From IMG/VR virus record IMGVR_UViG_3300023213_000432, positions 1 through 64,000 of that record: DNA of 64,000 nt. One strand, 5' to 3'. A program made the translations under genes and the position numbers. The notes below the pieces were generated by a model that did not search any database, was not told where the DNA came from, and worked only from the letters and a program-made list of their open reading frames with translations. This document shows, piece after piece, positions 1 to 64,000 of the stretch. Source of the stretch: a virus (taxonomy: Duplodnaviria > Caudoviricetes). Numbering within the stretch: the first letter of the stretch is position 1; each line of letters opens with the position of its first letter.

Positions 1-23
1 AAGCCGCAAAAGGACACACTAAC

Positions 24-287
24 ATGAAAATCATCGTCACTCAAGAAGACATCAATCAAGGAAAACGTCACGAGCCTCTGTATTGCCCGATTGCTTTAGC
101 CTGCAAAAGAATCTATCAGAAACCCATCCTAATTGGATCTCTGGATGGAAATGACGAAGGTCTAGGGGAATCTAGGATCAGGTTTGATCTTCCTCGGGAG
201 GCACGGGAATTCGTTAAACGTTTCGATAATGGAGATGAAGTTCAGCCCTTCACCTTCGATACCATCGATCCAAAAGAGCAAATATGA
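24..287 (+). CDS. hypothetical phage protein, paralog of 6465-6722
   Basis: MKIIVTQEDINQGKR..CPIALACKRIYQK nearly identical to 6465 ORF. Confidence 0.8.
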   Translation: MKIIVTQEDINQGKRHEPLYCPIALACKRIYQKPILIGSLDGNDEGLGESRIRFDLPREAREFVKRFDNGDEVQPFTFDTIDPKEQI

Positions 288-359
288 GTCTTTTCAAAGG
301 AATAGGTGAATTCTATTCCCTCGATTCTCAACTTCATTAATTGTGTTATGAGGATCGGC

Positions 360-632
360 TCAAGCGAAATTGTCAAATAGTTTTCTTAATTTATCTTTGT
401 TGAAAGAGCCGTAGCTATTGCCATTGATTACTAGAGTGGCATTTGCAGTTGAGGTATTTGGAGCATCACCTGAAGGGATCAAAAATTTCATTACCCGACA
501 ATCGTTCAAATCAATTACTTCAACGTCTCCGTTCTTGTAGTCGAAGAATAGTGCGTTAGGAGTAAGAGTTATGGTACAAGTTTCGCCTGAGATTATGAGG
601 ACATCTACTTCTACAAAGTGTGAATTTTTCAT
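360..632 (-). CDS. hypothetical protein
   Basis: ORF fills gap; start re-called at MKNSH behind GGA-containing leader. Confidence 0.55.
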   Translation of the reverse strand: MKNSHFVEVDVLIISGETCTITLTPNALFFDYKNGDVEVIDLNDCRVMKFLIPSGDAPNTSTANATLVINGNSYGSFNKDKLRKLFDNFA

Positions 633-707
633 GCGTTTTCCTTTTGGTGGGGCGAGATTGCCCGTCAAAGAATTATAACGCATTTGTAAAGTTTGTCAAT
701 AGAAAGT

Positions 708-725
708 TTCCTATCGCCTAACAGC
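708..725 (+). repeat. dispersed 18-bp motif, degenerate copy
   Basis: ttcctatcgcctaacagc, 2 mismatches to TTCCCATCGCCTAACGGC. Confidence 0.75.
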
Positions 726-757
726 GGAAAACCACTAAGCACACAAGGACACGTGTC

Positions 758-1021
758 ATGCTCATCCTGATCGTCAAAGGAACATCTTTGGACGCTCAAA
801 GAGCTTCGGAATGCCGAGGTATCCCCTATGTTCTGCACGGAATTTTCAAATGGGATATCGAACCTCCCATAGCAATGTATTGTCTTTTGGTTTCCAAGAA
901 GTATTGGAATCAGGTTGCCCGTTGGCAAGAAGAAGAGGAGCAGGCTCCATATCCTGTAGGAACTCTTCTCTACTTTGGTTCGTATTTCCCCGAGATCCAC
1001 GGTAACGCTTATATCCGCTGA
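758..1021 (+). CDS. hypothetical protein
   Basis: ORF downstream of motif, ends just before tRNA-Leu. Confidence 0.55.
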   Translation: MLILIVKGTSLDAQRASECRGIPYVLHGIFKWDIEPPIAMYCLLVSKKYWNQVARWQEEEEQAPYPVGTLLYFGSYFPEIHGNAYIR

Positions 1022-1025
1022 TCTT

Positions 1026-1109
1026 GCCGAAGTGGCGGAATTGGTAGACGCGGCGGATTTAAAATCCACTGGGCTTTAGCCCATGAGAGTTCGATTCTCT
1101 CCTTCGGCA
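1026..1109 (+). tRNA. tRNA-Leu(TAA)
   Basis: GCCGAAG/CTTCGGC acceptor, D loop GGAATTGGTAGAC, loop TTTAAAA, long variable arm, T loop GTTCGATT; CCA not encoded. Confidence 0.95.
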
Positions 1110-1117
1110 CACAAAAT

Positions 1118-1135
1118 TTCCCATCGCCTAACGGC
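1118..1135 (+). repeat. dispersed 18-bp motif
   Basis: exact TTCCCATCGCCTAACGGC just 3' of tRNA-Leu. Confidence 0.95.
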
Positions 1136-1332
1136 ACCTGCAAAACCAAGGAAAGCAACAATCTACAAACCTGTGAGAAAACCATGAATCGCTCCGAACA
1201 CAAGATCCGCGATATCCTAATCTTTTTGGGGTGTTGCTGGTGCATTCTGAAATTGGTTATCTATCTCATGGTAATGTAAGTGAGAACCTTCCAAACACTC
1301 AAGCAATTTCCCTGTCCGAAAGAAGAATAATC

Positions 1333-1755
1333 ATGCTTTATCTCAACGCATATGCAGTTGTCCCAGCCTATGGTGGTGCTGAGGAAGGCGGATGGTGGTA
1401 TGATTCCGGAATTCCTATCGCCAGCATTCCCATTCCCACCCAACGAGAACCCGGCAAAACCTATTACATGCAAGATGGCAAACCAATCATTCAGGGTTGC
1501 CAATATTGCGAAGGAACTGGGAAAGTAGAAGGAGAGCCAGAGGAAGACGATCTTATTTACGATCTCAACTATACTCCGTTGATTCCTTGCTCTAATTGTG
1601 GAGAGATTCCAGACAATCCCGAAACCGTGCAACATCAAGTGGAGTATCTGAAACTTCATCTTGCCGATGAGATGGAAAGACGGGAAGAACTGATCATTGC
1701 TTTGGAAAATCACTTTGCAGAGCATTTTCCAAAAGAACGCCCTACCTACGAATAG
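1333..1755 (+). CDS. hypothetical phage protein with CxxC pairs
   Basis: YGGAEEGGWWYDSG motif, CQYC and CSNC; start re-called at MLYLN. Confidence 0.75.
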   Translation: MLYLNAYAVVPAYGGAEEGGWWYDSGIPIASIPIPTQREPGKTYYMQDGKPIIQGCQYCEGTGKVEGEPEEDDLIYDLNYTPLIPCSNCGEIPDNPETVQHQVEYLKLHLADEMERREELIIALENHFAEHFPKERPTYE

Positions 1756-1890
1756 AGACAAATTGCTTGAAGCGCTCTTTGCAGATGGCTTTTCCTGCTC
1801 CTAATAGCCATGTAGAAGCGTTTTGCTTATCAGAAGAGCAACAACCATTTCAAATTGTAAAGAAGCCAATTCTGTGCCAGCAAATCGAAT

Positions 1891-1908
1891 TTCCCATCGC
1901 CTAACGGC
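1891..1908 (+). repeat. dispersed 18-bp motif
   Basis: exact copy, 20 nt before ATG 1929. Confidence 0.95.
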
Positions 1909-1928
1909 AGAAAGCCACAAAACAACCA

Positions 1929-2282
1929 ATGGAAACCTTTACCAATAAAGAACTACTCGAAGATTGGGATCGACACGGAATCATTTCTTCTTGCGTCTTT
2001 CATTGTCTGCCTGTTGCCGACAAGAGCTTCATGCAGGAAGTAGAAGCCAAACAAGCCGTCGAGATCATCCTAACTTTCAATGGTCGAGAGGTTTCCTTCA
2101 AATCTTTTCTGGAAAATCTCGCCCAACAATACCAACAATCTCTGACTCAAGAAGCTCGCAAAGTAGTCAAGGAAAGAATGGGCAATCTTTGGGAAATACT
2201 GGATCAACTCACAACCCAAGTTGATCGTAAGATCGAGGATGCCTTTTATCAGGCTTTCAATTCGAATTTGAGGGAAGAATAA
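1929..2282 (+). CDS. hypothetical protein
   Basis: 117-aa ORF after motif. Confidence 0.7.
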   Translation: METFTNKELLEDWDRHGIISSCVFHCLPVADKSFMQEVEAKQAVEIILTFNGREVSFKSFLENLAQQYQQSLTQEARKVVKERMGNLWEILDQLTTQVDRKIEDAFYQAFNSNLREE

Positions 2283-2328
2283 TCATACCTATGAAAAACC
2301 TCCTCAAAGACCAGGTTGTTGGAAACAC

Positions 2329-2346
2329 GTCCCATCGCCTAACGGA
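2329..2346 (+). repeat. dispersed 18-bp motif, variant
   Basis: gtcccatcgcctaacgga. Confidence 0.9.
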
Positions 2347-2386
2347 GTGTAAATCAAAGTTAGCTAAACCTAACAGAGGAAAAACA

Positions 2387-2683
2387 ATGGATAAGGAAAA
2401 AATTGCGTCTCTGGCTTCCAAACTGGTCTCCGAATGTGAAGGAGATTACTCGGTCATCAAGAATGCCGTGGAAGAAGCCCTTCTCAATCGAGAAATCCTG
2501 AAAGAGCAAGTGGTCAAAGCTGCCCGCTCTCTCTACAAAGGACAGACGATTCCCCTTCGGATGATAGCGGGTCATATCTCCGCAACCTCCACCTACACCT
2601 TCGATCAGGTTTATGATGTCCTGCGAACCACATTTCCCGTGGCAAAAGGTAAACACGGCGGAGTTCATATCCCGGCGGTTTGA
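2387..2683 (+). CDS. small putative winged-helix-like protein (family with 14531, 50896)
   Basis: RBS GAGGA; C-terminus FPVAKGKHGGV resembles paralogs; fold is inference. Confidence 0.65.
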   Translation: MDKEKIASLASKLVSECEGDYSVIKNAVEEALLNREILKEQVVKAARSLYKGQTIPLRMIAGHISATSTYTFDQVYDVLRTTFPVAKGKHGGVHIPAV

Positions 2684-2710
2684 AGCTCCCCTCCAAAAGG
2701 TAGTTATCAA

Positions 2711-3010
2711 ATGAACAGTAAAAAGAAAGCACCTTCTGTGCCAGGATCTCGGTGGCGAGTATCCTCAACCCAAAAAGATGGTTCGGGATCCCGAGTCGGC
2801 AAAATGGAAAATGTCGGCATTTTCGATGAATTGGTTGTCGATGATTGGATTCATCTCGAACAAATGGATACCCACTACTGGTGGATGCGATTGGGCGGGG
2901 TTAATTTTGACTTGTATCTGGACAAGAAAGGTCAACTCACCATTGCGGTGCGTAATGCTGTTCTCGAACCATATGCAAAGTATGCTAAACGCTTGGTAGG
3001 AAAGTCGTGA
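2711..3010 (+). CDS. hypothetical protein
   Basis: ORF track, GTGA overlap with next. Confidence 0.65.
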   Translation: MNSKKKAPSVPGSRWRVSSTQKDGSGSRVGKMENVGIFDELVVDDWIHLEQMDTHYWWMRLGGVNFDLYLDKKGQLTIAVRNAVLEPYAKYAKRLVGKS

Positions 3011-3225
3011 GCGAACGATTTGTGTGTGGATGTGTGATCACGTTCAATGACGGTGGACCGGCTGAGGAACAAGTGCTCGGACGTGGAACATACGAGGAGT
3101 GTGAACAGATCGATCGCTTAATCGGAGCCATCTCATATTCGGGCGAAAGACCAGTGCGTGAGGCGCGCTTTGTGATTGCGCCGGAAAAGAAAATAACTAA
3201 AAGGCAGGGGAAGCCGTTCCGCTGA
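3007..3225 (+). CDS. hypothetical protein
   Basis: GTGA-coupled ORF. Confidence 0.6.
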   Translation: MSERFVCGCVITFNDGGPAEEQVLGRGTYEECEQIDRLIGAISYSGERPVREARFVIAPEKKITKRQGKPFR

Positions 3226-3698
3226 ACGTCCCGTACCCCGAAGAGCGGCTCACAGCTCGGAAAACAAAGGGTGTCGCAATTCGGTCGAATTGATTGGGGA
3301 AACACTATGCCTCTTTCTTCCTTCGTTTCTTCTCTTTCCTTTCTTGCTCTCCTTTCACTTTTCTTCATCAGGTCTCATTTCGCTCGGCATATGTGTCTTC
3401 GAGGTTCCTCATGTCTTCATCTTCCTTCGTATTGTATGCCTCTGTTTGTCTTGAGCCCGTCGCGTAATTCCGCGGAATTGCCAGGCGGGCGGCTCTGAGC
3501 CGTGATCATAGCTTCTGTGAGGGGCTATTTGACAAGCACCTATGAAGAATTACCTGAATCCTTACCATTGGCTTTTGGGATTGAAACTCCAACGGATTTG
3601 CAAGGTGTTATCCACACTGGATGTCAAGAGATCCAAAGACAATGTGGTTTTGGTTTTACAATGCTACGAACGGATTAGATTGATCGTTCAGGGTTATT

Positions 3699-3716
3699 CT
3701 TTCATCGCCTAACCAA
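3699..3716 (+). repeat. dispersed 18-bp motif, degenerate copy
   Basis: ctttcatcgcctaaccaa; core CATCGCCTAAC retained. Confidence 0.65.
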
Positions 3717-3729
3717 AAGGAAAACGAAC

Positions 3730-3930
3730 ATGTGCAACTGGACATACTTCGAGGCACTCATTCAAATTCTTCAAGAACGAGGAGAAAACCGCAAAGGAGG
3801 AACCTTTGAAGGACTTCATGCCCAAAATGCGGCGGAATGCGACAAGAAGCTTTCCAAGTTGATGTTTGCGGCAGCCTATGCCCTCATGGAACTAGACGCC
3901 TATGTGGCACTAAGAACAGAAAAACCATGA
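3730..3930 (+). CDS. hypothetical protein
   Basis: AAAGGA RBS, ATGA overlap with next. Confidence 0.65.
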   Translation: MCNWTYFEALIQILQERGENRKGGTFEGLHAQNAAECDKKLSKLMFAAAYALMELDAYVALRTEKP

Positions 3931-4196
3931 AACGTCATTACGAGGAAGACGACGAAGATTTCCCGGCTCCAGCTTACCAAGTGGTCGGCTATAAAGGAAT
4001 TGCTTTTTACGTCCTAGGCTGGGAAACGGTTCCCGACGAAGACACGGAATGGACTGGAATCGAGAAGCGAACCGGGAAAGTTGTTTTAGTCATGGTAGGA
4101 GATGACCATCACTTCGCTTTCGATCCAGAGGACATCAAGCCTTTAAACCGAGAAGAATACTGTGGATCTTGCGGGCAGATGGGCTGCCATAATTGA
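3927..4196 (+). CDS. hypothetical phage protein
   Basis: start re-called at MKRHY (ATGA overlap); ends YCGSCGQMGC. Confidence 0.75.
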   Translation: MKRHYEEDDEDFPAPAYQVVGYKGIAFYVLGWETVPDEDTEWTGIEKRTGKVVLVMVGDDHHFAFDPEDIKPLNREEYCGSCGQMGCHN

Positions 4197-4214
4197 TAGA
4201 ATGGAGACAAAAGA

Positions 4215-4430
4215 ATGACTCAACTCATAATCATAATAACATCGTTTTACTTGGGAGGCATTGTCGCCTACATTGGCAGTTTCACTCGCAATCTGATTGA
4301 TGAAGGGTTTTATGAAACACATCCGTTAAGCGAGTTATCAATGATAGAAAAATTATATTGGTTTTGCCAAATGACTTGGTATGGAATGTGTTGGCCGATT
4401 AACATATTTGGCGTTGGCAAACGGAGTTAA
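4215..4430 (+). CDS. small membrane protein, paralog of 31048
   Basis: hydrophobic N-terminus with FYLGGxVA shared with 31048-31245. Confidence 0.65.
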   Translation: MTQLIIIITSFYLGGIVAYIGSFTRNLIDEGFYETHPLSELSMIEKLYWFCQMTWYGMCWPINIFGVGKRS

Positions 4431-4432
4431 CA

Positions 4433-4762
4433 ATGGGCTGGGAAAAATATGATCCGTTTCGTCCTCCCAAAGAGGGACAGAGAATCCGATGTGCAAGCCA
4501 AGGGGAAGTTAAAGTCAGTAAGTACGGTCTTATAGGAACTAGATTACTTCAAGGTCGTTCTTGGGACGATCTTGCCAACAAAGACTGGGAAGTCTTTTGG
4601 GAAGATGAACCTTGTCCTCCCACTCTACCCGAAGCTAAACCCAAAGTTCCATCGGATAGAGAGCAAGAGCTTGCTTTCTTTCGAGGCATTCAATCCGATG
4701 AATGTCCTTGCAAAATAAAACGAGAAGTCTGTATCTACCATCGAAATTTTCCCATCGCCTAA
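4433..4762 (+). CDS. hypothetical protein, W.PYD..PP family
   Basis: collinear similarity to 18051-18374 including WEDEPC and terminal Cys/His cluster. Confidence 0.75.
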   Translation: MGWEKYDPFRPPKEGQRIRCASQGEVKVSKYGLIGTRLLQGRSWDDLANKDWEVFWEDEPCPPTLPEAKPKVPSDREQELAFFRGIQSDECPCKIKREVCIYHRNFPIA

Positions 4763-4766
4763 CGGC
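4749..4766 (+). repeat. dispersed 18-bp motif
   Basis: exact copy overlapping stop of 4433 ORF. Confidence 0.95.
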
Positions 4767-4793
4767 GGCAAAACCTTAAAAGGAGAACTATAC

Positions 4794-4976
4794 ATGTTTC
4801 GTCCCGGAGATCGTGTCAAGTATGTCGGTCAGCGTTTCCGCAAACAGTTGGAGGAAGAGATCGGTACCGTCCATTCTCAAATCCAAGGAAAGCCTCATGT
4901 CTTGGTAGTGGATTACCAATATCAGGAAGGGATCGACAGTTATCTTTTACCAGAAACCTGTTTGCTACGGATTTAA
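4794..4976 (+). CDS. small SH3/KOW-like protein
   Basis: AGGAG RBS; FRPGDRVKY..IGTV pattern. Confidence 0.65.
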   Translation: MFRPGDRVKYVGQRFRKQLEEEIGTVHSQIQGKPHVLVVDYQYQEGIDSYLLPETCLLRI

Positions 4977-5186
4977 GACGTAGAGAAAAATTTTGGATTA
5001 GATGAGATTACCTATCAATTCTAATCCACTGGCGAAGCATAGTTAGGGAACGATAAGCCAATAGAAGGCTGCAACTTTTGATGGAATAATCGATCCGTCC
5101 CTTGCAGGGGAAAAGAGAAGATGATTATATCTTCTCGTGCCGAGCCTCCAATTTGCCGTTTCTCCAATAATAAAGGAAAACAAATT

Positions 5187-5354
5187 ATGGATCAAATCAT
5201 TTCTTTTTTGATTTCCCTCGGAATGTTTATTCTATGTGGTTGGGCTTTGCTCTACCATCCAGAAAACCCCGCAATTCATGCGGTAGCTTTCATTGGAATT
5301 CTGTGCTTTGGTTCGGTAATTCTTTATCAAGTCATGCGCCTATCCGACTTTTAA
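5187..5354 (+). CDS. small two-TM membrane protein
   Basis: AAAGGA RBS, two hydrophobic stretches. Confidence 0.6.
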   Translation: MDQIISFLISLGMFILCGWALLYHPENPAIHAVAFIGILCFGSVILYQVMRLSDF

Positions 5355-5439
5355 TAGTCTGAGAGCGAGAGATTCGATCTGATTATGTCAGTTCGCTTAA
5401 CAACACTAAAAGATCAAGAAATAGCCGAGGCGAAACTCC

Positions 5440-5814
5440 AAAAGAAGTCGATATAGGGGTCGATGTATATATCGATGTGGGGTCACATAGTACTTTTCTT
5501 GTCCTAAAGGACTTACTACACTGCCTGTCTTAGATCATATCTAATATAATTAAATATGATCAGTAAGCTACCAAGAACAGCGCCTCTCATAAAGACTATT
5601 TTTGTACATAACGAGATATATACTTTAAGTAGTTATCTGTTAGGCTACTTTAAATAATTTAACAGTTATAACCTTTTTGGTTATTTTTTAGATTGATCAA
5701 AGTAATTTGACCTAATCTTGCGGCTCTGATACCGCCATTAGACTTATCTAATGTGCTCAAAGAGAGTAATCTTTTTGAGAGAACCTCATGACTTTAGTCA
5801 TGAGAGTATGTCAG
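5440..5814 (+). mobile_element. eroded IS200/IS605 remnant ending in a right-end hairpin
   Basis: 5785-5814 ctcatgactttagtcatgagagtatgtcag matches the RE of the 44.3 kb IS at 26/30 nt; no ORF, IGVDV-like RuvC-I vestige; left limit uncertain. Confidence 0.6.
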
Positions 5815-5986
5815 GAACTGCCTTTCTGTAAACAAACGCAAGCATTCAATAGCGAAAAAGTCGAGATTATGGAACAGGGTATCATTCGTTGATTAATTGC
5901 CGGCACCTTTGGGTGGCTCCCATTGTCAGCCCGAAATGATACCCTGTTCCATGCTTTTGACAATCATTCCAAGGACAAAGCCAACA

Positions 5987-6175
5987 ATGTCAGACAAAGA
6001 ATTCAAAGCAACGCACCGTTTGGTCGATAAACACGGCATGGAAACTGGAGAAACCGTAATGAAAGTCGGAAACCAATATTTCACTTATGATGCTTGGTAT
6101 CATTTCGACCCTCCTGAAACCGATATCTCATTACGTAAGATGGGGTGGTTTGCTGTCAGCTCCTTTCGCCGCTGA
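5987..6175 (+). CDS. hypothetical protein
   Basis: start re-called at MSDKE behind AAGGA. Confidence 0.6.
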   Translation: MSDKEFKATHRLVDKHGMETGETVMKVGNQYFTYDAWYHFDPPETDISLRKMGWFAVSSFRR

Positions 6176-6195
6176 TTTCAAGGATAATAATTACT

Positions 6196-6429
6196 ATGAG
6201 CGATCAAACCACTTACGCAGTCCAGGTTTCTTGGACAATGACGGCTACTGTAATGGTAGAGGCAAAAACCGAAGAGGAAGCCAAACAAATTGCCTTTGAC
6301 TGTGGATTACCGAAAGGTGAATACGTAGATGATTCTTTTAAAATTGATGAAGTTCATCGCGCCAAGTTTGGAGAATTACGAGATTTTCCGGGCATGAATG
6401 GATTGCCAGCTAAAATCAAAGAAGATTGA
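6196..6429 (+). CDS. hypothetical phage protein (V.VEA..EEEA type)
   Basis: AAGGA RBS; YAVQVSW..VMVEAKTEEEAK pattern. Confidence 0.65.
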   Translation: MSDQTTYAVQVSWTMTATVMVEAKTEEEAKQIAFDCGLPKGEYVDDSFKIDEVHRAKFGELRDFPGMNGLPAKIKED

Positions 6430-6431
6430 TT

Positions 6432-6449
6432 TTCCCATCGCCTAACGGC
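6432..6449 (+). repeat. dispersed 18-bp motif
   Basis: exact copy between stop 6429 and RBS of 6465. Confidence 0.95.
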
Positions 6450-6464
6450 AAAAGGAAAAAAATT

Positions 6465-6722
6465 ATGAAGATCACGGTCACTCAAGAAGACATCAATCTT
6501 GGAAAACGTAGAGACGGTTGGCATTGTCCGATTGCCCTAGCTTGCCAAAGAATCTATCAGAAAAGCTTCATGATTGATTTTAGGAGCGCGTATAATAACA
6601 AGGAGATGACGTTCAAGGTTTTTGATCTCCCTCAGGAAGCTCAGGAATTCGTCAAACGGTTCGATAATAGAGATGAAGTTCAGCCATTCACCTTTGAGAC
6701 CATCGATCCAACAGGTCATTAA
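6465..6722 (+). CDS. hypothetical phage protein, paralog of 24-287
   Basis: AAAAGGA RBS; high protein and DNA identity to 24-287. Confidence 0.8.
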   Translation: MKITVTQEDINLGKRRDGWHCPIALACQRIYQKSFMIDFRSAYNNKEMTFKVFDLPQEAQEFVKRFDNRDEVQPFTFETIDPTGH

Positions 6723-6725
6723 GAT

Positions 6726-6983
6726 ATGTCCGCCAGTATTCCTATCACCGTCCACCAAAACGAAGACCACATCGTAGTTGCTACAGCTCACGTAGGAACT
6801 GCGGTATATCGTGTCATTGGTCCGAGCACAGGGATGAGGTCAGATCCTGAAAGACGCGATCCAGAAGGATGGCTCAAATGCACTCTATATTGGTTGGGGG
6901 TAGGAGATAACCCAAGCACTAGCGCTAGTATCCCCTACGGACTGTATCTTCTTATCAGCAGAAAACCATCATCCGGAATATGA
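6726..6983 (+). CDS. hypothetical protein
   Basis: ORF in tight operon. Confidence 0.6.
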   Translation: MSASIPITVHQNEDHIVVATAHVGTAVYRVIGPSTGMRSDPERRDPEGWLKCTLYWLGVGDNPSTSASIPYGLYLLISRKPSSGI

Positions 6984-6987
6984 AACA

Positions 6988-7221
6988 ATGAACAACACCA
7001 TGCATCCTTTAGGAACTCAAGTATTCATTGATAATCTTAAGATTGAGCGCAGCATTAAAAGAGAAGGTCGAATAGTGGGCGTGACAATTCTTTATGACAG
7101 CATTTTGATGCCCCGCCCTGTCTATATGGTGGAATTGATAGAGGGATTCTATTCTCCCCAAGAAGACATGTTCGTATCCGTGATCATGTGTGATCCCTCA
7201 ACAGTTTTTCCAAGCACCTAA
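6988..7221 (+). CDS. hypothetical protein, SH3-like
   Basis: PLGTQV..EGRIVGV pattern. Confidence 0.6.
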   Translation: MNNTMHPLGTQVFIDNLKIERSIKREGRIVGVTILYDSILMPRPVYMVELIEGFYSPQEDMFVSVIMCDPSTVFPST

Positions 7222-7228
7222 AAAACCT

Positions 7229-7420
7229 ATGCTAAAATTGTACTCATTTTTCTTTTACGAAGACGACGCAGACGTAGTTACTTTCGGTATGATCTTATCT
7301 GCTAAAAATGAATGCGCCGCACATATCAAAGCCAATGAAATGGCTCGCAAACTAAATTGTCGTTATTGGTCGATAAACGGTCCAACAGAAGATGACTGGT
7401 CACAAGCGACACTTGATTAA
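7229..7420 (+). CDS. hypothetical protein
   Basis: start re-called at MLKLY. Confidence 0.55.
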   Translation: MLKLYSFFFYEDDADVVTFGMILSAKNECAAHIKANEMARKLNCRYWSINGPTEDDWSQATLD

Positions 7421-7422
7421 AC

Positions 7423-7440
7423 TTCCCATCGCCTAACGGC
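7423..7440 (+). repeat. dispersed 18-bp motif
   Basis: exact intergenic copy. Confidence 0.95.
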
Positions 7441-7452
7441 AAAAACCAAAGC

Positions 7453-8187
7453 TTGAAGCCAACGGAGATCAACGTGGATCACGAAAGAATTGCCATCGAT
7501 CTTGTTTTGACGATGTATCAGGCATCCTACAAGACACCGGACAAACCTCAGCCCATTATTACCGTTCAAAACGGTCCAATCGGGCGTTCCGCTAAGCCTC
7601 AAAAACCACGCGATGTTGGATCCAAATCTTCCATAGAATCTCCCAAGCCTACCATTGTTGCTCCTCCCAAAGGTTCCTTGACACCCGAAGGGTTTTTGCT
7701 TGCTCTTCGTAATGCTGGAATGCGAAAGAATAATCACGGAGTTTTGATCCGACATCCTTTATGGATTCATTCCGATGAACAAATTGCCATCGCGGCTTAC
7801 CTCGGATATGAATGGGGAGAGCCTCATGGGATTCAATTAGAAGGTGCTCGTCGAAAAGCGACCTTTGATGTATCCCAATATAAAGGCAGGATATATTCCC
7901 GTTGCACCCCTAGCATTGATGGTTTCATTGCTGGGATGCCGGATCTTGTCAATAAGCACGAGGAAGATTTGATGGCTCGGGAACGAGAAGTAGCGAATGC
8001 TATGATCGCCTACGAAAAAGAATATGCGACATCCAAAGACGGGGAACAACGTCGAATCTTGCAAGGGAAAGCTTTGATCGAAAGAGAACGATTGAGAGTA
8101 ATCAAAGAGGATCTGGTTGTTATCGCTCTTGCCAGATGTAATGGAGAAAAACCTCCAACGCCGCAACGGAATGATCCGCCTCTCTAA
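7453..8187 (+). CDS. hypothetical protein
   Basis: 244-aa ORF, start uncertain (TTG). Confidence 0.75.
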   Translation: MKPTEINVDHERIAIDLVLTMYQASYKTPDKPQPIITVQNGPIGRSAKPQKPRDVGSKSSIESPKPTIVAPPKGSLTPEGFLLALRNAGMRKNNHGVLIRHPLWIHSDEQIAIAAYLGYEWGEPHGIQLEGARRKATFDVSQYKGRIYSRCTPSIDGFIAGMPDLVNKHEEDLMAREREVANAMIAYEKEYATSKDGEQRRILQGKALIERERLRVIKEDLVVIALARCNGEKPPTPQRNDPPL

Positions 8188-8201
8188 AGAAAGGAATTAA
8201 C

Positions 8202-8537
8202 ATGGAATCAAAGCATGATTGCCCATTTTGTGTTTGTGGAATGATTCCTTTGGAATGGTCAGATCGGTGTTTATGGGTCTTCCCGAAGGATGTCGATCAA
8301 ATTGCCGACGCTTTAGAATCTATTGCTTTAGATGGTCCAGGTCATAGGGGTAGTGGAATTCCTCACAATTTAGAAGAAATTCATAAAGACTTGCCTGACA
8401 AAATCCGACCCATCCTAGAAAAACATCTAGGAGTAATAGATCCTCAATGGCGCACAAAGTATGTAGATATGAGTAAATCCCAACGAGAAGCATTTCTTTC
8501 GGATTTGAAATCTACAATTAGAGAATGTATCAGTTGA
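8202..8537 (+). CDS. hypothetical protein, paralog of 31242
   Basis: HDCPxCxCG..WSDR shared with 31242-31583; AAGGA RBS. Confidence 0.75.
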   Translation: MESKHDCPFCVCGMIPLEWSDRCLWVFPKDVDQIADALESIALDGPGHRGSGIPHNLEEIHKDLPDKIRPILEKHLGVIDPQWRTKYVDMSKSQREAFLSDLKSTIRECIS

Positions 8538-8554
8538 AAAATTTGGAAGGAACA

Positions 8555-9334
8555 ATGGAAACTCAAAACGATCAACAAGCTACTCAAATCCAAATCCCCG
8601 AAGATCAATCTGCGCTATCCATTCTTGGACAAAACAATGGAACAATCTGCGATGGAATGAAATTCGACCGAGATGGATGGATTTATTTGGACGGAAAACG
8701 ACATCGCAAGTATTTTTCTTACCTTGAAGGTTGGGAACATTTTTGGAAACCCTGCTTGAATGATATTGCTCATTTGGAATCCGTCTATTTCAAGTGTAAG
8801 CAACGGAAGGAAAGACGATGGGATTCGATCTGGTCTCATATCAAAGAGATCGTAAAGCAAGTTCCTGCCAGCAAGAATGAGTATGGTGAAGATGAATGGT
8901 TGGTTCATGCTAAACCCAATCATCTGGATGTTGAAGAGGAAGAATGGCTTCCACAGAAGTGGTGGGAATATCGTATCCACTCTTTGCCAGATAACCATCC
9001 TTTTCAATCTTCTTGGGATGACAGATATCCTAGATTGACTTTTAGTTTCGATTGGGTGAAAGAACCAACTGAACCCAAATTTCTGGAACTGGGTCAGGAA
9101 TTATATCGATTGGAAATGAACGCCCGAGGAAAGTTTGAATCCATGGTTTGGAGAGCCTTGGATAAAGCTTTGCAAACCAAGATCATGAAAGAGTATCCTA
9201 ATTGGCAAAAAGGATTCAATGGAGAAGTTTCGGTTAATGGTCGGAAGTATGCTTACCACTTGGTTATTTACAAACATGGAAGAAGTGAATTGGTCAAAGT
9301 GGATTGGGAATACCAGTTCTTGAAGGTGGATTAA
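8555..9334 (+). CDS. hypothetical protein
   Basis: long ORF; start re-called at METQN. Confidence 0.75.
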   Translation: METQNDQQATQIQIPEDQSALSILGQNNGTICDGMKFDRDGWIYLDGKRHRKYFSYLEGWEHFWKPCLNDIAHLESVYFKCKQRKERRWDSIWSHIKEIVKQVPASKNEYGEDEWLVHAKPNHLDVEEEEWLPQKWWEYRIHSLPDNHPFQSSWDDRYPRLTFSFDWVKEPTEPKFLELGQELYRLEMNARGKFESMVWRALDKALQTKIMKEYPNWQKGFNGEVSVNGRKYAYHLVIYKHGRSELVKVDWEYQFLKVD

Positions 9335-9359
9335 TATTGGACGGCAAAGAGAAAATAAA

Positions 9360-9737
9360 ATGAATTCTTTATCAAAAGCCTTAGAAGTCATCGAATACGA
9401 TCGAATGATAAAAGAAGGCACGCTTCCAAATGGCGAGCGAGTTCATATCAACATACTATATGCTATCAAGGTGCGAGAAAATTTACTCCTGGAAATCGGA
9501 AGTCTTTTAGTCTCCGAATTGAAGGCAGCCATGGAGTTGGAATCTGCTCGCGGATGTACTAAACAAACCATGACCGAAGAAAAAGAAGCAATTATAGTTC
9601 GTCTTTTCGATGGTAATAGCGATTCCACTATTCGAGAATACGAACGAGAAGCGGCACGAAAGATCCTCGCCATTGTGAATGAAAGCTTTCCCTATGGTCT
9701 GACATTTGCCAAGGAATTGTTGGAGGGAAAACCATGA
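9360..9737 (+). CDS. hypothetical protein
   Basis: ATGA overlap with next. Confidence 0.6.
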   Translation: MNSLSKALEVIEYDRMIKEGTLPNGERVHINILYAIKVRENLLLEIGSLLVSELKAAMELESARGCTKQTMTEEKEAIIVRLFDGNSDSTIREYEREAARKILAIVNESFPYGLTFAKELLEGKP

Positions 9738-9937
9738 ACAGAATCAAAGTTTTGCGCCTCAAAACCAAACATCGCAATTTGAAGCGAGACGCTGGAAGAC
9801 GAAAAGACCGAAAGCTGAAATCCGAAGCCAGAGCTAGAAAAAAGTTTTCGGCTCAACCAAACGACAACACGATGCAAGTAAAACAGTTTCTCGCTGATGA
9901 GGAGCCGGCGCTCGTGCCCGAAACGCCACATGGATAA
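9734..9937 (+). CDS. small basic protein
   Basis: K/R-rich, ATGA-coupled. Confidence 0.55.
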   Translation: MNRIKVLRLKTKHRNLKRDAGRRKDRKLKSEARARKKFSAQPNDNTMQVKQFLADEEPALVPETPHG

Positions 9938-10097
9938 GAAAGACAAGTGTTTTATGTTGGCTCCGCATCCCTCCATGGATCCTTCGTGGGGTTGTCATGT
10001 TTGTCGTACCTTGAACGGAGACCATCGGGAACGATGCAAATTCTGCAATCATTACCGATGTGATAAAGAAGTGGATTCCAAGAATCTTCCAAATTAA
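9930..10097 (+). CDS. small zinc-finger protein
   Basis: WGCHVC..N..HRERCKFC. Confidence 0.6.
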   Translation: MDKKDKCFMLAPHPSMDPSWGCHVCRTLNGDHRERCKFCNHYRCDKEVDSKNLPN

Positions 10098-10112
10098 AAA
10101 AGAAAGCTAAAC

Positions 10113-10490
10113 ATGGAAACTTTCACCTTTGAGTATGTAAATGATGATGGATTAGAGCAAGAGGGATCTCTTCCGGCTCGATATGAAGTTTGTCCTCGTT
10201 GCCAAGGAAAAGGCAAACATTGCGATCCCAATATTGATGGGAACGGAATTACCGAAGAGGAATGGAGCCAGTGGGATGAAGATGAAAAGGAAACATATCT
10301 TAGGGGCGGATATGATGTTATTTGCGAAGAGTGTCGAGGACAGAGAGTTGTCTTAGAAATTGACATGGTTCATATCGAAATCCACGGAACCTTTGAGGAA
10401 AAAGAATTGCTAGAAAGATATTTGGAAATTCAAGAGAGTCTGGCAGAATGCGATCAGATTTCTCAAATGGAACGATTGATGGGAGCTTAA
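10113..10490 (+). CDS. DnaJ-type CxxCxGxG zinc-finger phage protein
   Basis: CPRCQGKG and CEECRG motifs. Confidence 0.7.
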   Translation: METFTFEYVNDDGLEQEGSLPARYEVCPRCQGKGKHCDPNIDGNGITEEEWSQWDEDEKETYLRGGYDVICEECRGQRVVLEIDMVHIEIHGTFEEKELLERYLEIQESLAECDQISQMERLMGA

Positions 10491-10494
10491 AACA

Positions 10495-10692
10495 ATGAGC
10501 AATAAAGTGACTCAACCGACTAATTGGTTTGATCTTTTCTTGAACATAATGAATGTTCAGTTAGATCCATCAGCGTCGGGTATTTGGAAGCCTGAATTCG
10601 TGTACAAATCGAAATCTAAAAAGTGTATTGCTTGTGGAGCTACACGCGGTTATCCGCATACTAAAGGCTGCCCTCCAGTAAGTGGAAATTAG
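10495..10692 (+). CDS. hypothetical protein
   Basis: ORF with C-terminal CIACG..HxxxC. Confidence 0.55.
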   Translation: MSNKVTQPTNWFDLFLNIMNVQLDPSASGIWKPEFVYKSKSKKCIACGATRGYPHTKGCPPVSGN

Positions 10693-10720
10693 TAACCAGA
10701 ATAATAAGAGAGAAAAAAAT

Positions 10721-10981
10721 ATGAACCGACATGAATTCAAGGAAATTCTGATACGTCGAGTGTCAGAGTTAAATGGCTGTAAAGCTATTGCACTAGCAAC
10801 TGATAAAGAAGTGGTTCCATGATTGAGTATCGAGAAAGCTCCAATGATGCCTTGGATTTAGTGGATTGTTTGGATGAATTGATTACAGATGGACAATTGT
10901 TGGAAGTGGAATATGAATTGCCGGAACAGAGCGAGTCAAAAGTTTTCTTTTACCTAAAGGAACTCATATCACGGTGATCTA
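10721..10981 (+). pseudogene. frameshifted small ORF
   Basis: MNRHEFKE.. continues across apparent 1-nt indels near 10817 and 10950. Confidence 0.35.
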
Positions 10982-11302
10982 ATTCAAGATCAAATCCGCA
11001 TCTTTTAACCAAATGGTTCTAAGATGTTTATCATACTTACGAAGCTTGATGGGAATAGAATGTTTTTTCTCCTGTAAAGCTAAAAGGATACGATGTCTTC
11101 CGTCCTGAACGAACATTTTTCCATCAGGTAATTGAGCAATTTCTGGATACCCTTTAGATTTATGTTTCTGAATCCATTGAAAGCTTTCTTCTCGTAGTCC
11201 AGAAGTGTCTAATTGGACATCTTTCAGACTAATTTGAATAGGGATATGCTCTCCGTATTTTTGAGTCAGTAATTTTGCTAAAGCAATCAATCTTTTGGTC
11301 AT
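10979..11302 (-). CDS. ParB/sulfiredoxin-like N-terminal domain protein
   Basis: YPEI..LPDGKMFVQDGRHRILLA motif. Confidence 0.7.
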   Translation of the reverse strand: MTKRLIALAKLLTQKYGEHIPIQISLKDVQLDTSGLREESFQWIQKHKSKGYPEIAQLPDGKMFVQDGRHRILLALQEKKHSIPIKLRKYDKHLRTIWLKDADLILN

Positions 11303-11375
11303 GTAGATTAATACCAGAAAATTGCAGTAGGATATAATTATGATAATCTAATTCGAGGGTGTCAAAATCGCCGCC

Positions 11376-11624
11376 ATGGATCAAAGTGTATATGACACCA
11401 ACCTTAAACCAGGCGATCCTTATGTCGCCAAAAGAAATGCAAGCTGGGAACTCCTAATTTGTGAAGAAGTAGTTTATGGCGCCAACCGTTGTAATAGTAG
11501 CAACGAGAAATATTTTTGCAAGCACCATCCAGAGAAAGGACATCCTGACTACATAATTCCAACAGAGGAAAACGCTTATTGCTATGATTCGTGGGAAAGC
11601 TTCAAAGTATTATCTTTAGATTAA
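11376..11624 (+). CDS. hypothetical protein
   Basis: ORF track. Confidence 0.65.
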   Translation: MDQSVYDTNLKPGDPYVAKRNASWELLICEEVVYGANRCNSSNEKYFCKHHPEKGHPDYIIPTEENAYCYDSWESFKVLSLD

Positions 11625-11642
11625 AAAGAAAAGGTAAAGCCA

Positions 11643-11840
11643 ATGTCAGAAACAGATCAAAAAGTGTTGCAAGAAGCAGAGCGCGATCTCGAAAATGCGC
11701 AACTAGCAGTTTGCGATGTCGCTGCCGAGTTTGTTGATGGGCATACAACGATTGATGTATTACGCGATGCAGTCGTTGAATGGCGCGAATGCGGAGAAGC
11801 ATTAATCAAGATTGTTATTGAACAAGCTGCCGTTAAGTAA
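11643..11840 (+). CDS. hypothetical protein
   Basis: ORF, TAATG overlap with next. Confidence 0.6.
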   Translation: MSETDQKVLQEAERDLENAQLAVCDVAAEFVDGHTTIDVLRDAVVEWRECGEALIKIVIEQAAVK

Positions 11841-12166
11841 TGATAACCATGGAGAAAACAATGCGATTGTTTATATGTCTTATTCTAGTGAGTTGTGCCG
11901 CTTCTCAACCCGTTACTCCGGTGTCAGAAGATCTTCCTCAGATAACCAAAGATGATCCTCGGTGGAGAGAGACTTACGAAGCTGCTTATCAGTTTTCCCT
12001 TCAACGAATTTATGACAAGTGGAAAGACGAGATCAAGATTTTGGAACAGGATTTTCAAAACGGAGATTATCAATCATTCAAGAATCATCGTCGAGAATTT
12101 TGTCAATCCGATACCTCGATTGATTTGCATGGAATGATACATACCAAACCATATTGCGCCGACTAA
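11840..12166 (+). CDS. putative lipoprotein
   Basis: hydrophobic leader ending LVSC. Confidence 0.6.
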   Translation: MITMEKTMRLFICLILVSCAASQPVTPVSEDLPQITKDDPRWRETYEAAYQFSLQRIYDKWKDEIKILEQDFQNGDYQSFKNHRREFCQSDTSIDLHGMIHTKPYCAD

Positions 12167-12180
12167 ACTAAAAGGGAAAA

Positions 12181-12198
12181 TTCCCATCGCCTAACGGC
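12181..12198 (+). repeat. dispersed 18-bp motif
   Basis: exact copy, preceded by GGGAAAA that can pair with TTCCC. Confidence 0.95.
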
Positions 12199-12211
12199 AC
12201 TGAGCCGGCTT

Positions 12212-12412
12212 TTGGAGGCTCTCGTGTCAGCACAAGAAACCAAAGAAGAATTGTTACGTCGTGCTCCCCAATCTCTTCACAAGCTCATTGAGCAATTGGA
12301 TTACGCTCGGCGGTATGCTTGGCAACAATTCTTTAAGTCTCAAAAAGAGTTAGAAGAAACACAAAAGAAACTAGAGTTGGCACTAACCAATTCAAAGGAA
12401 AGACCCAAATGA
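12212..12412 (+). CDS. small coiled-coil protein
   Basis: ATGA overlap with next; start uncertain. Confidence 0.55.
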   Translation: MEALVSAQETKEELLRRAPQSLHKLIEQLDYARRYAWQQFFKSQKELEETQKKLELALTNSKERPK

Positions 12413-12897
12413 ATAAAGAAGAATTCAATAATCAAATTCGCCTCTCATTGCCTGTTTTGGAGCACTATGTCTCTAAGCTAGTTACCACCGTAGATTTGCT
12501 TAAGAAAATTTCACATCTCAATGGAGACTCTCTTGGACTTTCCATTTTGAGTGGCTGTAAGGAACTTTTGGAAGTTGAGGTTAAAGAAGAGGTTTCTAAA
12601 GTTCAAGGAGCTGTATTGGCTCGAAGTCACACCATTTTGAACGAATTTAGTGGAACTATTTCTCCTACTCTTCAAGGACTGAAAGTTGGAGCTAAAGAAT
12701 GGGCTTCAGCTCACAAAGAAGAATTTCCTACCCTTCTCACGGATCAAGGACAATCTGCTCAAGAACTTAAAGCCAAGCTTGATTTGACCCCCTCGTCTCA
12801 TGATGATCGTAAATGGAAGGCTCTTTTGAATATGTGTCAAGGACAGTATCGAAGCGAGGGAAAAGCGTCCATGCGTCGATATTTTCGAGCATCATAA
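12409..12897 (+). CDS. hypothetical protein
   Basis: AAAGGA RBS, 162 aa. Confidence 0.7.
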   Translation: MNKEEFNNQIRLSLPVLEHYVSKLVTTVDLLKKISHLNGDSLGLSILSGCKELLEVEVKEEVSKVQGAVLARSHTILNEFSGTISPTLQGLKVGAKEWASAHKEEFPTLLTDQGQSAQELKAKLDLTPSSHDDRKWKALLNMCQGQYRSEGKASMRRYFRAS

Positions 12898-12899
12898 TC

Positions 12900-13070
12900 A
12901 TGCGGTATCACTACCACATTAGAGAATATCCTCGTTCCAAAATAATTATTGTTTTTGCAGAAACTCTTGGGGACGCATTGGAACAAGTCAAAACCAAACT
13001 CGGTTGGACAAATCCTCAATGGTTGAAAAGTGAATTATGCAAAGATGAAAATTGTACTTGTCGGAAATAA
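12900..13070 (+). CDS. hypothetical protein
   Basis: start re-called at MRYHY. Confidence 0.55.
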   Translation: MRYHYHIREYPRSKIIIVFAETLGDALEQVKTKLGWTNPQWLKSELCKDENCTCRK

Positions 13071-13087
13071 CAAAAGGAAAAATTGTT

Positions 13088-13348
13088 ATGAATGATGTCG
13101 CTTTTCTTTTGGATGTGTTTCAATCCTCTGAAAATAAGGGACAAGGGATCGCCAGCGTCCGTACCATTGTTAGGTGTCTTTATCAAGGAGATTGGGATTC
13201 TGCTTGTTCGGTGCGGCAACAAGAGAGAGACAAAACTAGAAGTCACGCAATGATAGAAGAATTGCTTGCTGAAATTTTTGGATGTCGTCTCCATTGCAAG
13301 AAAAACTGTGATAGTTGGATCTGCACCCGGAAAAATCCCATCGCCTAA
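13088..13348 (+). CDS. hypothetical protein
   Basis: AAAGGA RBS before MNDV. Confidence 0.6.
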   Translation: MNDVAFLLDVFQSSENKGQGIASVRTIVRCLYQGDWDSACSVRQQERDKTRSHAMIEELLAEIFGCRLHCKKNCDSWICTRKNPIA

Positions 13349-13352
13349 CGGC
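13335..13352 (+). repeat. dispersed 18-bp motif, variant
   Basis: atcccatcgcctaacggc, 22 nt before tRNA-Tyr. Confidence 0.9.
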
Positions 13353-13374
13353 ATTAATTGGCAAAGTAGGCAAA

Positions 13375-13457
13375 GGATGATTAGACCCGTATGGTTCGGG
13401 GCGTGACTGTAGATCACGCGCCTTAGTGCCGTCTCGGTTCGATTCCGAGGTCATCCA
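13375..13457 (+). tRNA. tRNA-Tyr(GTA)
   Basis: GGATGAT/GTCATCC acceptor, CGTGA-CTGTAGA-TCACG anticodon arm, long variable arm, CTCGG-TTCGATT-CCGAG; followed by CTA not CCA. Confidence 0.9.
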
Positions 13458-13701
13458 CTAAGTAAGAGTCATTGGAAGATTATGATTTATAGAATTGCGA
13501 TTTCTAAATCCAAAGAATGCATCTGTAACAATCTTTTTCAGTGCGAATGCGAATTTGACTGGTGTCCTAAGTGTGGCAAGTTAAAACTAATGTTGCATTG
13601 GATGTGTTCTCCATGTTGGGATGTTATTTTGGAGGGTCGCCGACGTGGTATTATAGCTCCTAATGCCATGGAGTTTCCAATGCCTCCATCATATTCTATG
13701 A

Positions 13702-13777
13702 GTCTCTGTATGCCGCTCGGCTTCTATCCGAGAGAAAGCTAACTGGAAACATATAGGTTCGAATCCTATCAGAGACA
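13702..13777 (+). tRNA. atypical tRNA-like RNA (possible D-armless Arg-TCT or pseudo-tRNA)
   Basis: perfect GTCTCTG/CAGAGAC acceptor and ATAGG-TTCGAAT-CCTAT T arm; only one internal hairpin CTCGG-CTTCTAT-CCGAG. Confidence 0.6.
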
Positions 13778-13786
13778 CAATAGAGG

Positions 13787-14116
13787 ATGAAGAGAAAAAC
13801 AATGGAATTGAATATTAAAGAATTAGAAATTTTGGTCGTTTTGACCGAGCCTTCTAGTTATAATGCAGGCGATTTAGAGCAAATCTGTCTTTACGACAAG
13901 TTGGTTCAAGCTTTGAACAAATTGAAAGAGCAGGAATTAGAGGAAAAAATCGTGGCGGTTCTAATCCAATTCCTTCTCGACGTTGATAAAGATGAAAAAA
14001 TTAAGCTATTAATAAACGAAGGCGTAATAAGCAAAGAAATATTTTCTTCTGTTAGACAAAAATTACGCATTCTCCAAGAAGAATACGGTATCCAAACGAT
14101 GAGCGATCAACCATGA
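13787..14116 (+). CDS. hypothetical protein
   Basis: GAGGA RBS; ATGA overlap with next. Confidence 0.6.
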   Translation: MKRKTMELNIKELEILVVLTEPSSYNAGDLEQICLYDKLVQALNKLKEQELEEKIVAVLIQFLLDVDKDEKIKLLINEGVISKEIFSSVRQKLRILQEEYGIQTMSDQP

Positions 14117-14253
14117 TAGTCAAAGAAGGTTGGAAATGGATTCTCTACACTAAAGATGGATCCAGAGTACTTGGTCGTCATTCCAGTAAATTAGACGCCC
14201 TAAAACAAGAAAGAGCGATTCAAGCTTCTAAACGTCGAAGGAGATCAAGATGA
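14113..14253 (+). CDS. small basic phage protein
   Basis: MIVKEGWKWILYTKDGSRVLGRHSSKLDALKQERAIQASK, ATGA-coupled both ends (below ORF-track cutoff). Confidence 0.65.
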   Translation: MIVKEGWKWILYTKDGSRVLGRHSSKLDALKQERAIQASKRRRRSR

Positions 14254-14432
14254 ATAAATGGTTTTACGTAGCAATTTTCTTTGGAGTGTTGACGGTAGCT
14301 TGTATAATCAGCGCTGGTTGTTTTCTTGATTTTGGAGGACATATAGGATTAGCAGTTTCTTTGATGGTTTTAGTGCCTATTTTTGGTTTTATTACTTTTG
14401 GTTCTTTTGTTAATGCCATGGATAATTTGTAG
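14250..14432 (+). CDS. small two-TM membrane protein
   Basis: two hydrophobic helices. Confidence 0.65.
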   Translation: MNKWFYVAIFFGVLTVACIISAGCFLDFGGHIGLAVSLMVLVPIFGFITFGSFVNAMDNL

Positions 14433-14440
14433 AAGAAGTT

Positions 14441-14458
14441 TTCCCATCGCCTAACGGC
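14441..14458 (+). repeat. dispersed 18-bp motif
   Basis: exact intergenic copy. Confidence 0.95.
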
Positions 14459-14530
14459 ATTAAAACAAGCTTTGTAGCATTCAAAAATGTTGCAATTTTC
14501 AGATTGAGTTTATTAAAAGGAGAAAAAGAA

Positions 14531-15097
14531 ATGAGTATCATGTTTATGCCCATGCAGTCAGTGGAAACGCCGGAGGGCAACGGCGTCGTGAAATACACCA
14601 AGGTTAATTCGAATAATGAAGTGGATCGAGTGGTGTGCGAAGTGGATGGCAAAGAAGTCGAGTATTCTCCTGATTCAGTGAGAACTCTCGAATCGGAGCC
14701 GGAGACCCAGCGCAATCCCAAACCCAAACAAATTCGGATCAATATCCAATTTCAACATACGGACGGTTCCCTCTTGCCCAAGGATCAGTTTCTGGCTCTA
14801 ATGGGTCAAGAATACGATCGTATTGTTCAAGAATTGGGCGGTACCGACGAAGAGATCGACAAGATCGTTCAGGCATCTTATGATGAACATCCCGGCGCCA
14901 ATTTCAATCTACAATACCTTCAGTCTCGGGTAATGAAAGCGTTGCCTCCTACGGACGTGGATGCATGGAAGAAACTCGACAAGCGATTCAAGGTCTATAT
15001 GGATCGTCACGTTGGAACAAAGGAATCTGGCGCACTCTACGGAGTTAAGCTCGGAAAAGGCGGCGGACACTTTCGTTGGTCAGATCAGAAAGCCTGA
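14531..15097 (+). CDS. SH3-like plus putative winged-helix protein (family with 2387, 50896)
   Basis: AAAGGAG RBS; C-terminus LYGVKLGKGGG. Confidence 0.75.
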   Translation: MSIMFMPMQSVETPEGNGVVKYTKVNSNNEVDRVVCEVDGKEVEYSPDSVRTLESEPETQRNPKPKQIRINIQFQHTDGSLLPKDQFLALMGQEYDRIVQELGGTDEEIDKIVQASYDEHPGANFNLQYLQSRVMKALPPTDVDAWKKLDKRFKVYMDRHVGTKESGALYGVKLGKGGGHFRWSDQKA

Positions 15098-15101
15098 TCT
15101 T

Positions 15102-15728
15102 TCATAGAGAGACGGAGTGTGCCGTCCATCCTTCGGACTGAATATACACCACTGTATAACCAATTTGAGGAGCGGCACCTCCGCGTCCATCTAGCAAAAT
15201 CGTGGCATATCGTGTATCCATAATAGTGTAGCCATGATAATGTCCGCAAGCCATACTAGCATGATGGGTTAGCATCCAATCTTGAAGTTTAATAGCATCC
15301 GGGCATGACGAGCCCTCCCCCATAATGTGATTGGATTCTGAGCCATCTGGCAAAACCAATGTGCTCAATGGTTTATGCATGAAGAGAAAGAGCGCCAAAC
15401 CATTTGGAGTAAATGAGTTAAGAACATCCCAACCATCTTGATTGATAATGTCCGCGCTGTTATCTAGTCCAATCAAAGTAGTTACACCGGGTATTTCTTT
15501 TTTCCATTGTCGAGGCAGCTCAAGACGAGTATCCCATTCAGTATCGTGGTTACCCGGCACTACTAAAAGTTTTCCACTGGATAATCTAGATTTAACTACA
15601 TCATAACCAGGATGTAAATCGCCTACTTGAATCACTATATCGGAATTGGAAAGAGCCGCATCCAAAGCTTGAGCTAAACGATTAGGATCGTTGAAAGATA
15701 AATCGCCCACAATAGATAATTTATACAT
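15102..15728 (-). CDS. calcineurin-like metallophosphoesterase
   Basis: motifs GDL, GDL, GNHD, H, GHYH. Confidence 0.9.
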   Translation of the reverse strand: MYKLSIVGDLSFNDPNRLAQALDAALSNSDIVIQVGDLHPGYDVVKSRLSSGKLLVVPGNHDTEWDTRLELPRQWKKEIPGVTTLIGLDNSADIINQDGWDVLNSFTPNGLALFLFMHKPLSTLVLPDGSESNHIMGEGSSCPDAIKLQDWMLTHHASMACGHYHGYTIMDTRYATILLDGRGGAAPQIGYTVVYIQSEGWTAHSVSL

Positions 15729-15741
15729 GGTATGATACCAT
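15727..15741. promoter_or_regulatory. perfect palindrome between divergent genes
   Basis: ATGGTAT-G-ATACCAT. Confidence 0.3.
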
Positions 15742-15758
15742 CTTATGGAGTTTAAGCA

Positions 15759-16259
15759 ATGTTTGTCGAAGGCAATATGACACCTGCTGAAAAGTTTTGG
15801 CGTGCTAAGCAGGAATTACCGCGAGGTCATATTGGGATCTTGGAATCTCAAGAAGAGTTGAAACAAGAGTATCAATTGTGTCACCAACAAGAATGGGAAT
15901 TTTTTAAGAAGTGGAAGCAAGAAAGATGGATTAATACTTTACAAGTTGCGGCAGATTGTGCAGGTAATTTGTGTCGATCAGTTGGAACAAGAACAATCAA
16001 AGAAGTTCGTCTTAGAGAACCAGATCGAATGTGGAGTCATGGGTATTACAAAGATAGAACCATCTATCTTAATATACCATGCCCTTTGACTCTTGTGGTT
16101 CATGAAACGGCTCATCACATCGTTATTTTGGAAAAGATGGAAAGTTTTCGACATCCTCACGGAGAGGGTTTCTGCGAAGTGGAACAAATGTTGTTTAATT
16201 ATCTTTTGGAGTGGCAAAATTCTCCGGCTTGTCGCTTTGCGATATTGAGCGCAATATGA
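15759..16259 (+). CDS. zinc metallopeptidase-like protein (SprT/minigluzincin-like)
   Basis: HETAHH plus HGEGF. Confidence 0.7.
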   Translation: MFVEGNMTPAEKFWRAKQELPRGHIGILESQEELKQEYQLCHQQEWEFFKKWKQERWINTLQVAADCAGNLCRSVGTRTIKEVRLREPDRMWSHGYYKDRTIYLNIPCPLTLVVHETAHHIVILEKMESFRHPHGEGFCEVEQMLFNYLLEWQNSPACRFAILSAI

Positions 16260-16368
16260 AGTTGGAAATAAGTGTCAGTGATTGTAAGTGTTGGTATTGC
16301 TTTAGACCAAGATTTGCTACTTCGCGTGCTCATTATTTTTTTCAATTAGCATACATTCAATTGATGGT

Positions 16369-16587
16369 TTGCAAATGATTTGGATTGCTTTTATTGTTCG
16401 TCCTGTGGTATGTAGTAACGAGATTGAATACGAGTGTAAAGTGGAGAAGTTTGATCTTCCCAATACTACTCGTGCCGACATGCGGGTAGCTATTTTGCAT
16501 GCTGCTAAAAGGTTTAGAGTGAAGCAGGATTGTATCTTGTGTATTCCTGAGCCTCGTAAGCAACTAGGCGCTGCTCTTGTAACGTAG
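16369..16587 (+). CDS. hypothetical protein
   Basis: ORF track; start uncertain. Confidence 0.45.
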   Translation: MQMIWIAFIVRPVVCSNEIEYECKVEKFDLPNTTRADMRVAILHAAKRFRVKQDCILCIPEPRKQLGAALVT

Positions 16588-16603
16588 AGAAAACTAAGGA
16601 GAC

Positions 16604-17020
16604 ATGTTAATGCGTACCGGACTATTTTTTGAGCATCATGGTATAGCTGATCCAATGTACGACGGTCTTCGAATGACCATTCCAGTTAGGGAATCGCTTG
16701 AGGCTAATGGTCATGTTGTGACTCCAAATGGCGATCTATTCACTGTCATACTGTCCGGTCGTCGTATGTCTCGTGATGTTGTTGCTTGCTGCATTGTGGG
16801 TAAGGAATATCTTGCGCTTCGTCTCGACAATGAACCAGAATATCCGGGGGAATGTCCCGCTGCGTGGTATCAGCGTGGTGAGTGGCTACCTTGCCCTCAA
16901 TGTGGTGCGCCTATCGTATGGTACGAGGCCGGGTACGTGCCAGGCTATCGTGTGTGCGTTCGCAAACCGCATCACCATTGCCAGCTATCGAATGATGGCA
17001 GGAAAGTAAAGCTCGTTTGA
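16604..17020 (+). CDS. hypothetical zinc-ribbon protein
   Basis: AGGAG RBS; CPQCG..WYEAGYVPGYRVC; GC-richer than flanks. Confidence 0.65.
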   Translation: MLMRTGLFFEHHGIADPMYDGLRMTIPVRESLEANGHVVTPNGDLFTVILSGRRMSRDVVACCIVGKEYLALRLDNEPEYPGECPAAWYQRGEWLPCPQCGAPIVWYEAGYVPGYRVCVRKPHHHCQLSNDGRKVKLV

Positions 17021-17076
17021 AACATATGATCCAAAAGATTATTTACAATATCATGATCGAAATAGATCGGAAACGG

Positions 17077-17094
17077 TTCCCATCGCCTAACGGC
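17077..17094 (+). repeat. dispersed 18-bp motif
   Basis: exact intergenic copy. Confidence 0.95.
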
Positions 17095-17143
17095 ACCAAT
17101 TCAATCGACGAAAAAACTTCGCTATCTTGGTAAGATAGACGGG

Positions 17144-17170
17144 TGCTACAGCCGACCTGTAGCATTTTTT
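17144..17170 (+). terminator. intrinsic-terminator-like hairpin in a gene leader
   Basis: TGCTACAG-CCGAC-CTGTAGCA-T6, 5 nt before ATG 17176. Confidence 0.45.
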
Positions 17171-17175
17171 AGAAA

Positions 17176-17406
17176 ATGGAGTATATCATGGATAACGTTA
17201 ATATCACCAAAGAAGGCGAGAATGTTCTCGTCATCCGTATCGACACAAGCAAACGATACGGTCTTTCGCAATCGGGCGATTCGGAGAAAGTTGCGACGAC
17301 GGGCGCACCGCAGTCCTTGGCGGATCAGGGTTTCCCTGGCCTCAAGCTCGGTCTCACCCTTTTCCGTCCTCTTTCGAAAGAAGAGAAAGCAGCCGCGCGA
17401 AAGTAA
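17176..17406 (+). CDS. small phage protein, paralog of 31841
   Basis: ENVLVIRID...SQSGDSEKVA vs ENVLTIKVD...SQSGKSDRVA. Confidence 0.75.
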   Translation: MEYIMDNVNITKEGENVLVIRIDTSKRYGLSQSGDSEKVATTGAPQSLADQGFPGLKLGLTLFRPLSKEEKAAARK

Positions 17407-17410
17407 GCAA

Positions 17411-17784
17411 CTCTTGTTAGCTTAAGTTATTAAGTTAGCACGAGTAAGTGGGGAGAAACTACTTAACAAGTGTTTCTCATGCGATCTCATCAATCGCATA
17501 AGGCAAGGTATCATCGAGAATTGGTTGATGACCACGTAGATCGGTGATTACGAAAACAGGCTTGCCATTAGTAGAAGGGCGTTGGGTTAGGACACGGGCT
17601 CTTTTACGAGATAGTTATAAACTGAAATATTAAGAAAGAGCCCGGCAGAATTATAACCTGCGATCTCCAAAACTGCTAGTCTGGCGGGTTACCGCTTCCC
17701 TACGGGCTCAAAGCATTTTAACGTCCCTGCTAGAAATTGGCATCCTTCAAGACCTCCCCACTAAGATATATTGAAGGATGTCAA
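17411..17784 (+). ncRNA. candidate ~380-nt structured ncRNA, family unknown
   Basis: no ORF; six hairpins of 7-14 bp and a 9-bp long-range pairing 17447-55/17754-62; strand uncertain. Confidence 0.5.
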
Positions 17785-17849
17785 GACAGTCCTAGGTCAT
17801 GACTCTAAACTGATCTAATTTTTAAATACATAACAACAAAGATTGTTCA

Positions 17850-18047
17850 ATGATTATGGACTGTCATAATGTGGATGTTCCGAAAGATAAAAGTTATTGG
17901 GACATTTGTTGGGAAAACTTTTTCCAACATTGTAATGAGGGCGAAGCAGAACTTGATGCTATGGTCGAGTTGGAACAATTGGCTGCAAGATGGGCTAAAA
18001 AACGTGTGTTACGTCTGCGAGCCTTTTCTCATCATTTAGCTAGGTAA
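17850..18047 (+). CDS. hypothetical protein
   Basis: ORF track. Confidence 0.55.
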   Translation: MIMDCHNVDVPKDKSYWDICWENFFQHCNEGEAELDAMVELEQLAARWAKKRVLRLRAFSHHLAR

Positions 18048-18050
18048 AAT

Positions 18051-18374
18051 ATGTGGTTACCTTACGATCCTAAAAATCCACCTAAAATTGGTCAGCTGGT
18101 TAGATATCGATATTATTCCGAGCTGCTTTGGCAGGAGGGACGTGTATCCTCCACAGGATTTTTGTATTTAGGGTGTGTCGATCCTTATGATAGAGAATGG
18201 GAAATATGGCGGGAAGATGAACCATGCCATAATACTTTGCCGAAATCGGTATTGTCAGAACGAGATCGAGAGATTGCTTTCTTCCGCAAAGTAGATATGG
18301 GATGTTGTATTTGTGGGATCAAACAGGAAATGTGCTTTTATCATAAGGAATTGCCCAATGCCAATCGAACTTAA
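18051..18374 (+). CDS. hypothetical protein, W.PYD..PP family
   Basis: paralog of 4433; N-terminus shared with 29864 and 32383. Confidence 0.75.
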   Translation: MWLPYDPKNPPKIGQLVRYRYYSELLWQEGRVSSTGFLYLGCVDPYDREWEIWREDEPCHNTLPKSVLSERDREIAFFRKVDMGCCICGIKQEMCFYHKELPNANRT

Positions 18375-18594
18375 AAATAGAAAGCTATACGAGATTTTGA
18401 GAGACCAAAAAGTAGTCATTCAAAAAGCCGCACCATTGTCAAGTTCTAATTCTTTCTTTGTTTATATGTTCCTTACTGAAGGCGAGCTTCTGGCATTATC
18501 CAATGCTTTGAAAACTAATCCAACTCCGGTTGGTTCCAATGTTTTAAACTATTTGAATCATGCTATCACAGAAGCAAAAACAGATCTTAAATGA
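18358..18594 (+). CDS. hypothetical protein
   Basis: start re-called at MPIEL; ATGA overlap with ligase. Confidence 0.6.
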   Translation: MPIELKNRKLYEILRDQKVVIQKAAPLSSSNSFFVYMFLTEGELLALSNALKTNPTPVGSNVLNYLNHAITEAKTDLK

Positions 18595-19619
18595 CACGTT
18601 TCAAGCTTCTGACCAGAGACCAATTTAGAGAACAAGTTTTTGCCAGAGATAAATATCAGTGCGTGGTTTGTAAAGCGGCTGCGGTCGATTCCCACCATGT
18701 TCTCGAAAGACGTTTGTTTAGCGATGGTGGCTATTATCTTACCAATGGAGTTTCCGTCTGTGCCGAATGCCATCTTCAAGCAGAAGCTACTACCATTTCT
18801 TGTGATAAATTGAGAGAATTAGCCGGAATCAAAGAGTTCCCCATTCCAGATCATTTGGATCTCAACGGCAAATATGATAAATGGGGTAACGAAATTCTTC
18901 CCAATGGGATGCGGTTGAAGGGAGAGTTGTTCGAGGAAGTTCCGGTGCAGAAAATATTGGCACCAATGCTGTCATTATTTGGAGAGCATTTTAAATATCC
19001 ACGAACTTACCATTTTCCATGGAGCCACGGACTGATCAATGATGATCGGATGCTGGAAGATTTATCATCTTTTCAGGGAGAGCAAGTAGTTTCTACCGTT
19101 AAAATGGACGGAGAGAATACTACTTTTTATTCTGATCATCTTCACGCCCGCTCTTTGGACTACAAGCCTCATCCGTCCCGAGACTGGATCAAATCACTAC
19201 ATGGGAGAATCGCTCACGAGATCCCGAAAGGTTATAGAGTCTGCGGAGAAAATGTTTTCGCATCACATTCCATTTATTATCAGCACTTGGACGATTACTT
19301 TTTCGTTTTCTCAGTTTGGAACGATAAGAACGTGTGTCAATCGTGGGATGAAACGGTAGAGTGGGCAGAATTGCTTGGACTGAAAACCGTCCCAATTCTC
19401 TATGATGGAATATGGGATGAGACCAAAATCAAAGGATTGTATCAGGAAGTATTTAACGGGGATCCGTGCGAAGGATATGTGATCAGGGTGAGACGGGCAT
19501 TTCACTATCGGGAGTTCAAAAATGTTGTTGGTAAGTTTGTAAGAAAGGGACATGTTAGTCCCGACAACGATCACTGGATGCATCAGAAAGTTATTCCAAA
19601 CAAATTGAGAACTTCATGA
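18591..19619 (+). CDS. HNH-domain-fused ATP-dependent RNA ligase
   Basis: N-term CVVC..DSHHV..N..CAECH; ligase KYPRT, motif I KMDGEN, GEN, EGYV, GKFVR. Confidence 0.85.
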   Translation: MTRFKLLTRDQFREQVFARDKYQCVVCKAAAVDSHHVLERRLFSDGGYYLTNGVSVCAECHLQAEATTISCDKLRELAGIKEFPIPDHLDLNGKYDKWGNEILPNGMRLKGELFEEVPVQKILAPMLSLFGEHFKYPRTYHFPWSHGLINDDRMLEDLSSFQGEQVVSTVKMDGENTTFYSDHLHARSLDYKPHPSRDWIKSLHGRIAHEIPKGYRVCGENVFASHSIYYQHLDDYFFVFSVWNDKNVCQSWDETVEWAELLGLKTVPILYDGIWDETKIKGLYQEVFNGDPCEGYVIRVRRAFHYREFKNVVGKFVRKGHVSPDNDHWMHQKVIPNKLRTS

Positions 19620-19891
19620 AACATTTTACCTACGTTAATCCAAATCTTCCAATTACATTGGAGGTTTTTTGGCCCGAACGTAAGGAAGATAGTGGATATT
19701 ATTATTTCATTCCTACAGGCTATGAAGGAAAACAATCTCAATTTGATATTGGTTTTTGTTCCGAATATTTTGATCAAGTTGGTGTATCAAAATTTTTGGA
19801 TAATGTCTATTCTATAAAAGATGCTCAAGCGGAGTTAAGTTGGAAAAAATCATTGATCGCGGTATTGCCATTGTGTAAAAAGAAAGATTGA
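19616..19891 (+). CDS. hypothetical protein
   Basis: ATGA-coupled to ligase. Confidence 0.6.
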   Translation: MKHFTYVNPNLPITLEVFWPERKEDSGYYYFIPTGYEGKQSQFDIGFCSEYFDQVGVSKFLDNVYSIKDAQAELSWKKSLIAVLPLCKKKD

Positions 19892-19894
19892 ATT

Positions 19895-20077
19895 ATGCGT
19901 TCTGCTGATTTTTTGTTTCCTGATCGTCGATTTGCTTTGCAAGAGAAAAGGTGCATCAAACCCCCTTTTGGATGCGGCAAAGCGATCAAAGAATTTCCAA
20001 ACAAATTGTCGGAACGAGAGTATAATATTAGTGCCCTTTGTCTGAATTGTCAAAAGGAAATTTTTGGAGAAGATTAA
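19895..20077 (+). CDS. small zinc-binding phage protein
   Basis: GCGK..EY.ISALCLNCQKEIFG. Confidence 0.7.
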   Translation: MRSADFLFPDRRFALQEKRCIKPPFGCGKAIKEFPNKLSEREYNISALCLNCQKEIFGED

Positions 20078-20392
20078 GATGTAGCTCCCACTCTGGTAGA
20101 TGAGTTAGCACTCTATCAGTTGGAAGCATCCAGAGAGACCCAATTTGGGTATTGTTTGGCTAACCAAGCAATAAGTGTCCAGAATTAGGAGCGATAGGTT
20201 GGACAGGGTTTTGGCGAGTTTTCCTACCTCTTTGGAAAACAAAATTCGCTTTCTTCTTTGTTGTTGGCGCTTTCATTTTAGAGAATTAAAGCATCGGAAC
20301 TTTTGTAATTACACTCGAAACCCAAATATGAAAAGAGGAAAAGACAATTATTTTTTTATCACAATGATAGAGATTTATTTGTTTAAAAGATC

Positions 20393-21319
20393 ATGAAAGA
20401 AATTATCGTAAAAACTCAGCAAGAATTTGACGCTCTTCCTTCCGTATTCGAAGAACACACTAGGATCGTCATTCAAAATAACCCATCGGATGGACGGATT
20501 CAGATTAAGAAGTCGTGCGGCAATTCCTCTGTGGTGGCGTGGGGCAATTCCTCTGTGGCGGCGCTCGGCAATTCCTCTGTGGAGGCGTGGGACAATTCCT
20601 CTGTGGTGGCGTGGGGCAATTCCTCTGTGGTGGCGTGGGACAATTCCTCTGTGGTGGCGCGTGGCAATTCCTCTGTGGAGGCGTCGGGCAATTCCTCTGT
20701 GGTGGCGTGGGGCAATTCCTCTGTGGAGGCGCGTGGCAATTCCTCTGTGGTGGCGTGGGGCAATTCCTCTGTGGTGGCGTCGGGCAATTCCTCTGTGGTG
20801 GCGTGGGACAATGTTGGAGTCCATTTGCAATCTGACTCGGCAAGCGTTGTTCTATTTATGTTTGCGGTTTGCTGGATCTTGCAAAAAGGTAGAGTGGAGA
20901 AAAAATCGGAAACTGCAACTATTATTGATCCCAAACCAGTCATAGGAACGGACGGATGGCTCAATTCTCAAGGAATTGCCGCCAAAGACGATCATGCAGT
21001 TCTTTACAAAAAGGTGTCAGCCAACTTTCAAACTCAAGAAGAAACGACACAAGAAACATGTTGGAAAGTAGGAAAGACAGTAGAACATCCAAATTGGTCT
21101 CCAGAGGAATCGGAATGCGGAGAAGGTAAATTTCATGCTTGCTCCCGACCTTACTTTTGTGATGAATTCAGAAACAAAACAGGAGATAGATATATTGCAG
21201 TGAGAGTCCCAATCAAAGATTTGTATGTGTGGTCCAATGGATCTTATCCTCACAAGGTTGCGTTTAGAACAGGAACGGTTCTTTATGAATGCAATAAGTT
21301 TGGAAAGAAAATAGGTTGA
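20393..21319 (+). CDS. octapeptide-repeat (GNSSVVAW) probable beta-solenoid phage protein
   Basis: 12 tandem 8-aa repeats then globular domain with [10 protein letters not shown]. Confidence 0.85.
20519..20806 (+). repeat. 24-bp coding tandem repeat x12
   Basis: unit ggcaattcctctgtggtggcgtgg, aattcctctgtgg invariant. Confidence 0.95.
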
Positions 21320-21362
21320 TAATTTTGGTGTGCCCTCAAAATCTAAAAAAAACAGAACAAAA

Positions 21363-21865
21363 ATGAAACAAGCAACGGCAATTTTTCTTTTTTGTGTAGA
21401 TGTAGTTGGCAGTTGAATGAAACACATCATTATCAATATTACATTGAAGACGGATTTACCATTGATCAGCAAGGTATTATTATTAATTCATTTTTGGAAT
21501 GGGAATATTTAACGGATAAAACAGTTTCTTTCGAGCCTGTAATTATACCTGAAGGCCAACATTTAATTCACATTTATCCGGGCACAATTAAAACTTTAGA
21601 TCATCGCGCCGGGTTAACAACTCCTTATTATGAAACTATAAAATTAGCGACAGATCAAATAAATGAAAATTTTAGAAAGACTGCTTTGCACGAGGTAGGT
21701 CATTCTATAGGTCTTTCGCATACAGGTCAAGGAACAATAATGTGTGCTACTCTTGGGTGTACAAATTTAGATATTACCTGTGCCGATTTAGAACAGTTTT
21801 GTGAGGTGTGGAGGTGCGATCCCACTCCACTGTGCAAACGATTAGTAGAGAATACCGCCCAATGA
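21363..21865 (+). CDS. matrixin (M10)-like metalloprotease, leader split by 1-nt frameshift
   Basis: HEVGHSIGLSH plus Met-turn IM; ATG 21363 leader joins main frame if the T6 run near 21390 is T7. Confidence 0.75.
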
Positions 21866-22067
21866 AATTAAACGAGACGACTTCAATGCTATTCCGTGGA
21901 AGTGGGAGCATGGAGGAGGGTTTAAGTGCCCGAAATGCACATCTACTACAGAAAAGAACATAAAAGTATCAATCTGTTTTTGCGAAGAATATCCAAAAGA
22001 ACACTTCCATTTCGAATGTAAGTACTGTAGTCGGGAATCCTTGATGAGGACATCGGATGATAATTAA
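21862..22067 (+). CDS. zinc-finger protein, paralog of 48325, apparent 1-nt deletion at start
   Basis: frame from 21864 gives PWKW..CPKC..CFCEEYPKEHFHFECKYC..RTSDDN; ATG is one base out of frame. Confidence 0.6.
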
Positions 22068-22068
22068 A

Positions 22069-22425
22069 ATGAATCAGATATGTCAAGCATCTTCGGAAAC
22101 TGATGGTCACTGTTGTTGCTACTTGTGTTGTTTCAGTAATGTAACTCTTGATCCTGGTAAAAATCATGAAGTGAGTATTAAAACTCATTGGATTCTTCGG
22201 ATGATTGCTATTGGAATTATTGCCCTATGTTGTATTCGGTGTGTTCCCAAGCAAAGCAATATTGTTATTGAAGTGGCTCCCCCTGACTTTTCTATTCCAC
22301 CAAGCACTTCAAAAGTGGAAGAGACTGAGTGGAGAGCGCCTAAGAGTAATTGGATTGTTTTTCCTATTTCTCCGCCCGGCACGGTGGATGAGTGGTTTGC
22401 AGATGGCACGGCATTGGATCCCTAA
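22069..22425 (+). CDS. hypothetical protein with Cys cluster and TM segment
   Basis: ORF track; may be two genes. Confidence 0.5.
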   Translation: MNQICQASSETDGHCCCYLCCFSNVTLDPGKNHEVSIKTHWILRMIAIGIIALCCIRCVPKQSNIVIEVAPPDFSIPPSTSKVEETEWRAPKSNWIVFPISPPGTVDEWFADGTALDP

Positions 22426-22870
22426 TCCAAAGAAAGATTGGACGGAACGTGTTTTTGGAAAATCCGTAGTGTTGAAAGAGGATGGAATATATCGTTCTCC
22501 TCAAGGAAGAACTTGGCCTTTATGGGCAATTCAGTGTTCTTGCGGAAATATTTTTCATCGAAGCACCATTCAGTTAGCTAAGGGTGTTCGTCGGAAAATG
22601 GGATTTTGGTGTAGTTATCAGTGCTTTTGTAATTCTTTGCGTAAGCCTCCCAAAATTAAACCACCTAGCAAGAGAGTTGAGTTTCCTTGTGGATGCGTCA
22701 AAGAAGGTAAGTATTATGTAGCACTGGCTAGGAATTGCGTTTTGGATTCTAGTGGAAGTATTTATTCGGTGGTTGGTTGGCGCCATTGGAAACAAAATGT
22801 TGGATCTTTGATGGGTTCGAGGAAAGAGAACACTAGGTTCTATCGTTCATCTTATCAAAAGGTAATTTGA
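22403..22870 (+). CDS. hypothetical Cys-rich protein
   Basis: CSCG, CSYQC, PCGC; start re-called at MARHW. Confidence 0.55.
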   Translation: MARHWIPNPKKDWTERVFGKSVVLKEDGIYRSPQGRTWPLWAIQCSCGNIFHRSTIQLAKGVRRKMGFWCSYQCFCNSLRKPPKIKPPSKRVEFPCGCVKEGKYYVALARNCVLDSSGSIYSVVGWRHWKQNVGSLMGSRKENTRFYRSSYQKVI

Positions 22871-23064
22871 TGGACTATCATTATATTATTATTTGTGGAT
22901 GTCTGAGATATACTTGCCTCAATCGAGAACAAGCTGATAAACAACTTAGAAAATTGGCGGATGCAGGTATGAAAGAAGCTCATGTGTATAGAATGTGGGA
23001 GACTGTTGATTTAAAGAATCTTAGCAAGATCAAAAAAGACGAGCGGATGCAATTAAGCTACTAA
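22867..23064 (+). CDS. hypothetical protein
   Basis: overlap-coupled ORF. Confidence 0.55.
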   Translation: MMDYHYIIICGCLRYTCLNREQADKQLRKLADAGMKEAHVYRMWETVDLKNLSKIKKDERMQLSY

Positions 23065-23071
23065 CTCGAAG

Positions 23072-23231
23072 CTTGGCCAGAATATTGCATCTAGACATTC
23101 GGGAAAGACCGGATAATGGTGGAATGAGATTGATAAATCTGTGCTACTCCACTCTATGCACAGCGCCTCACTGGCGCGAAAGATATAGGTACATCCTGAT
23201 CCAGTGTTAATGGATGTGCCATTTTGTTTTT
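23072..23231 (+). ncRNA. candidate structured RNA upstream of tmRNA
   Basis: hairpins 23139-63, 23163-77, 23188-220 (last followed by T-rich tract); possible GTGGA/TCCAC pseudoknot. Confidence 0.3.
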
Positions 23232-23278
23232 GAAATAACTATAATAGCTTATACTAAAATTTTGGTATTCTTACTATC

Positions 23279-23636
23279 GGGCCCAAACAGGTTTCGACGG
23301 GGAAATGTAGTTAATATTGCGTACAAGAGCGTTCGAACTCTTTTAATCGAACAACGTTATAAATGCTAACGATAATAATGCATTTGTTCAGATGCCCTTG
23401 GCAGCCTGAGCACGGCTTAACAATAAGAAGTTCTGGTAATCGTTAAGTTGTCAACCCACAAGAACTGACAGCGCGGAAAGACGAGCAAACAACAGTTTCT
23501 CGTGTTCTGTCAAAACACGATGTTGGAGGACAAAACGGAAATCCGTTCGTCCTTCGTTTCTGAACGTAAATCAGATATGTACGTAGATGGTATTATTGAA
23601 ATTTTTCCGGACGCCGTTCAATTCGGCATGGGTCCA
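23279..23636 (+). ncRNA. ssrA: tmRNA
   Basis: 5' GGGCCCA..GGTTTCGACGGGG, 3' T arm GCCG-TTCAATT-CGGC and TGGGTCCA; tag frame 23365-23409 ANDNNAFVQMPLAA*. Confidence 0.95.
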
Positions 23637-24665
23637 CTATGACGCTTTCTTGGCAATATTGCATTTATTATGATTGGCAACTTCTTTACAAAATTCAATC
23701 ACTTGTTCATCAGTAAAAGTATTGCGAGCATAATTAGCCATAAGTGATACGAATCTAACATTACCAGCAACATATCCTTTGGAATTGTCAATACGATCTA
23801 AGCTTGCGTTGTATGGGCTGAGTTTAATTTGCCCACCTTCCCCGCTGTTCTTTGGAAGTATCATCGTTTGATTAGTAAAGGGACACATACCTAATTGTAA
23901 GTCCCATAAGTTTTTCAAATAATATTCGGAAACTGGTATGCCATACTTTTCTCTTTTTTCTTTTGCTCGGTTTCGTAAAATTTTAGAAAACCATTTAAAC
24001 GGCGAATAGACGTCCGATTTTGAATGTTGTATTATGACAGAGAGATCTTGATCATGCATTGTAGGATTCAACGATAATGCGATCCATTCCATTTTGATAG
24101 TTGCGTCATATTGATGAGCATTAGCTACGATCTGACAAAAGTCAATCAATTCTTCATCAGAAAATATATTTCTGGCATAATTTGCCATCAGCGATATAAA
24201 CCTAACATTTTCTACAATATATCCCACTTCATTGTTAATTCTATCAAGGCTACCGTTGTTTGGTTTGTGATAATCCCAACCACAAGATCCTCTTGGTAAG
24301 TTCAAAAAATTGCCCGTAAATGGACAAGTGCCTGTTTGAGTATGCCACAATTCTTTTAAAAAATTTTCAGATATATTGCTTAGTCCAATCCGTGTAAACT
24401 TTTTTTTAGTTTTGGAGTAACTCTGTCTGGTTCTAATTCGTCGTGTGAACCACCTAAATGGAGATAGTTCGTCCATTTTCTTTACGGGCAAATTTTCAAT
24501 ATGACCTACATGTTTTCTTGGTATTTCTCTATTGCCATAAACCATGGAACATGAAAGAGAACAAAAGAATCTTGTATGTCCTTTTCTCATACGACGATCG
24601 TATTCCTTCTTCTCTTTAACGAAAAGCTTCTTGCACTCAAAGCATTCTAATTCAACTGTTTTCAT
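23637..24665 (-). CDS. tandem-domain HNH-like (SLDRID-type) endonuclease
   Basis: two copies of CPFT...SLDRI.N..GY...NVRF.SLMANYARN; N-terminal CxxC..CS..C. Confidence 0.8.
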   Translation of the reverse strand: MKTVELECFECKKLFVKEKKEYDRRMRKGHTRFFCSLSCSMVYGNREIPRKHVGHIENLPVKKMDELSPFRWFTRRIRTRQSYSKTKKKFTRIGLSNISENFLKELWHTQTGTCPFTGNFLNLPRGSCGWDYHKPNNGSLDRINNEVGYIVENVRFISLMANYARNIFSDEELIDFCQIVANAHQYDATIKMEWIALSLNPTMHDQDLSVIIQHSKSDVYSPFKWFSKILRNRAKEKREKYGIPVSEYYLKNLWDLQLGMCPFTNQTMILPKNSGEGGQIKLSPYNASLDRIDNSKGYVAGNVRFVSLMANYARNTFTDEQVIEFCKEVANHNKCNIAKKAS

Positions 24666-24680
24666 AACGCACTCTCTTTC

Positions 24681-24709
24681 ATAGGTATGTTATTTTATGC
24701 ACTTCCACC
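24681..24709 (-). promoter_or_regulatory. sigma70-like promoter of the HNH gene
   Basis: minus strand TTGATT-17 nt-TAAAAT upstream of ATG 24665; coordinates approximate. Confidence 0.4.
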
Positions 24710-24880
24710 AATAAAATCAATAACATACGAGTCAAAAAATGAACGGCGAAACCTACAAAACTTTGGAGCATTACCATCAATGAAACGTAAAGTTAAAAGA
24801 ACACCCAAACGAATTGGAAGCTGAGTGGCGTTTCAAAGATGAAACAAACCCGCAAAAATACTTACAGGAGAAAAATATCT

Positions 24881-25141
24881 ATGTTAATATACCCAAGCAT
24901 GTTGGTGGCTGCGGCAAAAGAAGCCGGAATCAAAGTTCCTAAGAATCCGGACGGTAAATTCGATGCTCATAAGTACCCCCACTTCCAAGCCTTCTGCAAT
25001 ATCCAACTGAATAGACCTATGTTTTCTTTTTCGGAACATTGGGACAATGCCAAAGTGCTTGCTAAGTTTTCCGTCAAGAAACTTAAAAGGCTGACAATTA
25101 AGAATTTTATTAAGGCAGGTGGAAGAGTGGTGCTAGGATGA
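24881..25141 (+). CDS. hypothetical protein
   Basis: AGGAG RBS before MLIYP. Confidence 0.65.
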   Translation: MLIYPSMLVAAAKEAGIKVPKNPDGKFDAHKYPHFQAFCNIQLNRPMFSFSEHWDNAKVLAKFSVKKLKRLTIKNFIKAGGRVVLG

Positions 25142-25187
25142 AGAATGTTAAATTTATTTCAGACAACTAATCATTAAAATAACAGTC

Positions 25188-25403
25188 ATGGCACCCAAGA
25201 AAAAGCTAAAAATGTTCCACTTTCTAGCAGCCTGTGTTGAAGAGGGTCGTATTAGACCTATTTTGTGGAATGTTAGCGTCAAATCTAACACTAAATATCG
25301 TGCTGCTGATGCAGCTAAAGCCGAATTGGAATCAAAAGGATTTACAGTAGGAGATATGGTTGATGTTCCCTATCTCGGCAGATCTAAAGAAAATTGGAGG
25401 TGA
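25188..25403 (+). CDS. hypothetical protein
   Basis: ORF track. Confidence 0.6.
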   Translation: MAPKKKLKMFHFLAACVEEGRIRPILWNVSVKSNTKYRAADAAKAELESKGFTVGDMVDVPYLGRSKENWR

Positions 25404-25406
25404 AAA

Positions 25407-26387
25407 ATGGGACTTTCCGACGAAGAGAGATATTCAGGTATTGCTTATGTCGTGGATGAATTGAGTAGTCTCAAGCCATTTAGGCAATACGAATTCGAAG
25501 CTTTTAATCCTATCCTCCAATCCCTTTGGCTTGCTTTCCTCGGAGAATCATCCAATGGAACGCATTGGCTTTTAGGAAGTGACTCCCACCAAAATAAACT
25601 AGACGGTCTTGGATTGTTTAGCGCAGCTATGATGCGAGCTAAATCAGAACTTCTGGAAGATGTTGTTTTCCAAAAAGATGATCAAGATGACGATGGAGAA
25701 GATGATGAAGAAGACGATCCGTCAGATGCTTGGCTCAAATACCAAAAAGAGTTTGCGCCTGATGCTTTAAAATTTCTATCAGATCAACGCGATAATTCTG
25801 CTATTCGTCCAAATGAAGATCGGGATGTTTTCTTCATTTATCGAATGACGGAAAATTACTTTTATCGCGCTAATCGATACCCGGATGAATTTGCAGAGAA
25901 GCTTCGTCCCTTGACCGATAAAATGTGTCAGTTACAAGGACTATGTTATCATGCGTTTTCCACTAATCCCGTATTCTTAAAAGCTTGGATGGCAGGCAAT
26001 ATCTTCGAAAAGATCTTGACCTATGACTCCAAGGACATGGTTAATCAATGGTTCAAAAAATACTGTTTGCATCACTATGTCAGTTTGGACAATCTGGATA
26101 ATCAGTTCATCTGGGATACCTTTAAACAATATCAGAAAGAAAATCCAAATCTCCAATCTCGTTTTGAGGTTGTCTTAAAGTTTGTAGGTAGGCAATATCA
26201 TTATAAGGATTCACACGAAGATCTCTTTAAGATGATTGAGGAACATAATAAGGGCGCAGAAGAAAAAATCGATTTGGACAAAATCAAAGCTCTATGTCAA
26301 GAGAATGCAGATAAGCACACAAAATACGAAAAGGAAATGCGAGAAGGCTATAGTTCGTATTGTCATTTGACGGAGCAAGAACTTTGA
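25407..26387 (+). CDS. hypothetical protein with acidic insert
   Basis: 326 aa, GGAGG RBS. Confidence 0.8.
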   Translation: MGLSDEERYSGIAYVVDELSSLKPFRQYEFEAFNPILQSLWLAFLGESSNGTHWLLGSDSHQNKLDGLGLFSAAMMRAKSELLEDVVFQKDDQDDDGEDDEEDDPSDAWLKYQKEFAPDALKFLSDQRDNSAIRPNEDRDVFFIYRMTENYFYRANRYPDEFAEKLRPLTDKMCQLQGLCYHAFSTNPVFLKAWMAGNIFEKILTYDSKDMVNQWFKKYCLHHYVSLDNLDNQFIWDTFKQYQKENPNLQSRFEVVLKFVGRQYHYKDSHEDLFKMIEEHNKGAEEKIDLDKIKALCQENADKHTKYEKEMREGYSSYCHLTEQEL

Positions 26388-26532
26388 AGATTTTGGTTTA
26401 TGATACCAAGCATAAGTTTCCTTGGAAGGTTCCTTTTCAGGAAATTCGATGTGGAACTTTTCGATATTGGTGTTATTTTGTTTGGTATGGAATCAAAAAG
26501 TTAGCACGGGAATTTTACTACACGAAGATCAA

Positions 26533-26691
26533 ATGATTAGAATTTACGTGCCAAGACCTTACAAAGGACCATATCCTGTTGGCAACTGTTCTTGTGGGAA
26601 ACCAACATCTTGTCAAAAGGATGGAAAATTTCGTTGTAGTGAATGTCAATGGTTCGATAATATTCGCAGGAAACAAAGAGAAAAAACATGA
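26533..26691 (+). CDS. small zinc-finger protein
   Basis: CSCG..RCSEC. Confidence 0.5.
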   Translation: MIRIYVPRPYKGPYPVGNCSCGKPTSCQKDGKFRCSECQWFDNIRRKQREKT

Positions 26692-27096
26692 ATACTGTGT
26701 ATGTTGTTGTATATGACTATTATCGCCTTTATGATGTCGATGTTCAGGTTTTTGAATCTCCAGGATCAGATTGAAGAATGGTTCGATTTGGACAATGACA
26801 GATGCGTGGAAGATGTCCGTCAAATCAATAAGTTTATCTCAGAAAAAAAGTATGGTGAAGCGATCGAATTTTTCAATGAATCTCATGAGTGTTATGAGTT
26901 TGAGTTTAAAGTTCGTGTGTATGTGCGAATTCCTGAAAAATGTGGCGCCAGTCCTAAGATTTTTAAAGAGGATTATTTTGGATCTTCACTTGCCGATAAG
27001 GAAAAAGAGTGGAAAAACGAAATTGCTAATGGAAAGACTAAATTAGGTTTTGAAGAATGGCAAAAGAAGCAAAAGAGATTGAGGGAAATTTCATGA
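26688..27096 (+). CDS. hypothetical protein, apparent +1 frameshift near 26758
   Basis: MNTVYVV..VQVFES joins QDQIEEW if one C is removed. Confidence 0.5.
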
Positions 27097-27251
27097 AGCG
27101 TAAGGTTGAGAGTTGGGTTTTTACTCATAAAGGTAAAAAATACCGAGCTTACACAGATGGCTTTCGAACATTTACTGTAATGCTGCCTATTGTTAAAAAA
27201 AAGAGTTTTGCTAAACTTTGCACCTTCGATAGTGCTAACAATGCGAGTTGA
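27093..27251 (+). CDS. hypothetical protein
   Basis: ATGA-coupled. Confidence 0.45.
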   Translation: MKRKVESWVFTHKGKKYRAYTDGFRTFTVMLPIVKKKSFAKLCTFDSANNAS

Positions 27252-27302
27252 AAATGAGATGGCAATTAGATCAAAAGAATAAATCCGACTCCAAGCGCAA
27301 AT

Positions 27303-27542
27303 ATGGATTTAAAGATACTGATCCTCTTGCCTCCCATTCTGTTTCTAACCGAGAGCTATGGAAAAGCGGTGGATATCAATCTTCTGCCAAAGAAAAAAAA
27401 GATGCTAAGCGCCAGCCAACAATATAAAATAGCGTGTAACCTGTTCAGAAAGGCAGAAGAAGAGAAAAATTTCTTAGGAATGGTCGTGGCTCTAGCAGCT
27501 ATTCATGCAGCTCTTCGATTTCTAGGGAGCGTTCCATCGTGA
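27303..27542 (+). CDS. hypothetical protein
   Basis: ORF track; start uncertain. Confidence 0.4.
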   Translation: MDLKILILLPPILFLTESYGKAVDINLLPKKKKMLSASQQYKIACNLFRKAEEEKNFLGMVVALAAIHAALRFLGSVPS

Positions 27543-27583
27543 GCCAGTGCGAAGTTTTATAGGAGCCTTTGAAATAATCATAG

Positions 27584-28368
27584 TTAAAAATCGATTTTTT
27601 GAGGATTATATGCAACCACCATTCTACACCAATCGATGAATTCATTAGTTGTTAATGTGTTTCTCATCAGGTTTATTCTCTTGTGAACCCATTGAATATT
27701 TCCTTCGATATATCCCTTTGAATTATCGATACGATCTATTGAGGCTGTAGTTCGAGAATTTTTTCCAAATCCGAACACAAGTGGATATCCAGTGAATGCA
27801 CATTTTCGGCTCTGTTTCTCAAAAAGTAGCCATGCATTCTCTATTGTGATAGTGAATTCAAGACCTCGTCTCTCAGCACTCCTTTGGCATCTACCCCAAA
27901 ATTTTCTTCCAATCTCTCCAAAACCGATAAAACCTGAGTTGTTGGGACCACTATTGCGTAAATATTGATCCCTGCGGCATCCACACGAAGTTGTCAATCC
28001 TCTTTTTATCGAACTTTGCAAAACGATAAACTTTTCATTGCCACAATTCAAGCAATGGCAAATAGCATAGTAACTGCCTCTGGCTTTTCCATATTCTGTT
28101 TTTCCTGCCTGTTCCATTGCATATACTTTCAAAAACCAAAAGTTTGACCAACCAAATTGGTTAATGGCGGTTTTCTTGCCCTTGGAATACATCCACAATT
28201 CGCCATTCTACTGCGTCTAAGATTAGTTGGCATTCTAATAACTTTGTTGCCACATTGACATTGACACTCGGCATGATATAGTGTGCCCTTCTTTATCATT
28301 CCAATAACTTCAAGCATTCCAAACTTTTGACCTGTTATATCTTTAAAGCTCGTTTTTTGATCCTTCAT
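27584..28368 (-). CDS. HNH-like (SIDRID-type) endonuclease with two CxCG repeats, split by -1 frameshift at 28131
   Basis: DITGQKFG..CQCQCG and NLVGQTFGF/LKV..CLNCG..SCGC, then SIDRIDNSKGYIEGNIQWV. Confidence 0.8.
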
Positions 28369-28410
28369 ATCTGCAATGCCGCTTTATGCCTAAATAGAGG
28401 ATAAATAGTT

Positions 28411-28905
28411 GTGATTACATATGTAATTGGAGATGCGACCAACCTAAAGCCTAATGGAATCATCATTATCGCACACGTGTGCAATGATATTGGTGTTTTT
28501 TCCGCTGGTTTCGCTTTAGCGATTGCTAATCGCCATCCAAGATCTAAAACTGCCTATGAAGATTGGCACAACTGTAGATCACCTTATACCAATTTTCCTT
28601 TTTGTCTTGGGGAAGTTCAGTTAGTTCGCGTAGTCAATGAAATCTACGTTGCCAATATGATCGGACAACATGGTATCAGAATGAAGGATGTGTTAGAGAA
28701 ACCTCCGATTCGATATGAAGCCGTGGAGAAATGCCTTACCACTGTTGCTACTTTAACGAGATCTTTGCAAGCATCTATCCATATGCCAAGGATTGGATGT
28801 GGGTTGGCTGGGTCAAAGTGGGAAATAATGGAACCCATAATCTCTAAAGCGCTTGATGGACTTAGCGTGTATGTGTATGATTTACCCCACAAAGCAAGGA
28901 AATAA
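28411..28905 (+). CDS. macrodomain protein (Poa1p/DarG-like)
   Basis: GDAT, HVCNDIG..AGFA, MPRIGCGLAG..W. Confidence 0.9.
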   Translation: MITYVIGDATNLKPNGIIIIAHVCNDIGVFSAGFALAIANRHPRSKTAYEDWHNCRSPYTNFPFCLGEVQLVRVVNEIYVANMIGQHGIRMKDVLEKPPIRYEAVEKCLTTVATLTRSLQASIHMPRIGCGLAGSKWEIMEPIISKALDGLSVYVYDLPHKARK

Positions 28906-28906
28906 T

Positions 28907-29077
28907 ATGAAAGAAGTTATCCACGAAGTCAAGAAATATTTCGAGAGAACAGTTCAGGATGCGGATACTTTCCAAAAGAGAGTTGCGCCGTTGGACGGAG
29001 AGCTGGCTAAAAAAATTAGGCACGCCAAAGAAACGAACGAAGAAATAGTCAAGCACATTCAGGAAAGAAACAAATAA
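28907..29077 (+). CDS. small coiled-coil protein
   Basis: AAGGA RBS before MKEV. Confidence 0.55.
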   Translation: MKEVIHEVKKYFERTVQDADTFQKRVAPLDGELAKKIRHAKETNEEIVKHIQERNK

Positions 29078-29207
29078 AATGCCGACATGGTTTGGTTTCG
29101 TACTTTTAGCTGGTGCCTTATTTTCAGCATATGTACAAATTAAAACATTCATACATGATGAGCGAAAACGAAACAAAATTTTATAAAAAAAGACTTGAGG
29201 ATTAATC

Positions 29208-29408
29208 ATGGAAAAAGATAATCCAGATTATGATAAGACTGTTGAATTCATGGTGGAAAGTGCTGAAAGACAGGGTGCCGCCTGTATTAGTACAAGTGAT
29301 GGGCATGTCATCATGTTCCGCAGGGATCATTTAGAAGAGTTGCTTAAAAAGAATCCCGATGCTAAACTTCTAACTGTGTTTGTTCAAAGGCGCAATTTCA
29401 AAAATTGA
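29208..29408 (+). CDS. hypothetical protein
   Basis: GAGGA RBS. Confidence 0.65.
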   Translation: MEKDNPDYDKTVEFMVESAERQGAACISTSDGHVIMFRRDHLEELLKKNPDAKLLTVFVQRRNFKN

Positions 29409-29614
29409 AAATGAGCTACATTAAATGTCAGAGATGCGGATGGTTGCTTCCGCCCGGAACCAAACACGGAAAGTATATAGGTAAGTTCCACTTTTGGACA
29501 TTAGTAGAGTGTACTAACATTTTATCTGCCAATACAATAAAAAACGTATGTAACATATTTTTAGTTTATATTGCCTGTGTTAGTTTCTTCATGTGGGAAA
29601 GATTAAAGCGATGA
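29405..29614 (+). CDS. hypothetical protein
   Basis: CQRCG plus TM; overlap-coupled. Confidence 0.5.
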   Translation: MKMSYIKCQRCGWLLPPGTKHGKYIGKFHFWTLVECTNILSANTIKNVCNIFLVYIACVSFFMWERLKR

Positions 29615-29859
29615 ATCAAAAGTTTTTGTTCATTGGCATTGGGTACGGAGGATATGGCGGCGAGCCATTTTCTTGTTCTTGTCGTGGAATTCCCATAACA
29701 ATGGATTTGGAACATGTGCTCAATTTAGTAGCTGAAGAGCATCCCAGTATTCGATCTCACATCGAAGAGTTGCTGGTTATTCAAAATGATGAAGTGGTAA
29801 GGCATTTTGGATTTAAAGAGTTGGATGAACAACACCACCAAGACCTGTTGATAGAATAA
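29611..29859 (+). CDS. hypothetical protein
   Basis: ATGA-coupled. Confidence 0.6.
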   Translation: MNQKFLFIGIGYGGYGGEPFSCSCRGIPITMDLEHVLNLVAEEHPSIRSHIEELLVIQNDEVVRHFGFKELDEQHHQDLLIE

Positions 29860-29863
29860 TACC

Positions 29864-31051
29864 ATGCCTTGGCTACCTTACGATCAAAATAGACCACCTA
29901 AGGATGGACAAAAAGTTCGTTATCGATATAAGAAATCCGATGGTAATTGGGACGATTGGATTGCATCGGGGCTCGGTACCGGCTCTCTCTGTAATGGCAA
30001 GAAACCACCTGATAATATTCAATGGGAAATCTGGTGGGAAGAGAAAGAACTTGATGAGCTGCCTTTAAATCGTCCTAAAATTGGAGAAATAATTAGAGTA
30101 AAATCCGATAAAGGCGAAGGTTGGATCGGAGCCATTGGACATGTTACTAAACATGAAAACTCATATTTAGCCTACATTGAGTGGGTAAAAATTCCAGACA
30201 AATGTCCTCCAAATCAGTGGGGATTTCCTAACCAACATGTAGAGTTGGTATCTTCAGTTCCAGATGTTCCTCTCGAAATAGACGATCGGGTTATCGTGGA
30301 AATTTGGGGAGATAAAGAAGTAACTGGAACCTATCTTGGACATCATGGTGGTGAGCCCCTAGTTTATTTAAATGAACCATATCATAATGCTGGATCTGCT
30401 TCTTGGGCAACAGCTTGGCATGGTGGTATTGCAAAAGTTCTTAAAGAACGCGGACTGGATCCTAATGCTCCTCGATGTTGGAAAATAACACCTTCACAAT
30501 CACGGATTGTTAAAGTAATCAAAAAGGAAGAAAAGAAAATGTCCGAAGAAAAAGAAAATCAGTCGTTTGGAAAAATGTTAAAACAAGACTTTACCAACGC
30601 TGCATGGCGCGGGGCAGCAACTCAACTAACAAATGCTGTTCAAGGAGCCATCTTACTGATGCTCAAGGACAAAGGAGCAGACGAGAACAAGATTGCCGTG
30701 ATGAAGGAAATTTTGGATACAGAATATGGTAAAATTTTGATCCGTGCCATTTTGGGATATAGCTTAACTTATATGCCAACCATCGGGGAGGATCCAAGAG
30801 TTCAACGTTTAGCTGAGGAATTCAGGGTATCAGCCATGGATCGCTCCATGGAGGAAGTTGTGGGAGCTGCATCTCAATACTTGATGCCAGCAGTAAAGAC
30901 AGCCATTGCAGCCCTTCCTCCTATCGAGGAGGCGGTACCTGAGGTGCTCAAGTCTAAGAAAAAGAAGCGAGTCAGCCACAAAACACGAGTGGCGGAAGAA
31001 CAGGAAGTTGAGGAAACTGAACAAGTGGCGAAGAAAGCTGAGGCGCCATGA
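29864..31051 (+). CDS. modular family protein A (PYD module, SH3-like modules, shared C-terminal helical domain)
   Basis: C-terminal AWR.AATQLTNA..LAEE.RVSAMDR domain shared with 33706 and 34556. Confidence 0.85.
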   Translation: MPWLPYDQNRPPKDGQKVRYRYKKSDGNWDDWIASGLGTGSLCNGKKPPDNIQWEIWWEEKELDELPLNRPKIGEIIRVKSDKGEGWIGAIGHVTKHENSYLAYIEWVKIPDKCPPNQWGFPNQHVELVSSVPDVPLEIDDRVIVEIWGDKEVTGTYLGHHGGEPLVYLNEPYHNAGSASWATAWHGGIAKVLKERGLDPNAPRCWKITPSQSRIVKVIKKEEKKMSEEKENQSFGKMLKQDFTNAAWRGAATQLTNAVQGAILLMLKDKGADENKIAVMKEILDTEYGKILIRAILGYSLTYMPTIGEDPRVQRLAEEFRVSAMDRSMEEVVGAASQYLMPAVKTAIAALPPIEEAVPEVLKSKKKKRVSHKTRVAEEQEVEETEQVAKKAEAP

Positions 31052-31245
31052 TGCCTTTTCTTTTTATTCTAACGTTCTATCTTGGAGGATTGGTTGCCTC
31101 TATGGGTAGAAGTTTTCGTAGCTACCGAGAAAATAAATTCTTTGAGGAATATGGATTTTATGATCTTCCAATTCCAGTCAAACTTCGTTGGGGATGGTTG
31201 GTCTTTAAGAATGAAGGTTTGCTTTGGTTTTTGAGAGTAGCATGA
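31048..31245 (+). CDS. small membrane protein, paralog of 4215
   Basis: FYLGGLVA. Confidence 0.6.
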   Translation: MMPFLFILTFYLGGLVASMGRSFRSYRENKFFEEYGFYDLPIPVKLRWGWLVFKNEGLLWFLRVA

Positions 31246-31583
31246 CCAAAAAATCAGAACACGATTGTCCCTGTTGCACTTGCGGACAAATGGAATTGAG
31301 TTGGTCAGATCGGTCTTGGTACGTTTATCCTGATGATATAGTAGCAATCGTTAATGCGATCATCAGTTGTGCCTTGGATCATTATTATGATCGATATGAT
31401 GGAGTGCCACATGGACTGACATGGATTAAAAAGGGATTAGATGATGCTGTTAGACCTATTATAGTCAAGCATCTATCCGCTATTAATTCAGAATGGGAAG
31501 ATCATTCAGTGGATATGAATGAAAGCCAACGGAAATCTTTCCGAGAAGAATTGCTTGCAAAAGTTAAAGAGATTATGAGTTAA
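31242..31583 (+). CDS. hypothetical protein, paralog of 8202
   Basis: HDCPCCTCG..WSDR; ATGA-coupled. Confidence 0.75.
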   Translation: MTKKSEHDCPCCTCGQMELSWSDRSWYVYPDDIVAIVNAIISCALDHYYDRYDGVPHGLTWIKKGLDDAVRPIIVKHLSAINSEWEDHSVDMNESQRKSFREELLAKVKEIMS

Positions 31584-31724
31584 AGATGAAGTATCTAGCA
31601 AGAAAGATTTGTTGCGAATTTTGCTCGTTCGAGTGTATAACTTGGGATGGTTTGTTGAATCATCTAAGGCGCGCACACACAGATATTTGTCCATTTACAT
31701 ACGACAAGAAATTATGAGGGGCGG

Positions 31725-31742
31725 TTCCCATCGCCTAACGGC
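31725..31742 (+). repeat. dispersed 18-bp motif
   Basis: exact intergenic copy. Confidence 0.95.
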
Positions 31743-31840
31743 AGCGAACGAATTTCGCAATTTTTGTATTGCCTCTTGTCAGAGAGTTAAACTGAACGCG
31801 CGCATCAGGCGATCTGATACCTTTTTCAAGGAGAATTAAC

Positions 31841-32041
31841 ATGATTAATGTTCAACACGATGTCAAAGAAAATGTGCTTACAATCAAGGTCGATCTTAGT
31901 CAGAACCACGGGACTTCTCAGTCGGGGAAATCCGATCGTGTAGCTTCGTCGGAAGGATTCATTAGTCTTGCGGAAGCGGGACATGATGACATCGCTTTTT
32001 CGCTCAACGTTAATAAGCGCCAAGCAAAATCGTCCAAGTAA
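31841..32041 (+). CDS. small phage protein, paralog of 17176
   Basis: AAGGAG RBS; ENVLTIKVDLSQNHGTSQSGKS. Confidence 0.75.
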   Translation: MINVQHDVKENVLTIKVDLSQNHGTSQSGKSDRVASSEGFISLAEAGHDDIAFSLNVNKRQAKSSK

Positions 32042-32088
32042 CTTTGTCAGTTTGTGGAAACTGATTGAAACGGGTGTGTAAATACCGC

Positions 32089-32123
32089 AGGGGCAATGTC
32101 CAAAAAACTTGCCCCTAATTTTT
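32089..32123 (+). terminator. putative intrinsic terminator
   Basis: AGGGGCAA/TTGCCCCT 8-bp stem then AATTTTT. Confidence 0.4.
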
Positions 32124-32133
32124 AAAGGAAGTC

Positions 32134-32376
32134 ATGCGTTGGCTCAACTCTATTGAACAACACGTTTTAGAATATGTTGCCACCGTTCCCTTTGAAGAAA
32201 GAAAGTTAGCGGATCCTTTCAAAAAAGGAACGCCTGAAGATTTGGCTTTTGATGTGCTAGCGCATAGAGGATTGGTAGTTCCTGCACATTGCGATCAATC
32301 AGGGATAACTTATATTCTTTCTGGTGTCGCAATTCTAATTCGTTCCGCTCTCAAAGTTAAAAATTGCTCTATATAG
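32134..32376 (+). CDS. hypothetical protein
   Basis: AAAGGA RBS. Confidence 0.6.
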   Translation: MRWLNSIEQHVLEYVATVPFEERKLADPFKKGTPEDLAFDVLAHRGLVVPAHCDQSGITYILSGVAILIRSALKVKNCSI

Positions 32377-32382
32377 AATTCT

Positions 32383-33648
32383 ATGCCTTGGCTAAATTAC
32401 AATCCTAAACGACCTCCGAATCCGGGACAACTAGTTCGTCAGGTTGATAAATATGGTATTCCGGGTCCCGCAATATCTCTTAGTGGCGGTTCTTGGATGG
32501 TAACTGGGGAGTCTCATCCCGAAGGAATGGATCAATTTCAAGTTCTTTGGGGATTGGAAAAACCACCTCCTGTTGGAACTAAAGTCAAGATCCATATTAT
32601 TGATCCTTCTGCATCTAGCCTTAGCCATTTGAACGGTGTAGTTGGAGAAGTCACTTATAGTAGCGGAAATGAAGCTCATATTAAGTGGGAAGAAAATTCC
32701 GTACCAAAAATTACGAGGGATTGGAGGTTTCCCAATCCTAATTTGGAGTTGGTGCCTCCACTTACAGAAGCCAAACCTAAGATTGGGCAAATTTGGTATA
32801 ATGATGCTCTTGAATGGAAAATCAAAATTGTAGCTTCTAAACATCCCAATCTACTTGGATGCGAAACGCTTGAAAGTGGGCGATCTGGATTTGTTAAGGG
32901 ACAAATTTATGATGAGTTCTGTCATAATTTTCCTATATCAACCGGTCATCGCTTAGGGATGGGGTCTGCATGGAGACTTGTTTGGGATGTCTCTGCTGCT
33001 TCTGAACCTTCAAACAGTATCTCTGAAGCTCCTCAAGGTGTAGGAATGGAACCTTCTGCTATTAAACCAGTTAAAGTTGGGCAGATCTATCGAACCAAAA
33101 CAGGTTGGACAGTCAAGATTCATTCCGTTTTTGTTGATTATGCAGACGCGGAAGTAATTCATCCTTCGAATTCTGGTTTTAAAAGTGGAACCATTATCAA
33201 GAGGGTTGGAATTTTAAATAAAGATGGAACTCCTGATGGTTGGAAAGAATGGTCATTGGTTGAAGAGAACACTATGAGCAAATTCAAAACAGGAACTCGG
33301 GTTTGGCATGCTAAATATGGAGAAGGAACCATCGCTAGTGATGAGGCAAATGGTTATTTCGATGTGTGGTTTAACGAGGGCATCTTAAATATAAATTCTG
33401 ATAAATTGCTAGTTATTCCTAAGCGCAGAGAACGCGTTACTTTCACGATTGACGACGCAGAGATTACTGGAACTTTCATTGGTGGCGAAGCAGGCGGATA
33501 TCCTATAGTCTGGGTGGATGAACCATTCAAAACTGGTGGGCACCATTCTTGGTTTCCAGATGAATATCTTTCTAATAATAGAGCTAAAATTGTTAAGCAA
33601 TTTTTGGAAAAGGAAGGATTTTCTACCGAACTTAGGCGATGCTTTTAG
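32383..33648 (+). CDS. modular family protein B, N-terminal part
   Basis: PYD module, repeated K.GQI(W/Y) modules; ends at single in-frame TAG. Confidence 0.8.
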   Translation: MPWLNYNPKRPPNPGQLVRQVDKYGIPGPAISLSGGSWMVTGESHPEGMDQFQVLWGLEKPPPVGTKVKIHIIDPSASSLSHLNGVVGEVTYSSGNEAHIKWEENSVPKITRDWRFPNPNLELVPPLTEAKPKIGQIWYNDALEWKIKIVASKHPNLLGCETLESGRSGFVKGQIYDEFCHNFPISTGHRLGMGSAWRLVWDVSAASEPSNSISEAPQGVGMEPSAIKPVKVGQIYRTKTGWTVKIHSVFVDYADAEVIHPSNSGFKSGTIIKRVGILNKDGTPDGWKEWSLVEENTMSKFKTGTRVWHAKYGEGTIASDEANGYFDVWFNEGILNINSDKLLVIPKRRERVTFTIDDAEITGTFIGGEAGGYPIVWVDEPFKTGGHHSWFPDEYLSNNRAKIVKQFLEKEGFSTELRRCF

Positions 33649-33705
33649 CTTGACGAGTACAGTATAACAAACTATCTAATAATTGAATCAGAAAGAGAGG
33701 AAACG

Positions 33706-34284
33706 ATGAAAGAAGAAACGGCAACTCAGGAAACAAAAGAAGATCAGAAGTCATTCGGAAAAATGTTCAAAGCTGACTTTACTAAAGCAGCCTGGAGAAC
33801 AGGGGCCACTCAATTAACGAATGCAGCCCAAGCTGGCATTTTAGCTATGCTAAAAGATCGTGGCGCTGATGAAAACAAATTGGCATTGGCTCGGGAACTA
33901 TTGGACACTCCGATGGGAGCAGTCCTGATTCGAGCGGTGTTGGGCTATAGTTTGACTTATATGCCCATGGTCAAAGATGATCCTCGGGGTCAGCGATTGG
34001 CGGAAGAGCTACGTGTTTCCGCGATGGATCGTGGGAGCGAAGAAGTTCTGGGAGCCGTTTTCGAATATCTCATGCCCGCTGTGCAAACTGCGGTTGCAGC
34101 TCTTCCTCCTATCGAGACAGCTATTCCCGAGGTATTAAAACCGAAGCGAAAGCGCGTTTCCGCACCCAAAGCTCGTGTATCCCCTCCCGTGGAAGTTAAA
34201 GAAGAAATCGCCACAGAGACGACAGAAGAAACGGTTACTGGAGAAAAAAAGGCAGCAGAGCTTCCGACACCTGGCGTTGTTTAG
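33706..34284 (+). CDS. modular family protein B, C-terminal helical domain
   Basis: in frame with 32383; own GAGAGG RBS; paralogous to C-termini of 29864 and 34556. Confidence 0.8.
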   Translation: MKEETATQETKEDQKSFGKMFKADFTKAAWRTGATQLTNAAQAGILAMLKDRGADENKLALARELLDTPMGAVLIRAVLGYSLTYMPMVKDDPRGQRLAEELRVSAMDRGSEEVLGAVFEYLMPAVQTAVAALPPIETAIPEVLKPKRKRVSAPKARVSPPVEVKEEIATETTEETVTGEKKAAELPTPGVV

Positions 34285-34439
34285 TTAATGGAATAATTTC
34301 TGGACTTGTCTCTCTTAAATGTTTAAATCCTACGAGTGTTGCCATTAAAAAATAACCTCCTGCTTTTGGTAGGATGAGCGACAAGTCAAGGACTTTAGTC
34401 ATTGGTAATTGACAAAAATTACTATTACAGATGATGACT

Positions 34440-34560
34440 TTATTGGTGGAAGTTAGTGGAGGACGTGAAAGTGAATGCCGAAGTTGGCCAGGTTTGGTAT
34501 AATGAAAGTAGAGATTGGAAGGTTAGGATCACTGCTATCAAAAATAACATAGTTAGTGCC
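34440..34560 (+). pseudogene. out-of-frame 5' module of modular protein C
   Basis: WWKLVED..EVGQVWYNESRDWKVRI, preceded by TGA TGA and one base out of frame with 34556 ORF. Confidence 0.5.
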
Positions 34561-36598
34561 AATCCAAATTGGAACCAGCAATACATATTCTGATGGGCAT
34601 GAATATTCTTGTTTAACTAGCTTACCTTTTTATTCGAAATGGAAGATGATTAGGGAAGCTCCTAAAATGAAGGTGGGGCAAATATGGAAAAGCGACGGCT
34701 CGGCTAACTCTGAAGGTTGGACTGTTAAGGTTACTGATATTCATTTTAAAGGAGAGATAGCTATTGTTAACACCGAGACAATTGAGCCCGGTTTTAGTAG
34801 AGGCTACAAAGGAGAACAAAACTTCAATTTTGATTCCCTTAAAGAAAATGGGGAATGGAGTTTTTTAGGATGGAAGTTGGTCGAAGAGTCTAAAATGGAA
34901 GACACCAAGTATGATCGCCATCTCAAGATTGGCCAAATTTGGCAATGCGCTGATGGTTGGAAGGTTAAAATTACTGGTTACGCTGACAGTGTGTTTCAGG
35001 CTGAAACTTTAGAATCTGGCAGGTACAGCCACGCAAAAATAATTGATAATTTTCAAAGCCGTAGCTTTGAGATGACTAAAGAATGGACATTGGTTAAAGA
35101 TGTCGGAACCAAAGAGCGACCTCCTATCGGTACTATTATTGAAATAAATAATGGATCAGATAAAGGTGTTCGTGGTATTGTGATCGAACATAACAAAAGT
35201 GAATCAAAGCATGCTAAAATCAGATGGCTTTTTGCAGAAAGAAATCGAGATGCTGTTCAAGACTGGTCATTTCCTAATGAAAATGTAGATATTGTTTGTA
35301 TTCCTAAAGTCCGTGTTGGGCAATTTATTCAATATAAAAAGGGCGATATTGTCAAAATTACTGGGTTTGAGTTAAATGAGTATGAGTGGTTTATTCAAGG
35401 CGAAGTAATTAAAGGAGCTGTTTGGAATCAAGGATATTTTTCAGATCACTTTACTAAGCTAGATTCAGATGGTAACTTTTGGTATAAAGAAGATTGGAAA
35501 ATAGTAGAAGATCCATCTAAACAATCCATGCCGCCCACAACTAAATTCAAAACAGGAACTCGGGTATGGAACGATGCTTTAGGAGAAGGAATAGTTACTA
35601 ATATGGATACAGCCGAACACGCTTGTGTTCGTGTTAGATTTGATAGTTATACATACGCTGATGACAAGGATTATCATTATGTCCCACAACCTGAGTTAAT
35701 TGTTATTCCAAAGCGTGGGGATCGAATCGTTTTTACCATTGATGGAAGTGAAATCAGTGGAACATTTCTTGGTGGTGAAAAAGGCGGATATCCAATTGTT
35801 TATGTGGATAAAGAATTCGATATCAGTGCTTGTTGTTCTTGGTCGCCTAACCAATATCCGACTCTTCCAAAATTAACAATTGTTAAGAATTTCTTGGAAG
35901 AAGAAGGATATGATGTTCGAGAGAAAAGATATTTTCAATTGAATTTTCCTGAGGTGGAAGGGTTTCGAGTAATCGAGCCAGAAAATAAAGAGACGAGCCA
36001 AGTTGATAAAGAATTTTGGGATAACATCGCATTCTTTTATCGATTAAAAAACACAGAAGTAATTTCTCATCGAGGATCATTTGGACAAACCTTCAAAGGT
36101 GATTTGAAGAATGCACTATGGCGAACAGGTGCAACCCAATTGACCAATGCTGTCCAATCTAGTGTTCTTGCCATACTTCATGATCGTGGCATGAAAGAGG
36201 ACAGATTAACAGTAGTTCGGGAAATGATTGATACTCCAGTGGGAGCAGTTTTCATTCGGGCTTTGCTTGGTTATGCCATCACTTATATGCCGGTAGTGAA
36301 AGAAGATTTGTGGGCCCAGCGATTGGCGGAAGAGTTGAGAGTGTCCGCAATGGATCGTGGTGCTGAAGAAGTTATAGGAACTGTTTTCCAATATCTCATG
36401 CCCGCAGTGCAAGTAACGATTGCCGAACTGCCACCTATTGAAACGGTGGTTCCTAAGGTGGTTAAGCCAAAGAAAAAGCGGGTTGCATCTCCAAGAACCC
36501 GTGTGGATTCTTCTACGAAAGCTAAAGAAGAGGTAGTAGAAACATCAGAAAAGATAGTTGAAGAAGAAAAATTGAAATTGATGGAAGTTCCGACATAA
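34556..36598 (+). CDS. modular family protein C
   Basis: several K(V/I)GQ(I/F)W modules plus shared C-terminal domain; true start uncertain. Confidence 0.85.
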   Translation: MPIQIGTSNTYSDGHEYSCLTSLPFYSKWKMIREAPKMKVGQIWKSDGSANSEGWTVKVTDIHFKGEIAIVNTETIEPGFSRGYKGEQNFNFDSLKENGEWSFLGWKLVEESKMEDTKYDRHLKIGQIWQCADGWKVKITGYADSVFQAETLESGRYSHAKIIDNFQSRSFEMTKEWTLVKDVGTKERPPIGTIIEINNGSDKGVRGIVIEHNKSESKHAKIRWLFAERNRDAVQDWSFPNENVDIVCIPKVRVGQFIQYKKGDIVKITGFELNEYEWFIQGEVIKGAVWNQGYFSDHFTKLDSDGNFWYKEDWKIVEDPSKQSMPPTTKFKTGTRVWNDALGEGIVTNMDTAEHACVRVRFDSYTYADDKDYHYVPQPELIVIPKRGDRIVFTIDGSEISGTFLGGEKGGYPIVYVDKEFDISACCSWSPNQYPTLPKLTIVKNFLEEEGYDVREKRYFQLNFPEVEGFRVIEPENKETSQVDKEFWDNIAFFYRLKNTEVISHRGSFGQTFKGDLKNALWRTGATQLTNAVQSSVLAILHDRGMKEDRLTVVREMIDTPVGAVFIRALLGYAITYMPVVKEDLWAQRLAEELRVSAMDRGAEEVIGTVFQYLMPAVQVTIAELPPIETVVPKVVKPKKKRVASPRTRVDSSTKAKEEVVETSEKIVEEEKLKLMEVPT

Positions 36599-36634
36599 AT
36601 TAGAAGAGTTGAAAAGAATCATTTGGGAGCACAT

Positions 36635-36805
36635 ATGAGTCAGCGAAGTCGGTTAGAAGATCGTTACACCGTTGTTTGTCTGGGATGCAACACAGAATGG
36701 TGCGATCCAGAAAAGAAGCCGCACCAAAAATATCCTAAAGTGTGTCCAGGATGTGGAAGAACAAGTCGAGAGAACAGAAATCTGGCTAGAAAGAAAAGCC
36801 TATGA
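36635..36805 (+). CDS. small zinc-ribbon protein
   Basis: CLGC..CPGCG. Confidence 0.55.
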   Translation: MSQRSRLEDRYTVVCLGCNTEWCDPEKKPHQKYPKVCPGCGRTSRENRNLARKKSL

Positions 36806-37038
36806 ATAAAGACTACAAATTAAAAGCATTAAGAATCAGTTCTATTAAAGCAATCATCAAAGAGATCGACGACTATAAAAAATACACACAAGAGAGCGAT
36901 TATACAGATACTGGCGATGTTTGGGAGTTGCTTGATAATATTCAAGAAGACCTTACTACATATATAAGTACATCCGCTCATCGGCGAAAGAGACGGCAAA
37001 AGAAACCCCAACGCCCCACAAGCTTGGACAAATTTTAG
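36802..37038 (+). CDS. hypothetical protein
   Basis: ATGA-coupled. Confidence 0.6.
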   Translation: MNKDYKLKALRISSIKAIIKEIDDYKKYTQESDYTDTGDVWELLDNIQEDLTTYISTSAHRRKRRQKKPQRPTSLDKF

Positions 37039-37049
37039 GAGCAGAATTT

Positions 37050-37364
37050 ATGGCTACGCGTAAGTGGAGCGAGTTGAAGGACAGGATGGCGCCTGAGCGC
37101 AGGGCTCGGGTTGATGCAGCCGTGCGTCAAGAGCTGCACGCAATGAAGATCAAAGTTTCGGAAAAATTAAAACAGAAAAGTAAAGACATGATTCTGAAAC
37201 CTTGGATGTATTGGCTGCTTGCGGGCATGTATGCTGTTTTTATGGGGGCAAGTATCTATAAACAGTTTTGGCTTCCTACCATTATAGGTATCATTGGGAT
37301 TATAGTAATGGCGATTTGTGCCATAGATGCCAAAAGATATTGGAAAGAAAACAACCATGATTAA
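37050..37364 (+). CDS. membrane protein with XRE-antitoxin-like N-terminal segment
   Basis: MATRKWSELKDRMAPERRARVDAAVRQEL then two TM helices; AGGAG RBS. Confidence 0.55.
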   Translation: MATRKWSELKDRMAPERRARVDAAVRQELHAMKIKVSEKLKQKSKDMILKPWMYWLLAGMYAVFMGASIYKQFWLPTIIGIIGIIVMAICAIDAKRYWKENNHD

Positions 37365-37620
37365 AGTTCTTGAAGTGGATCAATGGACTTCCACCGGCAA
37401 TGTTGCTAATTTCTCCATGGAAGAATGGGAAAAGGATACCCAAGGAACGTTAGCTAAAGTGGCAGGAGGAGATTCCGAAGCCATTAAGGTAATTTTTGGT
37501 GGTCGAGCACGAGTATTGACGGTTCATGATTTTTCTCAACCATATATTGGGGACGTTTGGTTCAAAGAAGAAAACGGCAAATTAGTTCTCTATAAGTGTA
37601 ATTACGATAGTAGCGATTAA
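37357..37620 (+). CDS. hypothetical protein
   Basis: ends YKCNYDSSD. Confidence 0.65.
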   Translation: MIKVLEVDQWTSTGNVANFSMEEWEKDTQGTLAKVAGGDSEAIKVIFGGRARVLTVHDFSQPYIGDVWFKEENGKLVLYKCNYDSSD

Positions 37621-38085
37621 ATTTCAGGACGAGTAGGAACAACATGGTTGGTCAGCAATATACGGATAGCATGGATCGGGACAGAATTCTAATCCCTGAA
37701 AAGGATTTAGGATTATATTTCTTGTGTCGGGTTTATTTTCGAAATACTGGGTATTGTGGGAAAATTAAGATTAAAAAGTCTTTGTTTGATAACGATAGGT
37801 ATGGATTTTTTCAGGGGTAGGATTTTGTGTTTCAAGTAATTGAGTTGCGATTTAATAATGGTATGATGAAAGAAACAGTGATTAAACGTGGCTTTCCCAA
37901 TAGATCAGGTGCGGAAAGCTACGCCCGCACAAGAAATCGAGGATATGATCTGCCAAAATCTACTAGTGATATTGTTTCTTTTGTAGTTAAGGTTCAGCCA
38001 TGATTTCTTGGATATTAAAGATTGCAATAATTGTAGTAATGGTTTTGGTTGCGTTCGTTTATAGATGATGTGATTTAGGGGCAAC

Positions 38086-38103
38086 TTCCCATCGCCTAAC
38101 GGC
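38086..38103 (+). repeat. dispersed 18-bp motif
   Basis: exact intergenic copy, 21 nt before ATG 38125. Confidence 0.95.
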
Positions 38104-38124
38104 GCTGATTGAAAACGAAAGGTC

Positions 38125-38742
38125 ATGCGCATGGATGATAAAAATATGTCGATTAAACAATTTTTGCATCGCTCAGGACAAGTCAAAAGTGCAATGGCTT
38201 TTCTAGCTCAGTATCGTGAGTATCTAACCACTGGAGAGTTAGCTCCTATTGTCAGTCCTATTCTAGCTAAGATCGATGTGCATGAAATACAACCGGCGCC
38301 AGGAATAGAACTTATTAGAAATGCTGTTTTGGCGCACCATCTTGCCATTACTATTCGGCAAGAAGAAACTAAACAATCCCGACGAGAGACGTCAAACCTT
38401 TTTAACAAGCCCAATAAGAAAAATTACATAGCTACTGTTTTTAATGCTAAGGGTGAAGTATTAAAGAGCAAAGAATTACCGTTGGATACGGATGGGATTA
38501 GGTGGTGTGATAGAAGATTAATTGAAGCAGAGCCCGGTTCTTATGGAGAAGTGGCTCATGCGGTAATGACTGACAAAGAAGGTAATCCGTTGGTCATTTA
38601 TGTGTCTAGGTTGGAGAGTATGGGAAGATTGCTTCGAAAGAAGAAAGGACCAACGGTTCAAAAGAAATCACTTGGTTTGACAAAACCATTTGTGTGGTTT
38701 GCTCGGGCAAAACAAAGTAAAAGTAATTTTTCAGCAGGTTGA
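38125..38742 (+). CDS. hypothetical protein
   Basis: 205-aa ORF after motif. Confidence 0.75.
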   Translation: MRMDDKNMSIKQFLHRSGQVKSAMAFLAQYREYLTTGELAPIVSPILAKIDVHEIQPAPGIELIRNAVLAHHLAITIRQEETKQSRRETSNLFNKPNKKNYIATVFNAKGEVLKSKELPLDTDGIRWCDRRLIEAEPGSYGEVAHAVMTDKEGNPLVIYVSRLESMGRLLRKKKGPTVQKKSLGLTKPFVWFARAKQSKSNFSAG

Positions 38743-38744
38743 AC

Positions 38745-39029
38745 ATGGGAAATCCGAATAGTGGAAAAGTAAAATGGGTAATCCTTGTGGGTCTACCTGA
38801 TATGTTAGATCCCTACTGGAAAAGTATAGAGCCAAGCACTGGTGATATGACTCCATGTTGGTTTGGACAGACTGTTTGTAACGGCTCCATTAGTGATTTA
38901 CCAAAAATTTACGACACCAAATATGATGCCGAAAAAATAATGACTAAGTTGAAAGATAAGAAGAGTTCCCATACTTCAATATATACTCTATCAATCCAAA
39001 AATATAATCCACGCAAGTCTCATCCATGA
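38745..39029 (+). CDS. hypothetical protein
   Basis: ORF track. Confidence 0.55.
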   Translation: MGNPNSGKVKWVILVGLPDMLDPYWKSIEPSTGDMTPCWFGQTVCNGSISDLPKIYDTKYDAEKIMTKLKDKKSSHTSIYTLSIQKYNPRKSHP

Positions 39030-39050
39030 TTTGATGCATTGAAAGGATTT

Positions 39051-39182
39051 TGTTCCGGGTCGCAGTATTCGGTTATCAATAAGCCAGAGATCGTGGGTGC
39101 GAATCCCACTACCCGTAAAACGGGTATCGTCTAGAAGCCTAGGACACTGACAAATCTCCGACCACGATTTTTATCCGGGACA
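39051..39182 (+). ncRNA. YrlA-like Y RNA with circularly permuted tRNA module
   Basis: terminal stem TGTTCCGGGT-C/TTATCCGGGACA; T arm 39093-109, loop-closed acceptor 39110-126, D arm 39129-145. Confidence 0.85.
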
Positions 39183-39208
39183 CAATTTTGTGTTAGCACT
39201 AAAACTAA

Positions 39209-39276
39209 CTTTGGGTCGAAGTTAATTCGGTTATCACTTTTGCGATTACCTCCGAATTACGCTTACTTATCCAAAG
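39209..39276 (+). ncRNA. short Y-RNA-like gene 2
   Basis: CTTTGGGT-C-GA...GGTTATCA...ACTTATCCAAAG, T run after. Confidence 0.75.
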
Positions 39277-39299
39277 CTTTTTTAAAAAAGGAAAGACAT

Positions 39300-41024
39300 A
39301 TGTCATATTCATCTCATATCAGTAAAAATCCCTCCCAAACTGAAATGGCGCGCCCAGATCAAGTCCAGAACTCGGCAGGCGGATATGTTTTTCAGGTTGA
39401 TAAATGGCAACGTTTAGATCGTTTTCTCATTCTTGGGAACGAAGGCGGCACCTATTACGCTACGGAAAAACAACTTACCTTTGAGAATGTCAAGTGCATT
39501 TCAGAATGTCTCAAAGAGGATGCTTCTCGCACCATTCATCGGATCGTGGAGATTTCGTATGCGGGGCGAGCACCTAAAAATGATCCTGCCATTTTCGCTT
39601 TGGCATTGGCAGCCTCCCATCAGGATCTCAAAGTCCGACAAGAAGCGTTATCTTATCTTCCCCAAGTATGTCGAATTGGAACTCATTTGTTCCATTTTGC
39701 TAGGGACATCGATAAACTTCGAAAGTGGTCGCGAGGTTTGAGAACCGCAGTTTCCAAATGGTATCTTCGCCGTTCCCCGGAGAGCCTTGCTCTTCAAGCT
39801 ATTAAATATCAACAGCGAGATGGATGGAGCCATCGAGATTTGCTTCGTTTGGCTCGTCCTAATCCCAAGGATTGCAAGAAGCCGGTGGATACAGCTACGC
39901 ATGCCAAGTTTGTTCAGCAGTTTGGCTCTGCCTTCCGTTGGATTGTGGATAGGGATCATCTTGGAGAACGTAAAGTCGGAGGAGAATTGAAAACCAAATC
40001 TTTTCCGATTCGGGAGTATCAAGGATACCAGAAAACAGATCTTCCGGCTTTGATTCAAGCCTTTGATCAACTTCATGCTTCTAAAGATTTAAAAGAAGTT
40101 ATCACTCTCATTCGGGAATTTAAAATGCCCCACGAAGCTGTTCCTAATGAATGGAAGGATAAACCGGAAGTTTGGGAAGCTTTACTAGAAGGAATGGGAA
40201 TTACCGCCATCATTCGTAATTTGGGAAAAATGACCAATGTTGGATTGTTAAAACCCTTGGGAAGTAATACCACTCAGGTGGTGGAAAAATTGACTAATGA
40301 AAAAGTCCTGAAAGAAGGACGCGTTCATCCCATTGCTATTCTTTTCGCTCAAAAGGTGTATGCTCAGGGACATGGAGACAAAGGAAAGCTGTCTTGGACG
40401 ACTGTTAAGCCGATCGTAGATGCTTTGGATGATGCCTTTTATTTTGCTTTCAAGACGATTCGTCCTACTGGTAAAAATCATTTGTTAGCGTTGGATGTTA
40501 GTGGATCCATGGGATGTAGCTATATTGCAGGTACTAGTTTGTCAGCTATGGAAGCTTCGGCAGCTATGGCTATGATCACTATGCGAGCTGAGCCCAATTA
40601 TCATTTGGTTGGATTTTCTAGTGCTAGTGGTGGATATGGTGGTAAGTGGGGTGGCGGACAGTCCAAGATGATAGAGATTGACATTACTAAGAAGACTCGT
40701 CTTAACACAGTGATTGAAACTGTTTCTAAAATTCCGATGGGCGGAACAGATTGCGCTTTGCCTATGCTGTATGCTATGGATAATAAGTTGGACGTAGATA
40801 CTTTTGCTATATATACTGATAGCGAGACCTGGCATGGAGACATTCATCCTTACCAAGCTTTGAAGCAGTATCGAGAAAAATCAGGACGAAATGCTAAACT
40901 GGTTGTGGTAGGAATGACGGCAACGGAATTTTCCATTGCTGCGCCTGATGATAATGGAATGCTTGATGTCGTGGGCTTTGATACTGCGGCGCCTGACATC
41001 ATGGCAAATTTTTCTATGGGATGA
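39300..41024 (+). CDS. rsr: Ro60 / TROVE-domain RNA-binding protein (Rsr)
   Basis: NSAGGYVF..RFL.LG.EGGTYY, KYQQRDGWSHRDLLRL, vWA MIDAS LDVSGSM, TDCALPM, TDSET; start re-called behind AAAGGA. Confidence 0.95.
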   Translation: MSYSSHISKNPSQTEMARPDQVQNSAGGYVFQVDKWQRLDRFLILGNEGGTYYATEKQLTFENVKCISECLKEDASRTIHRIVEISYAGRAPKNDPAIFALALAASHQDLKVRQEALSYLPQVCRIGTHLFHFARDIDKLRKWSRGLRTAVSKWYLRRSPESLALQAIKYQQRDGWSHRDLLRLARPNPKDCKKPVDTATHAKFVQQFGSAFRWIVDRDHLGERKVGGELKTKSFPIREYQGYQKTDLPALIQAFDQLHASKDLKEVITLIREFKMPHEAVPNEWKDKPEVWEALLEGMGITAIIRNLGKMTNVGLLKPLGSNTTQVVEKLTNEKVLKEGRVHPIAILFAQKVYAQGHGDKGKLSWTTVKPIVDALDDAFYFAFKTIRPTGKNHLLALDVSGSMGCSYIAGTSLSAMEASAAMAMITMRAEPNYHLVGFSSASGGYGGKWGGGQSKMIEIDITKKTRLNTVIETVSKIPMGGTDCALPMLYAMDNKLDVDTFAIYTDSETWHGDIHPYQALKQYREKSGRNAKLVVVGMTATEFSIAAPDDNGMLDVVGFDTAAPDIMANFSMG

Positions 41025-41046
41025 AAGGATTTAGTTCTCATTTTTC

Positions 41047-41110
41047 GCTTTGGGTCGAAGCAATTTGGTTATCAATGGACAACACCGAATTGCAACCACT
41101 TATCCAAAGC
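41047..41110 (+). ncRNA. short Y-RNA-like gene 3
   Basis: GCTTTGGGT-C-GA...GGTTATCA...CACTTATCCAAAGC. Confidence 0.75.
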
Positions 41111-41124
41111 ATCTATTTTTTTTG

Positions 41125-41194
41125 GTTTCGGGTCGAATTTACTCGGTTATCAATGTTATTGAATCAATCCCGAGTAGAAACACTTATCTGAAAC
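41125..41194 (+). ncRNA. short Y-RNA-like gene 4
   Basis: GTTTCGGGT-C-GA...GGTTATCA...CACTTATCTGAAAC. Confidence 0.75.
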
Positions 41195-41221
41195 AATTTT
41201 ATATCATGGAAAGTATCACTC

Positions 41222-41587
41222 ATGAATGATTTTTTGTTTTTTGGATGCTGGGAAGAAGGAATCTGTGGGCATTATTTGGCCAACAAATTCGGAGAGAGAC
41301 AATTGTTGGAAGACAATCGCCTTCCATTGGATGGCACCTTTCAGCCTATCAAAGAAGTAGTGGGAACTTGGCGCAGGATAGCTATTCACGGCAGGAACCA
41401 CAGAATTCTTACCATTTTGGCCGGATGGGATCAAACTGTGGATAAAAGACCCGGCTCCAACGCCGCTTTTGTTTCTGATGGTATTCAAACTGTAGACGAG
41501 ATGCTAGCACGAGCCGAGAAGATCTTTCCAAAACAGCATGCTCGATTGTTCAAAGGAAATCAAAAGTTTGAATTAGTGTCAGAATAA
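41222..41587 (+). CDS. hypothetical protein directly after the Y RNA locus
   Basis: FFGCW..GHYL..LDG.F..WDQTVDKRPGSNAAF. Confidence 0.7.
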   Translation: MNDFLFFGCWEEGICGHYLANKFGERQLLEDNRLPLDGTFQPIKEVVGTWRRIAIHGRNHRILTILAGWDQTVDKRPGSNAAFVSDGIQTVDEMLARAEKIFPKQHARLFKGNQKFELVSE

Positions 41588-41605
41588 AACAACAGGAGAA
41601 AAAAC

Positions 41606-41740
41606 ATGAGCGAAAATAAATCAACTTGGACAAAACTAATTGTCGGCAACATAGTCTTGGCAACAGCATCAGTTTTAGCTAATAAAGGTGTAGATTATTT
41701 AGTCACAAAGATCAAACAGAAGCTGAAAGAGAAAAAATGA
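41606..41740 (+). CDS. small hypothetical protein
   Basis: AGGAG RBS, ATGA overlap with next. Confidence 0.55.
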   Translation: MSENKSTWTKLIVGNIVLATASVLANKGVDYLVTKIKQKLKEKK

Positions 41741-42096
41741 GAAATTGGTTATGGCTCTTGACATTATGTGGGTGCGCGGCGTTTAGTAGGGATTGTTCTT
41801 CTTGCACAGCGTCTAACTTTGGTTCTGATTGGATTGTTGTACAATACAATTATAATGTAACTCCCATCAATTGTTGGATGCTAAGAAACACAGCCATTAC
41901 TAATGAAACTCAGACAGATGGAATATATTGGAAATCTTCAGATGGACATTTGGTTCATATTTCGGGATGGTATAATCGAGCCCAAGTTAATAATGGAGAC
42001 TGGAAAGGTGCCGTTCACCAATTAAATGTCGATTATGATGGTTGTACAGAGGGCGCTTATCGAATTCAAGATGCCGGATTGGAAAGGAAGGATTGA
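41737..42096 (+). CDS. putative lipoprotein
   Basis: leader LLTLCGC. Confidence 0.7.
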   Translation: MRNWLWLLTLCGCAAFSRDCSSCTASNFGSDWIVVQYNYNVTPINCWMLRNTAITNETQTDGIYWKSSDGHLVHISGWYNRAQVNNGDWKGAVHQLNVDYDGCTEGAYRIQDAGLERKD

Positions 42097-42098
42097 TC

Positions 42099-42347
42099 AT
42101 GGGCACACATTTAGATAGAGAAAAAGCAAAAACGTTTCGTCAAGAGCAAGCTCAAAAAAGGCAAGATGCTTATAATAAACTGACGATCGAGCAAAAGATC
42201 GATAAACTAGATTTTAAGTTCGGTAAAGGAGTTGGAGCTAAGAAAGAGCGCGCCCGCCTTCAAAAGCGATTGGAAGAACAATCAGGGCGCCGTATGGAAA
42301 CCAAAGTTCCAACTGAATTGGAAAAATCAGACGGAAAAACTAAATGA
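42099..42347 (+). CDS. small basic protein
   Basis: start re-called at MGTHL. Confidence 0.65.
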   Translation: MGTHLDREKAKTFRQEQAQKRQDAYNKLTIEQKIDKLDFKFGKGVGAKKERARLQKRLEEQSGRRMETKVPTELEKSDGKTK

Positions 42348-42538
42348 GTACATCAAAGTCTAAGGAATATGGCATTTGGGTCCAACCTAAAGATAACTCC
42401 AATAATGGTTATATTTGCCTTACATTTGATTGCAAAGAGCAAGCAGAGGAGTATTTGAAAGAACATGTTACATCCTTGAGATTCCACAATGAGATCAGAG
42501 AAATATTAGATGGGGTTATCAAAGGGCGCGCATCATGA
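42344..42538 (+). CDS. hypothetical protein
   Basis: ATGA-coupled. Confidence 0.6.
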   Translation: MSTSKSKEYGIWVQPKDNSNNGYICLTFDCKEQAEEYLKEHVTSLRFHNEIREILDGVIKGRAS

Positions 42539-42762
42539 AAGTATCCGAACTAATAGCACAACTTAAAGATGCTGATCCCGAAGCCATTGTGGTGGTAAGT
42601 TGTTTGGTTAATCGCAATGTCATGGGGCAGCGATGCGAAGTTCTGGTTAAAGTTAATTCCGTAGAACATGGCTCAGGAAAACCCAAGCTTCATTTTGACC
42701 GCGGACGGGAACCGGATGAAGGCGAAGATAAATTGACATGCTTAGTGTGTGAAGGATCATGA
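42535..42762 (+). CDS. hypothetical phage protein
   Basis: MKVSELIAQLKDADPEAIVVV. Confidence 0.65.
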   Translation: MKVSELIAQLKDADPEAIVVVSCLVNRNVMGQRCEVLVKVNSVEHGSGKPKLHFDRGREPDEGEDKLTCLVCEGS

Positions 42763-43145
42763 TTAACGCAAGAGTTTTGATTCAAGTAGATCAAGAAAAG
42801 CGATTGTTCGGCAGAGTGGTCGGGCAAAGTTTGATTGGCAATCCATTGATGGAACCCCAAACTGCCAAGTTATATTTGATGGTGGAATTGGATAATCAAG
42901 CCCAAGAAGAAAGTACTTCGACAGAACAACGTCCTATGGGAGAATCTATTACCAAGCATAAGCACGTTTGGATGTGCGAAACGGACGCCCAAGCATTAGT
43001 TAATGAAGGATTGATAATTAATTCAAGTGACAACAAGATTAGAGATCGGTCATTTGGAAATTTTCGAGGAACCAAGGTGAATATCAATGAGGAAGTTCAA
43101 CCGGGAACTTTCAAAACGTTGGATGGAAAGATTCACAAACTATGA
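42759..43145 (+). CDS. hypothetical protein
   Basis: ATGA-coupled. Confidence 0.65.
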   Translation: MINARVLIQVDQEKRLFGRVVGQSLIGNPLMEPQTAKLYLMVELDNQAQEESTSTEQRPMGESITKHKHVWMCETDAQALVNEGLIINSSDNKIRDRSFGNFRGTKVNINEEVQPGTFKTLDGKIHKL

Positions 43146-43531
43146 ACATAGTCTTTACTGACGACGAAATTCCGCGCCATGATTTGGCAGAGGAAATTTT
43201 AGGATCTCATCATACATTGTTTCATGCCTATAATGCGAATGAAGCCATTGCAATTATAGAAATCTTGACTAAAAGTGGAGAGGTGATTGGTCTTTATATG
43301 ACAGATCATGACATGCCATATTCTAAAAATGGCTCCGAATTAGCATCTGACATCATTAATGGCATATCCAACGTGGAAAAATTTATTGCTCAAGTGATTG
43401 TGCATTCCTTTAATCCCGATGGAGCTAAAAATATCGAAGCTAAATTTCGAGCAGCAAATATTCCGGTAACACGATGGATGTTCTCGGAGGACATGTTAAA
43501 ACAATTACAAAAGGAGTTAGAGCCACAATGA
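43142..43531 (+). CDS. receiver domain, cyclic-phosphate-processing type
   Basis: IVFTDDE, TDHDM..NGSE, VIVHSFNPDG. Confidence 0.7.
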   Translation: MNIVFTDDEIPRHDLAEEILGSHHTLFHAYNANEAIAIIEILTKSGEVIGLYMTDHDMPYSKNGSELASDIINGISNVEKFIAQVIVHSFNPDGAKNIEAKFRAANIPVTRWMFSEDMLKQLQKELEPQ

Positions 43532-43728
43532 AGAAATCTATTAAAAAGAAAACAACAAAAGTTTCTCTTGTAGAGAAACATTTGAAAGCCTACTACAAGG
43601 ATAAAGTTTCCTATGCTAAGTTGGTGGAGAAAACTGGAGGGTATCCGCTTTTTCATCCAACCAATGAAGTGGAACGAGCTAAGAAAGAAAAAATGCTCAA
43701 CGCCCATGATGAATGGACACAATCATGA
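43528..43728 (+). CDS. small basic protein
   Basis: ATGA-coupled. Confidence 0.55.
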   Translation: MKKSIKKKTTKVSLVEKHLKAYYKDKVSYAKLVEKTGGYPLFHPTNEVERAKKEKMLNAHDEWTQS

Positions 43729-43943
43729 AATTTCCATTTACAGCTCAAGACATTGACGATCTGATTCACCATCTCCGAACCTTGGATGCCGAAGACAAAT
43801 TGTATTTAGCAGGAGAAATGTTCGGATGTGAGGAAGAAGCTGACAACTATGGTCAAATTATTCTTCATACTGGACTGACGTGGGACAAAGACGGGATGAA
43901 GGTAGTGAAACATATCGAAACCGACGATGAACTGGACTTATAG
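43725..43943 (+). CDS. small acidic protein
   Basis: ATGA-coupled. Confidence 0.6.
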   Translation: MKFPFTAQDIDDLIHHLRTLDAEDKLYLAGEMFGCEEEADNYGQIILHTGLTWDKDGMKVVKHIETDDELDL

Positions 43944-43951
43944 GGGATATC

Positions 43952-44233
43952 ATGAAATTTACTACTCTTTCTGGAAGTATTTACGAATTAGATCAAGAGA
44001 ACAAACGCCTTCGTCGTCTATACGGTAAAAGACCATCCACAGATCGTCAAGGGGACGACTGGAAATGTTATGTCGAAATTTTTCCTAATCCTATTGTTAT
44101 TGGAAGCCGAGTCTTGATTTACTGGATCCAAGAAGAAACGCCATTGCTGGAAGGTAGTCCAGAGAATTCAATTGCGACAACCTTAACTTCTCCAGTCCAA
44201 TCCATCGAGGAAAACCATGGAAATCCGAACTGA
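43952..44233 (+). CDS. hypothetical phage protein
   Basis: FTTLSGSIYELDQENKRLRR. Confidence 0.65.
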   Translation: MKFTTLSGSIYELDQENKRLRRLYGKRPSTDRQGDDWKCYVEIFPNPIVIGSRVLIYWIQEETPLLEGSPENSIATTLTSPVQSIEENHGNPN

Positions 44234-44380
44234 CACCCTTCACTATAAGCTATATGCATTGACATATCGCTCTTTTGATAGTTTGCCACCAGATAAAACA
44301 AACCTATGTCAGTATCTGATATACTCTCACGACTAAAGTCGTGAAGCTCTCAGGTTATTCAAATAAGTTATAAACATAAC

Positions 44381-45421
44381 TCATTGAACATTGCCCGATC
44401 GAGCCTTATCAGGGTTCATCTTCTCATAATTTGGGAAGATGGAGAGGCTCTCGCCAATATCTCTGTCTATTGACGACTGACCAAACATTTGTCTTTGCGC
44501 TATATTAAAGGCAGCATTAACATCTGCGTGATCTGTGTGTTCGCATTGTTGGCAAGCAAAACGCTTGCCGTCCCTTATTCCAAGAGCGCCGCATCTACTA
44601 CATTGTTGGGAAGTATAATGAGGTTCTACCTTGAAGATCGGCACTCCATAACGAAGCGCTTTATATATCAAAAAACTTTCTAATTGATAAAAGCTCCATG
44701 AATTTAACATTCCATTGAGCCTTCTACCTTTGGACTTCTGTTTTCGGATACCCTTCAAGTCTTCCAAAACTAATCCAACTTTATGTTCTACACAATATTG
44801 GATAACCACTTTAGCAATCTTATGATTGAGATCTCTCATAATGTTAGCTTCTCGTTTACTAAGTTGTTTCTTAACAAAACGATAAGCTCCTTGTTTTTGT
44901 GCTGATTTGCGAATGTTTCGATATTTGTTGCGAAGATGCGAACACTTTTTGCCTAGCTTTAGTATCTTTCCCGTGGATGGATTAGCTAACACCGCTATGT
45001 GGGAGGTAGCATTTCTATCTAAACCAACATAACCTGTTGGAGAAAAGACTATGGCTTCGCTGACTTCTACGGAAACATACGCGTATTCTTTGGATAATTC
45101 TACTTGTTTAATCTTCTTGAAGGAAGGCAAGTGGTGAATATCCAAATACAAACTCAAAGGAGTTATTTTGAGAATCTTATTTTGGAGTTTGAGGGATTGG
45201 TTGGGGACTATTAGATTAACATTTCTGATGGTGCGACACCTCTTATTTCTTCCATATTTACGAAGGATCTGATTGGATATAGCGGACTTAAGACCGATGT
45301 GAGAAACTTCTTTGGAGGAAAGCTTGTTGCGATTATGAATAGCAAACTCCGCTATTTTATGAGCTTTGACAAGTTCATCTGATAGATCGAATTGATGGCG
45401 GAGTTTGTAGGTTAGGATCAT
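44381..45421 (-). CDS. tnpB: TnpB RNA-guided endonuclease
   Basis: RuvC D (VGLDRN), E (VLEDL), D (HADVNAA); CSRC..CQQC; TAATG overlap with tnpA. Confidence 0.92.
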   Translation of the reverse strand: MILTYKLRHQFDLSDELVKAHKIAEFAIHNRNKLSSKEVSHIGLKSAISNQILRKYGRNKRCRTIRNVNLIVPNQSLKLQNKILKITPLSLYLDIHHLPSFKKIKQVELSKEYAYVSVEVSEAIVFSPTGYVGLDRNATSHIAVLANPSTGKILKLGKKCSHLRNKYRNIRKSAQKQGAYRFVKKQLSKREANIMRDLNHKIAKVVIQYCVEHKVGLVLEDLKGIRKQKSKGRRLNGMLNSWSFYQLESFLIYKALRYGVPIFKVEPHYTSQQCSRCGALGIRDGKRFACQQCEHTDHADVNAAFNIAQRQMFGQSSIDRDIGESLSIFPNYEKMNPDKARSGNVQ

Positions 45422-45816
45422 TAGACGTTCTTTTGATTCTCTATATATTGTTTTACGGTTGCTTCTGATATACAACCTACACTTTCAGCAAAATAACTTC
45501 TTGTCCATAATGTGGGCAGCTTGCTTTTGAGATGTGGAAATTCAGTTCGTAAGATACGGCTGCTCTTGCCCTTGAGTTGCTGAACTACAAAATGTGGAGC
45601 ATGCACCGGACTACAGTGAATAAAAACATGTACATGATCTGGCATTATTTCCATTGTTTCAATGGTGCAATCAATTTCTTTAACTATTTCTGGTAAAAGT
45701 TGTCGAAGGCGTGTTTCCACCTCATCCACTAAAACTTTTCTACGATACTTTGGACACCAGATCAAATGATAGTTTATATTGAAAATTACTTTGTTGCTGT
45801 GTTTCCATCTCGACAT
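45421..45816 (-). CDS. tnpA: IS200/IS605 Y1 transposase
   Basis: YHLIWCPKYRR, HUH (DHVH), catalytic Y in YIENQ. Confidence 0.95.
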   Translation of the reverse strand: MSRWKHSNKVIFNINYHLIWCPKYRRKVLVDEVETRLRQLLPEIVKEIDCTIETMEIMPDHVHVFIHCSPVHAPHFVVQQLKGKSSRILRTEFPHLKSKLPTLWTRSYFAESVGCISEATVKQYIENQKNV

Positions 45817-45965
45817 TGCTATACCTTTGACAACTATATATCAGAGTATGCATAGATTTTGACAACTATATAACATTTTTTCTGTTAGCAACTTGCAACG
45901 CCTTCATCCAACGACTGAATGTCGTTGGCTTTTGGCTATTGGAGATCGTAAGACGCCTTCTAATT

Positions 45966-46376
45966 ATGATTCCATTATCTGTGTTATGGTTAATTGCTGG
46001 TGTGTTTACTTCTGTTCTTTTTACACTCGTAGTAAATCCAATTAGTTCTTTGTTTGGATTCTGGTATGTCTTTAAATTATGGAAAATGGGAGATAGATCT
46101 ACTATTCAGGTAATCAGGCTTTCAAGGTTCCGATGGTTGCCTTGGATCTTGGTGTTCTATTTTTTGGTGCGGCTCAACATTTATGAATATCACAAGTATG
46201 GTTGGATTAACATATTGTCTATTGTAGAAGTAATGCTTGTTGCTTCATTAATACTTGTAAGTGCCTTTTGTTTCTACTACTACTCTGATACTGGAGATCT
46301 CATTCAAGAGTGGATTGCCGCCAAAACTCAAGGGATCTGTCCATTAATTACCTTCAAAGAAAAAGATAACAAATGA
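45966..46376 (+). CDS. membrane protein
   Basis: multiple TM segments; start uncertain. Confidence 0.6.
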   Translation: MIPLSVLWLIAGVFTSVLFTLVVNPISSLFGFWYVFKLWKMGDRSTIQVIRLSRFRWLPWILVFYFLVRLNIYEYHKYGWINILSIVEVMLVASLILVSAFCFYYYSDTGDLIQEWIAAKTQGICPLITFKEKDNK

Positions 46377-46573
46377 GCACTCACTGCTCTCACAATTATC
46401 ATGCTCTCTGCAAAGACTGTAAAGAGCTAAAACCTTATTGGATATTTAAATTTAATCTCGACTGCAATAAAGTGGGCGACGAAGATAAGTGTTGTGGATA
46501 TTTCTATGCAAATGGATGTTCCAAATCAGAATTGGTTGGTAAGAAAGTTATCACTACCACAAAAGAAATATGA
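46373..46573 (+). CDS. small Cys-rich protein
   Basis: ATGA-coupled. Confidence 0.5.
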   Translation: MSTHCSHNYHALCKDCKELKPYWIFKFNLDCNKVGDEDKCCGYFYANGCSKSELVGKKVITTTKEI

Positions 46574-46836
46574 AAACTTACATCAAAGTCATTGGGAAAC
46601 ATTGTGCTCATTTGAATAGAGTTGGTTACATAGATGATGAGGTTAGAATACCTGCCAGCATGACCTATCCCTATGATACGTGGTTATGGCACATTCGTAT
46701 TCCTTTTGTTAATACTCCGTATCGTATTTCCAACTATGTCATCGCCATGCTTCCCAAAGAGTTTAAGATAATTAGTTGGTTGGAATATGCTTTTGGTTGG
46801 TTAAAACAGTTCTTTGGAAGTTGGAGGAATAATTGA
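46570..46836 (+). CDS. hypothetical protein
   Basis: ATGA-coupled. Confidence 0.55.
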   Translation: MKTYIKVIGKHCAHLNRVGYIDDEVRIPASMTYPYDTWLWHIRIPFVNTPYRISNYVIAMLPKEFKIISWLEYAFGWLKQFFGSWRNN

Positions 46837-47402
46837 AGAAGTTAATAATGATGCTTATCATAATGATGACGATAAGCAATTCAGCATATGCTGAAACAAG
46901 AAACGATCAAATAGTTGTCACTGATCGGAAACCGCATAGACGTTATGTTGGTTTGGATATTGCCGCTGGCGTTCCATCAGGCGTCATGCTTTCCGTTGCT
47001 TTCAAACCTTATTTCCAATGGATTCATCTTGGAGTTGGAGGAGGATACAATGGATTAAACGGTGGAATGCGAGGATTTCTTACTCTTGACCCGCTTCATT
47101 TCTTTCCGCTTGGCGTTTTGGGACAGGCAGAAATTGGACATTATTGGGGAGGAAGAATTCCTAGGTTGGATAAACCATTGGAAGTTTCATATGATTTCGC
47201 TTCTTTGATGGGTGGTATTCGAGGAGGCAACCCTAACATTTGGTCGATTTATGGACTGGTAGGCGTCTCCTGGATCGGGGCTCAAACCAATCATTTCGAT
47301 ACAACCATTAGTATAAAAGATCCAAGTATTAGTGTTAGTAATCCACGTATGGATGCAGTGGCGGCACCTGCGTGTCAATTAGGATTTAGACTATTTTTCT
47401 GA
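46833..47402 (+). CDS. exported protein, probable small outer-membrane beta-barrel
   Basis: signal peptide SAYA, alternating amphipathic strands, C-terminal LGFRLFF. Confidence 0.65.
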   Translation: MKKLIMMLIIMMTISNSAYAETRNDQIVVTDRKPHRRYVGLDIAAGVPSGVMLSVAFKPYFQWIHLGVGGGYNGLNGGMRGFLTLDPLHFFPLGVLGQAEIGHYWGGRIPRLDKPLEVSYDFASLMGGIRGGNPNIWSIYGLVGVSWIGAQTNHFDTTISIKDPSISVSNPRMDAVAAPACQLGFRLFF

Positions 47403-47416
47403 TAGGAAATTGAAAA

Positions 47417-47947
47417 ATGAAAAAGTTTCTAATAATATTAGTTTTTCTGGTAGGATGCATTCAAGGCAATATTCAAGAGGATATTACCAAAACGATGACA
47501 TTAGATCTTCCGGCTTCGTCTGTTTCTGGCGGAATGGCACCTTCGATTTCTGTGGATCGAATTAATGATGTCGATTTTCTGGAAGATTTCAAGCAGTTTA
47601 AAGATCTCGGAACATTCGATTTCTCCATTACCAATAATCAGTTAAAAATGGAATCTGGAGATTTTCATTTCATTGATCATGTTAAAGTTTCTTTGGATGC
47701 CACTTTTGGATCGGTTGTTCTAACGGATCATGATTTGACAGACGTAGAACGTGGATCATCGCTCATTTCGCTTCCAATTTCCCTAAAGCCGTATTGGTAT
47801 TTGGTGTTACTGGATGGATCAATTAAAGTCCACTATGTATTCACTATGAGTGGCAACGTTCCTGCTAATCCATCGATTATTCAAGCTAAAGTTACCTTGC
47901 ATGTTGTTGCTAATATAAATAAAAGCATTAATGATGTGGGTAAGTAA
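47417..47947 (+). CDS. putative lipoprotein
   Basis: MKKFLIILVFLVGC lipobox. Confidence 0.75.
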   Translation: MKKFLIILVFLVGCIQGNIQEDITKTMTLDLPASSVSGGMAPSISVDRINDVDFLEDFKQFKDLGTFDFSITNNQLKMESGDFHFIDHVKVSLDATFGSVVLTDHDLTDVERGSSLISLPISLKPYWYLVLLDGSIKVHYVFTMSGNVPANPSIIQAKVTLHVVANINKSINDVGK

Positions 47948-47949
47948 AG

Positions 47950-48135
47950 TTGAAAATTCAGGTTGGAATAGGGCGTAAAGGTTCGTTTAAGAACGTCTGG
48001 GAACATAGTAACCCTTCTATCGCACAAGCATTCTTTCTTGGATTGAGATTAAAAGAAAATCAAAAAGCGAGAATCGTTAATGAAAAAGGTGAAGTCGTCT
48101 CCAAAAAGACCAATGTCAAAAAAGAAACTAGTTAG
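47950..48135 (+). CDS. hypothetical protein
   Basis: ORF track. Confidence 0.5.
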   Translation: MKIQVGIGRKGSFKNVWEHSNPSIAQAFFLGLRLKENQKARIVNEKGEVVSKKTNVKKETS

Positions 48136-48324
48136 GGCGGGTTCTTATCTTAAAACCATTGAGGTGCTTAATGCTTCGATTGTTGGCATATTGCACCTCT
48201 ATTTGGATGCTAAGAATAATGGAGACAAAATTGCCATGTGGACGCTTGGAGATTTGTAAGAAGATTTAATTATGACCGCTAGGAGACTTAGCAATGTTCG
48301 TATGACCATTAAAGGAGATCGAAC

Positions 48325-48657
48325 TTGATTCTAGAATTGATTGAAGGTATTGTGGCGATGGGAGTAGGTGCGAGTGCTTATGGTTTGGGGCATTGGTTAT
48401 TAACTCAAAAAGGAACCCTAAATAATAATTCCATAAAACTTAATCTTAAGAAAGATAGCTACGGTGCGTATCCTTGGTTGTGGCACACGCAAAGTATGAA
48501 TCCTAGTGGATATTATTGTCCAGCTTGTGCAAGCGTTTCATCAAATAGAAAACAAATGCCAGCATGCCAATGTGATGAGTATCCTTCGATTCACTTTCAT
48601 TTTGTGTGTAATGATTGCGGGTATAAATGTTTCACGAGGACAGCAGAAGACAATTAA
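48325..48657 (+). CDS. membrane-anchored zinc-finger protein, paralog of 21862
   Basis: YPWLW..CPAC..CQCDEYPSIHFHFVCNDC..RTAEDN. Confidence 0.7.
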   Translation: MILELIEGIVAMGVGASAYGLGHWLLTQKGTLNNNSIKLNLKKDSYGAYPWLWHTQSMNPSGYYCPACASVSSNRKQMPACQCDEYPSIHFHFVCNDCGYKCFTRTAEDN

Positions 48658-48799
48658 TAAAGGAGCAGCGATACAGTGTCAGAGAAGTTTCGAAAGCGCA
48701 TTCCGAGAAAATTTCGTCCAGAGCGAGAGTTGCAAGAAAAGCATCATCGGATGGATTTTCGTCGAGAGATGGAAGAATTAGAAGAGGAAGAAGATTGGG

Positions 48800-49087
48800 A
48801 TGAGGCAGATGATTATAATGATGTCCCCAGTTGAATTAGATCGTCAAAGCTCAGTTAAAATCGACAGATGGATCGAAATTGACAGCGAAGAGTGGCGAAA
48901 TATGGATGATAATCCTGACTTCACCAAGAAGATTTTGAAGCTTGGTATGAAAGAGCCGGCTTTCATTTTCTCTGATTCGCGGGGTAGGTTATGGGGTAAA
49001 GGAAAAGATGGATCATTTTACCCGTTTCATTTTGAATATGGTAGTTTAAGAATTGGTTATCGAATTAGCAGGATGGCAGCGAACTGA
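48800..49087 (+). CDS. hypothetical protein
   Basis: ORF track. Confidence 0.55.
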   Translation: MRQMIIMMSPVELDRQSSVKIDRWIEIDSEEWRNMDDNPDFTKKILKLGMKEPAFIFSDSRGRLWGKGKDGSFYPFHFEYGSLRIGYRISRMAAN

Positions 49088-49100
49088 AAGGAAAATAATT

Positions 49101-49508
49101 ATGGATTTCAAGTGTTATTCAGATGGTAATATTGTCAAAAAGTTTGGAAAGTTAGATGACGCTTTTGAATTCGCAGAAGATGATGAAAGCGTAGATGCTA
49201 TTAGTTTTACGCTTCCTACTGATGAAGAAGTGATGCTCAGTCGAGAAGATCTCGATGAATGGGTATATGATCCGCTAGCATTAGATAAAAATGAAGCTCG
49301 AATATTGAATCATCAGTTGGCGGAGATTAATGCAGGAAGAGAAGAAGAAAGTGATCAAAGGGACGATCAAGCTGTTGATGATTTGATAGATCGTAAATTT
49401 CTATATTCAGAGATCAGATCCATTAATGGTGAAGAATGGGACTATTATACTATTAATGATTTAGGAAGACTGGCATTGAAGAAATTCCAGAAAGCAAAAT
49501 CAGGTTAA
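49101..49508 (+). CDS. acidic hypothetical protein
   Basis: AAAGGA RBS before MDFK. Confidence 0.65.
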   Translation: MDFKCYSDGNIVKKFGKLDDAFEFAEDDESVDAISFTLPTDEEVMLSREDLDEWVYDPLALDKNEARILNHQLAEINAGREEESDQRDDQAVDDLIDRKFLYSEIRSINGEEWDYYTINDLGRLALKKFQKAKSG

Positions 49509-49510
49509 AA

Positions 49511-49885
49511 ATGAAATCTGTTGCATTATGCGTGGCAATAACGATTATAATTGGATGTTCCGCAAAACCTAGTCCGGCACCCGTCTGTCCTTCGGCTGGC
49601 GAATTATTGTGTGGTAACTACTGTTGTCCCGACAGTGTGCATTATGCATGCGTGAGCGGACAGTGCCAATTGATTTCTTGTGATCAGGGATATCAATTAT
49701 GTGGAAAGGGATGTGTGGTTGCAACCGCGAATTGCTGTTCGCAAACTACTGGCACATATTGTCAAACGGGCGAAGTGTGTTGCGGAGATGGAACATGTGC
49801 CCCATGGGGCGCTTCTTGTTGTCACAATGGACGCTATTGTCCAGTAGGCCGAGTTTGTTGTAACAATGGACAAAACTGTTGTTAA
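49511..49885 (+). CDS. cysteine-rich putative lipoprotein
   Basis: IIGC lipobox, repeated C..CC units. Confidence 0.75.
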   Translation: MKSVALCVAITIIIGCSAKPSPAPVCPSAGELLCGNYCCPDSVHYACVSGQCQLISCDQGYQLCGKGCVVATANCCSQTTGTYCQTGEVCCGDGTCAPWGASCCHNGRYCPVGRVCCNNGQNCC

Positions 49886-50093
49886 TAAGATGTTTGGAGA
49901 TCAAAAAGTGAAAGAAGAGAAAGAGCCTAAGCCCGATATTGAAATACCTTCATTATTTTTCAACGATGTTCAAGTTAAACCTATAAAAAACGTAGAAGGT
50001 TGGAGTGGTATTTCTTTTACCATTAATGAACGAAGATACCGTTTAGACATGGAAGATGAGTTTGCTCAAGAACTAGCAAAGAGGTTGCTATGA
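49866..50093 (+). CDS. hypothetical protein
   Basis: ATGA overlap with next. Confidence 0.6.
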   Translation: MDKTVVNKMFGDQKVKEEKEPKPDIEIPSLFFNDVQVKPIKNVEGWSGISFTINERRYRLDMEDEFAQELAKRLL

Positions 50094-50593
50094 GTCGTCA
50101 TTGCGGTATTTGCAAACAAGAAGGACACAATGCACGCACTTGCACTCAACAAAACGAGAAGCCTGCTCCAGAAAAGGCTGAGCCCAAAAAGGAGACTTCT
50201 CCCCAAAACGAGCAATTGGAAAAAATCAAGCGAGCTGTGGCTATTCAAAACATCGGCTCCAAGAATTTAGATCAGAAAGTTAAAGAGGGTATGGTTCTTG
50301 ATAGCGTGGTGGATGATCCTAGTTTTTGGGATTGGGAACAACGAAAAATGATTTCTCGGGAATTACGAAAACTTCGAGATGAATTCAGAAAACACAAAGA
50401 ATCTAATGATAAATCCGTGTTGGCTTTGAAGGAAAAGTTTGACGAATTAGTTGTTCCAAACGAGATCGAAGTTTTGCCACATGTTCCCGGTAAGTTACTA
50501 GATGTTGAAATTGCCAATAATGAGTGCTTAGAAGGAATTATAGAGCATTCTGATTTTTCAAAAATAGTATTAGAGTCTGCTGAAATCAAATGA
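50090..50593 (+). CDS. protein with N-terminal CCHC zinc knuckle
   Basis: CGICKQEGHNARTC. Confidence 0.7.
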   Translation: MSRHCGICKQEGHNARTCTQQNEKPAPEKAEPKKETSPQNEQLEKIKRAVAIQNIGSKNLDQKVKEGMVLDSVVDDPSFWDWEQRKMISRELRKLRDEFRKHKESNDKSVLALKEKFDELVVPNEIEVLPHVPGKLLDVEIANNECLEGIIEHSDFSKIVLESAEIK

Positions 50594-50836
50594 AACCAAA
50601 AAAGAAACCCATCAAAAAGAAGAAAGCAACCACTAAGTTATCCAAAAAGCGAATGTGGGAGAAACCTAGAGCACCGAGTGAGATGTCATTTCAGGAAATT
50701 GAAGAGTTTTGGAGGGGTAATTTTTATGAATAAAATTACTGTTAGCATGCTTATTTGGAGCGCTTGTATTCTAATTCTAATTGAGATTATGGCTATCTTA
50801 GCTTTTGTTTGGTTTGTGCCCGAGTTTCGATGACGC

Positions 50837-50854
50837 TTCCCATCGCCTAACGGC
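50837..50854 (+). repeat. dispersed 18-bp motif
   Basis: exact intergenic copy. Confidence 0.95.
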
Positions 50855-50895
50855 AGCGATCTGCCAAACGAAAACACGTTTCTAAAGGAGATAAC

Positions 50896-51240
50896 ATGGA
50901 ATTGACTATTGATGTAGAAATTAAAGATGGGCACATCGATCATGATGCTACCATTGTTTCTTTTAAAAGACTGTTAGCTAAAACTTCACTTGAGTATGAT
51001 ACAGAGCAATTAGTTCTAAAAACCACTATCAATCAAGTGTTTGTTCAAAATGAAGGACAAAGATTGACCACGGATTATGTAATTAGTTGTGCATTACTCA
51101 GACTCAATGCAACCTCCGAAAATTATAGTCAGCTCTCCAAAAAATTAAAATCTTTCATCAAAAACAACACAGGAGAGAATAAACTCTTCACAGTAATTAG
51201 TGGTTCTAATGGCGGGATCATTAGAAACAAACAAGTTTAA
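50896..51240 (+). CDS. small putative winged-helix-like protein (family with 2387, 14531)
   Basis: AAAGGAG RBS; C-terminus LFTVISGSNGGI. Confidence 0.7.
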   Translation: MELTIDVEIKDGHIDHDATIVSFKRLLAKTSLEYDTEQLVLKTTINQVFVQNEGQRLTTDYVISCALLRLNATSENYSQLSKKLKSFIKNNTGENKLFTVISGSNGGIIRNKQV

Positions 51241-51555
51241 GATCCGTAGCTAGTTTAATAAACCGGCATTTGGGTCAAAATCGCCCCACAGAGAAAGCAA
51301 TTCACGCCAAACTCTTACGTGGGAATGAAAAGAAAAGCACAATGGTGTTCTCATCTTTTCCCACGGGGCGAAATATTTAGGCTCTGCCATCGCTAAGATA
51401 ACGGAGCATTTTAACATGAACATTGAATTGATTGAACTTTGGAAAGCAAAGGATACCATGGGCAAAATCAAATATTGGCAGGATAGTGCTAAGATCTTTC
51501 TTGGACTATTAATTATGTGGATTGCAGAGGGAAAGACTCTTAAAAGGAGATCATA

Positions 51556-51831
51556 ATGTTCAAGTGTCAAGTTCTTGGAATTCAATCTAAACTCGGTGAG
51601 AAATGTCATCGTTTGGTAATTTCTCGTGAATCTAAAGATTACTACGATTGGCGTCTTGATGAAGAAACCGATAAGTATGTTTGGACGAAGATTGGAACTG
51701 GTTGGCAAATCAAAAGAGAAATAAATGCTACTCAAGAAGGCGTCGAAGCATATAACTCTTGGACTCCTGAGCAACAAGAAACGTTTGCTAAATCTCTTGA
51801 CAAACCAATCAAGCAAGAGAAAACTTTTTAG
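51556..51831 (+). CDS. hypothetical protein
   Basis: AAAAGGAG RBS. Confidence 0.65.
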   Translation: MFKCQVLGIQSKLGEKCHRLVISRESKDYYDWRLDEETDKYVWTKIGTGWQIKREINATQEGVEAYNSWTPEQQETFAKSLDKPIKQEKTF

Positions 51832-51843
51832 AAAGTTTTATAA

Positions 51844-52509
51844 ATGAGCACTTTCAGCCTAGGCGACATTGTTCAATGGACTGATAGTCATGGAACCCAC
51901 ACTGGCACTGTAGTTGTGTTAGAATATAATAAACAGAAATGTCTTATTGGGTGGAAAAACAACTATTCTCCTTCGCACAACTTTTGGACAATTGATCATG
52001 GTTATTTTTTGAGTCAGTGCGCTAAGTTTTTAATTATTGTAGATTTTATCTCTTATATTACGGGGTATTGGGCTGATGATGGACAATTAACTTTGGTATC
52101 CAAAGCGAGACAATGGCAGCTTGGAAACAGAGTTAAAGTTGAGGGAATTGACACAGAGGGCATGGTCATTGGAATGGACGTTCGTCCTGTTTATGGCAAT
52201 GATCTTTTAGTTGGGTTTAGGACGAAGATTGAACATGGGGCGTCTTTTGTCATAGACCAAAAAACAATAAATCAACTAGATCATAATCTAAGTACTTATT
52301 GGACAGAGGGGATTGTATGTGCCTGTTGGTTTCAACTGCACCGTATTTCTTTAGTTAATGATGATAATACGATAGCACAAAAAAGTGCTGGATGTTTCTG
52401 TCGCAAGTGCCAGAATTTTTCGGGTTACGCGGAACCTAATCAAGCGGACGGTTTGTTTGTATGTTGGAGCTGTCGGACTACACCTTTTTATGGAAGTGCT
52501 GTATCGTGA
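51844..52509 (+). CDS. tandem SH3-like modules plus C-terminal zinc finger
   Basis: FSLGDIV.., WQLGNRV.., CRKC..CWSC. Confidence 0.7.
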   Translation: MSTFSLGDIVQWTDSHGTHTGTVVVLEYNKQKCLIGWKNNYSPSHNFWTIDHGYFLSQCAKFLIIVDFISYITGYWADDGQLTLVSKARQWQLGNRVKVEGIDTEGMVIGMDVRPVYGNDLLVGFRTKIEHGASFVIDQKTINQLDHNLSTYWTEGIVCACWFQLHRISLVNDDNTIAQKSAGCFCRKCQNFSGYAEPNQADGLFVCWSCRTTPFYGSAVS

Positions 52510-52730
52510 TAACAGAATGTCCATTCAAAGTTGGTCAAAAGATTGAGGGCAAAGATGCCGTACCTACTTTGCTCGGATTTGGCATCAAGGACATTTGGTA
52601 TGTTTGTATTGTGGAAAAAGTTGATGGAAATTTGATGCAAGTGGTTTGTCCTAATCTATATGGAGAAGTGAAGCCTTGGATCAATTATCATCCAGATTGG
52701 TTTCGAGAATTTAAAGAGAAAGAAGCATGA
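52506..52730 (+). CDS. hypothetical SH3-like protein
   Basis: GTGA-coupled; PFKVGQKI. Confidence 0.55.
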   Translation: MITECPFKVGQKIEGKDAVPTLLGFGIKDIWYVCIVEKVDGNLMQVVCPNLYGEVKPWINYHPDWFREFKEKEA

Positions 52731-53068
52731 AATATATTCTATTTGTTTTATTATTGTGTCTTGGTTGCGGAAGCCAGATTCGATTTCCTGACAGCGTTCA
52801 TGATGATAATAATGAAAAACGGTTTGATGCTTATATTTTGTTTATTGACGGCGCAGAATATGGCGATCAATGGTGGAGTTTTAATTCGGGAAATTCGACA
52901 GGCATTCTACGAACCACTAGTTGCGATCTATCAACAACAAAAAGCACCTCTAATAGAGTTATTCTTATTTACCGGCTTTATAGTTTGACGGGCTGGCTTC
53001 CAGATAGAATACTCTTCGAGAACGACAATACTGTTTGTAAGTGGAACACCATTTACTTTAAACAATAG
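52727..53068 (+). CDS. putative lipoprotein
   Basis: LLLCLGC lipobox. Confidence 0.65.
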   Translation: MKYILFVLLLCLGCGSQIRFPDSVHDDNNEKRFDAYILFIDGAEYGDQWWSFNSGNSTGILRTTSCDLSTTKSTSNRVILIYRLYSLTGWLPDRILFENDNTVCKWNTIYFKQ

Positions 53069-53126
53069 ATGTCACTGAATGAGTTTGGTATGGCTCTTAA
53101 AGAAACAATTAAACAACTGGCGATCG

Positions 53127-53768
53127 ATGAAGTATGTAAAGCATATATTTTCGTTAGCTAGCATTTCGGCGCTGATTATAAGTGCTTGTGGGCCTCACCA
53201 TCAGTCTTTCAAACGATGTGATCCTAAATTCTATTTTGTAGATCAAACTAACTACGATGTTAATCCTAAATTTTATACCCCTCGCAATATTGCGGTGGAT
53301 ACTTCAGGACTTGACATCAATTTAAACATGATTGATCGTTTAACTAATGAGACGGAGCAATGTCTCATGGATACCTTTGGTAATCCTCCAACTCTTTCTC
53401 CTAAAGTGGCGTCCAATGGGTGGTGTCAAAGTTTTACTTTTGATTTGCCAGTGCATCGGGAATGTTTGGTGGTTAAGGTAGCTTCGGATTGGTTTCTTTC
53501 TACGTATGACTATAATGGTAGCAAACAGCAGCAACTTCCTTATAGCAATGGTGGAAGCTGTACTGACAAAGGTTTGCCTCCAGGTAAATGCTACTATCGA
53601 GTAGGCATCCAGGATAATACTACTATTGCGGTACCACCTAGTTTCTACTTATATAAAGATGGATTGGTTAGAATTATTACTGGATGCAAAAATCCTTGGT
53701 ATTCTGATCCTTTAGCTAATTGTATGAATCCCACCACTCAACCGTTAGACAACGGAATGCAACCTTGA
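53127..53768 (+). CDS. putative lipoprotein
   Basis: IISAC lipobox; start re-called at MKYVK. Confidence 0.75.
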   Translation: MKYVKHIFSLASISALIISACGPHHQSFKRCDPKFYFVDQTNYDVNPKFYTPRNIAVDTSGLDINLNMIDRLTNETEQCLMDTFGNPPTLSPKVASNGWCQSFTFDLPVHRECLVVKVASDWFLSTYDYNGSKQQQLPYSNGGSCTDKGLPPGKCYYRVGIQDNTTIAVPPSFYLYKDGLVRIITGCKNPWYSDPLANCMNPTTQPLDNGMQP

Positions 53769-53827
53769 TGGAAGCATCGAGTCAATAATCCGCGATTAAA
53801 ATCGTGTGTCTCTTTGAACAGATTTTC

Positions 53828-54400
53828 ATGAAAGTGTTTTTATTTTTAATGTTGATGATGTCTTGTTCGCTTTCCACTCCTACTTGGATTATTCACACGC
53901 CCCCTCAAAAGACGATTAAATATATTCCTATCGTAGTGGATGAAGTTTTTTCTTCTAAAGAGCAACACGAAATCCAAATAGCAGTAGAAGAATGGAATGT
54001 TGCTCTTAATGGAAACATCAAATTAGAAGTAGTTAATTGGACTTTTGACATGGAACCTGATCTTCTTTCAAAAATGATGAAGATTGGAATTGTGATTTTG
54101 TCAGTGAGTCCTGATGGCAGTGTCATGCGTTCAGTTGATGATGGAAACTTAGGAGCCAAGGTTGATGAGATAGGCGGACATGTTATTTATCTATTAAAGG
54201 GACGCGCCACTTTGCCTAGAATCAAGCTTGTGACGGAGCATGAGTTGGGTCATGTGTTGGGCGCGGAACATCAAGAAGGAACTTTAATGGATCCGGTTTA
54301 TAAACGTGTTTCTTCTTGTATTGATCATGAGACCATCAAGCAAATTGCTAAGTATAATAATCTTAATCCAGACACAATGAATTGGTGCCAAAACACGTGA
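53828..54400 (+). CDS. matrixin (M10)-like metalloprotease, putative lipoprotein
   Basis: HELGHVLGAEH, Met-turn TLMDP; MMSC leader. Confidence 0.8.
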   Translation: MKVFLFLMLMMSCSLSTPTWIIHTPPQKTIKYIPIVVDEVFSSKEQHEIQIAVEEWNVALNGNIKLEVVNWTFDMEPDLLSKMMKIGIVILSVSPDGSVMRSVDDGNLGAKVDEIGGHVIYLLKGRATLPRIKLVTEHELGHVLGAEHQEGTLMDPVYKRVSSCIDHETIKQIAKYNNLNPDTMNWCQNT

Positions 54401-54768
54401 AATATCTATTATTACTATTTCTTTTAGGTTGTGCTTCTGCTGATAGAAACCTGATGCAAGTATCTTGCCCTCATCTCCAACCTCCTGCCAGCCCTCTTAC
54501 CACTTCCTCTATTTCTAGAGAATTTGGAAAAGACGGGCAGATTTTAGTTAAAATTTCTAATGTTTATCGAGTTGCAGTAGCTCATTGTGAAGCCCTTAAA
54601 GATTGTCATGTACAAATTGATTTGATGTGTGGGGAAGGCAATTGGACGATTCTACAAGAGAAGTATTTGATTAGCAAACTTCATGATAAGGGAAACGATA
54701 TATATCAATATGATATGTATGGTTTATATTTTATGATAGCGGGGTGTAAGTCAATAACCCACGACTAA
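54397..54768 (+). CDS. putative lipoprotein
   Basis: GTG start, FLLGC lipobox. Confidence 0.65.
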   Translation: MKYLLLLFLLGCASADRNLMQVSCPHLQPPASPLTTSSISREFGKDGQILVKISNVYRVAVAHCEALKDCHVQIDLMCGEGNWTILQEKYLISKLHDKGNDIYQYDMYGLYFMIAGCKSITHD

Positions 54769-54795
54769 AATCATGGGTCTCTTTGAACCATTTTC

Positions 54796-55554
54796 ATGAG
54801 ATTAAAACCTACTACCAGTCTTATCTACGACAACATCAGAGCGCTCAATCAGAACGGAGAACTGATTTGTTTGATTGGGAAAAATAAAGCTGAATGGTAT
54901 CTATCCAAAAATTTAGCTAAGGTGGTTTCCGAAGATCCTTATACTATTCAATTGACCTTTCAAGCTAACGGTGATGGGCGGAAAGGTGACGCCTATTATC
55001 TTCAAGAAGTTAAAAACATTTGTGTGGTTTGTGGAACTACCGAACAACTTACCAGGCATCATGTGGTTCCATATTGCTATCGAACTTATTTTCCGGTAGA
55101 GACGAAAAGTCATTCGAGCCACGATGTTCTACCGACATGCGTTTCTTGTCACGATAATTATGAAGACTTTGCTAATCAATTTCGTCGTCAATTATCCAAA
55201 GAGTTTGACATTCCTTATAATGGACTTTGCGAATTAGATCGTGATTTAGTGAAAGCTATCCATGCTGCTCGTACATTGGTAAGCTATCAAGAAAAAATTC
55301 CTCAGATTCGTCAAGATGTTTTATGGGATAGAGTGAGAAAATGGGTTGATAAAAAAGATGTTTCTCAACAAGAGTTAAAAAAATTAGCTGACACCCACCC
55401 TAGGCAAGCTATCCTTAATATAGCCTCCCATGGAGAATTAATGATAAAAAAAATCAATGACATTCAAGGTTTTATTAAACGATGGCGAGAACATTTTCTC
55501 AAGTTTGCTAAGCCTAAATTTTTGCCAGAGCATTGGTCGGTAGAAAGAGAATAA
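54796..55554 (+). CDS. HNH protein resembling the C-terminal domain of EXD2
   Basis: IYDN..KAEWYLSK..YYL..NICVVCG..TRHHVVPYCYR.YFP..KSH.SHDV..CVSCH. Confidence 0.75.
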   Translation: MRLKPTTSLIYDNIRALNQNGELICLIGKNKAEWYLSKNLAKVVSEDPYTIQLTFQANGDGRKGDAYYLQEVKNICVVCGTTEQLTRHHVVPYCYRTYFPVETKSHSSHDVLPTCVSCHDNYEDFANQFRRQLSKEFDIPYNGLCELDRDLVKAIHAARTLVSYQEKIPQIRQDVLWDRVRKWVDKKDVSQQELKKLADTHPRQAILNIASHGELMIKKINDIQGFIKRWREHFLKFAKPKFLPEHWSVERE

Positions 55555-55820
55555 TGTTTAACTTGGAAACGGCATTAATAGAATGGTTGGAAAGCCAAGG
55601 TTTAGTGCTTGGTGGTTGGTCTAGAGAAAAATGGAACAGTATTCGAGTAGTATTTGCTAAAAAGAATAGCAATGCTTTTTTCTGTGTGAATCCGAAAGTT
55701 TCATTCAATCGGAAGGATTTTGTTAATGCCGATGCTTTGGATTATACGCTGTTTAATGAGGCAGTTTGGCTGATTGAACATCACCCTTTCTATTATTTTT
55801 TTAACGCCAGAGAAATCTAA
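55554..55820 (+). CDS. hypothetical protein
   Basis: TAATG overlap. Confidence 0.6.
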   Translation: MFNLETALIEWLESQGLVLGGWSREKWNSIRVVFAKKNSNAFFCVNPKVSFNRKDFVNADALDYTLFNEAVWLIEHHPFYYFFNAREI

Positions 55821-55840
55821 ATACAAGCAATATTGGGATT

Positions 55841-56179
55841 GTGTTAAAGATGTTTCGATCTTGTGAATGGAAATATCTGGATTATGACTCAAAAACAGAT
55901 CAGGATCGATACGAAATCACCATTGTGGATGATGATTTTATTGAAACCGTCGCCACTATTTCCGCCGCCTCTGTTTCCGCCGCCTACGCCATCGCCCTGA
56001 TCGATATTTACTCTCGGAGAAATCTCAATGTGGCTGGTAATCTAGTTTTGTATATGCAATATGCAGAACATAGATGGTCAGAATTAGTTATTAACCTACA
56101 AATTGAAGAGTATTCAAAATACGTTCCTGAATATTCAAAATATCATGATCAAGTAATGGGTTATTTAGTATTTATGTGA
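55841..56179 (+). CDS. hypothetical protein
   Basis: ORF track; start uncertain. Confidence 0.6.
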   Translation: MLKMFRSCEWKYLDYDSKTDQDRYEITIVDDDFIETVATISAASVSAAYAIALIDIYSRRNLNVAGNLVLYMQYAEHRWSELVINLQIEEYSKYVPEYSKYHDQVMGYLVFM

Positions 56180-56524
56180 TTGCTTGCTGATATAGAGAAT
56201 GATATGATTGCTTTAAAATGTATTGAAATGGTGGAAAAAGTTCATGGCGCCTTTACTAAAGCGCTTAATACTGTGAGGAATAAAATGATCGAAGAAAAAA
56301 AAGTTGAAAAGAAGGAAGAAAAGCCAGTGGAAGGCGAATTTGATCTAAAAGGGCTGCTCGGAAAAGATGAAGGCGAAGCGGTTAAGACTGCTTCCGAAGC
56401 TGGATTTAAAACTCGTGTTCTCCAACGAGATAGTGAAAGTTTTATGGCTACTATGGACATGAATATGAAGCGAATCAATTTCCATGTTGAAAAGGGATTA
56501 ATTACTAAAGTGTGGAAGGGTTGA
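56180..56524 (+). CDS. protein with C-terminal I78/potato-inhibitor-I-like domain
   Basis: LLGK..GEA..AG..TRV..MATMDMNMKRINFHVEKGLITKVWKG. Confidence 0.65.
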   Translation: MLADIENDMIALKCIEMVEKVHGAFTKALNTVRNKMIEEKKVEKKEEKPVEGEFDLKGLLGKDEGEAVKTASEAGFKTRVLQRDSESFMATMDMNMKRINFHVEKGLITKVWKG

Positions 56525-57084
56525 TGCATTTTCTAAACAACAAGAAAAAATCTCTCTTTCGAGATTATCTTGAAACATATCTTGGTGATTTAGAATTGAT
56601 TGCATTATCTTTTGGTCGGAAGGAAGACAAACCCGTTTGGATAGTCACTTTTGAAAATCCTAGAGGTAGTATTCAAACCATTCACGTAGTGCTAAAAGAC
56701 GAGGATTTGTTTTCTAAGGAAACTGCTGAGGATGTAGCTGTAAGAATCAAAAAACAGGTCGCACACAAAGGCACTCAGAATGAGGAAAGCTCGCTCAACC
56801 GAAAATTGCGAGAACGATTAGAATCCGACGCCAACATTGGACTTGACTTGTCTCCCGGCAATGACGACATTAAAGACATGCTGGTTGCTTACGATAAGTT
56901 GGAACGAAGTTTCAATGAACTGAAGCGCAAAGTTACAGAATTAGAAGCAGAAAGGGATTTCCTGGAAAACATTGTGGAAACTGCTGCGATGGTCACGGAT
57001 CATAGCGGTGATTTCCAAAATCCCGATGGTTGTTTGGATGCATTGAGGGAAGAAGTCGCAGAGTATCGAGCGAACAAAAAATGA
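56524..57084 (+). CDS. hypothetical coiled-coil protein
   Basis: TGATG overlap. Confidence 0.65.
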   Translation: MHFLNNKKKSLFRDYLETYLGDLELIALSFGRKEDKPVWIVTFENPRGSIQTIHVVLKDEDLFSKETAEDVAVRIKKQVAHKGTQNEESSLNRKLRERLESDANIGLDLSPGNDDIKDMLVAYDKLERSFNELKRKVTELEAERDFLENIVETAAMVTDHSGDFQNPDGCLDALREEVAEYRANKK

Positions 57085-57431
57085 AACTCTGGTTCATTGG
57101 TCAATGGGGCAATCACGAAGAAGGCACTGATGGTAAAGATACTCAGTGTGTCATTCGTGGTAATGATATGATGCGAGTCATCAAATCTGCTGAGGAATGT
57201 TTCCAAATTTACCGAGAATATAGAGGAGGACGGGCGGATTTTATCTTCCTTTTGGGAGAAGATGGTCTCGATGACGATGGCAAGGAAGCTTTGATTATAC
57301 CGGTTTGGATAGGTTATTGTTTTAATCTTGGTAATTTACCGTTGTGGCATCGACGTTATTGGGATACTGATAAATGGGAAAGCACCAAGACATTATATGG
57401 AGTGCAATTTGAAACCGATCAACCAACTTAA
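57081..57431 (+). CDS. hypothetical protein
   Basis: ATGA-coupled. Confidence 0.65.
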   Translation: MKLWFIGQWGNHEEGTDGKDTQCVIRGNDMMRVIKSAEECFQIYREYRGGRADFIFLLGEDGLDDDGKEALIIPVWIGYCFNLGNLPLWHRRYWDTDKWESTKTLYGVQFETDQPT

Positions 57432-57744
57432 TAACTATGACCTTATCGATACTTTGATTTGCAGGAGTTCTGGATATTCTTGCCCTGAACACGAAGTCTA
57501 TGGTCTCGCTGAAGTTTATGAAGAGATGATACTAAGGCTGGCTCGTTTGGACAAAGCAACAGAAATCATTCAGGGCTTTATGATTTCCGATGACAACTGC
57601 GGAGTAGATGGTTGCACCAAGACTAATTTGGGCGGCTTCCTTGGTATGCCTTGTCGAGAACATATGGGCGAGGAACCGATGTTCGAGCAAGATGAGGAGT
57701 TTGCTAAAATTGTTCATTTAGCGAGGGAGTGGCTAAAGCAATGA
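57397..57744 (+). CDS. hypothetical protein
   Basis: ORF track; start uncertain. Confidence 0.45.
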   Translation: MECNLKPINQLNNYDLIDTLICRSSGYSCPEHEVYGLAEVYEEMILRLARLDKATEIIQGFMISDDNCGVDGCTKTNLGGFLGMPCREHMGEEPMFEQDEEFAKIVHLAREWLKQ

Positions 57745-58049
57745 GGATTGTCTCTTTCAATGGTGGGCATTATCTAATCACCGAATTATTTTTTAATAAA
57801 TCGTTGGAGATTGGATATGCAAGAGATCCAGAAAAACACTTCGATCTTTATTTTCATTTTTGTCCCGCGGGGCACGATCATGCAGGATTGAGTTTTTCTG
57901 TTTCTTTGTTTGGATGGTTATTTGAATTTAGTCTTCGCGATCGTCGTCATTGGAATTATCAATTGAATCGTTGGATGACGGACGAGGAAGCCAAAACAGA
58001 AGCAGACGGTCGATGTATGTCTGATTCCATCGAGCATCGAGCAAAATGA
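57741..58049 (+). CDS. hypothetical protein
   Basis: ATGA-coupled; DHAG..DRRHW. Confidence 0.6.
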   Translation: MRIVSFNGGHYLITELFFNKSLEIGYARDPEKHFDLYFHFCPAGHDHAGLSFSVSLFGWLFEFSLRDRRHWNYQLNRWMTDEEAKTEADGRCMSDSIEHRAK

Positions 58050-58492
58050 AAATGGATAAAACAACCACTCAATTTCTAAATGATCATTGGCATCTTATTG
58101 TGGATACTCTTTCAAGCGAAATGGGCTCTATTGGCAAGAAATTGGGAGATGATCTTACTGTTATGCGTAATGAGATAGAAGAATTAGAACGGAGCATACA
58201 TCAAGCTTGCCCCTGTCTTCATACCACGCCGTGCAGCGAGAACTGTACTTGTGTCAATGGATTCTCTTCTCACGGTTGCAGACGATGTTGTTCCTATGGG
58301 AGCCAAGAGCAGCAAAAGAATGCGGCGATATATCTTGTTCAACAGGAAAAAGAATTACAAGCCTATCGAAAACTTGTTGAGCGATTGATAAAAGGACATC
58401 GCCCCTCAATACCTTTTGAGAGGGTTATCTATACTGAAACAGCATTAGATCTTCTTCTCGACGAACTAGATGCTATTAAAAAAGAACAATGA
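58046..58492 (+). CDS. hypothetical protein with Cys cluster
   Basis: CSENCTC..HGCRRCCSYGS. Confidence 0.65.
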   Translation: MKMDKTTTQFLNDHWHLIVDTLSSEMGSIGKKLGDDLTVMRNEIEELERSIHQACPCLHTTPCSENCTCVNGFSSHGCRRCCSYGSQEQQKNAAIYLVQQEKELQAYRKLVERLIKGHRPSIPFERVIYTETALDLLLDELDAIKKEQ

Positions 58493-58509
58493 TTATCAGA
58501 GGAGATTAA

Positions 58510-58818
58510 GTGATTCATTTCGATGACATTAAGCCCGAATATTATTTAAAAGTGTTGTTTAAGGGTTGCGAGAAAGATGTCGATCTATGTTTTCGAGTTA
58601 TCTCTAATAAAAAGGTGGATGTTTATATTTTAGATCGAGACCATTCAGTTGAATTATATGATAAGGATATTGGGAATTTCGCTTGGGATGCATCAGAGAA
58701 CGGCTTGAATCATATTTTCAGGGTTCAATCACCTAAATCAAAAAGTAATCTTTGGCTTCTGATTGTCAATAGATCTAATAAACCTGTATCGATTACGTAC
58801 GAGTGCTATGAAGTTTGA
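58510..58818 (+). CDS. hypothetical beta-rich protein
   Basis: GAGGAG RBS, GTG start. Confidence 0.65.
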   Translation: MIHFDDIKPEYYLKVLFKGCEKDVDLCFRVISNKKVDVYILDRDHSVELYDKDIGNFAWDASENGLNHIFRVQSPKSKSNLWLLIVNRSNKPVSITYECYEV

Positions 58819-59212
58819 AAGGAAAATGAAATGACACCAGAAGAAAAAGAAGTCATTCTTTGGGCATTATGTTGGAAACAAAATTGGGATGAAACTGGAA
58901 TGCCCGATTATAGAACTGTTACGTATGTTACCAAATGCGATATAGGTTTTATGAAGTAATTAAAAATTACGAGAAAAGTGTAATGAAGGAACATTTAGAG
59001 AGCAAGTGATGGCATCAAAACTGTCAAGTAAAGGTAGATTTTGGGGCAAGGACATGTTGTCCAAGGGCGTCGATTTTCATGATCTCAGAGTGGATAATCC
59101 TCATCCTGTTATTAAGAAGGTGAAGGGACGAATGACTACGAATGAGATTGAGGAGATGTTGGAAGAGTTGGAGAATCAGTAAGGGAAACTGCAAAAGAGT
59201 TTACGGAAGTGG

Positions 59213-60226
59213 TTATTCAAGTATTGCACGGGCTTTACCGGCTAATATTCTTCGTATGTACCGCTCACCAACACCGAATTGTTTGGCGATTTCCTTAACT
59301 GGTTTTTGGTTCCCCAATACTCTAATTGCAATAATATCTTCGTTTGAAAGTTTCACTACTCTCCCACCAAGTCCATGATGTTTAGGCGGGTTAACTGTCA
59401 TTGCAATGTCACGTTTCCTTTTTAGAAATATGATAGCGCCGTCATAGAGCCAGTGAATAATACGATTGAGTTCGGTTTGATCGCCATATCTCAATCCAAA
59501 TGTTTTAAGTAATTTACCATACTTTTTATCTCTAATAATCCTGTGTTTAGATTGTATGGAGCATCTTGTTGCGAAGACTCTTTCAATTGTTTTCAGCATG
59601 TTCTGAGTGCCAATTAAAGAGAGTCTTAAAGTATTATACCTATTATCTTGCCAAAAAGATCCGTCTCCATCGATAAATCCTCGAATGAAATGATGGACAA
59701 GTGGATGTTTAATTAATCGTTTAGGGAATTTGAGTGTAAGGCTTTTTTTTGGTGTGATATTGAAGCGAGCCATTAAATCATCAAACATTTTCTTGGATGT
59801 TATTTGGAACCCATATCCCCAACTATTTTTGGCTTTACAATACCATTTGTGCAATTTATGTTTGGATTTGAATAATTTTTTGATCAATTTCAAATAAGCA
59901 ATATCCTTATGTCCTAAAGCAATGCTTATTATTCCGTTGGGTTTTGATTTACTCTTGTGTAGGCATCCATCAGCGGCTATAAATCCCGCCAAATACATTG
60001 AGATTTCTGTGTCTGTGGAAAATAATTCATCATTGACACATTTTCTTGGTTTCTCTTGTTTGCCAGCCCCGATTCGCTTAAGCCTATGTCTATTCATATA
60101 ATTGATGATAGTAGTTTTGTCTATGTCAAGATGATTGCTAAGTTTATCTACACTTTTAAATTCGTTGTATTTTTCTCGAAGAAACTCTTTGGTTAGATAA
60201 TCTGCATATTTTAAAGGGGCTGCCAT
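59213..60226 (-). CDS. double-motif LAGLIDADG homing endonuclease
   Basis: YLAGFIAADG and FIRGFIDGDG, terminal HTH-like segments; start re-called at MAAPL. Confidence 0.9.
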   Translation of the reverse strand: MAAPLKYADYLTKEFLREKYNEFKSVDKLSNHLDIDKTTIINYMNRHRLKRIGAGKQEKPRKCVNDELFSTDTEISMYLAGFIAADGCLHKSKSKPNGIISIALGHKDIAYLKLIKKLFKSKHKLHKWYCKAKNSWGYGFQITSKKMFDDLMARFNITPKKSLTLKFPKRLIKHPLVHHFIRGFIDGDGSFWQDNRYNTLRLSLIGTQNMLKTIERVFATRCSIQSKHRIIRDKKYGKLLKTFGLRYGDQTELNRIIHWLYDGAIIFLKRKRDIAMTVNPPKHHGLGGRVVKLSNEDIIAIRVLGNQKPVKEIAKQFGVGERYIRRILAGKARAILE

Positions 60227-60280
60227 TTTTTGATCTCGTTTGCTCATCAATAGATATATCACTTGGAAAGGAAGTGTGAA

Positions 60281-61954
60281 ATGAAGAAATTGGTTTTGAT
60301 ATTAATGACTGTAGTGATGATGGGATGCGGAAATGATTCTGTTAAGGGAGTAAGACACAGGAACTATGATCTTAGGAATGCGGACGTCATTCCGGGGGAG
60401 ATTGTGATCGATCTGAAGGATAACGTTTCAGACAGTGATGTTGCGGAATTATCCAAGATAGCTGGCGTGAGGTTGCATGCAGACAATCCAACTGCTGAAA
60501 AATTCAAGATTGAGCACGGGCACGTGGATCCTAATTTGGAACAAGAAGTATTGGATCGATTAGCAAGTGATCCAAGAGTGGAACATTCAGAACCTGCTTA
60601 TCTTGCTCATGCTTTATTTATCCCCAATGATCCGATGTATAAGGAACAATGGGGTATCACTCGTATTGGAAGTGAGAGTGCTTGGAACATGACTTGCGGC
60701 AGAGGTTCCACTATAGCAATGTTAGATACGGGCATTGCAACTCATTTAAGCGACTTTGCAGAAACCAAGTTTCTTACTGGATATAACTTTGCCGATAATA
60801 ACGAAGATACTAATGATCGACAGAGTCATGGATCTCATACGGCTGCAACCGTAGCAGAGAGCACTTCCAACAATATTGGTGGTGCCGGTATTGCTTACTG
60901 TGCAACTATTCTTCCTGTCAAAGTTCTTGGGGATAATGGATCTGGATCTCTCTATAATGTTGCTGAAGGGATTAGATGGGCCGCCGATCAACGAGCCAAC
61001 ATTATTAACATGTCTCTTGGGGCTCATGTCAAAAGTGATATTATTGAAGATGCGGTAAATTACGCACTTGACCACGGATCTGTTGTGGTGGCAAGTAATG
61101 GAAATAGTGGTGGCAGTATTGGCTGGCCTGCCGCCTATCCGGGCGTAATAGCAGTGTCAGCAATCGATAATCGTGATCATATCGCTGATTTTTCTTCTCG
61201 TGGACCCGAGACTGTTATTAGTGGGCCTGGAGTTGATATTCTTCAAATCACTGTTGGGGAAGGTGGTAAAGGAGAACAGTATGTCAAGTATTCAGGAACT
61301 TCAATGAGTGCGCCCGGAATTTCTGGTGTAGGAGCAATGATTGTCAGTATGGGTGTCAATAAACCCGATGCAGTCAAAGCTATCTTGCAATCTTCTGCTG
61401 AGGATATTGGTCTTGATTCCGATGAACAGGGTGCCGGTATGGTTCGGGCAGATCGCGCAGTTAGATCGATTATTTTTACTCATACTCTTCTTCGATTGTT
61501 GGGATTGGCAGGACTTCTTTTCTTCTTCCGTAAGCAAATCAATACCGTTCTTGTGAAGAGTAAATTGTCAATCATTGGTATCGTTCTAGGAGGATTTGGT
61601 TTGGTACCTCTTTTCTTCTTGCACGTAATGCCTCATACAGGAATTGTTCGGGTATTAGTAGAGATGTTGGCTCGTCCAATTGGAGAGATGAATATTCCAC
61701 TAGGTTTCTTGATCAGCTACCTACCGTTAGCCAATTGTATTCCTGCAACCTTTGCCTCGCTGCTTTTCCTTAATAGTAGGTTGAAGAACTTTGCTGGTGG
61801 TTTAGCATTGGGCAGCGCTGCATTGTGTGCTCAAATGGCTTATAGCAATGACATGAATTTCGTTTTTGGAAGTTTAGTTATGCGAATGTTTATGGTTGTT
61901 AGTGTGGTGGTTTGTGGTTACTTCGTGAAGACGATTTTCGCCCAAAAACTCTGA
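60281..61954 (+). CDS. S8 subtilase, lipoprotein leader and C-terminal multi-TM region
   Basis: triad LDTG, HGSH, GTSMS; oxyanion ASNGN; MMGC lipobox. Confidence 0.92.
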   Translation: MKKLVLILMTVVMMGCGNDSVKGVRHRNYDLRNADVIPGEIVIDLKDNVSDSDVAELSKIAGVRLHADNPTAEKFKIEHGHVDPNLEQEVLDRLASDPRVEHSEPAYLAHALFIPNDPMYKEQWGITRIGSESAWNMTCGRGSTIAMLDTGIATHLSDFAETKFLTGYNFADNNEDTNDRQSHGSHTAATVAESTSNNIGGAGIAYCATILPVKVLGDNGSGSLYNVAEGIRWAADQRANIINMSLGAHVKSDIIEDAVNYALDHGSVVVASNGNSGGSIGWPAAYPGVIAVSAIDNRDHIADFSSRGPETVISGPGVDILQITVGEGGKGEQYVKYSGTSMSAPGISGVGAMIVSMGVNKPDAVKAILQSSAEDIGLDSDEQGAGMVRADRAVRSIIFTHTLLRLLGLAGLLFFFRKQINTVLVKSKLSIIGIVLGGFGLVPLFFLHVMPHTGIVRVLVEMLARPIGEMNIPLGFLISYLPLANCIPATFASLLFLNSRLKNFAGGLALGSAALCAQMAYSNDMNFVFGSLVMRMFMVVSVVVCGYFVKTIFAQKL

Positions 61955-61995
61955 AAAATCGAAAGGTTGCATTGAGCATGATATAGTATTGTATT

Positions 61996-62898
61996 ATGCC
62001 CGATGAGCTATCTACACGAATTTGCCGTTCTTGCAAAGTAGAAAAGCCACTAAATACTTCTAATTTTCGTTGGAGAAACGATAATCAAAGATTTAGAACG
62101 GATTGTATCGAGTGTGAAAAGTTGTACCAACAACAATATAAAGAAGAAAACAAAGAAAAAGTCCTTCAAAGAAAGAAAAATTATTATTGGAACAATAGAG
62201 ATGCTATTCTAAAATATAAATTAGAAAACAAAGAGCGAGACGCCCGTAAAAATAAAGAGTACAAAAAGAAAAACAAAGAAAAGATTTTCATTCAACATAA
62301 AGAATGGGTCAAAAAGAACCCAGAGAAAGTCAAAAGTATCAATAAGAGATATGCCGCCAATAATAAAGAAAAAATAGCAGCCGCAGCACGAAAATATCGT
62401 CAAGATAATAAAGAGGAATATCGCGCGCGCCAACGTGCAAAATACTATAAAAAGAAGAACGATCTCAAATTTAAAGAAAGCAGAAGAAAACGACAAATCA
62501 AAAGATTGAAAAAGGATCTTATTTTTAAATTGAGAAAGAATATTTCTCGTGCAATTAATATTGCCCTCAAAGGAAACAAAAGGGGCGCCTCCATACTTAA
62601 TTATTTGTCATATACAATAGAGCAACTGTGGAAACATCTTGAAGTGCAATTTGAGCCGTGGATGAACAAAGATAATCACGGGCAATACGATCCCAAAATT
62701 TGGAATGATAATGATTCCTCTACTTGGAAATGGCAGCTAGATCATATTATCCCTCAATCTGATCTTCCATACATTTCGATGGAAGATGAGAATTTCAAAA
62801 AATGTTGGGCGTTAGAAAATCTTCGTCCATTAAGTGCCAAACAAAACTTGGAAGATGGCGCCCTTAGAACAAGGCATAAAATAAAAAAGAAAGCCTAA
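61996..62898 (+). CDS. HNH endonuclease
   Basis: CRSC..CIEC, K-rich linker, WQLDHIIP..WALENLRPL...N. Confidence 0.85.
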   Translation: MPDELSTRICRSCKVEKPLNTSNFRWRNDNQRFRTDCIECEKLYQQQYKEENKEKVLQRKKNYYWNNRDAILKYKLENKERDARKNKEYKKKNKEKIFIQHKEWVKKNPEKVKSINKRYAANNKEKIAAAARKYRQDNKEEYRARQRAKYYKKKNDLKFKESRRKRQIKRLKKDLIFKLRKNISRAINIALKGNKRGASILNYLSYTIEQLWKHLEVQFEPWMNKDNHGQYDPKIWNDNDSSTWKWQLDHIIPQSDLPYISMEDENFKKCWALENLRPLSAKQNLEDGALRTRHKIKKKA

Positions 62899-63279
62899 CC
62901 AACAAAGTACAAGCAATCAAACAATAAGAAAAATCAATGAACACAAAACTCTATTACGTTTGGGGACAATATAAGGATGGTCGCACAAATGGTTGGGTAG
63001 TAGGCTCTTATTATAATGAGAGTTTAGCCAAGGCAATTGTTGAACGCTGTAACGAAATACAAGATAGAATTTACGAAGCCAGAGAAGTTATTAACAAGGA
63101 AAATCAATGAACGATAAACGGTACAGCATTTGGTGTCAGCCAAAAGATGGATCTTCAAATGGGAAATTTATTTCGCTTCTTCAGAATAATTTGGAATATT
63201 TAAAACATAAATGTGAAGAGTGGAATCGACGGTTTCACTGTTGGCACCACGAAGTTAGAGAATTGCCCAATAATAATTC

Positions 63280-63567
63280 ATGACTAAATGTATCGAGCCC
63301 GATTGTTTATCCCAAATTTCCCAAGAAGACCCTGACAACAAACACTATTGTTCAGAACATTGGGAACAATTCAAGCCAGCCCGCCAAAATCCTAATAGCA
63401 TTATTGATATTTTGCACAGTATTAAGAAAGTAGAAATTGCTCCAGATGGAACATTGGTGGTTTGGCAAGACGAATGTCAATATCCTGATAGCATTAGTGC
63501 CTTTATTCCTAAATCTTTTACTTACGATTTGTTGTGCCTGATCGAGGAACATTTAACTAAAGGATAA
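63280..63567 (+). CDS. hypothetical protein
   Basis: CIEPDC..YCSEH. Confidence 0.6.
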   Translation: MTKCIEPDCLSQISQEDPDNKHYCSEHWEQFKPARQNPNSIIDILHSIKKVEIAPDGTLVVWQDECQYPDSISAFIPKSFTYDLLCLIEEHLTKG

Positions 63568-63743
63568 TATTACATGCATCAGTATAGCGTTTGCATACCT
63601 ATTACTATTAGTCGTCTTGACAAAAATGGTTCTCCCGAAGATAACCTTCATTGGAGTATTCATTTCGAAATGGAAGGTGAGACTCATGAGGAGGTTCATC
63701 AAAAGTTCGTTAAACTTTTCCAAGAGAAGTTGCGAGAACCTAA

Positions 63744-63935
63744 GTGTCAATAGCAGCTTTTGATCCCGAAATTCGTTTCACCCGCAGGTTAGTTAAGATA
63801 TATCCCGGCGAGTATATCAAGCCCACATTCATTATATTGCCACTTCCTGATGGATACCGAGAAGAGACCAATGATGAATTTAGATATAGAATTTCTGAGA
63901 GTCTTACGAAAGCCAATAGGAATCCATTAAAATGA
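63744..63935 (+). CDS. hypothetical protein
   Basis: ORF track; start uncertain. Confidence 0.35.
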   Translation: MSIAAFDPEIRFTRRLVKIYPGEYIKPTFIILPLPDGYREETNDEFRYRISESLTKANRNPLK

Positions 63936-64000
63936 TCGTTCCTAAAGTTGGGTTGAGAGTCAAAGGAAATGTTAAAGCTACCTTGCCTTACATGAGAGAA

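Follow-up and report, generated by a model that had tools for sequence, protein, structure and literature searches.

What does an 18-bp sequence, TTCCCATCGCCTAACGGC, do between the genes of an uncultivated giant tailed phage (Caudoviricetes) in which it recurs again and again? We addressed this question in the window, the 64,000 nucleotides that form positions 1 to 64,000 of the IMG/VR record IMGVR_UViG_3300023213_000432. A preliminary description of the window listed 15 copies and proposed an early promoter for a phage RNA polymerase or sigma factor, possibly with a template hairpin as in phage N4, a site of antitermination or RNA processing, or a recombination hotspot.

Number, strand and placement of the motif copies

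With up to three mismatches allowed, the motif matched the window 14 times, against 0.01 matches expected from shuffled sequences, and the whole 198,652-bp (199-kb) record 16 times, the extra two copies lying at 70200 and 96941. The minus strand of this record held no copy at the same threshold. Each of the 11 exact copies reported earlier was recovered in place on the plus strand, as were the variants at 708, 2329 and 13335 (Table 1). The fourth reported variant, at 3699, survives as a decayed copy that gives no match unless indels are allowed. As the preliminary description had noted, the first 17.1 kb contain twelve of these 15, and the repetition itself is confirmed. A 118-kb contig that abuts the window start carries 14 more copies at its end. 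All 30 copies in the record and this contig are co-directional and, by a crude gene call, intergenic, in agreement with the gene-junction placement claimed for the window, and 25 of the 30 are packed into 21 kb spanning the junction of the two contigs.

Copies are located 13–146 nt ahead of the next predicted start. Many begin within 0–14 nt of the preceding stop codon, no terminator intervening, and are therefore very likely transcribed through. Besides ORFs, the motif precedes a tRNA-like gene and a short terminated RNA; the terminator-like hairpin reported behind the copy at 17077 was borne out as an intrinsic terminator. At the divergent junction at 708, the motif is the sole conserved element separating a minus-strand sigma70 promoter from the gene on the plus strand. 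That sigma70 promoter is perfect, which shows that canonical sigma70 promoters are in use by the host and that the 18-mer is of another class.

Table 1. Motif copies and neighboring features in the window.
Feature	Position	Strand	Context
Host-type promoter TTGACA-16-TATAAT, perfect	672..699	-	Serves minus-strand gene 360-632
Motif, 2 mismatches	708..725	+	Back to back with perfect minus-strand sigma70 promoter; ATG at 758, 32 nt on
Motif, exact	1118..1135	+	tRNA-Leu (1026-1110) ends 8 nt upstream
Motif, exact	1891..1908	+	ATG at 1929, 20 nt downstream
Motif, 2 mismatches (positions 1 and 18)	2329..2346	+	ATG at 2387, 40 nt downstream
Decayed motif TTTCATCGCCTAAC-C	3700..3714 (claimed 3699)	+	3-nt deletion plus mismatches; ATG at 3730
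Motif, exact	4749..4766	+	ATG at 4794, 27 nt downstream; AAGGAG between
Motif, exact	6432..6449	+	ATG at 6465, exactly 15 nt downstream
Motif, exact	7423..7440	+	Upstream stop codon 2 nt before
Motif, exact	12181..12198	+	Downstream gene's homologue in relative L046 also motif-preceded
Motif, 1 mismatch	13335..13352	+	tRNA-like gene 13375-13456 begins 22 nt downstream
Second tRNA	13702-13777		Downstream of copy 13335
Motif, exact	14441..14458	+	Upstream stop codon 8 nt before
Motif, exact, final cluster copy	17077..17094	+	Followed by two-hairpin RNA ending in intrinsic terminator
Intrinsic terminator	17145..17170	+	9-bp stem and U run, about 50 nt past copy 17077
Motif, exact, distal	31725..31742	+	Upstream flank G-rich; AGCGA downstream
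Motif, exact, distal	38086..38103	+	Ahead of gene 38125/38131-38742
Motif, exact, distal	50837..50854	+	ATG at 50896, 41 nt downstream

Conservation and bipartite form

In about 14 short metagenome contigs from diverged relatives, small-gene clusters are likewise interspersed with the motif, and the ORFs flanking it are just 30–60% identical to those of this phage. A 15-bp core is invariant across 73 non-redundant copies that include those on the relatives' contigs. The central triplet is free to vary in one lineage, in which GCC is replaced by ACC, AAC, ATC, AAG, ATT, CCC, GTC or GCA without compensation and both half-sites are unchanged. The motif thus consists of two parts, CCCATC-N3-TAACGG, and can do without the mini-hairpin noted in the preliminary description. 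Fixed half-sites around a variable triplet fit the pattern expected of a protein reading DNA, not of a hairpin or base pairing. The sequence logo has a sharp upstream boundary, with no separate -35 element and no conservation upstream.

The mini-hairpin GCC-TAAC-GGC does exist, although it is marginal (-2.8 kcal/mol as RNA, -1.7 and -2.7 kcal/mol as DNA). The reported pairing with an upstream GG(G)AA is seen in only a few copies and is not reflected in the logo. N4 virion RNA polymerase promoters likewise precede early-looking small genes and contain a short inverted repeat, but their stem is 5–7 bp with a 3-nt loop, whereas the stem here has 3 bp and a 4-nt loop, and its triplet varies uncompensated; the suggested template-hairpin promoter is not supported. 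Nor did we recognize a giant polymerase-like virion protein in this phage. ORFs of 2412, 2007 and 1689 aa had no sequence match in Pfam, PHROG or PDB, and Atlas features of the three giant virion ORFs, which are leads only, resemble a baseplate wedge or laminin-G protein, a beta-helix fibre and a gpP-like baseplate protein.

We also considered a promoter class of a host alternative sigma factor. A search of 185,579 bacterial species genomes with the exact 18-mer, which degenerate host sites would escape, returned 5 single, chance-like hits and no genome with several copies.

Sequence signals downstream of the motif

An ATG lies exactly 15 nt past the motif in 18 of the 73 copies, and any other offset is found in 5 copies or fewer. 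Fifteen of these 18 read CATG and most have no Shine-Dalgarno sequence; the copy at 6432 is the sole member of this candidate leaderless class within the window. In the long-leader copies, position 16 after the motif is a purine in 46 of 51 (P=8e-6), preceded by a pyrimidine (Y15-R16) in 29 of 51 (P=1e-7). Positions 4 and 5 are A-rich, with A5 in 40 of 51, a further purine signal falls at position 18 (R18), and nothing is conserved beyond +18. Taken together, these signals would stretch the element to about 36 bp. If the 16th nucleotide after the motif is +1, the geometry fits that of a sigma-type promoter, with A at -11 in 40 of 51 copies and a weak -10-like hexamer. Five to seven copies have their ATG 19–27 nt downstream together with a good Shine-Dalgarno sequence, and four have an ATG at offset 0, 6 or 8.

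Search for a factor that reads the motif

The preliminary description called for a search for RNA polymerase and sigma genes. One sigma gene was present in the 316 kb examined, a 209-aa ORF in the abutting contig (G001) with regions 2 and 4 of the sigma-70 family. It scored 48.5 bits against TIGR02937, over the cut-off, and 24.3 bits against Sigma70_r2, with 17.3 bits for region 4 falling under the family cut-off, and it also matched phrog_351. The gene follows a near-consensus host promoter, and its product is a candidate reader of the motif. ATAAT-N4-CAT, another recurrent motif and a candidate for a promoter class of its own, precedes this gene as well as structural genes, so the sigma factor may instead serve that class. 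Searches of the 316 kb for T7-like and two-barrel signatures revealed no gene for a phage RNA polymerase; about 129 kb more of the genome could encode one. PF00940 had no match in G000 or G001 (a Pfam search run without a positive control), regular expressions for T7 motif A/B gave no hit with context, and no DxDGD signature was found in the 316 kb.

A proposed upstream half of a phage-specific promoter

Among the functions first suggested, promoter activity is best supported, by the single orientation, the intergenic placement, the position before ORFs, tRNA-like genes and a short RNA, the start-like signal at a fixed distance, the perfect host-type promoter lying back to back with the copy at 708, and the sigma gene in the abutting contig; only its N4 variety lacks support. 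The reading that we favor, at about an even chance of being right, is that a phage-specific promoter of about 36 bp has the 18-mer as its strongly conserved upstream half, that its start lies 16 nt downstream, and that a phage factor there redirects the host RNA polymerase. The negative search for a phage RNA polymerase gene in 316 kb points the same way. The half-sites CCCATC and TAACGG, 3 bp apart, would probably be bound by a phage-encoded specificity factor, which could be the phage sigma factor, another sigma-like factor or an activator. This factor would position the host polymerase so that it initiates at the 16th nucleotide past the motif, a purine preceded by a pyrimidine. The motif would then span about -33 to -16, and a weakly conserved, A-rich AAnCCR would occupy the place of the -10 element (-12 to -7). 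For about one quarter of the driven genes the ATG would be at the start position, giving leaderless mRNAs; the remainder would have longer leaders, usually with a Shine-Dalgarno sequence. Such promoters would drive the 21-kb block, with its small ORFans, tRNA-like genes and short RNA, together with five dispersed genes.

The closest parallels to this proposed promoter are the middle promoters of T4, with a MotA box at -30 plus AsiA, and the gp28 and gp33/34 promoters of SPO1. In these too a phage-specific element takes the place of the host -35 region, in many copies before small non-structural genes, and a sigma-family protein is encoded by the phage, here apparently expressed from a host-type promoter. 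The distances deduced here (-33 to -16, about -12 to -7, and +1) would suit a bacterial holoenzyme. The differences are that the conserved block, at 18 bp, is longer than the MotA box (9 bp) or a -35 element (6–7 bp), that it is almost invariant among diverged phages, that AAnCCR matches neither the host TAnnnT nor a known phage sigma consensus, and that about a quarter of the genes appear to be leaderless. Several features of the sequence count against the favored reading. The proposed start would leave the Shine-Dalgarno sequence of five to seven copies upstream of it or across it, usable only in read-through transcripts, and would fall after the ATG of the four copies with offsets 0, 6 and 8. 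Apart from the A at -11, the putative -10 region agrees with no known sigma consensus, and 15 contiguous invariant bp would be odd for a sigma-type -35 element plus spacer.

Alternative explanations

The main rival, doubtful in our judgment, is that a phage RNA polymerase, either T7-like and single-subunit or of another non-canonical kind, reads the 18-mer as -18 to -1 and starts at the purine directly after it, RnnAA being the initially transcribed sequence. T7 and SP6 promoters are likewise asymmetric, contiguous conserved blocks of about 18–23 bp that stand before genes in one orientation with no terminators between successive promoters, and the sharply bounded block here is followed, as in those phages, by C|R and a purine-rich stretch. 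Every Shine-Dalgarno sequence, including those 7–18 nt past the motif, would then fall inside the transcript, and one gene has its ATG directly adjoining the motif. Polymerase signatures were not found in the 316 kb, as noted above, although a gene for the enzyme could lie in the rest of the genome; the three giant virion ORFs, as leads, point to baseplate or fibre proteins. The composition of the block is also against it: T7-like promoters carry TATA at -4 to -1, within a block that abuts the start (-17 to +6), whereas the corresponding nucleotides here are the GC-rich CGGC. By sequence statistics the positional signals lie 16 nt downstream and not at the block edge, and a start at the edge would leave unexplained the sharp ATG peak at +16 and the Y15-R16 and R18 signals of the long-leader copies.

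The antitermination or RNA-processing site and the recombination hotspot of the preliminary description remain as minor rivals or secondary effects. It is improbable, though conceivable given the likely read-through of copies close behind a stop codon, that the motif acts as RNA in read-through transcripts. It might then mark where these are processed ('punctuation'), be recognized by an antiterminator or by a regulator of translation, or imitate the 5' portion of a tRNA. The resemblance covers tRNA positions 2–20, including U8, G10, A14, R15 and G18-G19, and real tRNA-Arg genes of other phages carry the same 15 nt as the core in their 5' part; this likeness was noticed post hoc, with a probability of roughly 1e-3, and a search of the 316 kb turned up no partner RNA able to complete a tRNA-like fold. 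The phage has many genes related to RNA repair and tRNA, including Ro60 and an RNA ligase, and the fixed 15-nt distance to ATG could reflect a ruler-like cut or the positioning of ribosomes. Opposed to this are the lack of a stable or covarying structure (flank folding z = -0.74, and a stem triplet that varies uncompensated), the copy at 708, which has no plus-strand gene upstream from which transcription could reach it, and the copies that precede tRNA-like and non-coding RNA genes as well as ORFs, which oppose a translational role. We consider it quite unlikely that the motif is an operator of the 'stoperator' kind, at which a phage DNA-binding protein, sitting on the asymmetric site in one orientation, would stop or adjust transcription running through the early genes. 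In mycobacteriophage L5 the stoperators are comparable many-copy, intergenic sites in one orientation: those bound by gp71, like the start-associated sequences of cluster K, are asymmetric sites of 13–18 bp present in tens of copies in short intergenic gaps, some at a fixed short distance from the start codon. Half-site centres 9 bp apart would also suit a protein on one face of the helix. Here, however, no repressor, integrase or lysogeny module was noticed in an untargeted scan of the proteins, the motif contains no Shine-Dalgarno sequence, and it also precedes tRNA-like and other non-coding RNA genes. Start-like downstream signals and an ATG at fixed offset would be unexpected for a pure roadblock, and the plus-strand gene at the divergent junction (708) shows no alternative promoter. 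Least probable, and very much so, is a primary role in recombination, with the identical 18-mers providing the microhomology by which small gene cassettes would be shuffled, as in the promoter-early stem-loops (PeSLs) of T4-like phages. Those modules also flank small ORFs with repeated promoters in a plastic early region of mosaic gene order, and the order of the cluster genes here does differ among relatives, with the motif at the junctions. In relative L042 about 600 bp, or two motif copies, separate the homologues of the gene before the window start and of the window gene at 10113; the distance in this phage is 10 kb, and gene 10113 retains its leader and has lost the 18-mer. PeSLs, however, consist of host sigma70 early promoters and a stem-loop, while the putative promoter here is not host-like and has neither a conserved stem-loop nor a stem-loop partner. 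Strict orientation, a fixed ATG offset and bipartite conservation are not needed for recombination, which is better taken as a by-product of dispersed identical promoters.

Implications

To our knowledge, nearly all information on huge phages comes from metagenomes, and hardly anything of their transcription programmes has been mapped. The motif would mark one regulon of about 30 transcription units, mostly small ORFans resembling host-takeover genes, plus tRNA-like genes. It provides a sequence handle for locating the same block in related phages, and it suits in vitro tests with the single recognizable phage sigma factor. It is rather unlikely, though conceivable, that the motif reveals a specificity system of a new kind, in which a phage factor or a polymerase without known signatures uses a bipartite 15-bp site centred about 25 bp upstream of the start and no canonical -10 element, or else that the tRNA likeness is functional. 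The former would mean that a lineage of roughly 440-kb phages initiates transcription without a canonical -10 element and often produces leaderless mRNAs; the latter would mean tRNA-like punctuation or processing of early transcripts. If the promoter architecture that we favor is true, this phage would redirect the host polymerase in a distinctive way, through a long upstream element, no canonical -10 element and initiation 16 nt downstream, in many cases at the ATG itself, and this would be a further sign of its reliance on leaderless translation.

Placement of the 18-mer and the genome that carries it

The repeated 18-mer, TTCCCATCGCCTAACGGC, was confirmed and its distribution extended. The window held 14 matches with up to three mismatches, against 0.01 expected from shuffled sequences, and all were on the plus strand. 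The 11 exact copies of the preliminary description were recovered, as were three of its four variants; the fourth, at 3699, proved to be a decayed copy with a deletion. A motif scan of the whole 198,652-bp record (G000), which begins with the window, gave 16 copies, again all on the plus strand.

The first 127 bases of a 118-kb IMG/VR contig, 3300023212_000464 (G001), are the exact reverse complement of window bases 1-127. The two contigs therefore abut and are neighbours in one genome, with G001 upstream of the window. The overlap itself resembles a k-mer overlap. G001 carries 14 further copies within its first 4 kb, all on a single strand. Joining the contigs gives 316.6 kb, with 25 copies inside 21 kb and five outlying copies downstream of this cluster at 31.7, 38.1, 50.8, 70.2 and 96.9 kb. 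Every copy was intergenic by a crude gene call; many follow a stop codon by 0-14 nt and precede the next start by a few tens of nucleotides. No terminators were evident upstream of the distal copies.

CheckV completeness was 46% for the 198.6-kb record and 28% for the 118-kb contig, which puts the genome at roughly 440 kb, of which 316 kb was examined. G001 encodes baseplate J, tail sheath, an intein-containing ribonucleotide reductase, a UvsW-like helicase and one sigma-70-family protein, while the window encodes Ro60, RNA ligase, TnpB, tmRNA and tRNAs. Megablast of the first 20 kb against cultured phages gave no match and tblastn with the sigma and sheath proteins gave remote matches only; no close cultured relative is found by these searches. 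A search for exact matches to the final 60 bases of the 198.6-kb record gave no continuation, and no other record of its last gene was found. A repeat of about 330 bp, encoding a family of 112-aa paralogues, is scattered through G000 and G001: besides the window copy there are more than 10 others, and the copies share 70-92% identity; G000 holds further repeat families.

Features referred to in the text (window, G000 and G001 as above; L022 is G001; L021 is a locus and L092 a relative's contig)
Feature	Sequence	Position	Strand	Remarks
18-mer, exact copies	window	1118, 1891, 4749, 6432, 7423, 12181, 14441, 17077, 31725, 38086, 50837	+	
18-mer, variant copies	window	708, 2329, 13335	+	
18-mer, decayed copy	window	3699		
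tRNA-like gene	window	13375-13456		class II, long variable arm, probable GTA anticodon
Leader of gene 10113	window	10085-10115		18-mer absent
Gene just before window start	L022	152-508	-	118 aa
Sigma70 promoter	window	672-699	-	perfect or near-perfect host-type; serves gene 360-632 (-)
Sigma70 promoter	window	11337-11365	-	perfect or near-perfect host-type; serves gene 10979-11302 (-)
(T)GATATAT/A	window	17765, 54697		
(T)GATATAT/A	window	24223, 60260	-	
ATAAT-N4-CAT(A)	L021	about 1795-1806	-	also in G001 structural region
Sigma-70-family gene	G001	40025-40654	-	209 aa, regions 2 and 4
TCCCATTCC copies and diverged 18-mer	L092	35-50, 447-470, 1478-1493		distant relative
Dispersed repeat	window	55845-56174		
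Further repeat families	G000	94032-94390, 120029-120379, 127328-127692		

Conservation and bipartite structure

A scan of metagenome contigs turned up about a dozen short ones, from other samples, in which the 18-mer is densely clustered, with up to 8-9 copies in 3 kb. Two more contigs (L090 and L091, from ENA) and the more distant L092 (from Logan) came to light because they hold a homologue of the gene that immediately precedes the window. The product of that gene shares homology with the C-terminal domain of widely distributed proteins about 210 aa long (125 family representatives, E <= 0.001). The relatives' contigs have a GC content of 44-56%, compared with about 41% in this phage, and their ORFs share only 30-60% amino-acid identity with the cluster genes. 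Across 73 non-redundant copies the core CCCATCGCCTAACGG is invariant, with free variation confined to positions 1 and 18.

One lineage of relatives (L032, L033 and L037) varies widely in the central triplet while keeping CCCATC and TAACGG fixed, a pattern that indicates a bipartite site. This argues for a protein that recognises two half-sites 9 bp apart. In L092, whose marker protein is 38% identical, TCCCATTCC occurs three times and a diverged 18-mer, AACCCATCGCTTGAGGGC, once, the latter again with an ATG exactly 15 nt downstream; the 5' half-site may be older than the rest of the element. An exact search of 185,579 bacterial and archaeal genomes gave only five single, chance-like matches, and a host promoter class was rejected because of this pattern. 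The 18-mer was not found in the published literature.

The small genes that follow the copies belong to no Pfam family, and six of them, compared with one another, showed no mutual similarity. Cluster gene order is mosaic among the relatives and the motif marks the junctions, which suggests that the dispersed identical putative promoters probably also serve as recombination points, as the PeSLs of T4-like phages do. Gene 10113 retains the typical post-motif leader, AAGAAAGCTAAAC-ATG, and lacks the 18-mer, which its homologues in two related loci (L038 and L042) possess; this points to loss of a promoter or shuffling of cassettes.

Downstream signals and a predicted start site

The sequence logo has a sharp upstream boundary and no conserved partner element. 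Weaker, position-specific signals follow downstream: purines at positions 1, 9, 16 and 18, A at 4 and 5, C at 7 and 8, and a pyrimidine at 15, with none past 18. An ATG lies exactly 15 nt past the motif in 18 of the 73 copies, and any other offset accounts for five at most; these ATGs are mostly CATG and mostly without a Shine-Dalgarno sequence. Among the 51 copies without such an ATG, 46 have a purine at position 16 (p = 8e-6) and 29 a pyrimidine-purine step across 15-16 (p = 1e-7), in this phage and its relatives alike. The simplest single cause of both signals would be a transcription start at position 16. Such a start would make the ATG-15 class leaderless and place the motif at -33 to -16 with the conserved A at -11, the same distances as in a bacterial holoenzyme promoter.

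Promoter and rival readings

The idea that the 18-mer is a phage-specific promoter is supported in kind by these downstream signals and by three individual copies, which favour transcription over translation or RNA processing. Copy 708 and an adjoining perfect TTGACA-16-TATAAT promoter on the minus strand point away from each other, and the copy is the sole conserved element available for starting the plus-strand gene there. Copy 13335 lies 22 nt ahead of the tRNA-like gene, which ARAGORN missed and to which the Rfam tRNA-Sec model gave 31.9 bits, less than its gathering score. Copy 17077 is followed by an RNA of two hairpins with an intrinsic terminator at its end. The N4-type template-hairpin promoter put forward in the preliminary description was not supported, as the GCC/GGC mini-hairpin is weak and not under selection. 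Because the triplet varies freely and the hairpin is weak, a protein reader is favoured over recognition by base pairing.

A rival that we keep alive places the motif at -18 to -1 in a promoter read by a phage polymerase. It would accommodate the four copies with an ATG at offset 0, 6 or 8 and the good Shine-Dalgarno sequence found 7-18 nt past the motif in 5-7 copies, which would fall outside a transcript starting at 16 and be usable only in read-through RNA. The region to be melted would however be CGGC, and a search for phage RNA polymerase genes found no T7-like or two-barrel signature in 316 kb of the approximately 440-kb genome; the giant virion ORFs resemble baseplate or fibre proteins, although this is a lead only.

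Readings at the RNA level were also considered. The 18-mer matches tRNA positions 2-20, invariant nucleotides included, with U8, G10, A14, R15 and G18-G19 in register, and its 15-nt core recurs unchanged at about positions 3-19 of genuine tRNA-Arg genes from unrelated phages (L065, L067, L072). A partner RNA that would complete the tRNA (T-arm, then acceptor complement) was not found in 316 kb, and the resemblance is possibly a coincidence. Rfam recognised no known RNA family in the non-coding stretches at the G001 end of the cluster. The 18-mer as an OMEGA target or guide for TnpB/IsrB was rejected: there is no reverse-strand or scaffold-adjacent copy, the nearest reverse-strand match having four mismatches.

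Other promoter classes and a candidate sigma factor

Perfect or near-perfect host-type promoters serve minus-strand genes inside the plus-strand 18-mer block; the product of gene 10979-11302 has a ParB/Srx-like DGRHR motif. A further motif, (T)GATATAT/A, precedes many ATGs by 6-9 nt, those of G001 structural genes among them, and looks like an extended -10 promoter class giving leaderless mRNAs. It makes leaderless expression plausible for this phage. A third candidate class, ATAAT-N4-CAT(A), precedes structural genes and lies about 30 nt before the ATG of the sigma gene, where it reads ATAATCGAACAT; the sigma factor may belong to this class rather than to that of the 18-mer.

This sigma gene was the only recognisable one found, and related-locus and word-based homologue searches returned the query alone. 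It lies in an operon behind TTGACA-16-TATATT, a host-type promoter, so the host polymerase could transcribe it early, and its product could then switch on the putative 18-mer regulon.

What the first reader, a model, noticed from the sequence alone, without database searches (positions are those of the whole stretch)
17411..17784. Unassigned ~380-nt highly structured non-coding region
Seen: an ORF-free gap in a densely coded region, with an 11-bp hairpin (17414-41), GAGAAAC/GTTTCTC, ATGCGAT/ATCGCAT, TCATCGA/TTGATGA, CGGGCTCTTT/AAAGAGCCCG (17595-644) and a 14-bp terminal stem (17737-84). The loop of that stem (CTCCCCACT) is perfectly complementary to AGTGGGGAG 300 nt upstream, a long-range pseudoknot. 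I could not match it to RNase P, group I/II intron or riboswitch hallmarks. Inference: a novel large phage ncRNA.
Basis: partly seen in the sequence, partly recalled or inferred. Interest (0 to 1): 0.62.

Follow-up and report, generated by a model that had tools for sequence, protein, structure and literature searches.

The report
Odd tRNA gene inside structured spacer
The "novel large RNA" is a 443-base non-coding spacer in a huge uncultured phage that hides a complete but odd tRNA-like gene on the opposite strand (8-base instead of 7-base anticodon loop). It also folds unusually well on the forward strand, and no relative could be found to test a larger RNA.

Summary

On the + strand this is the most persistently structured stretch of the 198-kb phage record (rank 1 of 2640). 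The - strand folds no better than background.

The interpretation, one large ncRNA tied by a long-range pseudoknot, is only partly supported:
It scores 46.7 bits on Rfam tRNA (gathering score 29), and ARAGORN calls it too.
- This gene has an 8-nt anticodon loop (CUAGCAGU), a T loop with A56 in place of C56, a Cys-like body and no encoded CCA. It is the only tRNA gene on that strand.
- The 9-nt "pseudoknot" complementarity occurs in 19% of shuffled sequences.
- The spacer lies downstream of a 16-copy, + strand-only, promoter-like motif, so the + strand is probably transcribed as operon RNA.

No homologue of the spacer, the tRNA or the flanking ORFs was found, so covariation cannot be tested. 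No Rfam family other than tRNA fits.

A genome scan found no sites that would need quadruplet decoding.

Verdict: a composite of a non-canonical phage tRNA and a structured operon spacer. Moderate interest.

The parts
17078..17097 (+). Context: one copy of the repeated motif TTCCCATCGCCTAACGGCA, a probable phage promoter that would drive + strand transcription through the gap
   Evidence: The core CATCGCCTAAC occurs 16 times in the record, always on + and always intergenic upstream of genes. Promoter function is inferred.
17145..17171 (+). Context: terminator-like hairpin (8-bp stem TGCTACAG/CTGTAGCA) followed by T6, in the leader of ORF 17188
   Evidence: Read from the sequence. Fold -13 kcal/mol, z -2.9. 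Not listed by the consensus scan.
17188..17406 (+). Upstream flanking ORF (72 aa, GGAG Shine-Dalgarno), an orphan
   Evidence: Codon score +0.18 in frame and not above zero in the other five frames. Its only database match is itself. No tblastn hit in phages.
17410..17445 (+). H1: 15-bp hairpin (4+11 bp, 2 G.U pairs) 4 nt after the stop codon
   Evidence: z -4.25, 0/200 shuffles, pair probability 0.98. The G.U pairs become A.C mismatches on the - strand.
17453..17499 (+). H2 (7+4 bp, 17453-17478) and H3 (7 bp, 17479-17499), strand-symmetric hairpins
   Evidence: pair probabilities 0.88-0.98.
17502..17566 (+). H4: three-tier hairpin (6+8+5 bp)
   Evidence: pair probabilities 0.93-0.99 on +, but only 0.35-0.6 on -.
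17569..17732 (+). Predicted closed domain. A 16-bp helix (17569-86 with 17717-32, 5 G.U pairs) encloses H5 and the antisense of the tRNA
   Evidence: pair probabilities 0.79-0.88. A prediction only, with no covariation.
17595..17644 (.). H5: perfect 10-bp inverted repeat (11 bp with a G.U on +). One arm is the tRNA's 3' acceptor strand plus its trailer
   Evidence: On the - strand it competes with the acceptor stem and wins in the MFE fold.
17637..17709 (-). tRNA-like gene with 7/3/5/5-bp stems:
- 8-nt anticodon loop CUAGCAGU (17679->17672)
- D loop AGCGGUA with an A13.A22 mismatch
- T loop UUAUAAU
- U73 discriminator, no encoded CCA
   Evidence: Rfam RF00005 46.7 bits (gathering score 29), E 1.5e-8 and 6e-10 per genome. 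ARAGORN calls it tRNA-?(Ala|Cys)(agca). Cloverleaf -24.6 against MFE -26.1 kcal/mol.
17715..17743 (-). Weak sigma-70-like site ATGCCA-17-TAAAAT. Its -10 hexamer ends 6 nt before the tRNA 5' end
   Evidence: 9 of 12 matches. The number of such sites in the region (4) is what shuffles give (4.4), so this is not evidence of a promoter.
17737..17784 (+). H7: 14-bp hairpin (1 G.U pair) with a 20-nt loop
   Evidence: z -4.25, 0/200 shuffles.
17754..17762 (+). CTCCCCACT in the H7 loop, complementary to AGTGGGGAG at 17447-17455 (the proposed pseudoknot)
   Evidence: Exists, but 19% of shuffles hold such a repeat.
17793..17824 (+). H8: 7-bp hairpin followed by ATTTTTAAAT, a weak terminator-like element
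   Evidence: pair probability 0.67. Only 2 G-C pairs.
17850..18047 (+). Downstream flanking ORF (65 aa), an orphan with no clear Shine-Dalgarno sequence
   Evidence: Codon score +0.30 in frame. No tblastn hit. Sequence read.

Best explanation
The gap is a composite of two things on opposite strands, not one RNA.

(1) Minus strand, 17709->17637: a complete tRNA-like gene.
- It has an expanded 8-nt anticodon loop, CUAGCAGU.
- With U33 and A37 in their usual places the loop presents AGC, which reads GCU, the phage's commonest Ala codon. Shifted by one base it presents GCA (Cys).
- The body resembles tRNA-Cys: U73, a 3-bp D stem closed by A13.A22, and D loop AGCGGUA.
- It lacks the G3:U70 pair of tRNA-Ala.
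- I infer that it is transcribed on its own by host RNA polymerase, trimmed and given CCA by host or phage enzymes. It then acts in or on translation as one of this phage's set of non-canonical tRNAs. The likeliest role is a triplet decoder with an altered, nuclease-insensitive or shift-prone anticodon loop. Less likely, it is a decoy for tRNA-targeting host defences.

(2) Plus strand: the spacer is part of an operon transcript that starts at the repeated promoter-like motif at 17078-97.
- It folds into a row of stable, well-defined hairpins (H1-H5, H7, H8).
- I infer these act as mRNA processing or stability elements. They may also shield the message from pairing with the antisense tRNA transcript.

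Shown: the tRNA-like gene, the non-coding nature of the gap, the + strand-specific excess of structure, and the repeated motif.

Inferred: transcription of either strand, charging, decoding, and the role of the hairpins.
For: - tRNA model 46.7 bits (gathering score 29), found by two independent programs, and the fourth-best tRNA of the record.
- All four stems are intact. U8, A14, G18G19, A21, U33, U54U55 and A58 are present.
- The D loop, the A13.A22 mismatch and U73 match E. coli cysT (sequences read directly).
- GCT is 41% of Ala codons.
- The gap is non-coding and the flanking ORFs score as coding.
- The + strand fold is an outlier and well defined: centroid -132 against MFE -137 kcal/mol, with pair probabilities 0.9-0.99. 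The - strand is ordinary: centroid -73 against MFE -116.
- The 16-copy motif is found only on the + strand, upstream of genes.
- The tRNA part has its G.U pairs on the - strand, while the flanking helices have theirs on the + strand.
- Expanded anticodon loops are rare but known, including in phage tRNAs, and are not known to force frameshifting (PMC5009743).
Against: - It is the only tRNA gene on the - strand; all others and the tmRNA are on +.
- Its putative promoter is no better than chance, and no - strand terminator follows it.
- A56 replaces the near-universal C56, and the loop has 8 nt, so it may not work on the ribosome.
- On the - strand precursor, H5 out-competes the acceptor stem in the MFE fold.
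- No homologue was found, so neither the tRNA nor the hairpins can be shown to be conserved.
- No transcription data.
- A closing helix predicted around 17569-17732 hints that the + strand may be more than loose hairpins.
Confidence: 0.55

Rival explanations
1. One reading: one discrete + strand non-coding RNA of about 350-450 nt (roughly 17410-17820) is the functional product. The tRNA-like cloverleaf is only its antisense image, or an embedded relic.
For: - The + strand is the most persistently structured stretch of the record, and the asymmetry against the - strand is in the top 0.6%.
- The fold is well defined.
- A predicted 16-bp helix closes a 165-nt domain.
- The spacer lies in a + strand transcription unit.
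- No Rfam family fits.
Against: - A 46.7-bit tRNA match on the other strand (E 6e-10 per genome) is not a coincidence.
- The + strand of that segment lacks tRNA or any other family features.
- The pseudoknot is within chance.
- Most of the structure is local hairpins.
- No defined ends: no promoter inside the gap and no clear terminator.
- No homologues.
Confidence: 0.15
2. Decay product. A former + strand tRNA gene was inverted and then disabled by a 1-nt slip in a T run. The surrounding hairpins are leftovers without function.
For: - Wrong strand relative to every other tRNA gene.
- 8-nt loop, A56, no credible promoter or terminator.
- The extra base lies in a run of four U (17669-17672).
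- The tRNA-containing segment is flanked by a 9-nt inverted repeat that could have mediated an inversion.
- The locus is unique, with no relatives.
Against: - All 20 stem pairs are intact and the conserved D-loop and T-loop bases are kept, which is unexpected after long decay.
- The + strand-specific structure, which uses G.U pairs, needs selection or a very recent origin.
- Earlier notes on this genome report several other intact non-canonical tRNA-like genes. I saw two more myself. That suggests a maintained class.
Confidence: 0.2
3. The 8-nt loop is an assembly artefact. With three rather than four U after CUAGCAG the gene would be a canonical 7-nt-loop tRNA with anticodon AGC.
For: - The extra base sits in a homopolymer (A4 on + at 17669-17672).
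- Removing one base gives C32 U33 AGC A37 G38 with the same 5-bp stem (read).
- The record is a metagenome assembly.
Against: - Runs of four are rarely miscalled in short-read assemblies.
- Even when corrected, the tRNA stays odd: A34, A56, no G3:U70, - strand.
Confidence: 0.08
4. An ORF-less self-splicing intron or other ribozyme sits between two exons (ORF 17188 and ORF 17850).
For: - The size (443 nt), coding-strand structure and weak ribosome site of the downstream ORF would fit.
- AAGAUAUA in the H7 loop resembles part of the group I S element. That resemblance is from my memory, so it is a lead only.
Against: - No match to group I, group II or any small ribozyme model at E up to 10.
- The upstream ORF ends in its own stop codon before the first hairpin.
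- The downstream frame is closed upstream at 17823-25, so no fusion is needed or evident.
- A tRNA gene on the other strand is unexplained by this account.
Confidence: 0.02

Closest known systems
Natural tRNAs with enlarged anticodon loops: yeast mitochondrial tRNA-Thr1 (8-nt loop, reads CUN triplets), and the 'tRNAs in a phage' and glass-sponge mitochondrial tRNA listed by Atkins et al. 2016 (PMC5009743; PMC3113583)
   Same: Complete cloverleaf with one extra base in the anticodon loop. It is found in a compact genome that carries its own tRNA set. No need for frameshifting is evident.
   Different: - Cys-like body with an AGC/GCA loop.
- A56 in the T loop.
- It lies antisense inside an operon.
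- No relatives are known, and charging and decoding are untested.
Laboratory +1 frameshift-suppressor tRNAs (sufD, sufA6, SufB2, SufJ) with 8-nt anticodon loops (PMC4238358; 10.1101/2020.12.31.424971)
   Same: An extra nucleotide beside the anticodon in an otherwise normal tRNA.
   Different: Those arose as suppressors of known frameshift mutations. Here the genome scan found no excess of +1 junctions at UGCU, GCUA or CUGC.
Bacterial tRNA-Cys (E. coli cysT)
   Same: U73, a 3-bp D stem with A13.A22, a 7-nt D loop AGCGGU(A/U), and GCA present in the loop.
   Different: GCA is displaced by one base. Position 37 would be G, not A. The T loop is UUAUAAU. The acceptor stem sequence is unrelated.
Structured intergenic spacers of phage operons, such as the RNase III processing hairpins of T7 early and late mRNAs (established knowledge, not tested here)
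   Same: Stable hairpins between genes on the transcribed strand, without U tracts.
   Different: The spacer is much longer (443 nt, at least 7 helices). It embeds an antisense tRNA gene. No cleavage data.

Membership tests
tRNA (Rfam RF00005) | Score above the curated gathering threshold, with a full-length match | tested here: met
   46.7 bits against a threshold of 29, model positions 1-71. ARAGORN also calls it.
tRNA (Rfam RF00005) | Cloverleaf stems and conserved core bases (U8, A14, G18G19, U33, U54 U55 C56, A58) | tested here: inconclusive
   Stems are 7/3/5/5 bp and all paired. All listed bases are present except C56, which is A.
tRNA (Rfam RF00005) | 7-nt anticodon loop | tested here: not met
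   The loop CUAGCAGU has 8 nt. This is why I call it tRNA-like and non-canonical.
tRNA (Rfam RF00005) | Processed, CCA-tailed and aminoacylated | not testable with these tools
   CCA is not encoded (the trailer is UUUCUU). This needs tRNA sequencing or charging assays.
tRNA-Cys | U73 discriminator, plus the A13.A22 mismatch and short D loop of bacterial tRNA-Cys | tested here: met
   Direct comparison with E. coli cysT (L038:3915-3988:-).
tRNA-Cys | GCA at positions 34-36, followed by A37 | tested here: not met
   GCA is present but one base out of register, and it is followed by G.
tRNA-Ala | G3:U70 pair | tested here: not met
   Here it is G3:C70. The phage's other AGC tRNA at 147116-147189 does have G3.U70.
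Frameshift-suppressor / quadruplet-decoding tRNA | Genes that need a +1 shift at the matching four-base codon | tested here: not met
   +1 junction scan: TGCT 1, GCTA 1, CTGC 0, against a median of 3 per quadruplet. The single TGCT site (18333) is an ordinary gene overlap.
Known large or structured RNA families (GOLLD, ROOL, HEARO/omega RNA, OLE, T-box, group I/II introns, small ribozymes) | Match to the family covariance model | tested here: not met
   Nothing credible at E up to 10 on either strand of 16900-18100, apart from tRNA.
Y RNAs of this phage's Ro60 locus | Shared GGUUAUC handle; location beside Ro60 | tested here: not met
   None of the 16 GGTTATC sites in the window falls in the gap. 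Ro60 is 21 kb away.
IS200/IS605-type element ends or omega RNA of the resident elements | Sequence similarity to the other copies in the genome | tested here: not met
   blastn-short of the gap against the whole record gave no repeat longer than 16 nt.

The most novel reading that the evidence does not exclude
The locus is a sense-antisense RNA pair.
- One partner is a - strand tRNA with an expanded anticodon loop that really acts on the ribosome, either as a shift-prone or dual-register AGC/GCA decoder, or as a decoy.
- The other is a discrete, folded + strand RNA of about 350-450 nt, made from the phage promoter. It contains the tRNA's full complement and gates the tRNA's expression or maturation during infection.

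Neither the RNA nor such a control circuit has a described family.
Probability: 0.12. Interest if true: 0.7.

Novelty: new variant of a known kind. Interest (0 to 1): 0.4.

Why it matters
Natural tRNAs with enlarged anticodon loops are very rare, and what they do is an open question. A phage example with an intact cloverleaf, a Cys-like body and an AGC/GCA loop gives a concrete object for charging and decoding assays.

Huge phages with many odd tRNA-like genes and RNA-repair enzymes are thought to fight host attacks on tRNA. This locus adds a case where the tRNA gene lies antisense within the most structured RNA stretch of the genome, which hints at control by the opposite transcript.

It is a single sequence without relatives, so for now it is a lead rather than a family.

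Tried and rejected
Searches for relatives (all blank or chance):
- Homologues of the gap: blastn against 50,697 phage records found nothing. blastn and nhmmer against 29 loci fetched through the neighbouring RNA ligase found nothing (IMG/VR, metagenomes, comparison). The scan's own index had nothing.
- Homologues of the tRNA: an exact 32-mer gave nothing. The anticodon-arm 18-mer gave one chance hit inside a tRNA-Trp T arm. A D-loop plus anticodon-loop pattern gave nothing. An anticodon-loop plus T-loop pattern gave 13 hits, none a tRNA. blastn of the tRNA against phages and E. coli gave only short arm matches or nothing.
- Flanking ORFs are orphans. The closest ligase relative is 64% identical, and no flanking ORF or gap sequence is shared with any fetched locus.
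- The distant relative G001 has 20 tRNA hits by Rfam; ARAGORN gave the 19 it called a normal three-base anticodon.

Ideas rejected:
- Known RNA families, group I/II introns and ribozymes.
- Y RNA.
- Repeat or mobile-element end.
- Required quadruplet decoding.
- Pseudoknot as evidence of a single RNA.
- Hidden small ORF.
- A tandem degenerate second tRNA. The direct repeats D2, D3 and D5 are not in a consistent register.

Full report
**Source.** The window is the first 64 kb of a 198,652-base IMG/VR virus record (GC 39%, CheckV completeness 46%). It is a huge uncultured phage. ARAGORN finds eight tRNA genes and a tmRNA at 23279-23637 in the record, and Rfam adds a further tRNA match at 13702-13777. 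An RNA ligase gene lies at 18591-19619 (PF09414).

**Observation.**
- The hairpin beside the stop codon spans 17410-17445.
- A codon log-likelihood model trained on the record's 68 ORFs of 250 aa or more scores the gap 17407-17849 at -0.5 to -1.1 in all six frames.
- The flanking ORFs score +0.18, +0.30 and +0.19 (17188-17406, 17850-18047, 18051-18374). The coding mean is 0.24 with sd 0.10.
- So the gap is a real 443-nt non-coding spacer between real, though orphan, genes.

**Is the structure more than chance?** Yes, but only on the + strand.
- 17405-17850 folds at -137 kcal/mol on + (z -5.7, 0 of 100 shuffles) and -116 on - (z -2.1).
- 17407-17636, which excludes the tRNA, gives z -4.4 (0/200) on + and -1.65 on -.
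- I folded every 230-nt window of the record on both strands and regressed energy on base composition.
- The four consecutive + strand windows 17251-17930 are all among the 30 best of 2646. Their mean ranks first of 2640.
- The strand asymmetry of window 17401 is in the top 0.6%.
- The + fold is well defined (centroid -132 against MFE -137, most pair probabilities 0.9-0.99). The - fold is not (centroid -73 against -116).

- A permissive Rfam scan of 16900-18100 finds a full-length tRNA on the - strand at 17709->17637 (46.7 bits, gathering score 29, E 1.5e-8).
- The whole-window scan at gathering thresholds did not list it. ARAGORN does, as tRNA-?(Ala|Cys) with "anticodon" agca.
- It is the fourth-best tRNA hit of the record.
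- Anatomy, and the sequence:
  - acceptor GAGCCCG/CGGGCUC;
  - U8 A9;
  - a 3-bp D stem GGG/CCC closed by an A13.A22 mismatch;
  - D loop AGCGGUA;
  - anticodon stem CCAGA/UUUGG;
  - an 8-nt loop CUAGCAGU (17679->17672);
  - variable loop AGAUC;
  - T stem GCAGG/UCUGC;
  - T loop UUAUAAU (A56, not C56);
  - discriminator U;
  - no encoded CCA.
- The cloverleaf costs -24.6 kcal/mol against an MFE of -26.1.
It pairs either with 17703-09 (the acceptor stem) or, extended by three bases, with 17595-604 (H5).

**Which tRNA?**
- The D loop, the A13.A22 mismatch and U73 are those of E. coli tRNA-Cys (cysT fetched, read).
- From memory, the same AAGCGGUAA D arm is typical of tRNA-Cys in other bacteria and in plastids. 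That is a lead, not a test.
- GCA is in the loop but one base out of register, and it is followed by G rather than A37.
- With U33 and A37 in place the triplet is AGC. That reads GCU, the phage's commonest Ala codon (41%).
- The phage has a second AGC tRNA at 147116-147189 that does carry G3.U70. The present gene has G3:C70, so it fails the tRNA-Ala identity rule.
- The extra base can be placed in the run of four U (A4 on + at 17669-17672). It could therefore be a slip or, less likely, an assembly error.

**Does the phage need four-base decoding?**
- I scanned both strands for places where a frame open for at least 70 codons meets a +1 frame open for at least 70 codons. There are 892 such quadruplet positions.
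- TGCT occurs once, GCTA once and CTGC never, against a median of 3 per quadruplet.
- The single TGCT site (18333) is a normal gene overlap, with an ATG preceded by AAGGAA. So there is no sign of required frameshifting.
- The literature agrees that natural enlarged anticodon loops need not cause frameshifting. The examples given are yeast mitochondrial tRNA-Thr1, "tRNAs in a phage" and a sponge mitochondrial tRNA (PMC5009743; PMC3113583).

**Transcription context.**
- A 19-nt motif, TTCCCATCGCCTAACGGCA, occurs 16 times in the record. It is always on +, and always in intergenic DNA ahead of genes.
- One copy is at 17078-97. It is followed by a terminator-like hairpin with T6 (17145-71) and then ORF 17188.
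- If the motif is a promoter (inference), the gap is transcribed on + as operon RNA. That fits the + strand-specific structure.
- The tRNA is the only tRNA gene on -.
- The sigma-70-like site ahead of the tRNA (ATGCCA-17-TAAAAT, 17743->17715) is well placed. However, the scan finds no more such sites than shuffles give.

**The pseudoknot.** The 9-nt complementarity is real. However, 377 of 2000 dinucleotide shuffles of the gap hold a perfect 9-nt inverted repeat at least 100 nt apart. It cannot carry the claim of one large RNA. It could equally be the trace of an inversion of the tRNA-bearing segment.

**Relatives.** None was found (details under tried and rejected). The RNA ligase's best relatives are 54-64% identical and share no flanking gene or spacer sequence. 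Covariation therefore could not be tested.

**Known families.** No Rfam family other than tRNA fits. The gap has no GGUUAUC handle of the phage's Y RNAs. It has no similarity to the resident mobile elements.

**Verdict.**
- The interpretation as a single novel large ncRNA is only partly supported.
- The best reading is a composite: a non-canonical, Cys-like tRNA gene with an 8-nt anticodon loop on the - strand, inside an exceptionally structured + strand operon spacer.
- The unexplained part is why this spacer is the most structured RNA stretch of the whole record. That keeps a modest chance of a real + strand RNA or a sense-antisense circuit.
- Earlier notes of this scan report further odd tRNA-like genes in the same phage. 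I did not check those beyond the AGC tRNA.

Noticed in passing
window 1122, 1895, 2333, 3703, 4753, 6436, 7427, 12185, 13339, 14445, 17081, 31729, 38090, 50841; also record 70204, 96945: A 19-nt motif TTCCCATCGCCTAACGGCA (core CATCGCCTAAC) occurs 16 times, all on the + strand and all intergenic, 15-100 nt ahead of start codons or tRNA-like genes. It is probably a phage-specific promoter.
   Followed up: partly
window 13375-13456 (+): A tRNA-like gene 25 nt after a promoter-motif copy. It scores best on the tRNA-Sec model (31.9 bits, below threshold), and its anticodon loop CUGUAGA gives GUA (Tyr). ARAGORN misses it.
   Followed up: partly
window 13702-13777 (+): A tRNA (39.9 bits) with an almost absent D arm (4 nt where the model expects 15), a 17-nt variable insert and anticodon UCU. 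ARAGORN misses it.
   Followed up: no
window 17145-17171 (+): A canonical-looking intrinsic terminator (8-bp stem, T6) sits between a promoter-motif copy and ORF 17188. It may be an attenuator. The consensus scan did not list it.
   Followed up: partly
L009, L010, L014, L015 (metagenome contigs with RNA-ligase homologues): Homologues of the 18591-19619 RNA ligase lie within or beside tRNA gene clusters in four of the 28 metagenome loci. In L010 a tRNA with the ochre anticodon UUA lies 226 nt upstream. This is consistent with a tRNA-repair role.
   Followed up: no
window 17763-17707 (-): GGGGAGG in the H7 loop is followed after 9 nt by an 11-codon ORF (MPISSRDVKML). Its stop codon overlaps the first base of the tRNA. 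Probably chance.
   Followed up: no
G001 (IMGVR_UViG_3300025534_000213) 71485-71556, locus L052: The distant relative carries a tRNA with the amber anticodon CUA among 20 otherwise ordinary tRNAs.
   Followed up: no
record 171901, 126301, 118651, 100351, 99451; window 5551, 44251: These are the other strongest structure outliers in the genome-wide fold scan. 44251 and 5551 coincide with the TnpB element end and its orphan copy reported in earlier notes. The rest were not examined.
   Followed up: no

What the first reader, a model, noticed from the sequence alone, without database searches (positions are those of the whole stretch)
39051..41194. Phage Ro60 gene bracketed by an array of four Y-RNA-like genes
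Seen: a full-length TROVE+vWA Ro60 (39300-41024) has two RNA genes upstream (39051-182, 39209-276) and two downstream (41047-110, 41125-194). All four share a terminal stem with 5' GGGT-C-G and 3' TTATC, i.e. a helix with a bulged C, and an internal GGTTATCA followed later by a pairing CCGA. Their outer stems differ in sequence but keep pairing. Established: Ro60 binds the bulged-C helix of Y RNAs, and bacterial rsr loci encode Y RNAs nearby; Ro60/Y RNA has been reported in some phages. Inference: a phage-specific Ro60 RNP system with one long tRNA-mimic and three minimal 64-70 nt RNAs, possibly scaffolding host nucleases such as PNPase or countering RNA-targeting defence. The conserved GGTTATCA element is unexplained.
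Basis: partly seen in the sequence, partly recalled or inferred. Interest (0 to 1): 0.9.

Follow-up and report, generated by a model that had tools for sequence, protein, structure and literature searches.

The report
Phage Ro60 gene with four Y RNAs
A large uncultivated phage carries a textbook Ro60 RNA-binding protein gene flanked by four small partner RNAs (Y RNAs); the finding is real, but it is a further example of a known phage and bacterial system.

Summary
A full-length Ro60 gene (TROVE + Ro60-vWA, 39300-41024) has two Y RNA-like genes upstream (39052-39181, 39208-39277) and two downstream (41047-41110, 41125-41194), all on its strand.

- **Specificity.** A covariance model built mainly from other phages finds exactly these four in the 198-kb record.
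- **Relatives.** In 73 related IMG/VR Ro60 loci plus the window, a refined model finds 139 elements, all on the Ro60 strand, 0-5 per locus.
- **Fold.** Stems are 92% paired against 36-50% when partners are slid, and 18 of 20 pairs show compensatory changes.
- **Y1.** It carries a permuted tRNA-like module (T arm, closed acceptor-like stem, D arm), as in YrlA. It does not reach Rfam's YrlA model.
- **Y2-Y4.** These are minimal 64-70 nt forms. Y3 and Y4 score just below threshold on Rfam's nematode stem-bulge (Y RNA homologue) family.
- **GGTTATCA.** This "unexplained" element is the UUAYC motif. It is nearly invariant in 127 phage elements and already described as YUAY in YrlA and UUAUC in animal Y/sbRNAs.

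Phage Ro60 with Y RNAs has been published (Chen 2014; phiLo 2025). This scan has also noted comparable phage Ro60-like RNA arrays on other DNA. Only the 2+2 bracketing is unusual. Function in infection is inferred, not shown.

The parts
39052..39181 (+). Y1: long (130 nt) YrlA-type Y RNA. It has a terminal bulged-C stem, a weak upper stem, UUAUCA, and a permuted tRNA-like module at 39072-39155. The module comprises a T arm GUGGG-UGCGAAU-CCCAC, a closed 5-bp acceptor-like hairpin, and a D arm GUCU-AGAAGCCUA-GGAC.
   Evidence: R1 26.3 bits and R2 36.6 bits, full length. R3, the tRNA-like module model built from 20 other phage elements, scores 44.6 bits with all helices formed. There is no Rfam YrlA hit at E<=10.
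39208..39277 (+). Y2: minimal 70-nt Y RNA ending 23 nt before the Ro60 start codon and followed by a U6 run. It carries GUCGAAG (the GNCGAAN0-1G motif) and UUAUCA.
   Evidence: R1 37.4 bits, R2 48.3 bits. Fold z-score -3.9. It is 81% identical to Y3.
39300..41024 (+). Ro60 gene (574 aa): TROVE HEAT-repeat ring plus Ro60-type vWA domain with an intact DVSGS MIDAS motif.
   Evidence: Pfam PF05731 and PF25045. PHROG 850 RNA-binding protein. PDB 1yvp E 1e-123 and 2nvo E 1e-116. Translation.
41047..41110 (+). Y3: minimal 64-nt Y RNA starting 23 nt after the Ro60 stop codon. A U8 run lies 6 nt downstream.
   Evidence: R1 53.7 bits, R2 60.7 bits. Rfam sbRNA family RF01656 34.8 bits against a threshold of 38. 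Fold z-score -4.4.
41125..41194 (+). Y4: minimal 70-nt Y RNA with a 9-bp upper stem and a small hairpin in the loop after UUAUCA.
   Evidence: R1 76.4 bits (it was a seed sequence of R1), R2 68.6 bits. Rfam RF01656 28.3 bits. Fold z-score -3.1.
43142..43531 (+). Context only: small protein with a cREC (cyclic-phosphate-processing receiver) domain, 2 kb downstream. Any link to the Ro60 module is an inference.
   Evidence: Pfam PF20274 E 1.9e-6, 28.9 bits against a cut-off of 27. It is not conserved next to Ro60 in related loci.
18591..19619 (+). Context only: RNA ligase (Rnl2-type domain at residues 165-316), 20 kb upstream. It shows the phage carries RNA-repair functions.
   Evidence: Pfam PF09414 E 5e-32.

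Best explanation
The locus is a canonical Ro60 / Y RNA ribonucleoprotein module carried by a large uncultivated phage.

The four RNAs are most likely cut out of a rightward multi-gene transcript at the A/U-rich spacers between them. Each ends in a stem closed by its own 5' and 3' ends. In that stem a conserved helix (GGG-Y, unpaired C, then a G-U wobble and an R-U pair) is the docking site for the outer rim of the Ro60 ring, as in animal and bacterial Y RNAs. One helical turn (about 9 bp) above it lies the nearly invariant UUAYC. I infer that this is a second contact with Ro60 or with a shared partner.

Y1 additionally displays a permuted tRNA-like elbow, as YrlA does, and probably recruits a tRNA-recognising factor. 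Y2-Y4 have no such module. They would act as simple lids or gates on Ro60, or as tethers to a host exonuclease through their short single-stranded loops.

Shown here: gene identity, RNA family, fold, conservation and linkage. Inferred: processing, binding and any role in infection (RNA quality control or repair alongside the phage's RNA ligase, cREC protein, tRNAs and tmRNA).
For: Ro60 identity.

Specificity: there are exactly four copies in 198 kb, and all flank Ro60.

Linkage:
- Model R2 gives 139 hits in 74 sources, every one on the Ro60 strand and none inside the gene.
- No neighbouring protein is conserved with Ro60 across the related loci, so the RNAs are its only constant companions.

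Fold:
- 91.7% of cells are paired against 36-50% when partners are slid.
- 824 cells carry double changes against 288 in shuffles.
- 18 of 20 pairs show compensatory changes. Stems were also recovered without any model.

Conserved core across 127 distinct elements:
- G11 127/127
- unpaired C10 118/127
- U23 and U24 127/127
- C27 126/127
- G11-U wobble 117/127

Match to known Y RNA features:
- GNCGAAN0-1G and YUAY in YrlA (PMC4201824).
- UUAUC in sbRNA and vertebrate Y RNAs (PMC4726728).
- Y3 and Y4 score 34.8 and 28.3 bits on the sbRNA family.
- Relatives' long forms hit Rfam YrlA at 30-43 bits.

Y1 tRNA-like module:
- R3 scores 44.6 bits over its full length.
- The T-loop variant UGC co-occurs with a D loop lacking GG in 3 of 3 elements. 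UUC goes with GG in all others. This is what a tRNA-like elbow contact predicts.

Flanks are A/U-rich: 69% A+T against 52% background, with T4 runs in 25% against 4%.

Precedent: M. smegmatis YrlA and YrlB are processed from one precursor upstream of rsr (PMC4201824). Phage phiLo Ro60 binds two upstream Y-like RNAs and forms a complex with host PNPase (PMC12135203).
Against: - There are no expression or binding data for this phage.
- Y1 does not reach Rfam YrlA at any listed E-value. Its upper stem is weak (4 bp, a mismatch, then 2 bp), and the minimum-energy fold prefers a competing helix.
- Y3 and Y4 stay below the sbRNA gathering score.
- No sigma-70-like promoter or clear terminator brackets the RNAs, so discrete RNAs depend on assumed processing.
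- Alignments made by the covariance model lean towards its structure.
- The held 198 kb contains no PNPase, RtcB or other obvious effector, so the partner would have to be a host protein.
Confidence: 0.85

Rival explanations
1. Y2 and Y3, and perhaps all four, are not free RNAs. They would be structured parts of the Ro60 mRNA's 5' and 3' untranslated regions. Ro60 would bind them to regulate its own synthesis, or they would cap the message against exonucleases.
For: Y2 ends 23 nt before the start codon and Y3 begins 23 nt after the stop codon. In many related loci the last upstream element lies only 21-41 nt from the Ro60 start. No separate promoters or terminators are predicted.
Against: Related loci carry up to five elements, some 1-2.7 kb from the gene. 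Many carry tRNA-like modules that make no sense as UTR caps. Characterised bacterial Y RNAs are co-transcribed with rsr and then processed to stable RNAs (PMC4201824). The two readings are not mutually exclusive.
Confidence: 0.1
2. The minimal RNAs are decoys. They would soak up a host factor, such as a host Ro60/Rsr, PNPase or an RNA-targeting defence nuclease, rather than serving the phage's own Ro60.
For: They lack any effector module, and three near-redundant copies suggest that dosage matters. A phage Ro60-like gene was reported as a counter to a defence system (bioRxiv 10.1101/2024.10.10.617714). phiLo Ro60 was proposed to hijack host PNPase (PMC12135203).
Against: The elements are strictly linked to a phage-encoded Ro60 in every locus examined, which argues that the phage protein is their partner. 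There is no evidence about the host or its defences.
Confidence: 0.04
3. The four elements are ordinary repeated hairpins (terminators or intergenic repeats) whose likeness to Y RNAs is coincidental.
For: U runs follow Y2 and Y3. The simple terminator scan flags the start of Y3.
Against: There are four copies only, all at Ro60. The same family sits beside Ro60 in distant phages, with covarying stems and an invariant core. It also resembles curated Y RNA families.
Confidence: 0.01

Closest known systems
Bacterial and phage Rsr (Ro60) with YrlA / YrlB Y RNAs (Chen et al. 2014, PMC4201824; Rfam RF02553)
   Same: - The RNAs are encoded within a few hundred nt of Ro60 on the same strand.
- There is a GNCGAAN0-1G-type motif in the 5' strand (exact in Y2 and Y3) and YUAY right after the stem.
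- One RNA carries a permuted tRNA-like domain (T arm, closed acceptor-like stem, D arm), accompanied by shorter Y RNAs that lack it, as YrlB accompanies YrlA.
   Different: - Y1 is too divergent for the Rfam model. It has a T loop of UGC instead of UUC, a D loop without GG, and a 5-bp rather than 7-bp acceptor-like stem.
- There are four RNAs, three of them only 64-70 nt.
- The RNAs lie on both sides of the gene. This was seen in no other of the 73 related IMG/VR loci, and only weakly in Gordonia phage Sixama.
Vertebrate Y RNAs and nematode stem-bulge RNAs (Rfam RF01656; PMC4726728)
   Same: - The layout matches: a terminal stem with an unpaired C followed by a G-U wobble, an asymmetric internal loop, an upper stem of about 9 bp, then UUAUC opening the loop.
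- Human Y4 and the sbRNA consensus also read GGUUAUCA at that spot (the sbRNA consensus is shown; the hY4 sequence is from my own memory).
- The protein is as close to Xenopus Ro60 as to Deinococcus Rsr.
   Different: - Scores are below the family's gathering threshold (34.8 and 28.3 against 38).
- There are two rather than three pairs after the unpaired C.
- The genes are bacterial-type with no Pol III signals.
- Whether the likeness reflects common descent or convergence on Ro60's binding surface is open.
Thermus phage phiLo Ro60 with Yrl1 and Yrl2 (PMC12135203)
   Same: It is a phage-encoded Ro60 with adjacent Y-like RNAs containing CGAA. Binding and a ternary complex with host PNPase were shown in vitro.
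   Different: - phiLo's protein is a very distant TROVE protein (E 0.19 to this one).
- It has two RNAs, both upstream.
- The window's protein is canonical.
Phage 'Ro60-like' (DUF2828-vWA type) proteins with arrays of handle RNAs, noted earlier in this scan (for example e1-272486, e1-5378700)
   Same: The theme is the same: a ring protein gene beside an array of 4-9 small RNAs that share one handle and differ in body, one or more being tRNA mimics.
   Different: As their summaries describe them, those concern distant Ro60-like proteins and a different handle. Here both the protein and the handle are the canonical Ro60 / Y RNA ones. I did not re-examine those loci.

Membership tests
Ro60 / Rsr protein | TROVE (HEAT-repeat ring) domain followed by a Ro60-type vWA domain, full length | tested here: met
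   PF05731 E 9e-47 and PF25045 E 1e-64. Residues 12-573 align to 6-535 of Xenopus Ro60.
Ro60 / Rsr protein | MIDAS motif (DxSxS) in the vWA domain | tested here: met
   DVSGS is read in the translation and aligned to DVSAS of 1yvp.
Y RNA (general) | 5' and 3' ends pair into a terminal stem containing a conserved helix with a single unpaired C | tested here: met
   All four elements show it. Lower helix is 88.9% paired, with 9 of 11 pairs showing double changes. C10 is unpaired and conserved in 118/127.
Y RNA (general) | Encoded next to a Ro60 gene on the same strand (the bacterial and phage rule) | tested here: met
   Distances are 119, 23, 23 and 101 nt from the gene, all on the + strand. All 139 family hits lie on the Ro60 strand.
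Y RNA (general) | Exists as a discrete small RNA bound by Ro60 | not testable with these tools
   No sequencing run was listed. No RNA-protein prediction tool was available.
YrlA (Rfam RF02553) | Reaches the curated gathering score (69 bits) | tested here: not met
   No YrlA hit for Y1 at E<=10, either in a 2.5-kb or in a 251-nt search. Long forms in related phages reach only 30-43 bits.
YrlA (Rfam RF02553) | Permuted tRNA-like domain in the order T arm, closed acceptor-like stem, D arm | tested here: met
   Model R3, built from 20 elements of other phages, matches 39072-39155 over its full length at 44.6 bits with no non-standard pair.
YrlA (Rfam RF02553) | GNCGAAN0-1G near the 5' end and YUAY after the stem (PMC4201824) | tested here: inconclusive
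   YUAY (UUAU) is present in all four. GUCGAAG is exact in Y2 and Y3. Y4 reads GUCGAAUU and Y1 reads GUCGCAG.
Nematode sbRNA (Rfam RF01656) | Reaches the curated gathering score (38 bits) | tested here: not met
   Y3 scores 34.8 bits (E 9e-5) and Y4 28.3 bits (E 5e-3). Y1 and Y2 are not listed.

The most novel reading that the evidence does not exclude
The UUAYC element, placed one helical turn above the bulged-C helix, is a universal and homologous part of the Ro60-binding core of Y RNAs, from phages to animals. It would not be a eukaryote-specific DNA-replication motif. On this reading the 64-70 nt phage RNAs represent the minimal complete Y RNA. Phages carrying self-contained Ro60 + Y RNA cassettes (no other gene is conserved with them) would be plausible vehicles for the patchy spread of the system among bacteria.
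Probability: 0.35. Interest if true: 0.55.

Novelty: new member of a known kind. Interest (0 to 1): 0.38.

Why it matters
**For annotation.** Y RNA genes are missing from phage records. In Mycobacterium phage PurduePete two "hypothetical protein" calls lie over Y RNA-like elements. A simple 68-position model recovers 1-5 per Ro60 locus.

**For biology.** The locus offers very small natural Ro60 ligands (64 nt) next to a protein about as close to Xenopus Ro60 as to Deinococcus Rsr. That makes it a convenient pair for structural work on what the invariant UUAYC does. It also adds a case where a phage combines Ro60/Y RNAs with an RNA ligase, a cREC protein, tRNAs and a tmRNA. That combination fits the view that large phages carry their own RNA maintenance kit.

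It does not reveal a new kind of system.

Tried and rejected
- **Rfam at gathering thresholds.** It gave nothing at the locus. At permissive thresholds neither YrlA nor the vertebrate Y_RNA model was listed for the window's elements.
- **MAFFT seed alignments.** Those of the four copies and of ten short elements were out of register in the 3' half. I replaced them with a seed of five elements of equal geometry and a hand-written structure.
- **D-arm finder.** My automatic finder mis-assigned four elements, including Y1. For these I read the D arm from the sequences and from the R3 alignment.
- **Near-identity search.** A megablast of phage GenBank records with 4.5 kb of the locus found no match.
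- **Promoter and terminator scan.** It found nothing above shuffled expectation that brackets the RNAs.
- **Neighbouring proteins.**
  - The ORFs at 34556, 38125, 38739, 41222, 41737 and 42759 have no significant Pfam or PHROG family.
  - The ORFs at 37050 and 43952 have no PHROG family.
  - None of 19 window proteins tested (17 from 34.5-45.5 kb, plus Ro60 excluded and the ligase at 18591 included) has a homologue beside Ro60 in the related loci.
- **Family searches in the held 198 kb.** RtcB, RNase PH (PNPase), large terminase and tail sheath were not found. The record is about 46% complete, so this says little.
- **Reading as chance hairpins or terminators.** Considered and rejected; see the rival explanations.
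- **One review** (PMC10870794) could not be fetched.
Full report
**What is there.** The window is the first 64 kb of a 198,652-bp IMG/VR virus record estimated to be about 46% complete. At 39300-41024 (+) lies a 574-codon gene preceded by AAGGAAAG.
- Its product matches Pfam TROVE (E 9e-47) and the Ro60-specific vWA domain (E 1e-64), and PHROG 850 "RNA-binding protein".
- It aligns from residue 12 to 573 with Xenopus Ro60 (1yvp, E 1e-123). It matches human Ro60 (9nen) and Deinococcus Rsr (2nvo) almost as well.
- The MIDAS motif reads DVSGS.
- The one structurally studied phage Ro60, from Thermus phage phiLo, is only a marginal match (E 0.19). So this protein is a canonical Ro60, not a distant look-alike.

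**The four RNAs.** The sequence shows four elements on the + strand: Y1 39052-39181, Y2 39208-39277, Y3 41047-41110 and Y4 41125-41194.
- Each begins NNNNNGGGUCG and ends UUAUC(C/U)NNNNN, with the outer five bases complementary.
- This gives a nine-pair stem, an unpaired C, then a G-U and an A-U pair.
- After a one-base / five-to-six-base internal loop comes an upper stem, nine pairs in Y3 and Y4. Its last two G-C pairs run straight into UUAUCA.
- The short RNAs fold this way as their minimum-energy structure, with z-scores of -3.1 to -4.4 against shuffles.
- Y1's minimum-energy fold differs in the middle (z -2.3).
- Y2 and Y3, the two copies that directly bracket the gene at 23 nt on each side, are the closest pair at 81% identity. 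This suggests a local duplication.

**More than chance.**
- The composite motif occurs only at these four sites in the 198 kb.
- I built covariance model R1 from five short elements of equal geometry, four of them from other phages. It finds exactly the four elements in the window and in the whole record, and nothing else at E up to 10.

**Comparative evidence.** A protein-guided scan of IMG/VR returned 79 loci encoding relatives of this Ro60 at 36-54% identity.
- Over the window plus 73 of these loci, R1 gave 80 hits. R2, rebuilt from those hits, gave 139 hits. Every hit is on the Ro60 strand and none lies inside the gene.
- On the 127 distinct sequences, 91.7% of pair cells are standard pairs. 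The figure is 36-50% when the 3' partners are slid by 1-3 columns and 61.5% in column shuffles.
- 18 of 20 pairs show changes on both sides, and 824 cells carry double changes against 288 expected (the smaller set is).
- These alignments were fitted to the model and so lean towards it. However, a model-free script had already recovered perfectly paired but different upper-stem sequences in many loci.

**The conserved core, and the "unexplained" GGTTATCA.** Column counts over the 127 elements show the following:

| Position | Conservation |
|---|---|
| G6 | 123/127 |
| G7 | 105/127 |
| G8 | 114/127 |
| Position 9 with its partner | C-G in 71, U-A in 45 (covarying) |
| C10 (unpaired) | 118/127 |
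| G11 | 127/127, paired as a G-U wobble in 117 |
| U23, U24 | 127/127 |
| A25 | 122/127 |
| Position 26 | U 86, C 39 |
| C27 | 126/127 |

UUAYC is thus as conserved as the Ro60-binding helix itself.

It is not new:
- Chen et al. 2014 describe a conserved YUAY that opens the loop after the stem in YrlA, and GNCGAAN0-1G in the 5' strand (PMC4201824, sections read).
- Kowalski and Krude describe a UUAUC loop motif shared by nematode stem-bulge RNAs and vertebrate Y RNAs (PMC4726728).

Consistently, Rfam's nematode sbRNA family RF01656 is the best Rfam match of Y3 (34.8 bits, E 9e-5) and Y4 (28.3 bits). Its consensus aligns on the bulged helix, GGUUAUCA and the 3' CUUGAC strand, just under the 38-bit threshold. 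Short elements in two related phages score alike. What the motif does is still unknown. I found no paper that explains it for Ro60 binding.

**Y1 as a tRNA mimic.** Y1's 85-nt insert reads, in order:
1. a T arm (GUGGG / UGCGAAU / CCCAC);
2. a hairpin closing an acceptor-like stem (ACCCG-UAAAA-CGGGU);
3. a D arm (GUCU / AGAAGCCUA / GGAC).

Rfam's YrlA model does not list it even in a 251-nt search. The tRNA model gives only 15.7 bits on the T arm.

Long elements in related phages do hit YrlA, at 30-43 bits and below the 69-bit threshold. Their inserts align into T arm, 7-bp closed stem, two bases, D arm, with 13 of 16 pairs showing compensatory changes. Model R3, built from 20 of these and none from the window, matches Y1's insert over its full length at 44.6 bits with every pair standard. 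The next best hit in the window is a bare T arm of a tRNA-like gene. So Y1 belongs to the YrlA type by architecture, but not by the curated Rfam score.

A further detail supports a real tRNA-like elbow. The three elements with T loop UGC (window Y1, L006, L051) are the only ones whose D loop lacks GG; each has AG instead. All elements with UUC and a D arm have GG (the D arms of four elements were read by eye because my script mis-assigned them). This agrees with a separate first-reader note (e1-5401740).

**How usual is an array of four?** Counts per locus with R2:

| Elements per locus | Loci |
|---|---|
| 0 | 14 (8 of them with less than 300 bp of upstream flank held) |
| 1 | 15 |
| 2 | 26 |
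| 3 | 9 |
| 4 | 5 |
| 5 | 5 |

- Typical arrays mix one or two long tRNA-like forms with 62-82 nt minimal forms.
- All other loci have their elements entirely upstream or entirely downstream. The window is the only 2+2 case.
- Cultured phages show the same unannotated arrays:
  - Mycobacterium phage PurduePete has three upstream, lying under the "hypothetical protein" CDS 231 and 232.
  - Gordonia phage Cashline has two upstream.
  - Gordonia phage Sixama has two weak upstream and one downstream among its tRNAs.
- 355 phage GenBank records encode a homologue, usually annotated "Ro-like RNA binding protein".
- Four Y RNAs is therefore within the normal range. Only the bracketing is unusual.

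**Context.**
- No protein gene is conserved with Ro60 across the related loci. The cassette of Ro60 plus Y RNAs is self-contained.
- 24 of 50 loci have tRNA or tmRNA genes within 3 kb. Here the nearest are a tmRNA at 23279-23639 and tRNA-like genes further upstream.
- The window also encodes an RNA ligase (PF09414) and, 2 kb downstream of Ro60, a small cREC-domain protein. Iyer et al. propose that domain processes 2',3'-cyclic phosphate ends, and they list ROT/TROVE proteins among jumbo-phage RNA-repair functions (PMC7824862).
- The held 198 kb has no RtcB or RNase PH/PNPase domain.
- Element flanks are A/U-rich across the family. No sigma-70-like promoter or clear terminator separates them here.
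- The nearest upstream copy of an 18-nt motif that recurs 14 times on the + strand lies at 38086.
- Taken together, this points to co-transcription and processing, as shown for M. smegmatis YrlA/YrlB (PMC4201824). That is an inference.

**Mechanism, with confidence.**
- *Shown:* the gene is Ro60; the four elements belong to one RNA family with a covarying two-helix fold and an invariant core; the family is strictly linked to Ro60 genes; one member carries a YrlA-type tRNA-like module.
- *From established knowledge:* Ro60 binds the bulged helix on its outer surface, and Y RNAs gate its cavity and tether it to exonucleases such as PNPase (PMC4201824; PMC4726728; PMC12135203).
- *Inferred:*
  - All four bind the phage Ro60.
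  - UUAYC is a second contact.
  - Y1 recruits a tRNA-recognising partner, while Y2-Y4 act as lids or simple tethers.
  - The particle serves RNA surveillance or repair during infection.

I put 0.85 on "Ro60-bound Y RNAs". I put far less, about 0.3, on any specific downstream role.

**Novelty.** Phage Ro60 with Y RNAs has been in the literature since 2014 (22 phages in PMC4201824) and was characterised biochemically in 2025 (PMC12135203). This scan has also repeatedly noted phage Ro60-like genes with RNA arrays on other DNA. This is a new member of a known kind.

The points of modest interest are:
- the very small natural ligands;
- the near-invariance of UUAYC across phage elements, matching the animal motif;
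- the altered T-loop/D-loop pair in Y1;
- the 2+2 arrangement.

Noticed in passing
window 708-50854 (14 sites, e.g. 38086-38103): The 18-nt motif TTCCCATCGCCTAACGGC occurs 14 times with up to 2 mismatches, all on the + strand, against 0 expected. The two copies whose flanks I read (31725 and 38086) lie in intergenic positions shortly before genes. It may be a phage promoter or a processing signal. The copy at 38086 is the nearest one upstream of the Ro60 locus.
   Followed up: partly
window 18591-19619 (+): A 342-aa protein has an Rnl2-type RNA ligase domain at residues 165-316 (PF09414, E 5e-32). The 164-residue N-terminal part has no Pfam hit.
   Followed up: partly
window 43142-43531 (+): A small protein matches the cREC (cyclic-phosphate-processing receiver) domain just above threshold and PHROG 1479. 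It lies 2 kb downstream of the Ro60 cassette.
   Followed up: no
window 44381-45475 (-): A TnpB / Cas12f-like protein (Cas12f1-like TNB domain, E 2e-23). The tRNA-module model R3 gives a weak hit (8.2 bits, E 0.24) just beside it at 45552-45624 on the same strand. This may be part of its guide RNA, or chance.
   Followed up: no
window 23279-23639 (+); 13702-13777 (+); 17637-17709 (-): A phage-encoded tmRNA with tag ANDNNAFVQMPLAA. A tRNA-like gene has a 4-nt stand-in for the D arm (Rfam 39.9 bits). ARAGORN also calls a tRNA with a four-base anticodon on the minus strand.
   Followed up: no
L088 2583-2930 (Mycobacterium phage PurduePete, OR613483.1 about 129494-129841): Three Y RNA-like elements upstream of the annotated Ro-like gene lie under two annotated "hypothetical protein" genes, 231 and 232. 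Those gene calls are probably spurious.
   Followed up: partly
L006 5097-5219; L051 2060-2199; window 39092-39141: In three phages the tRNA-like module has T loop UGC instead of UUC together with a D loop that has AG instead of GG. All other modules keep UUC with GG. This looks like a compensated change in the elbow contact.
   Followed up: partly
L064 1049-1492; L018 6391-6754; L057 1009-1434: tmRNA genes, one of them of the permuted type, lie within 2 kb of the Ro60 / Y RNA cassette in three related phages.
   Followed up: no
window 59213-61954: A LAGLIDADG-type homing endonuclease gene on the minus strand abuts a subtilase (Peptidase_S8) gene on the plus strand.
   Followed up: no
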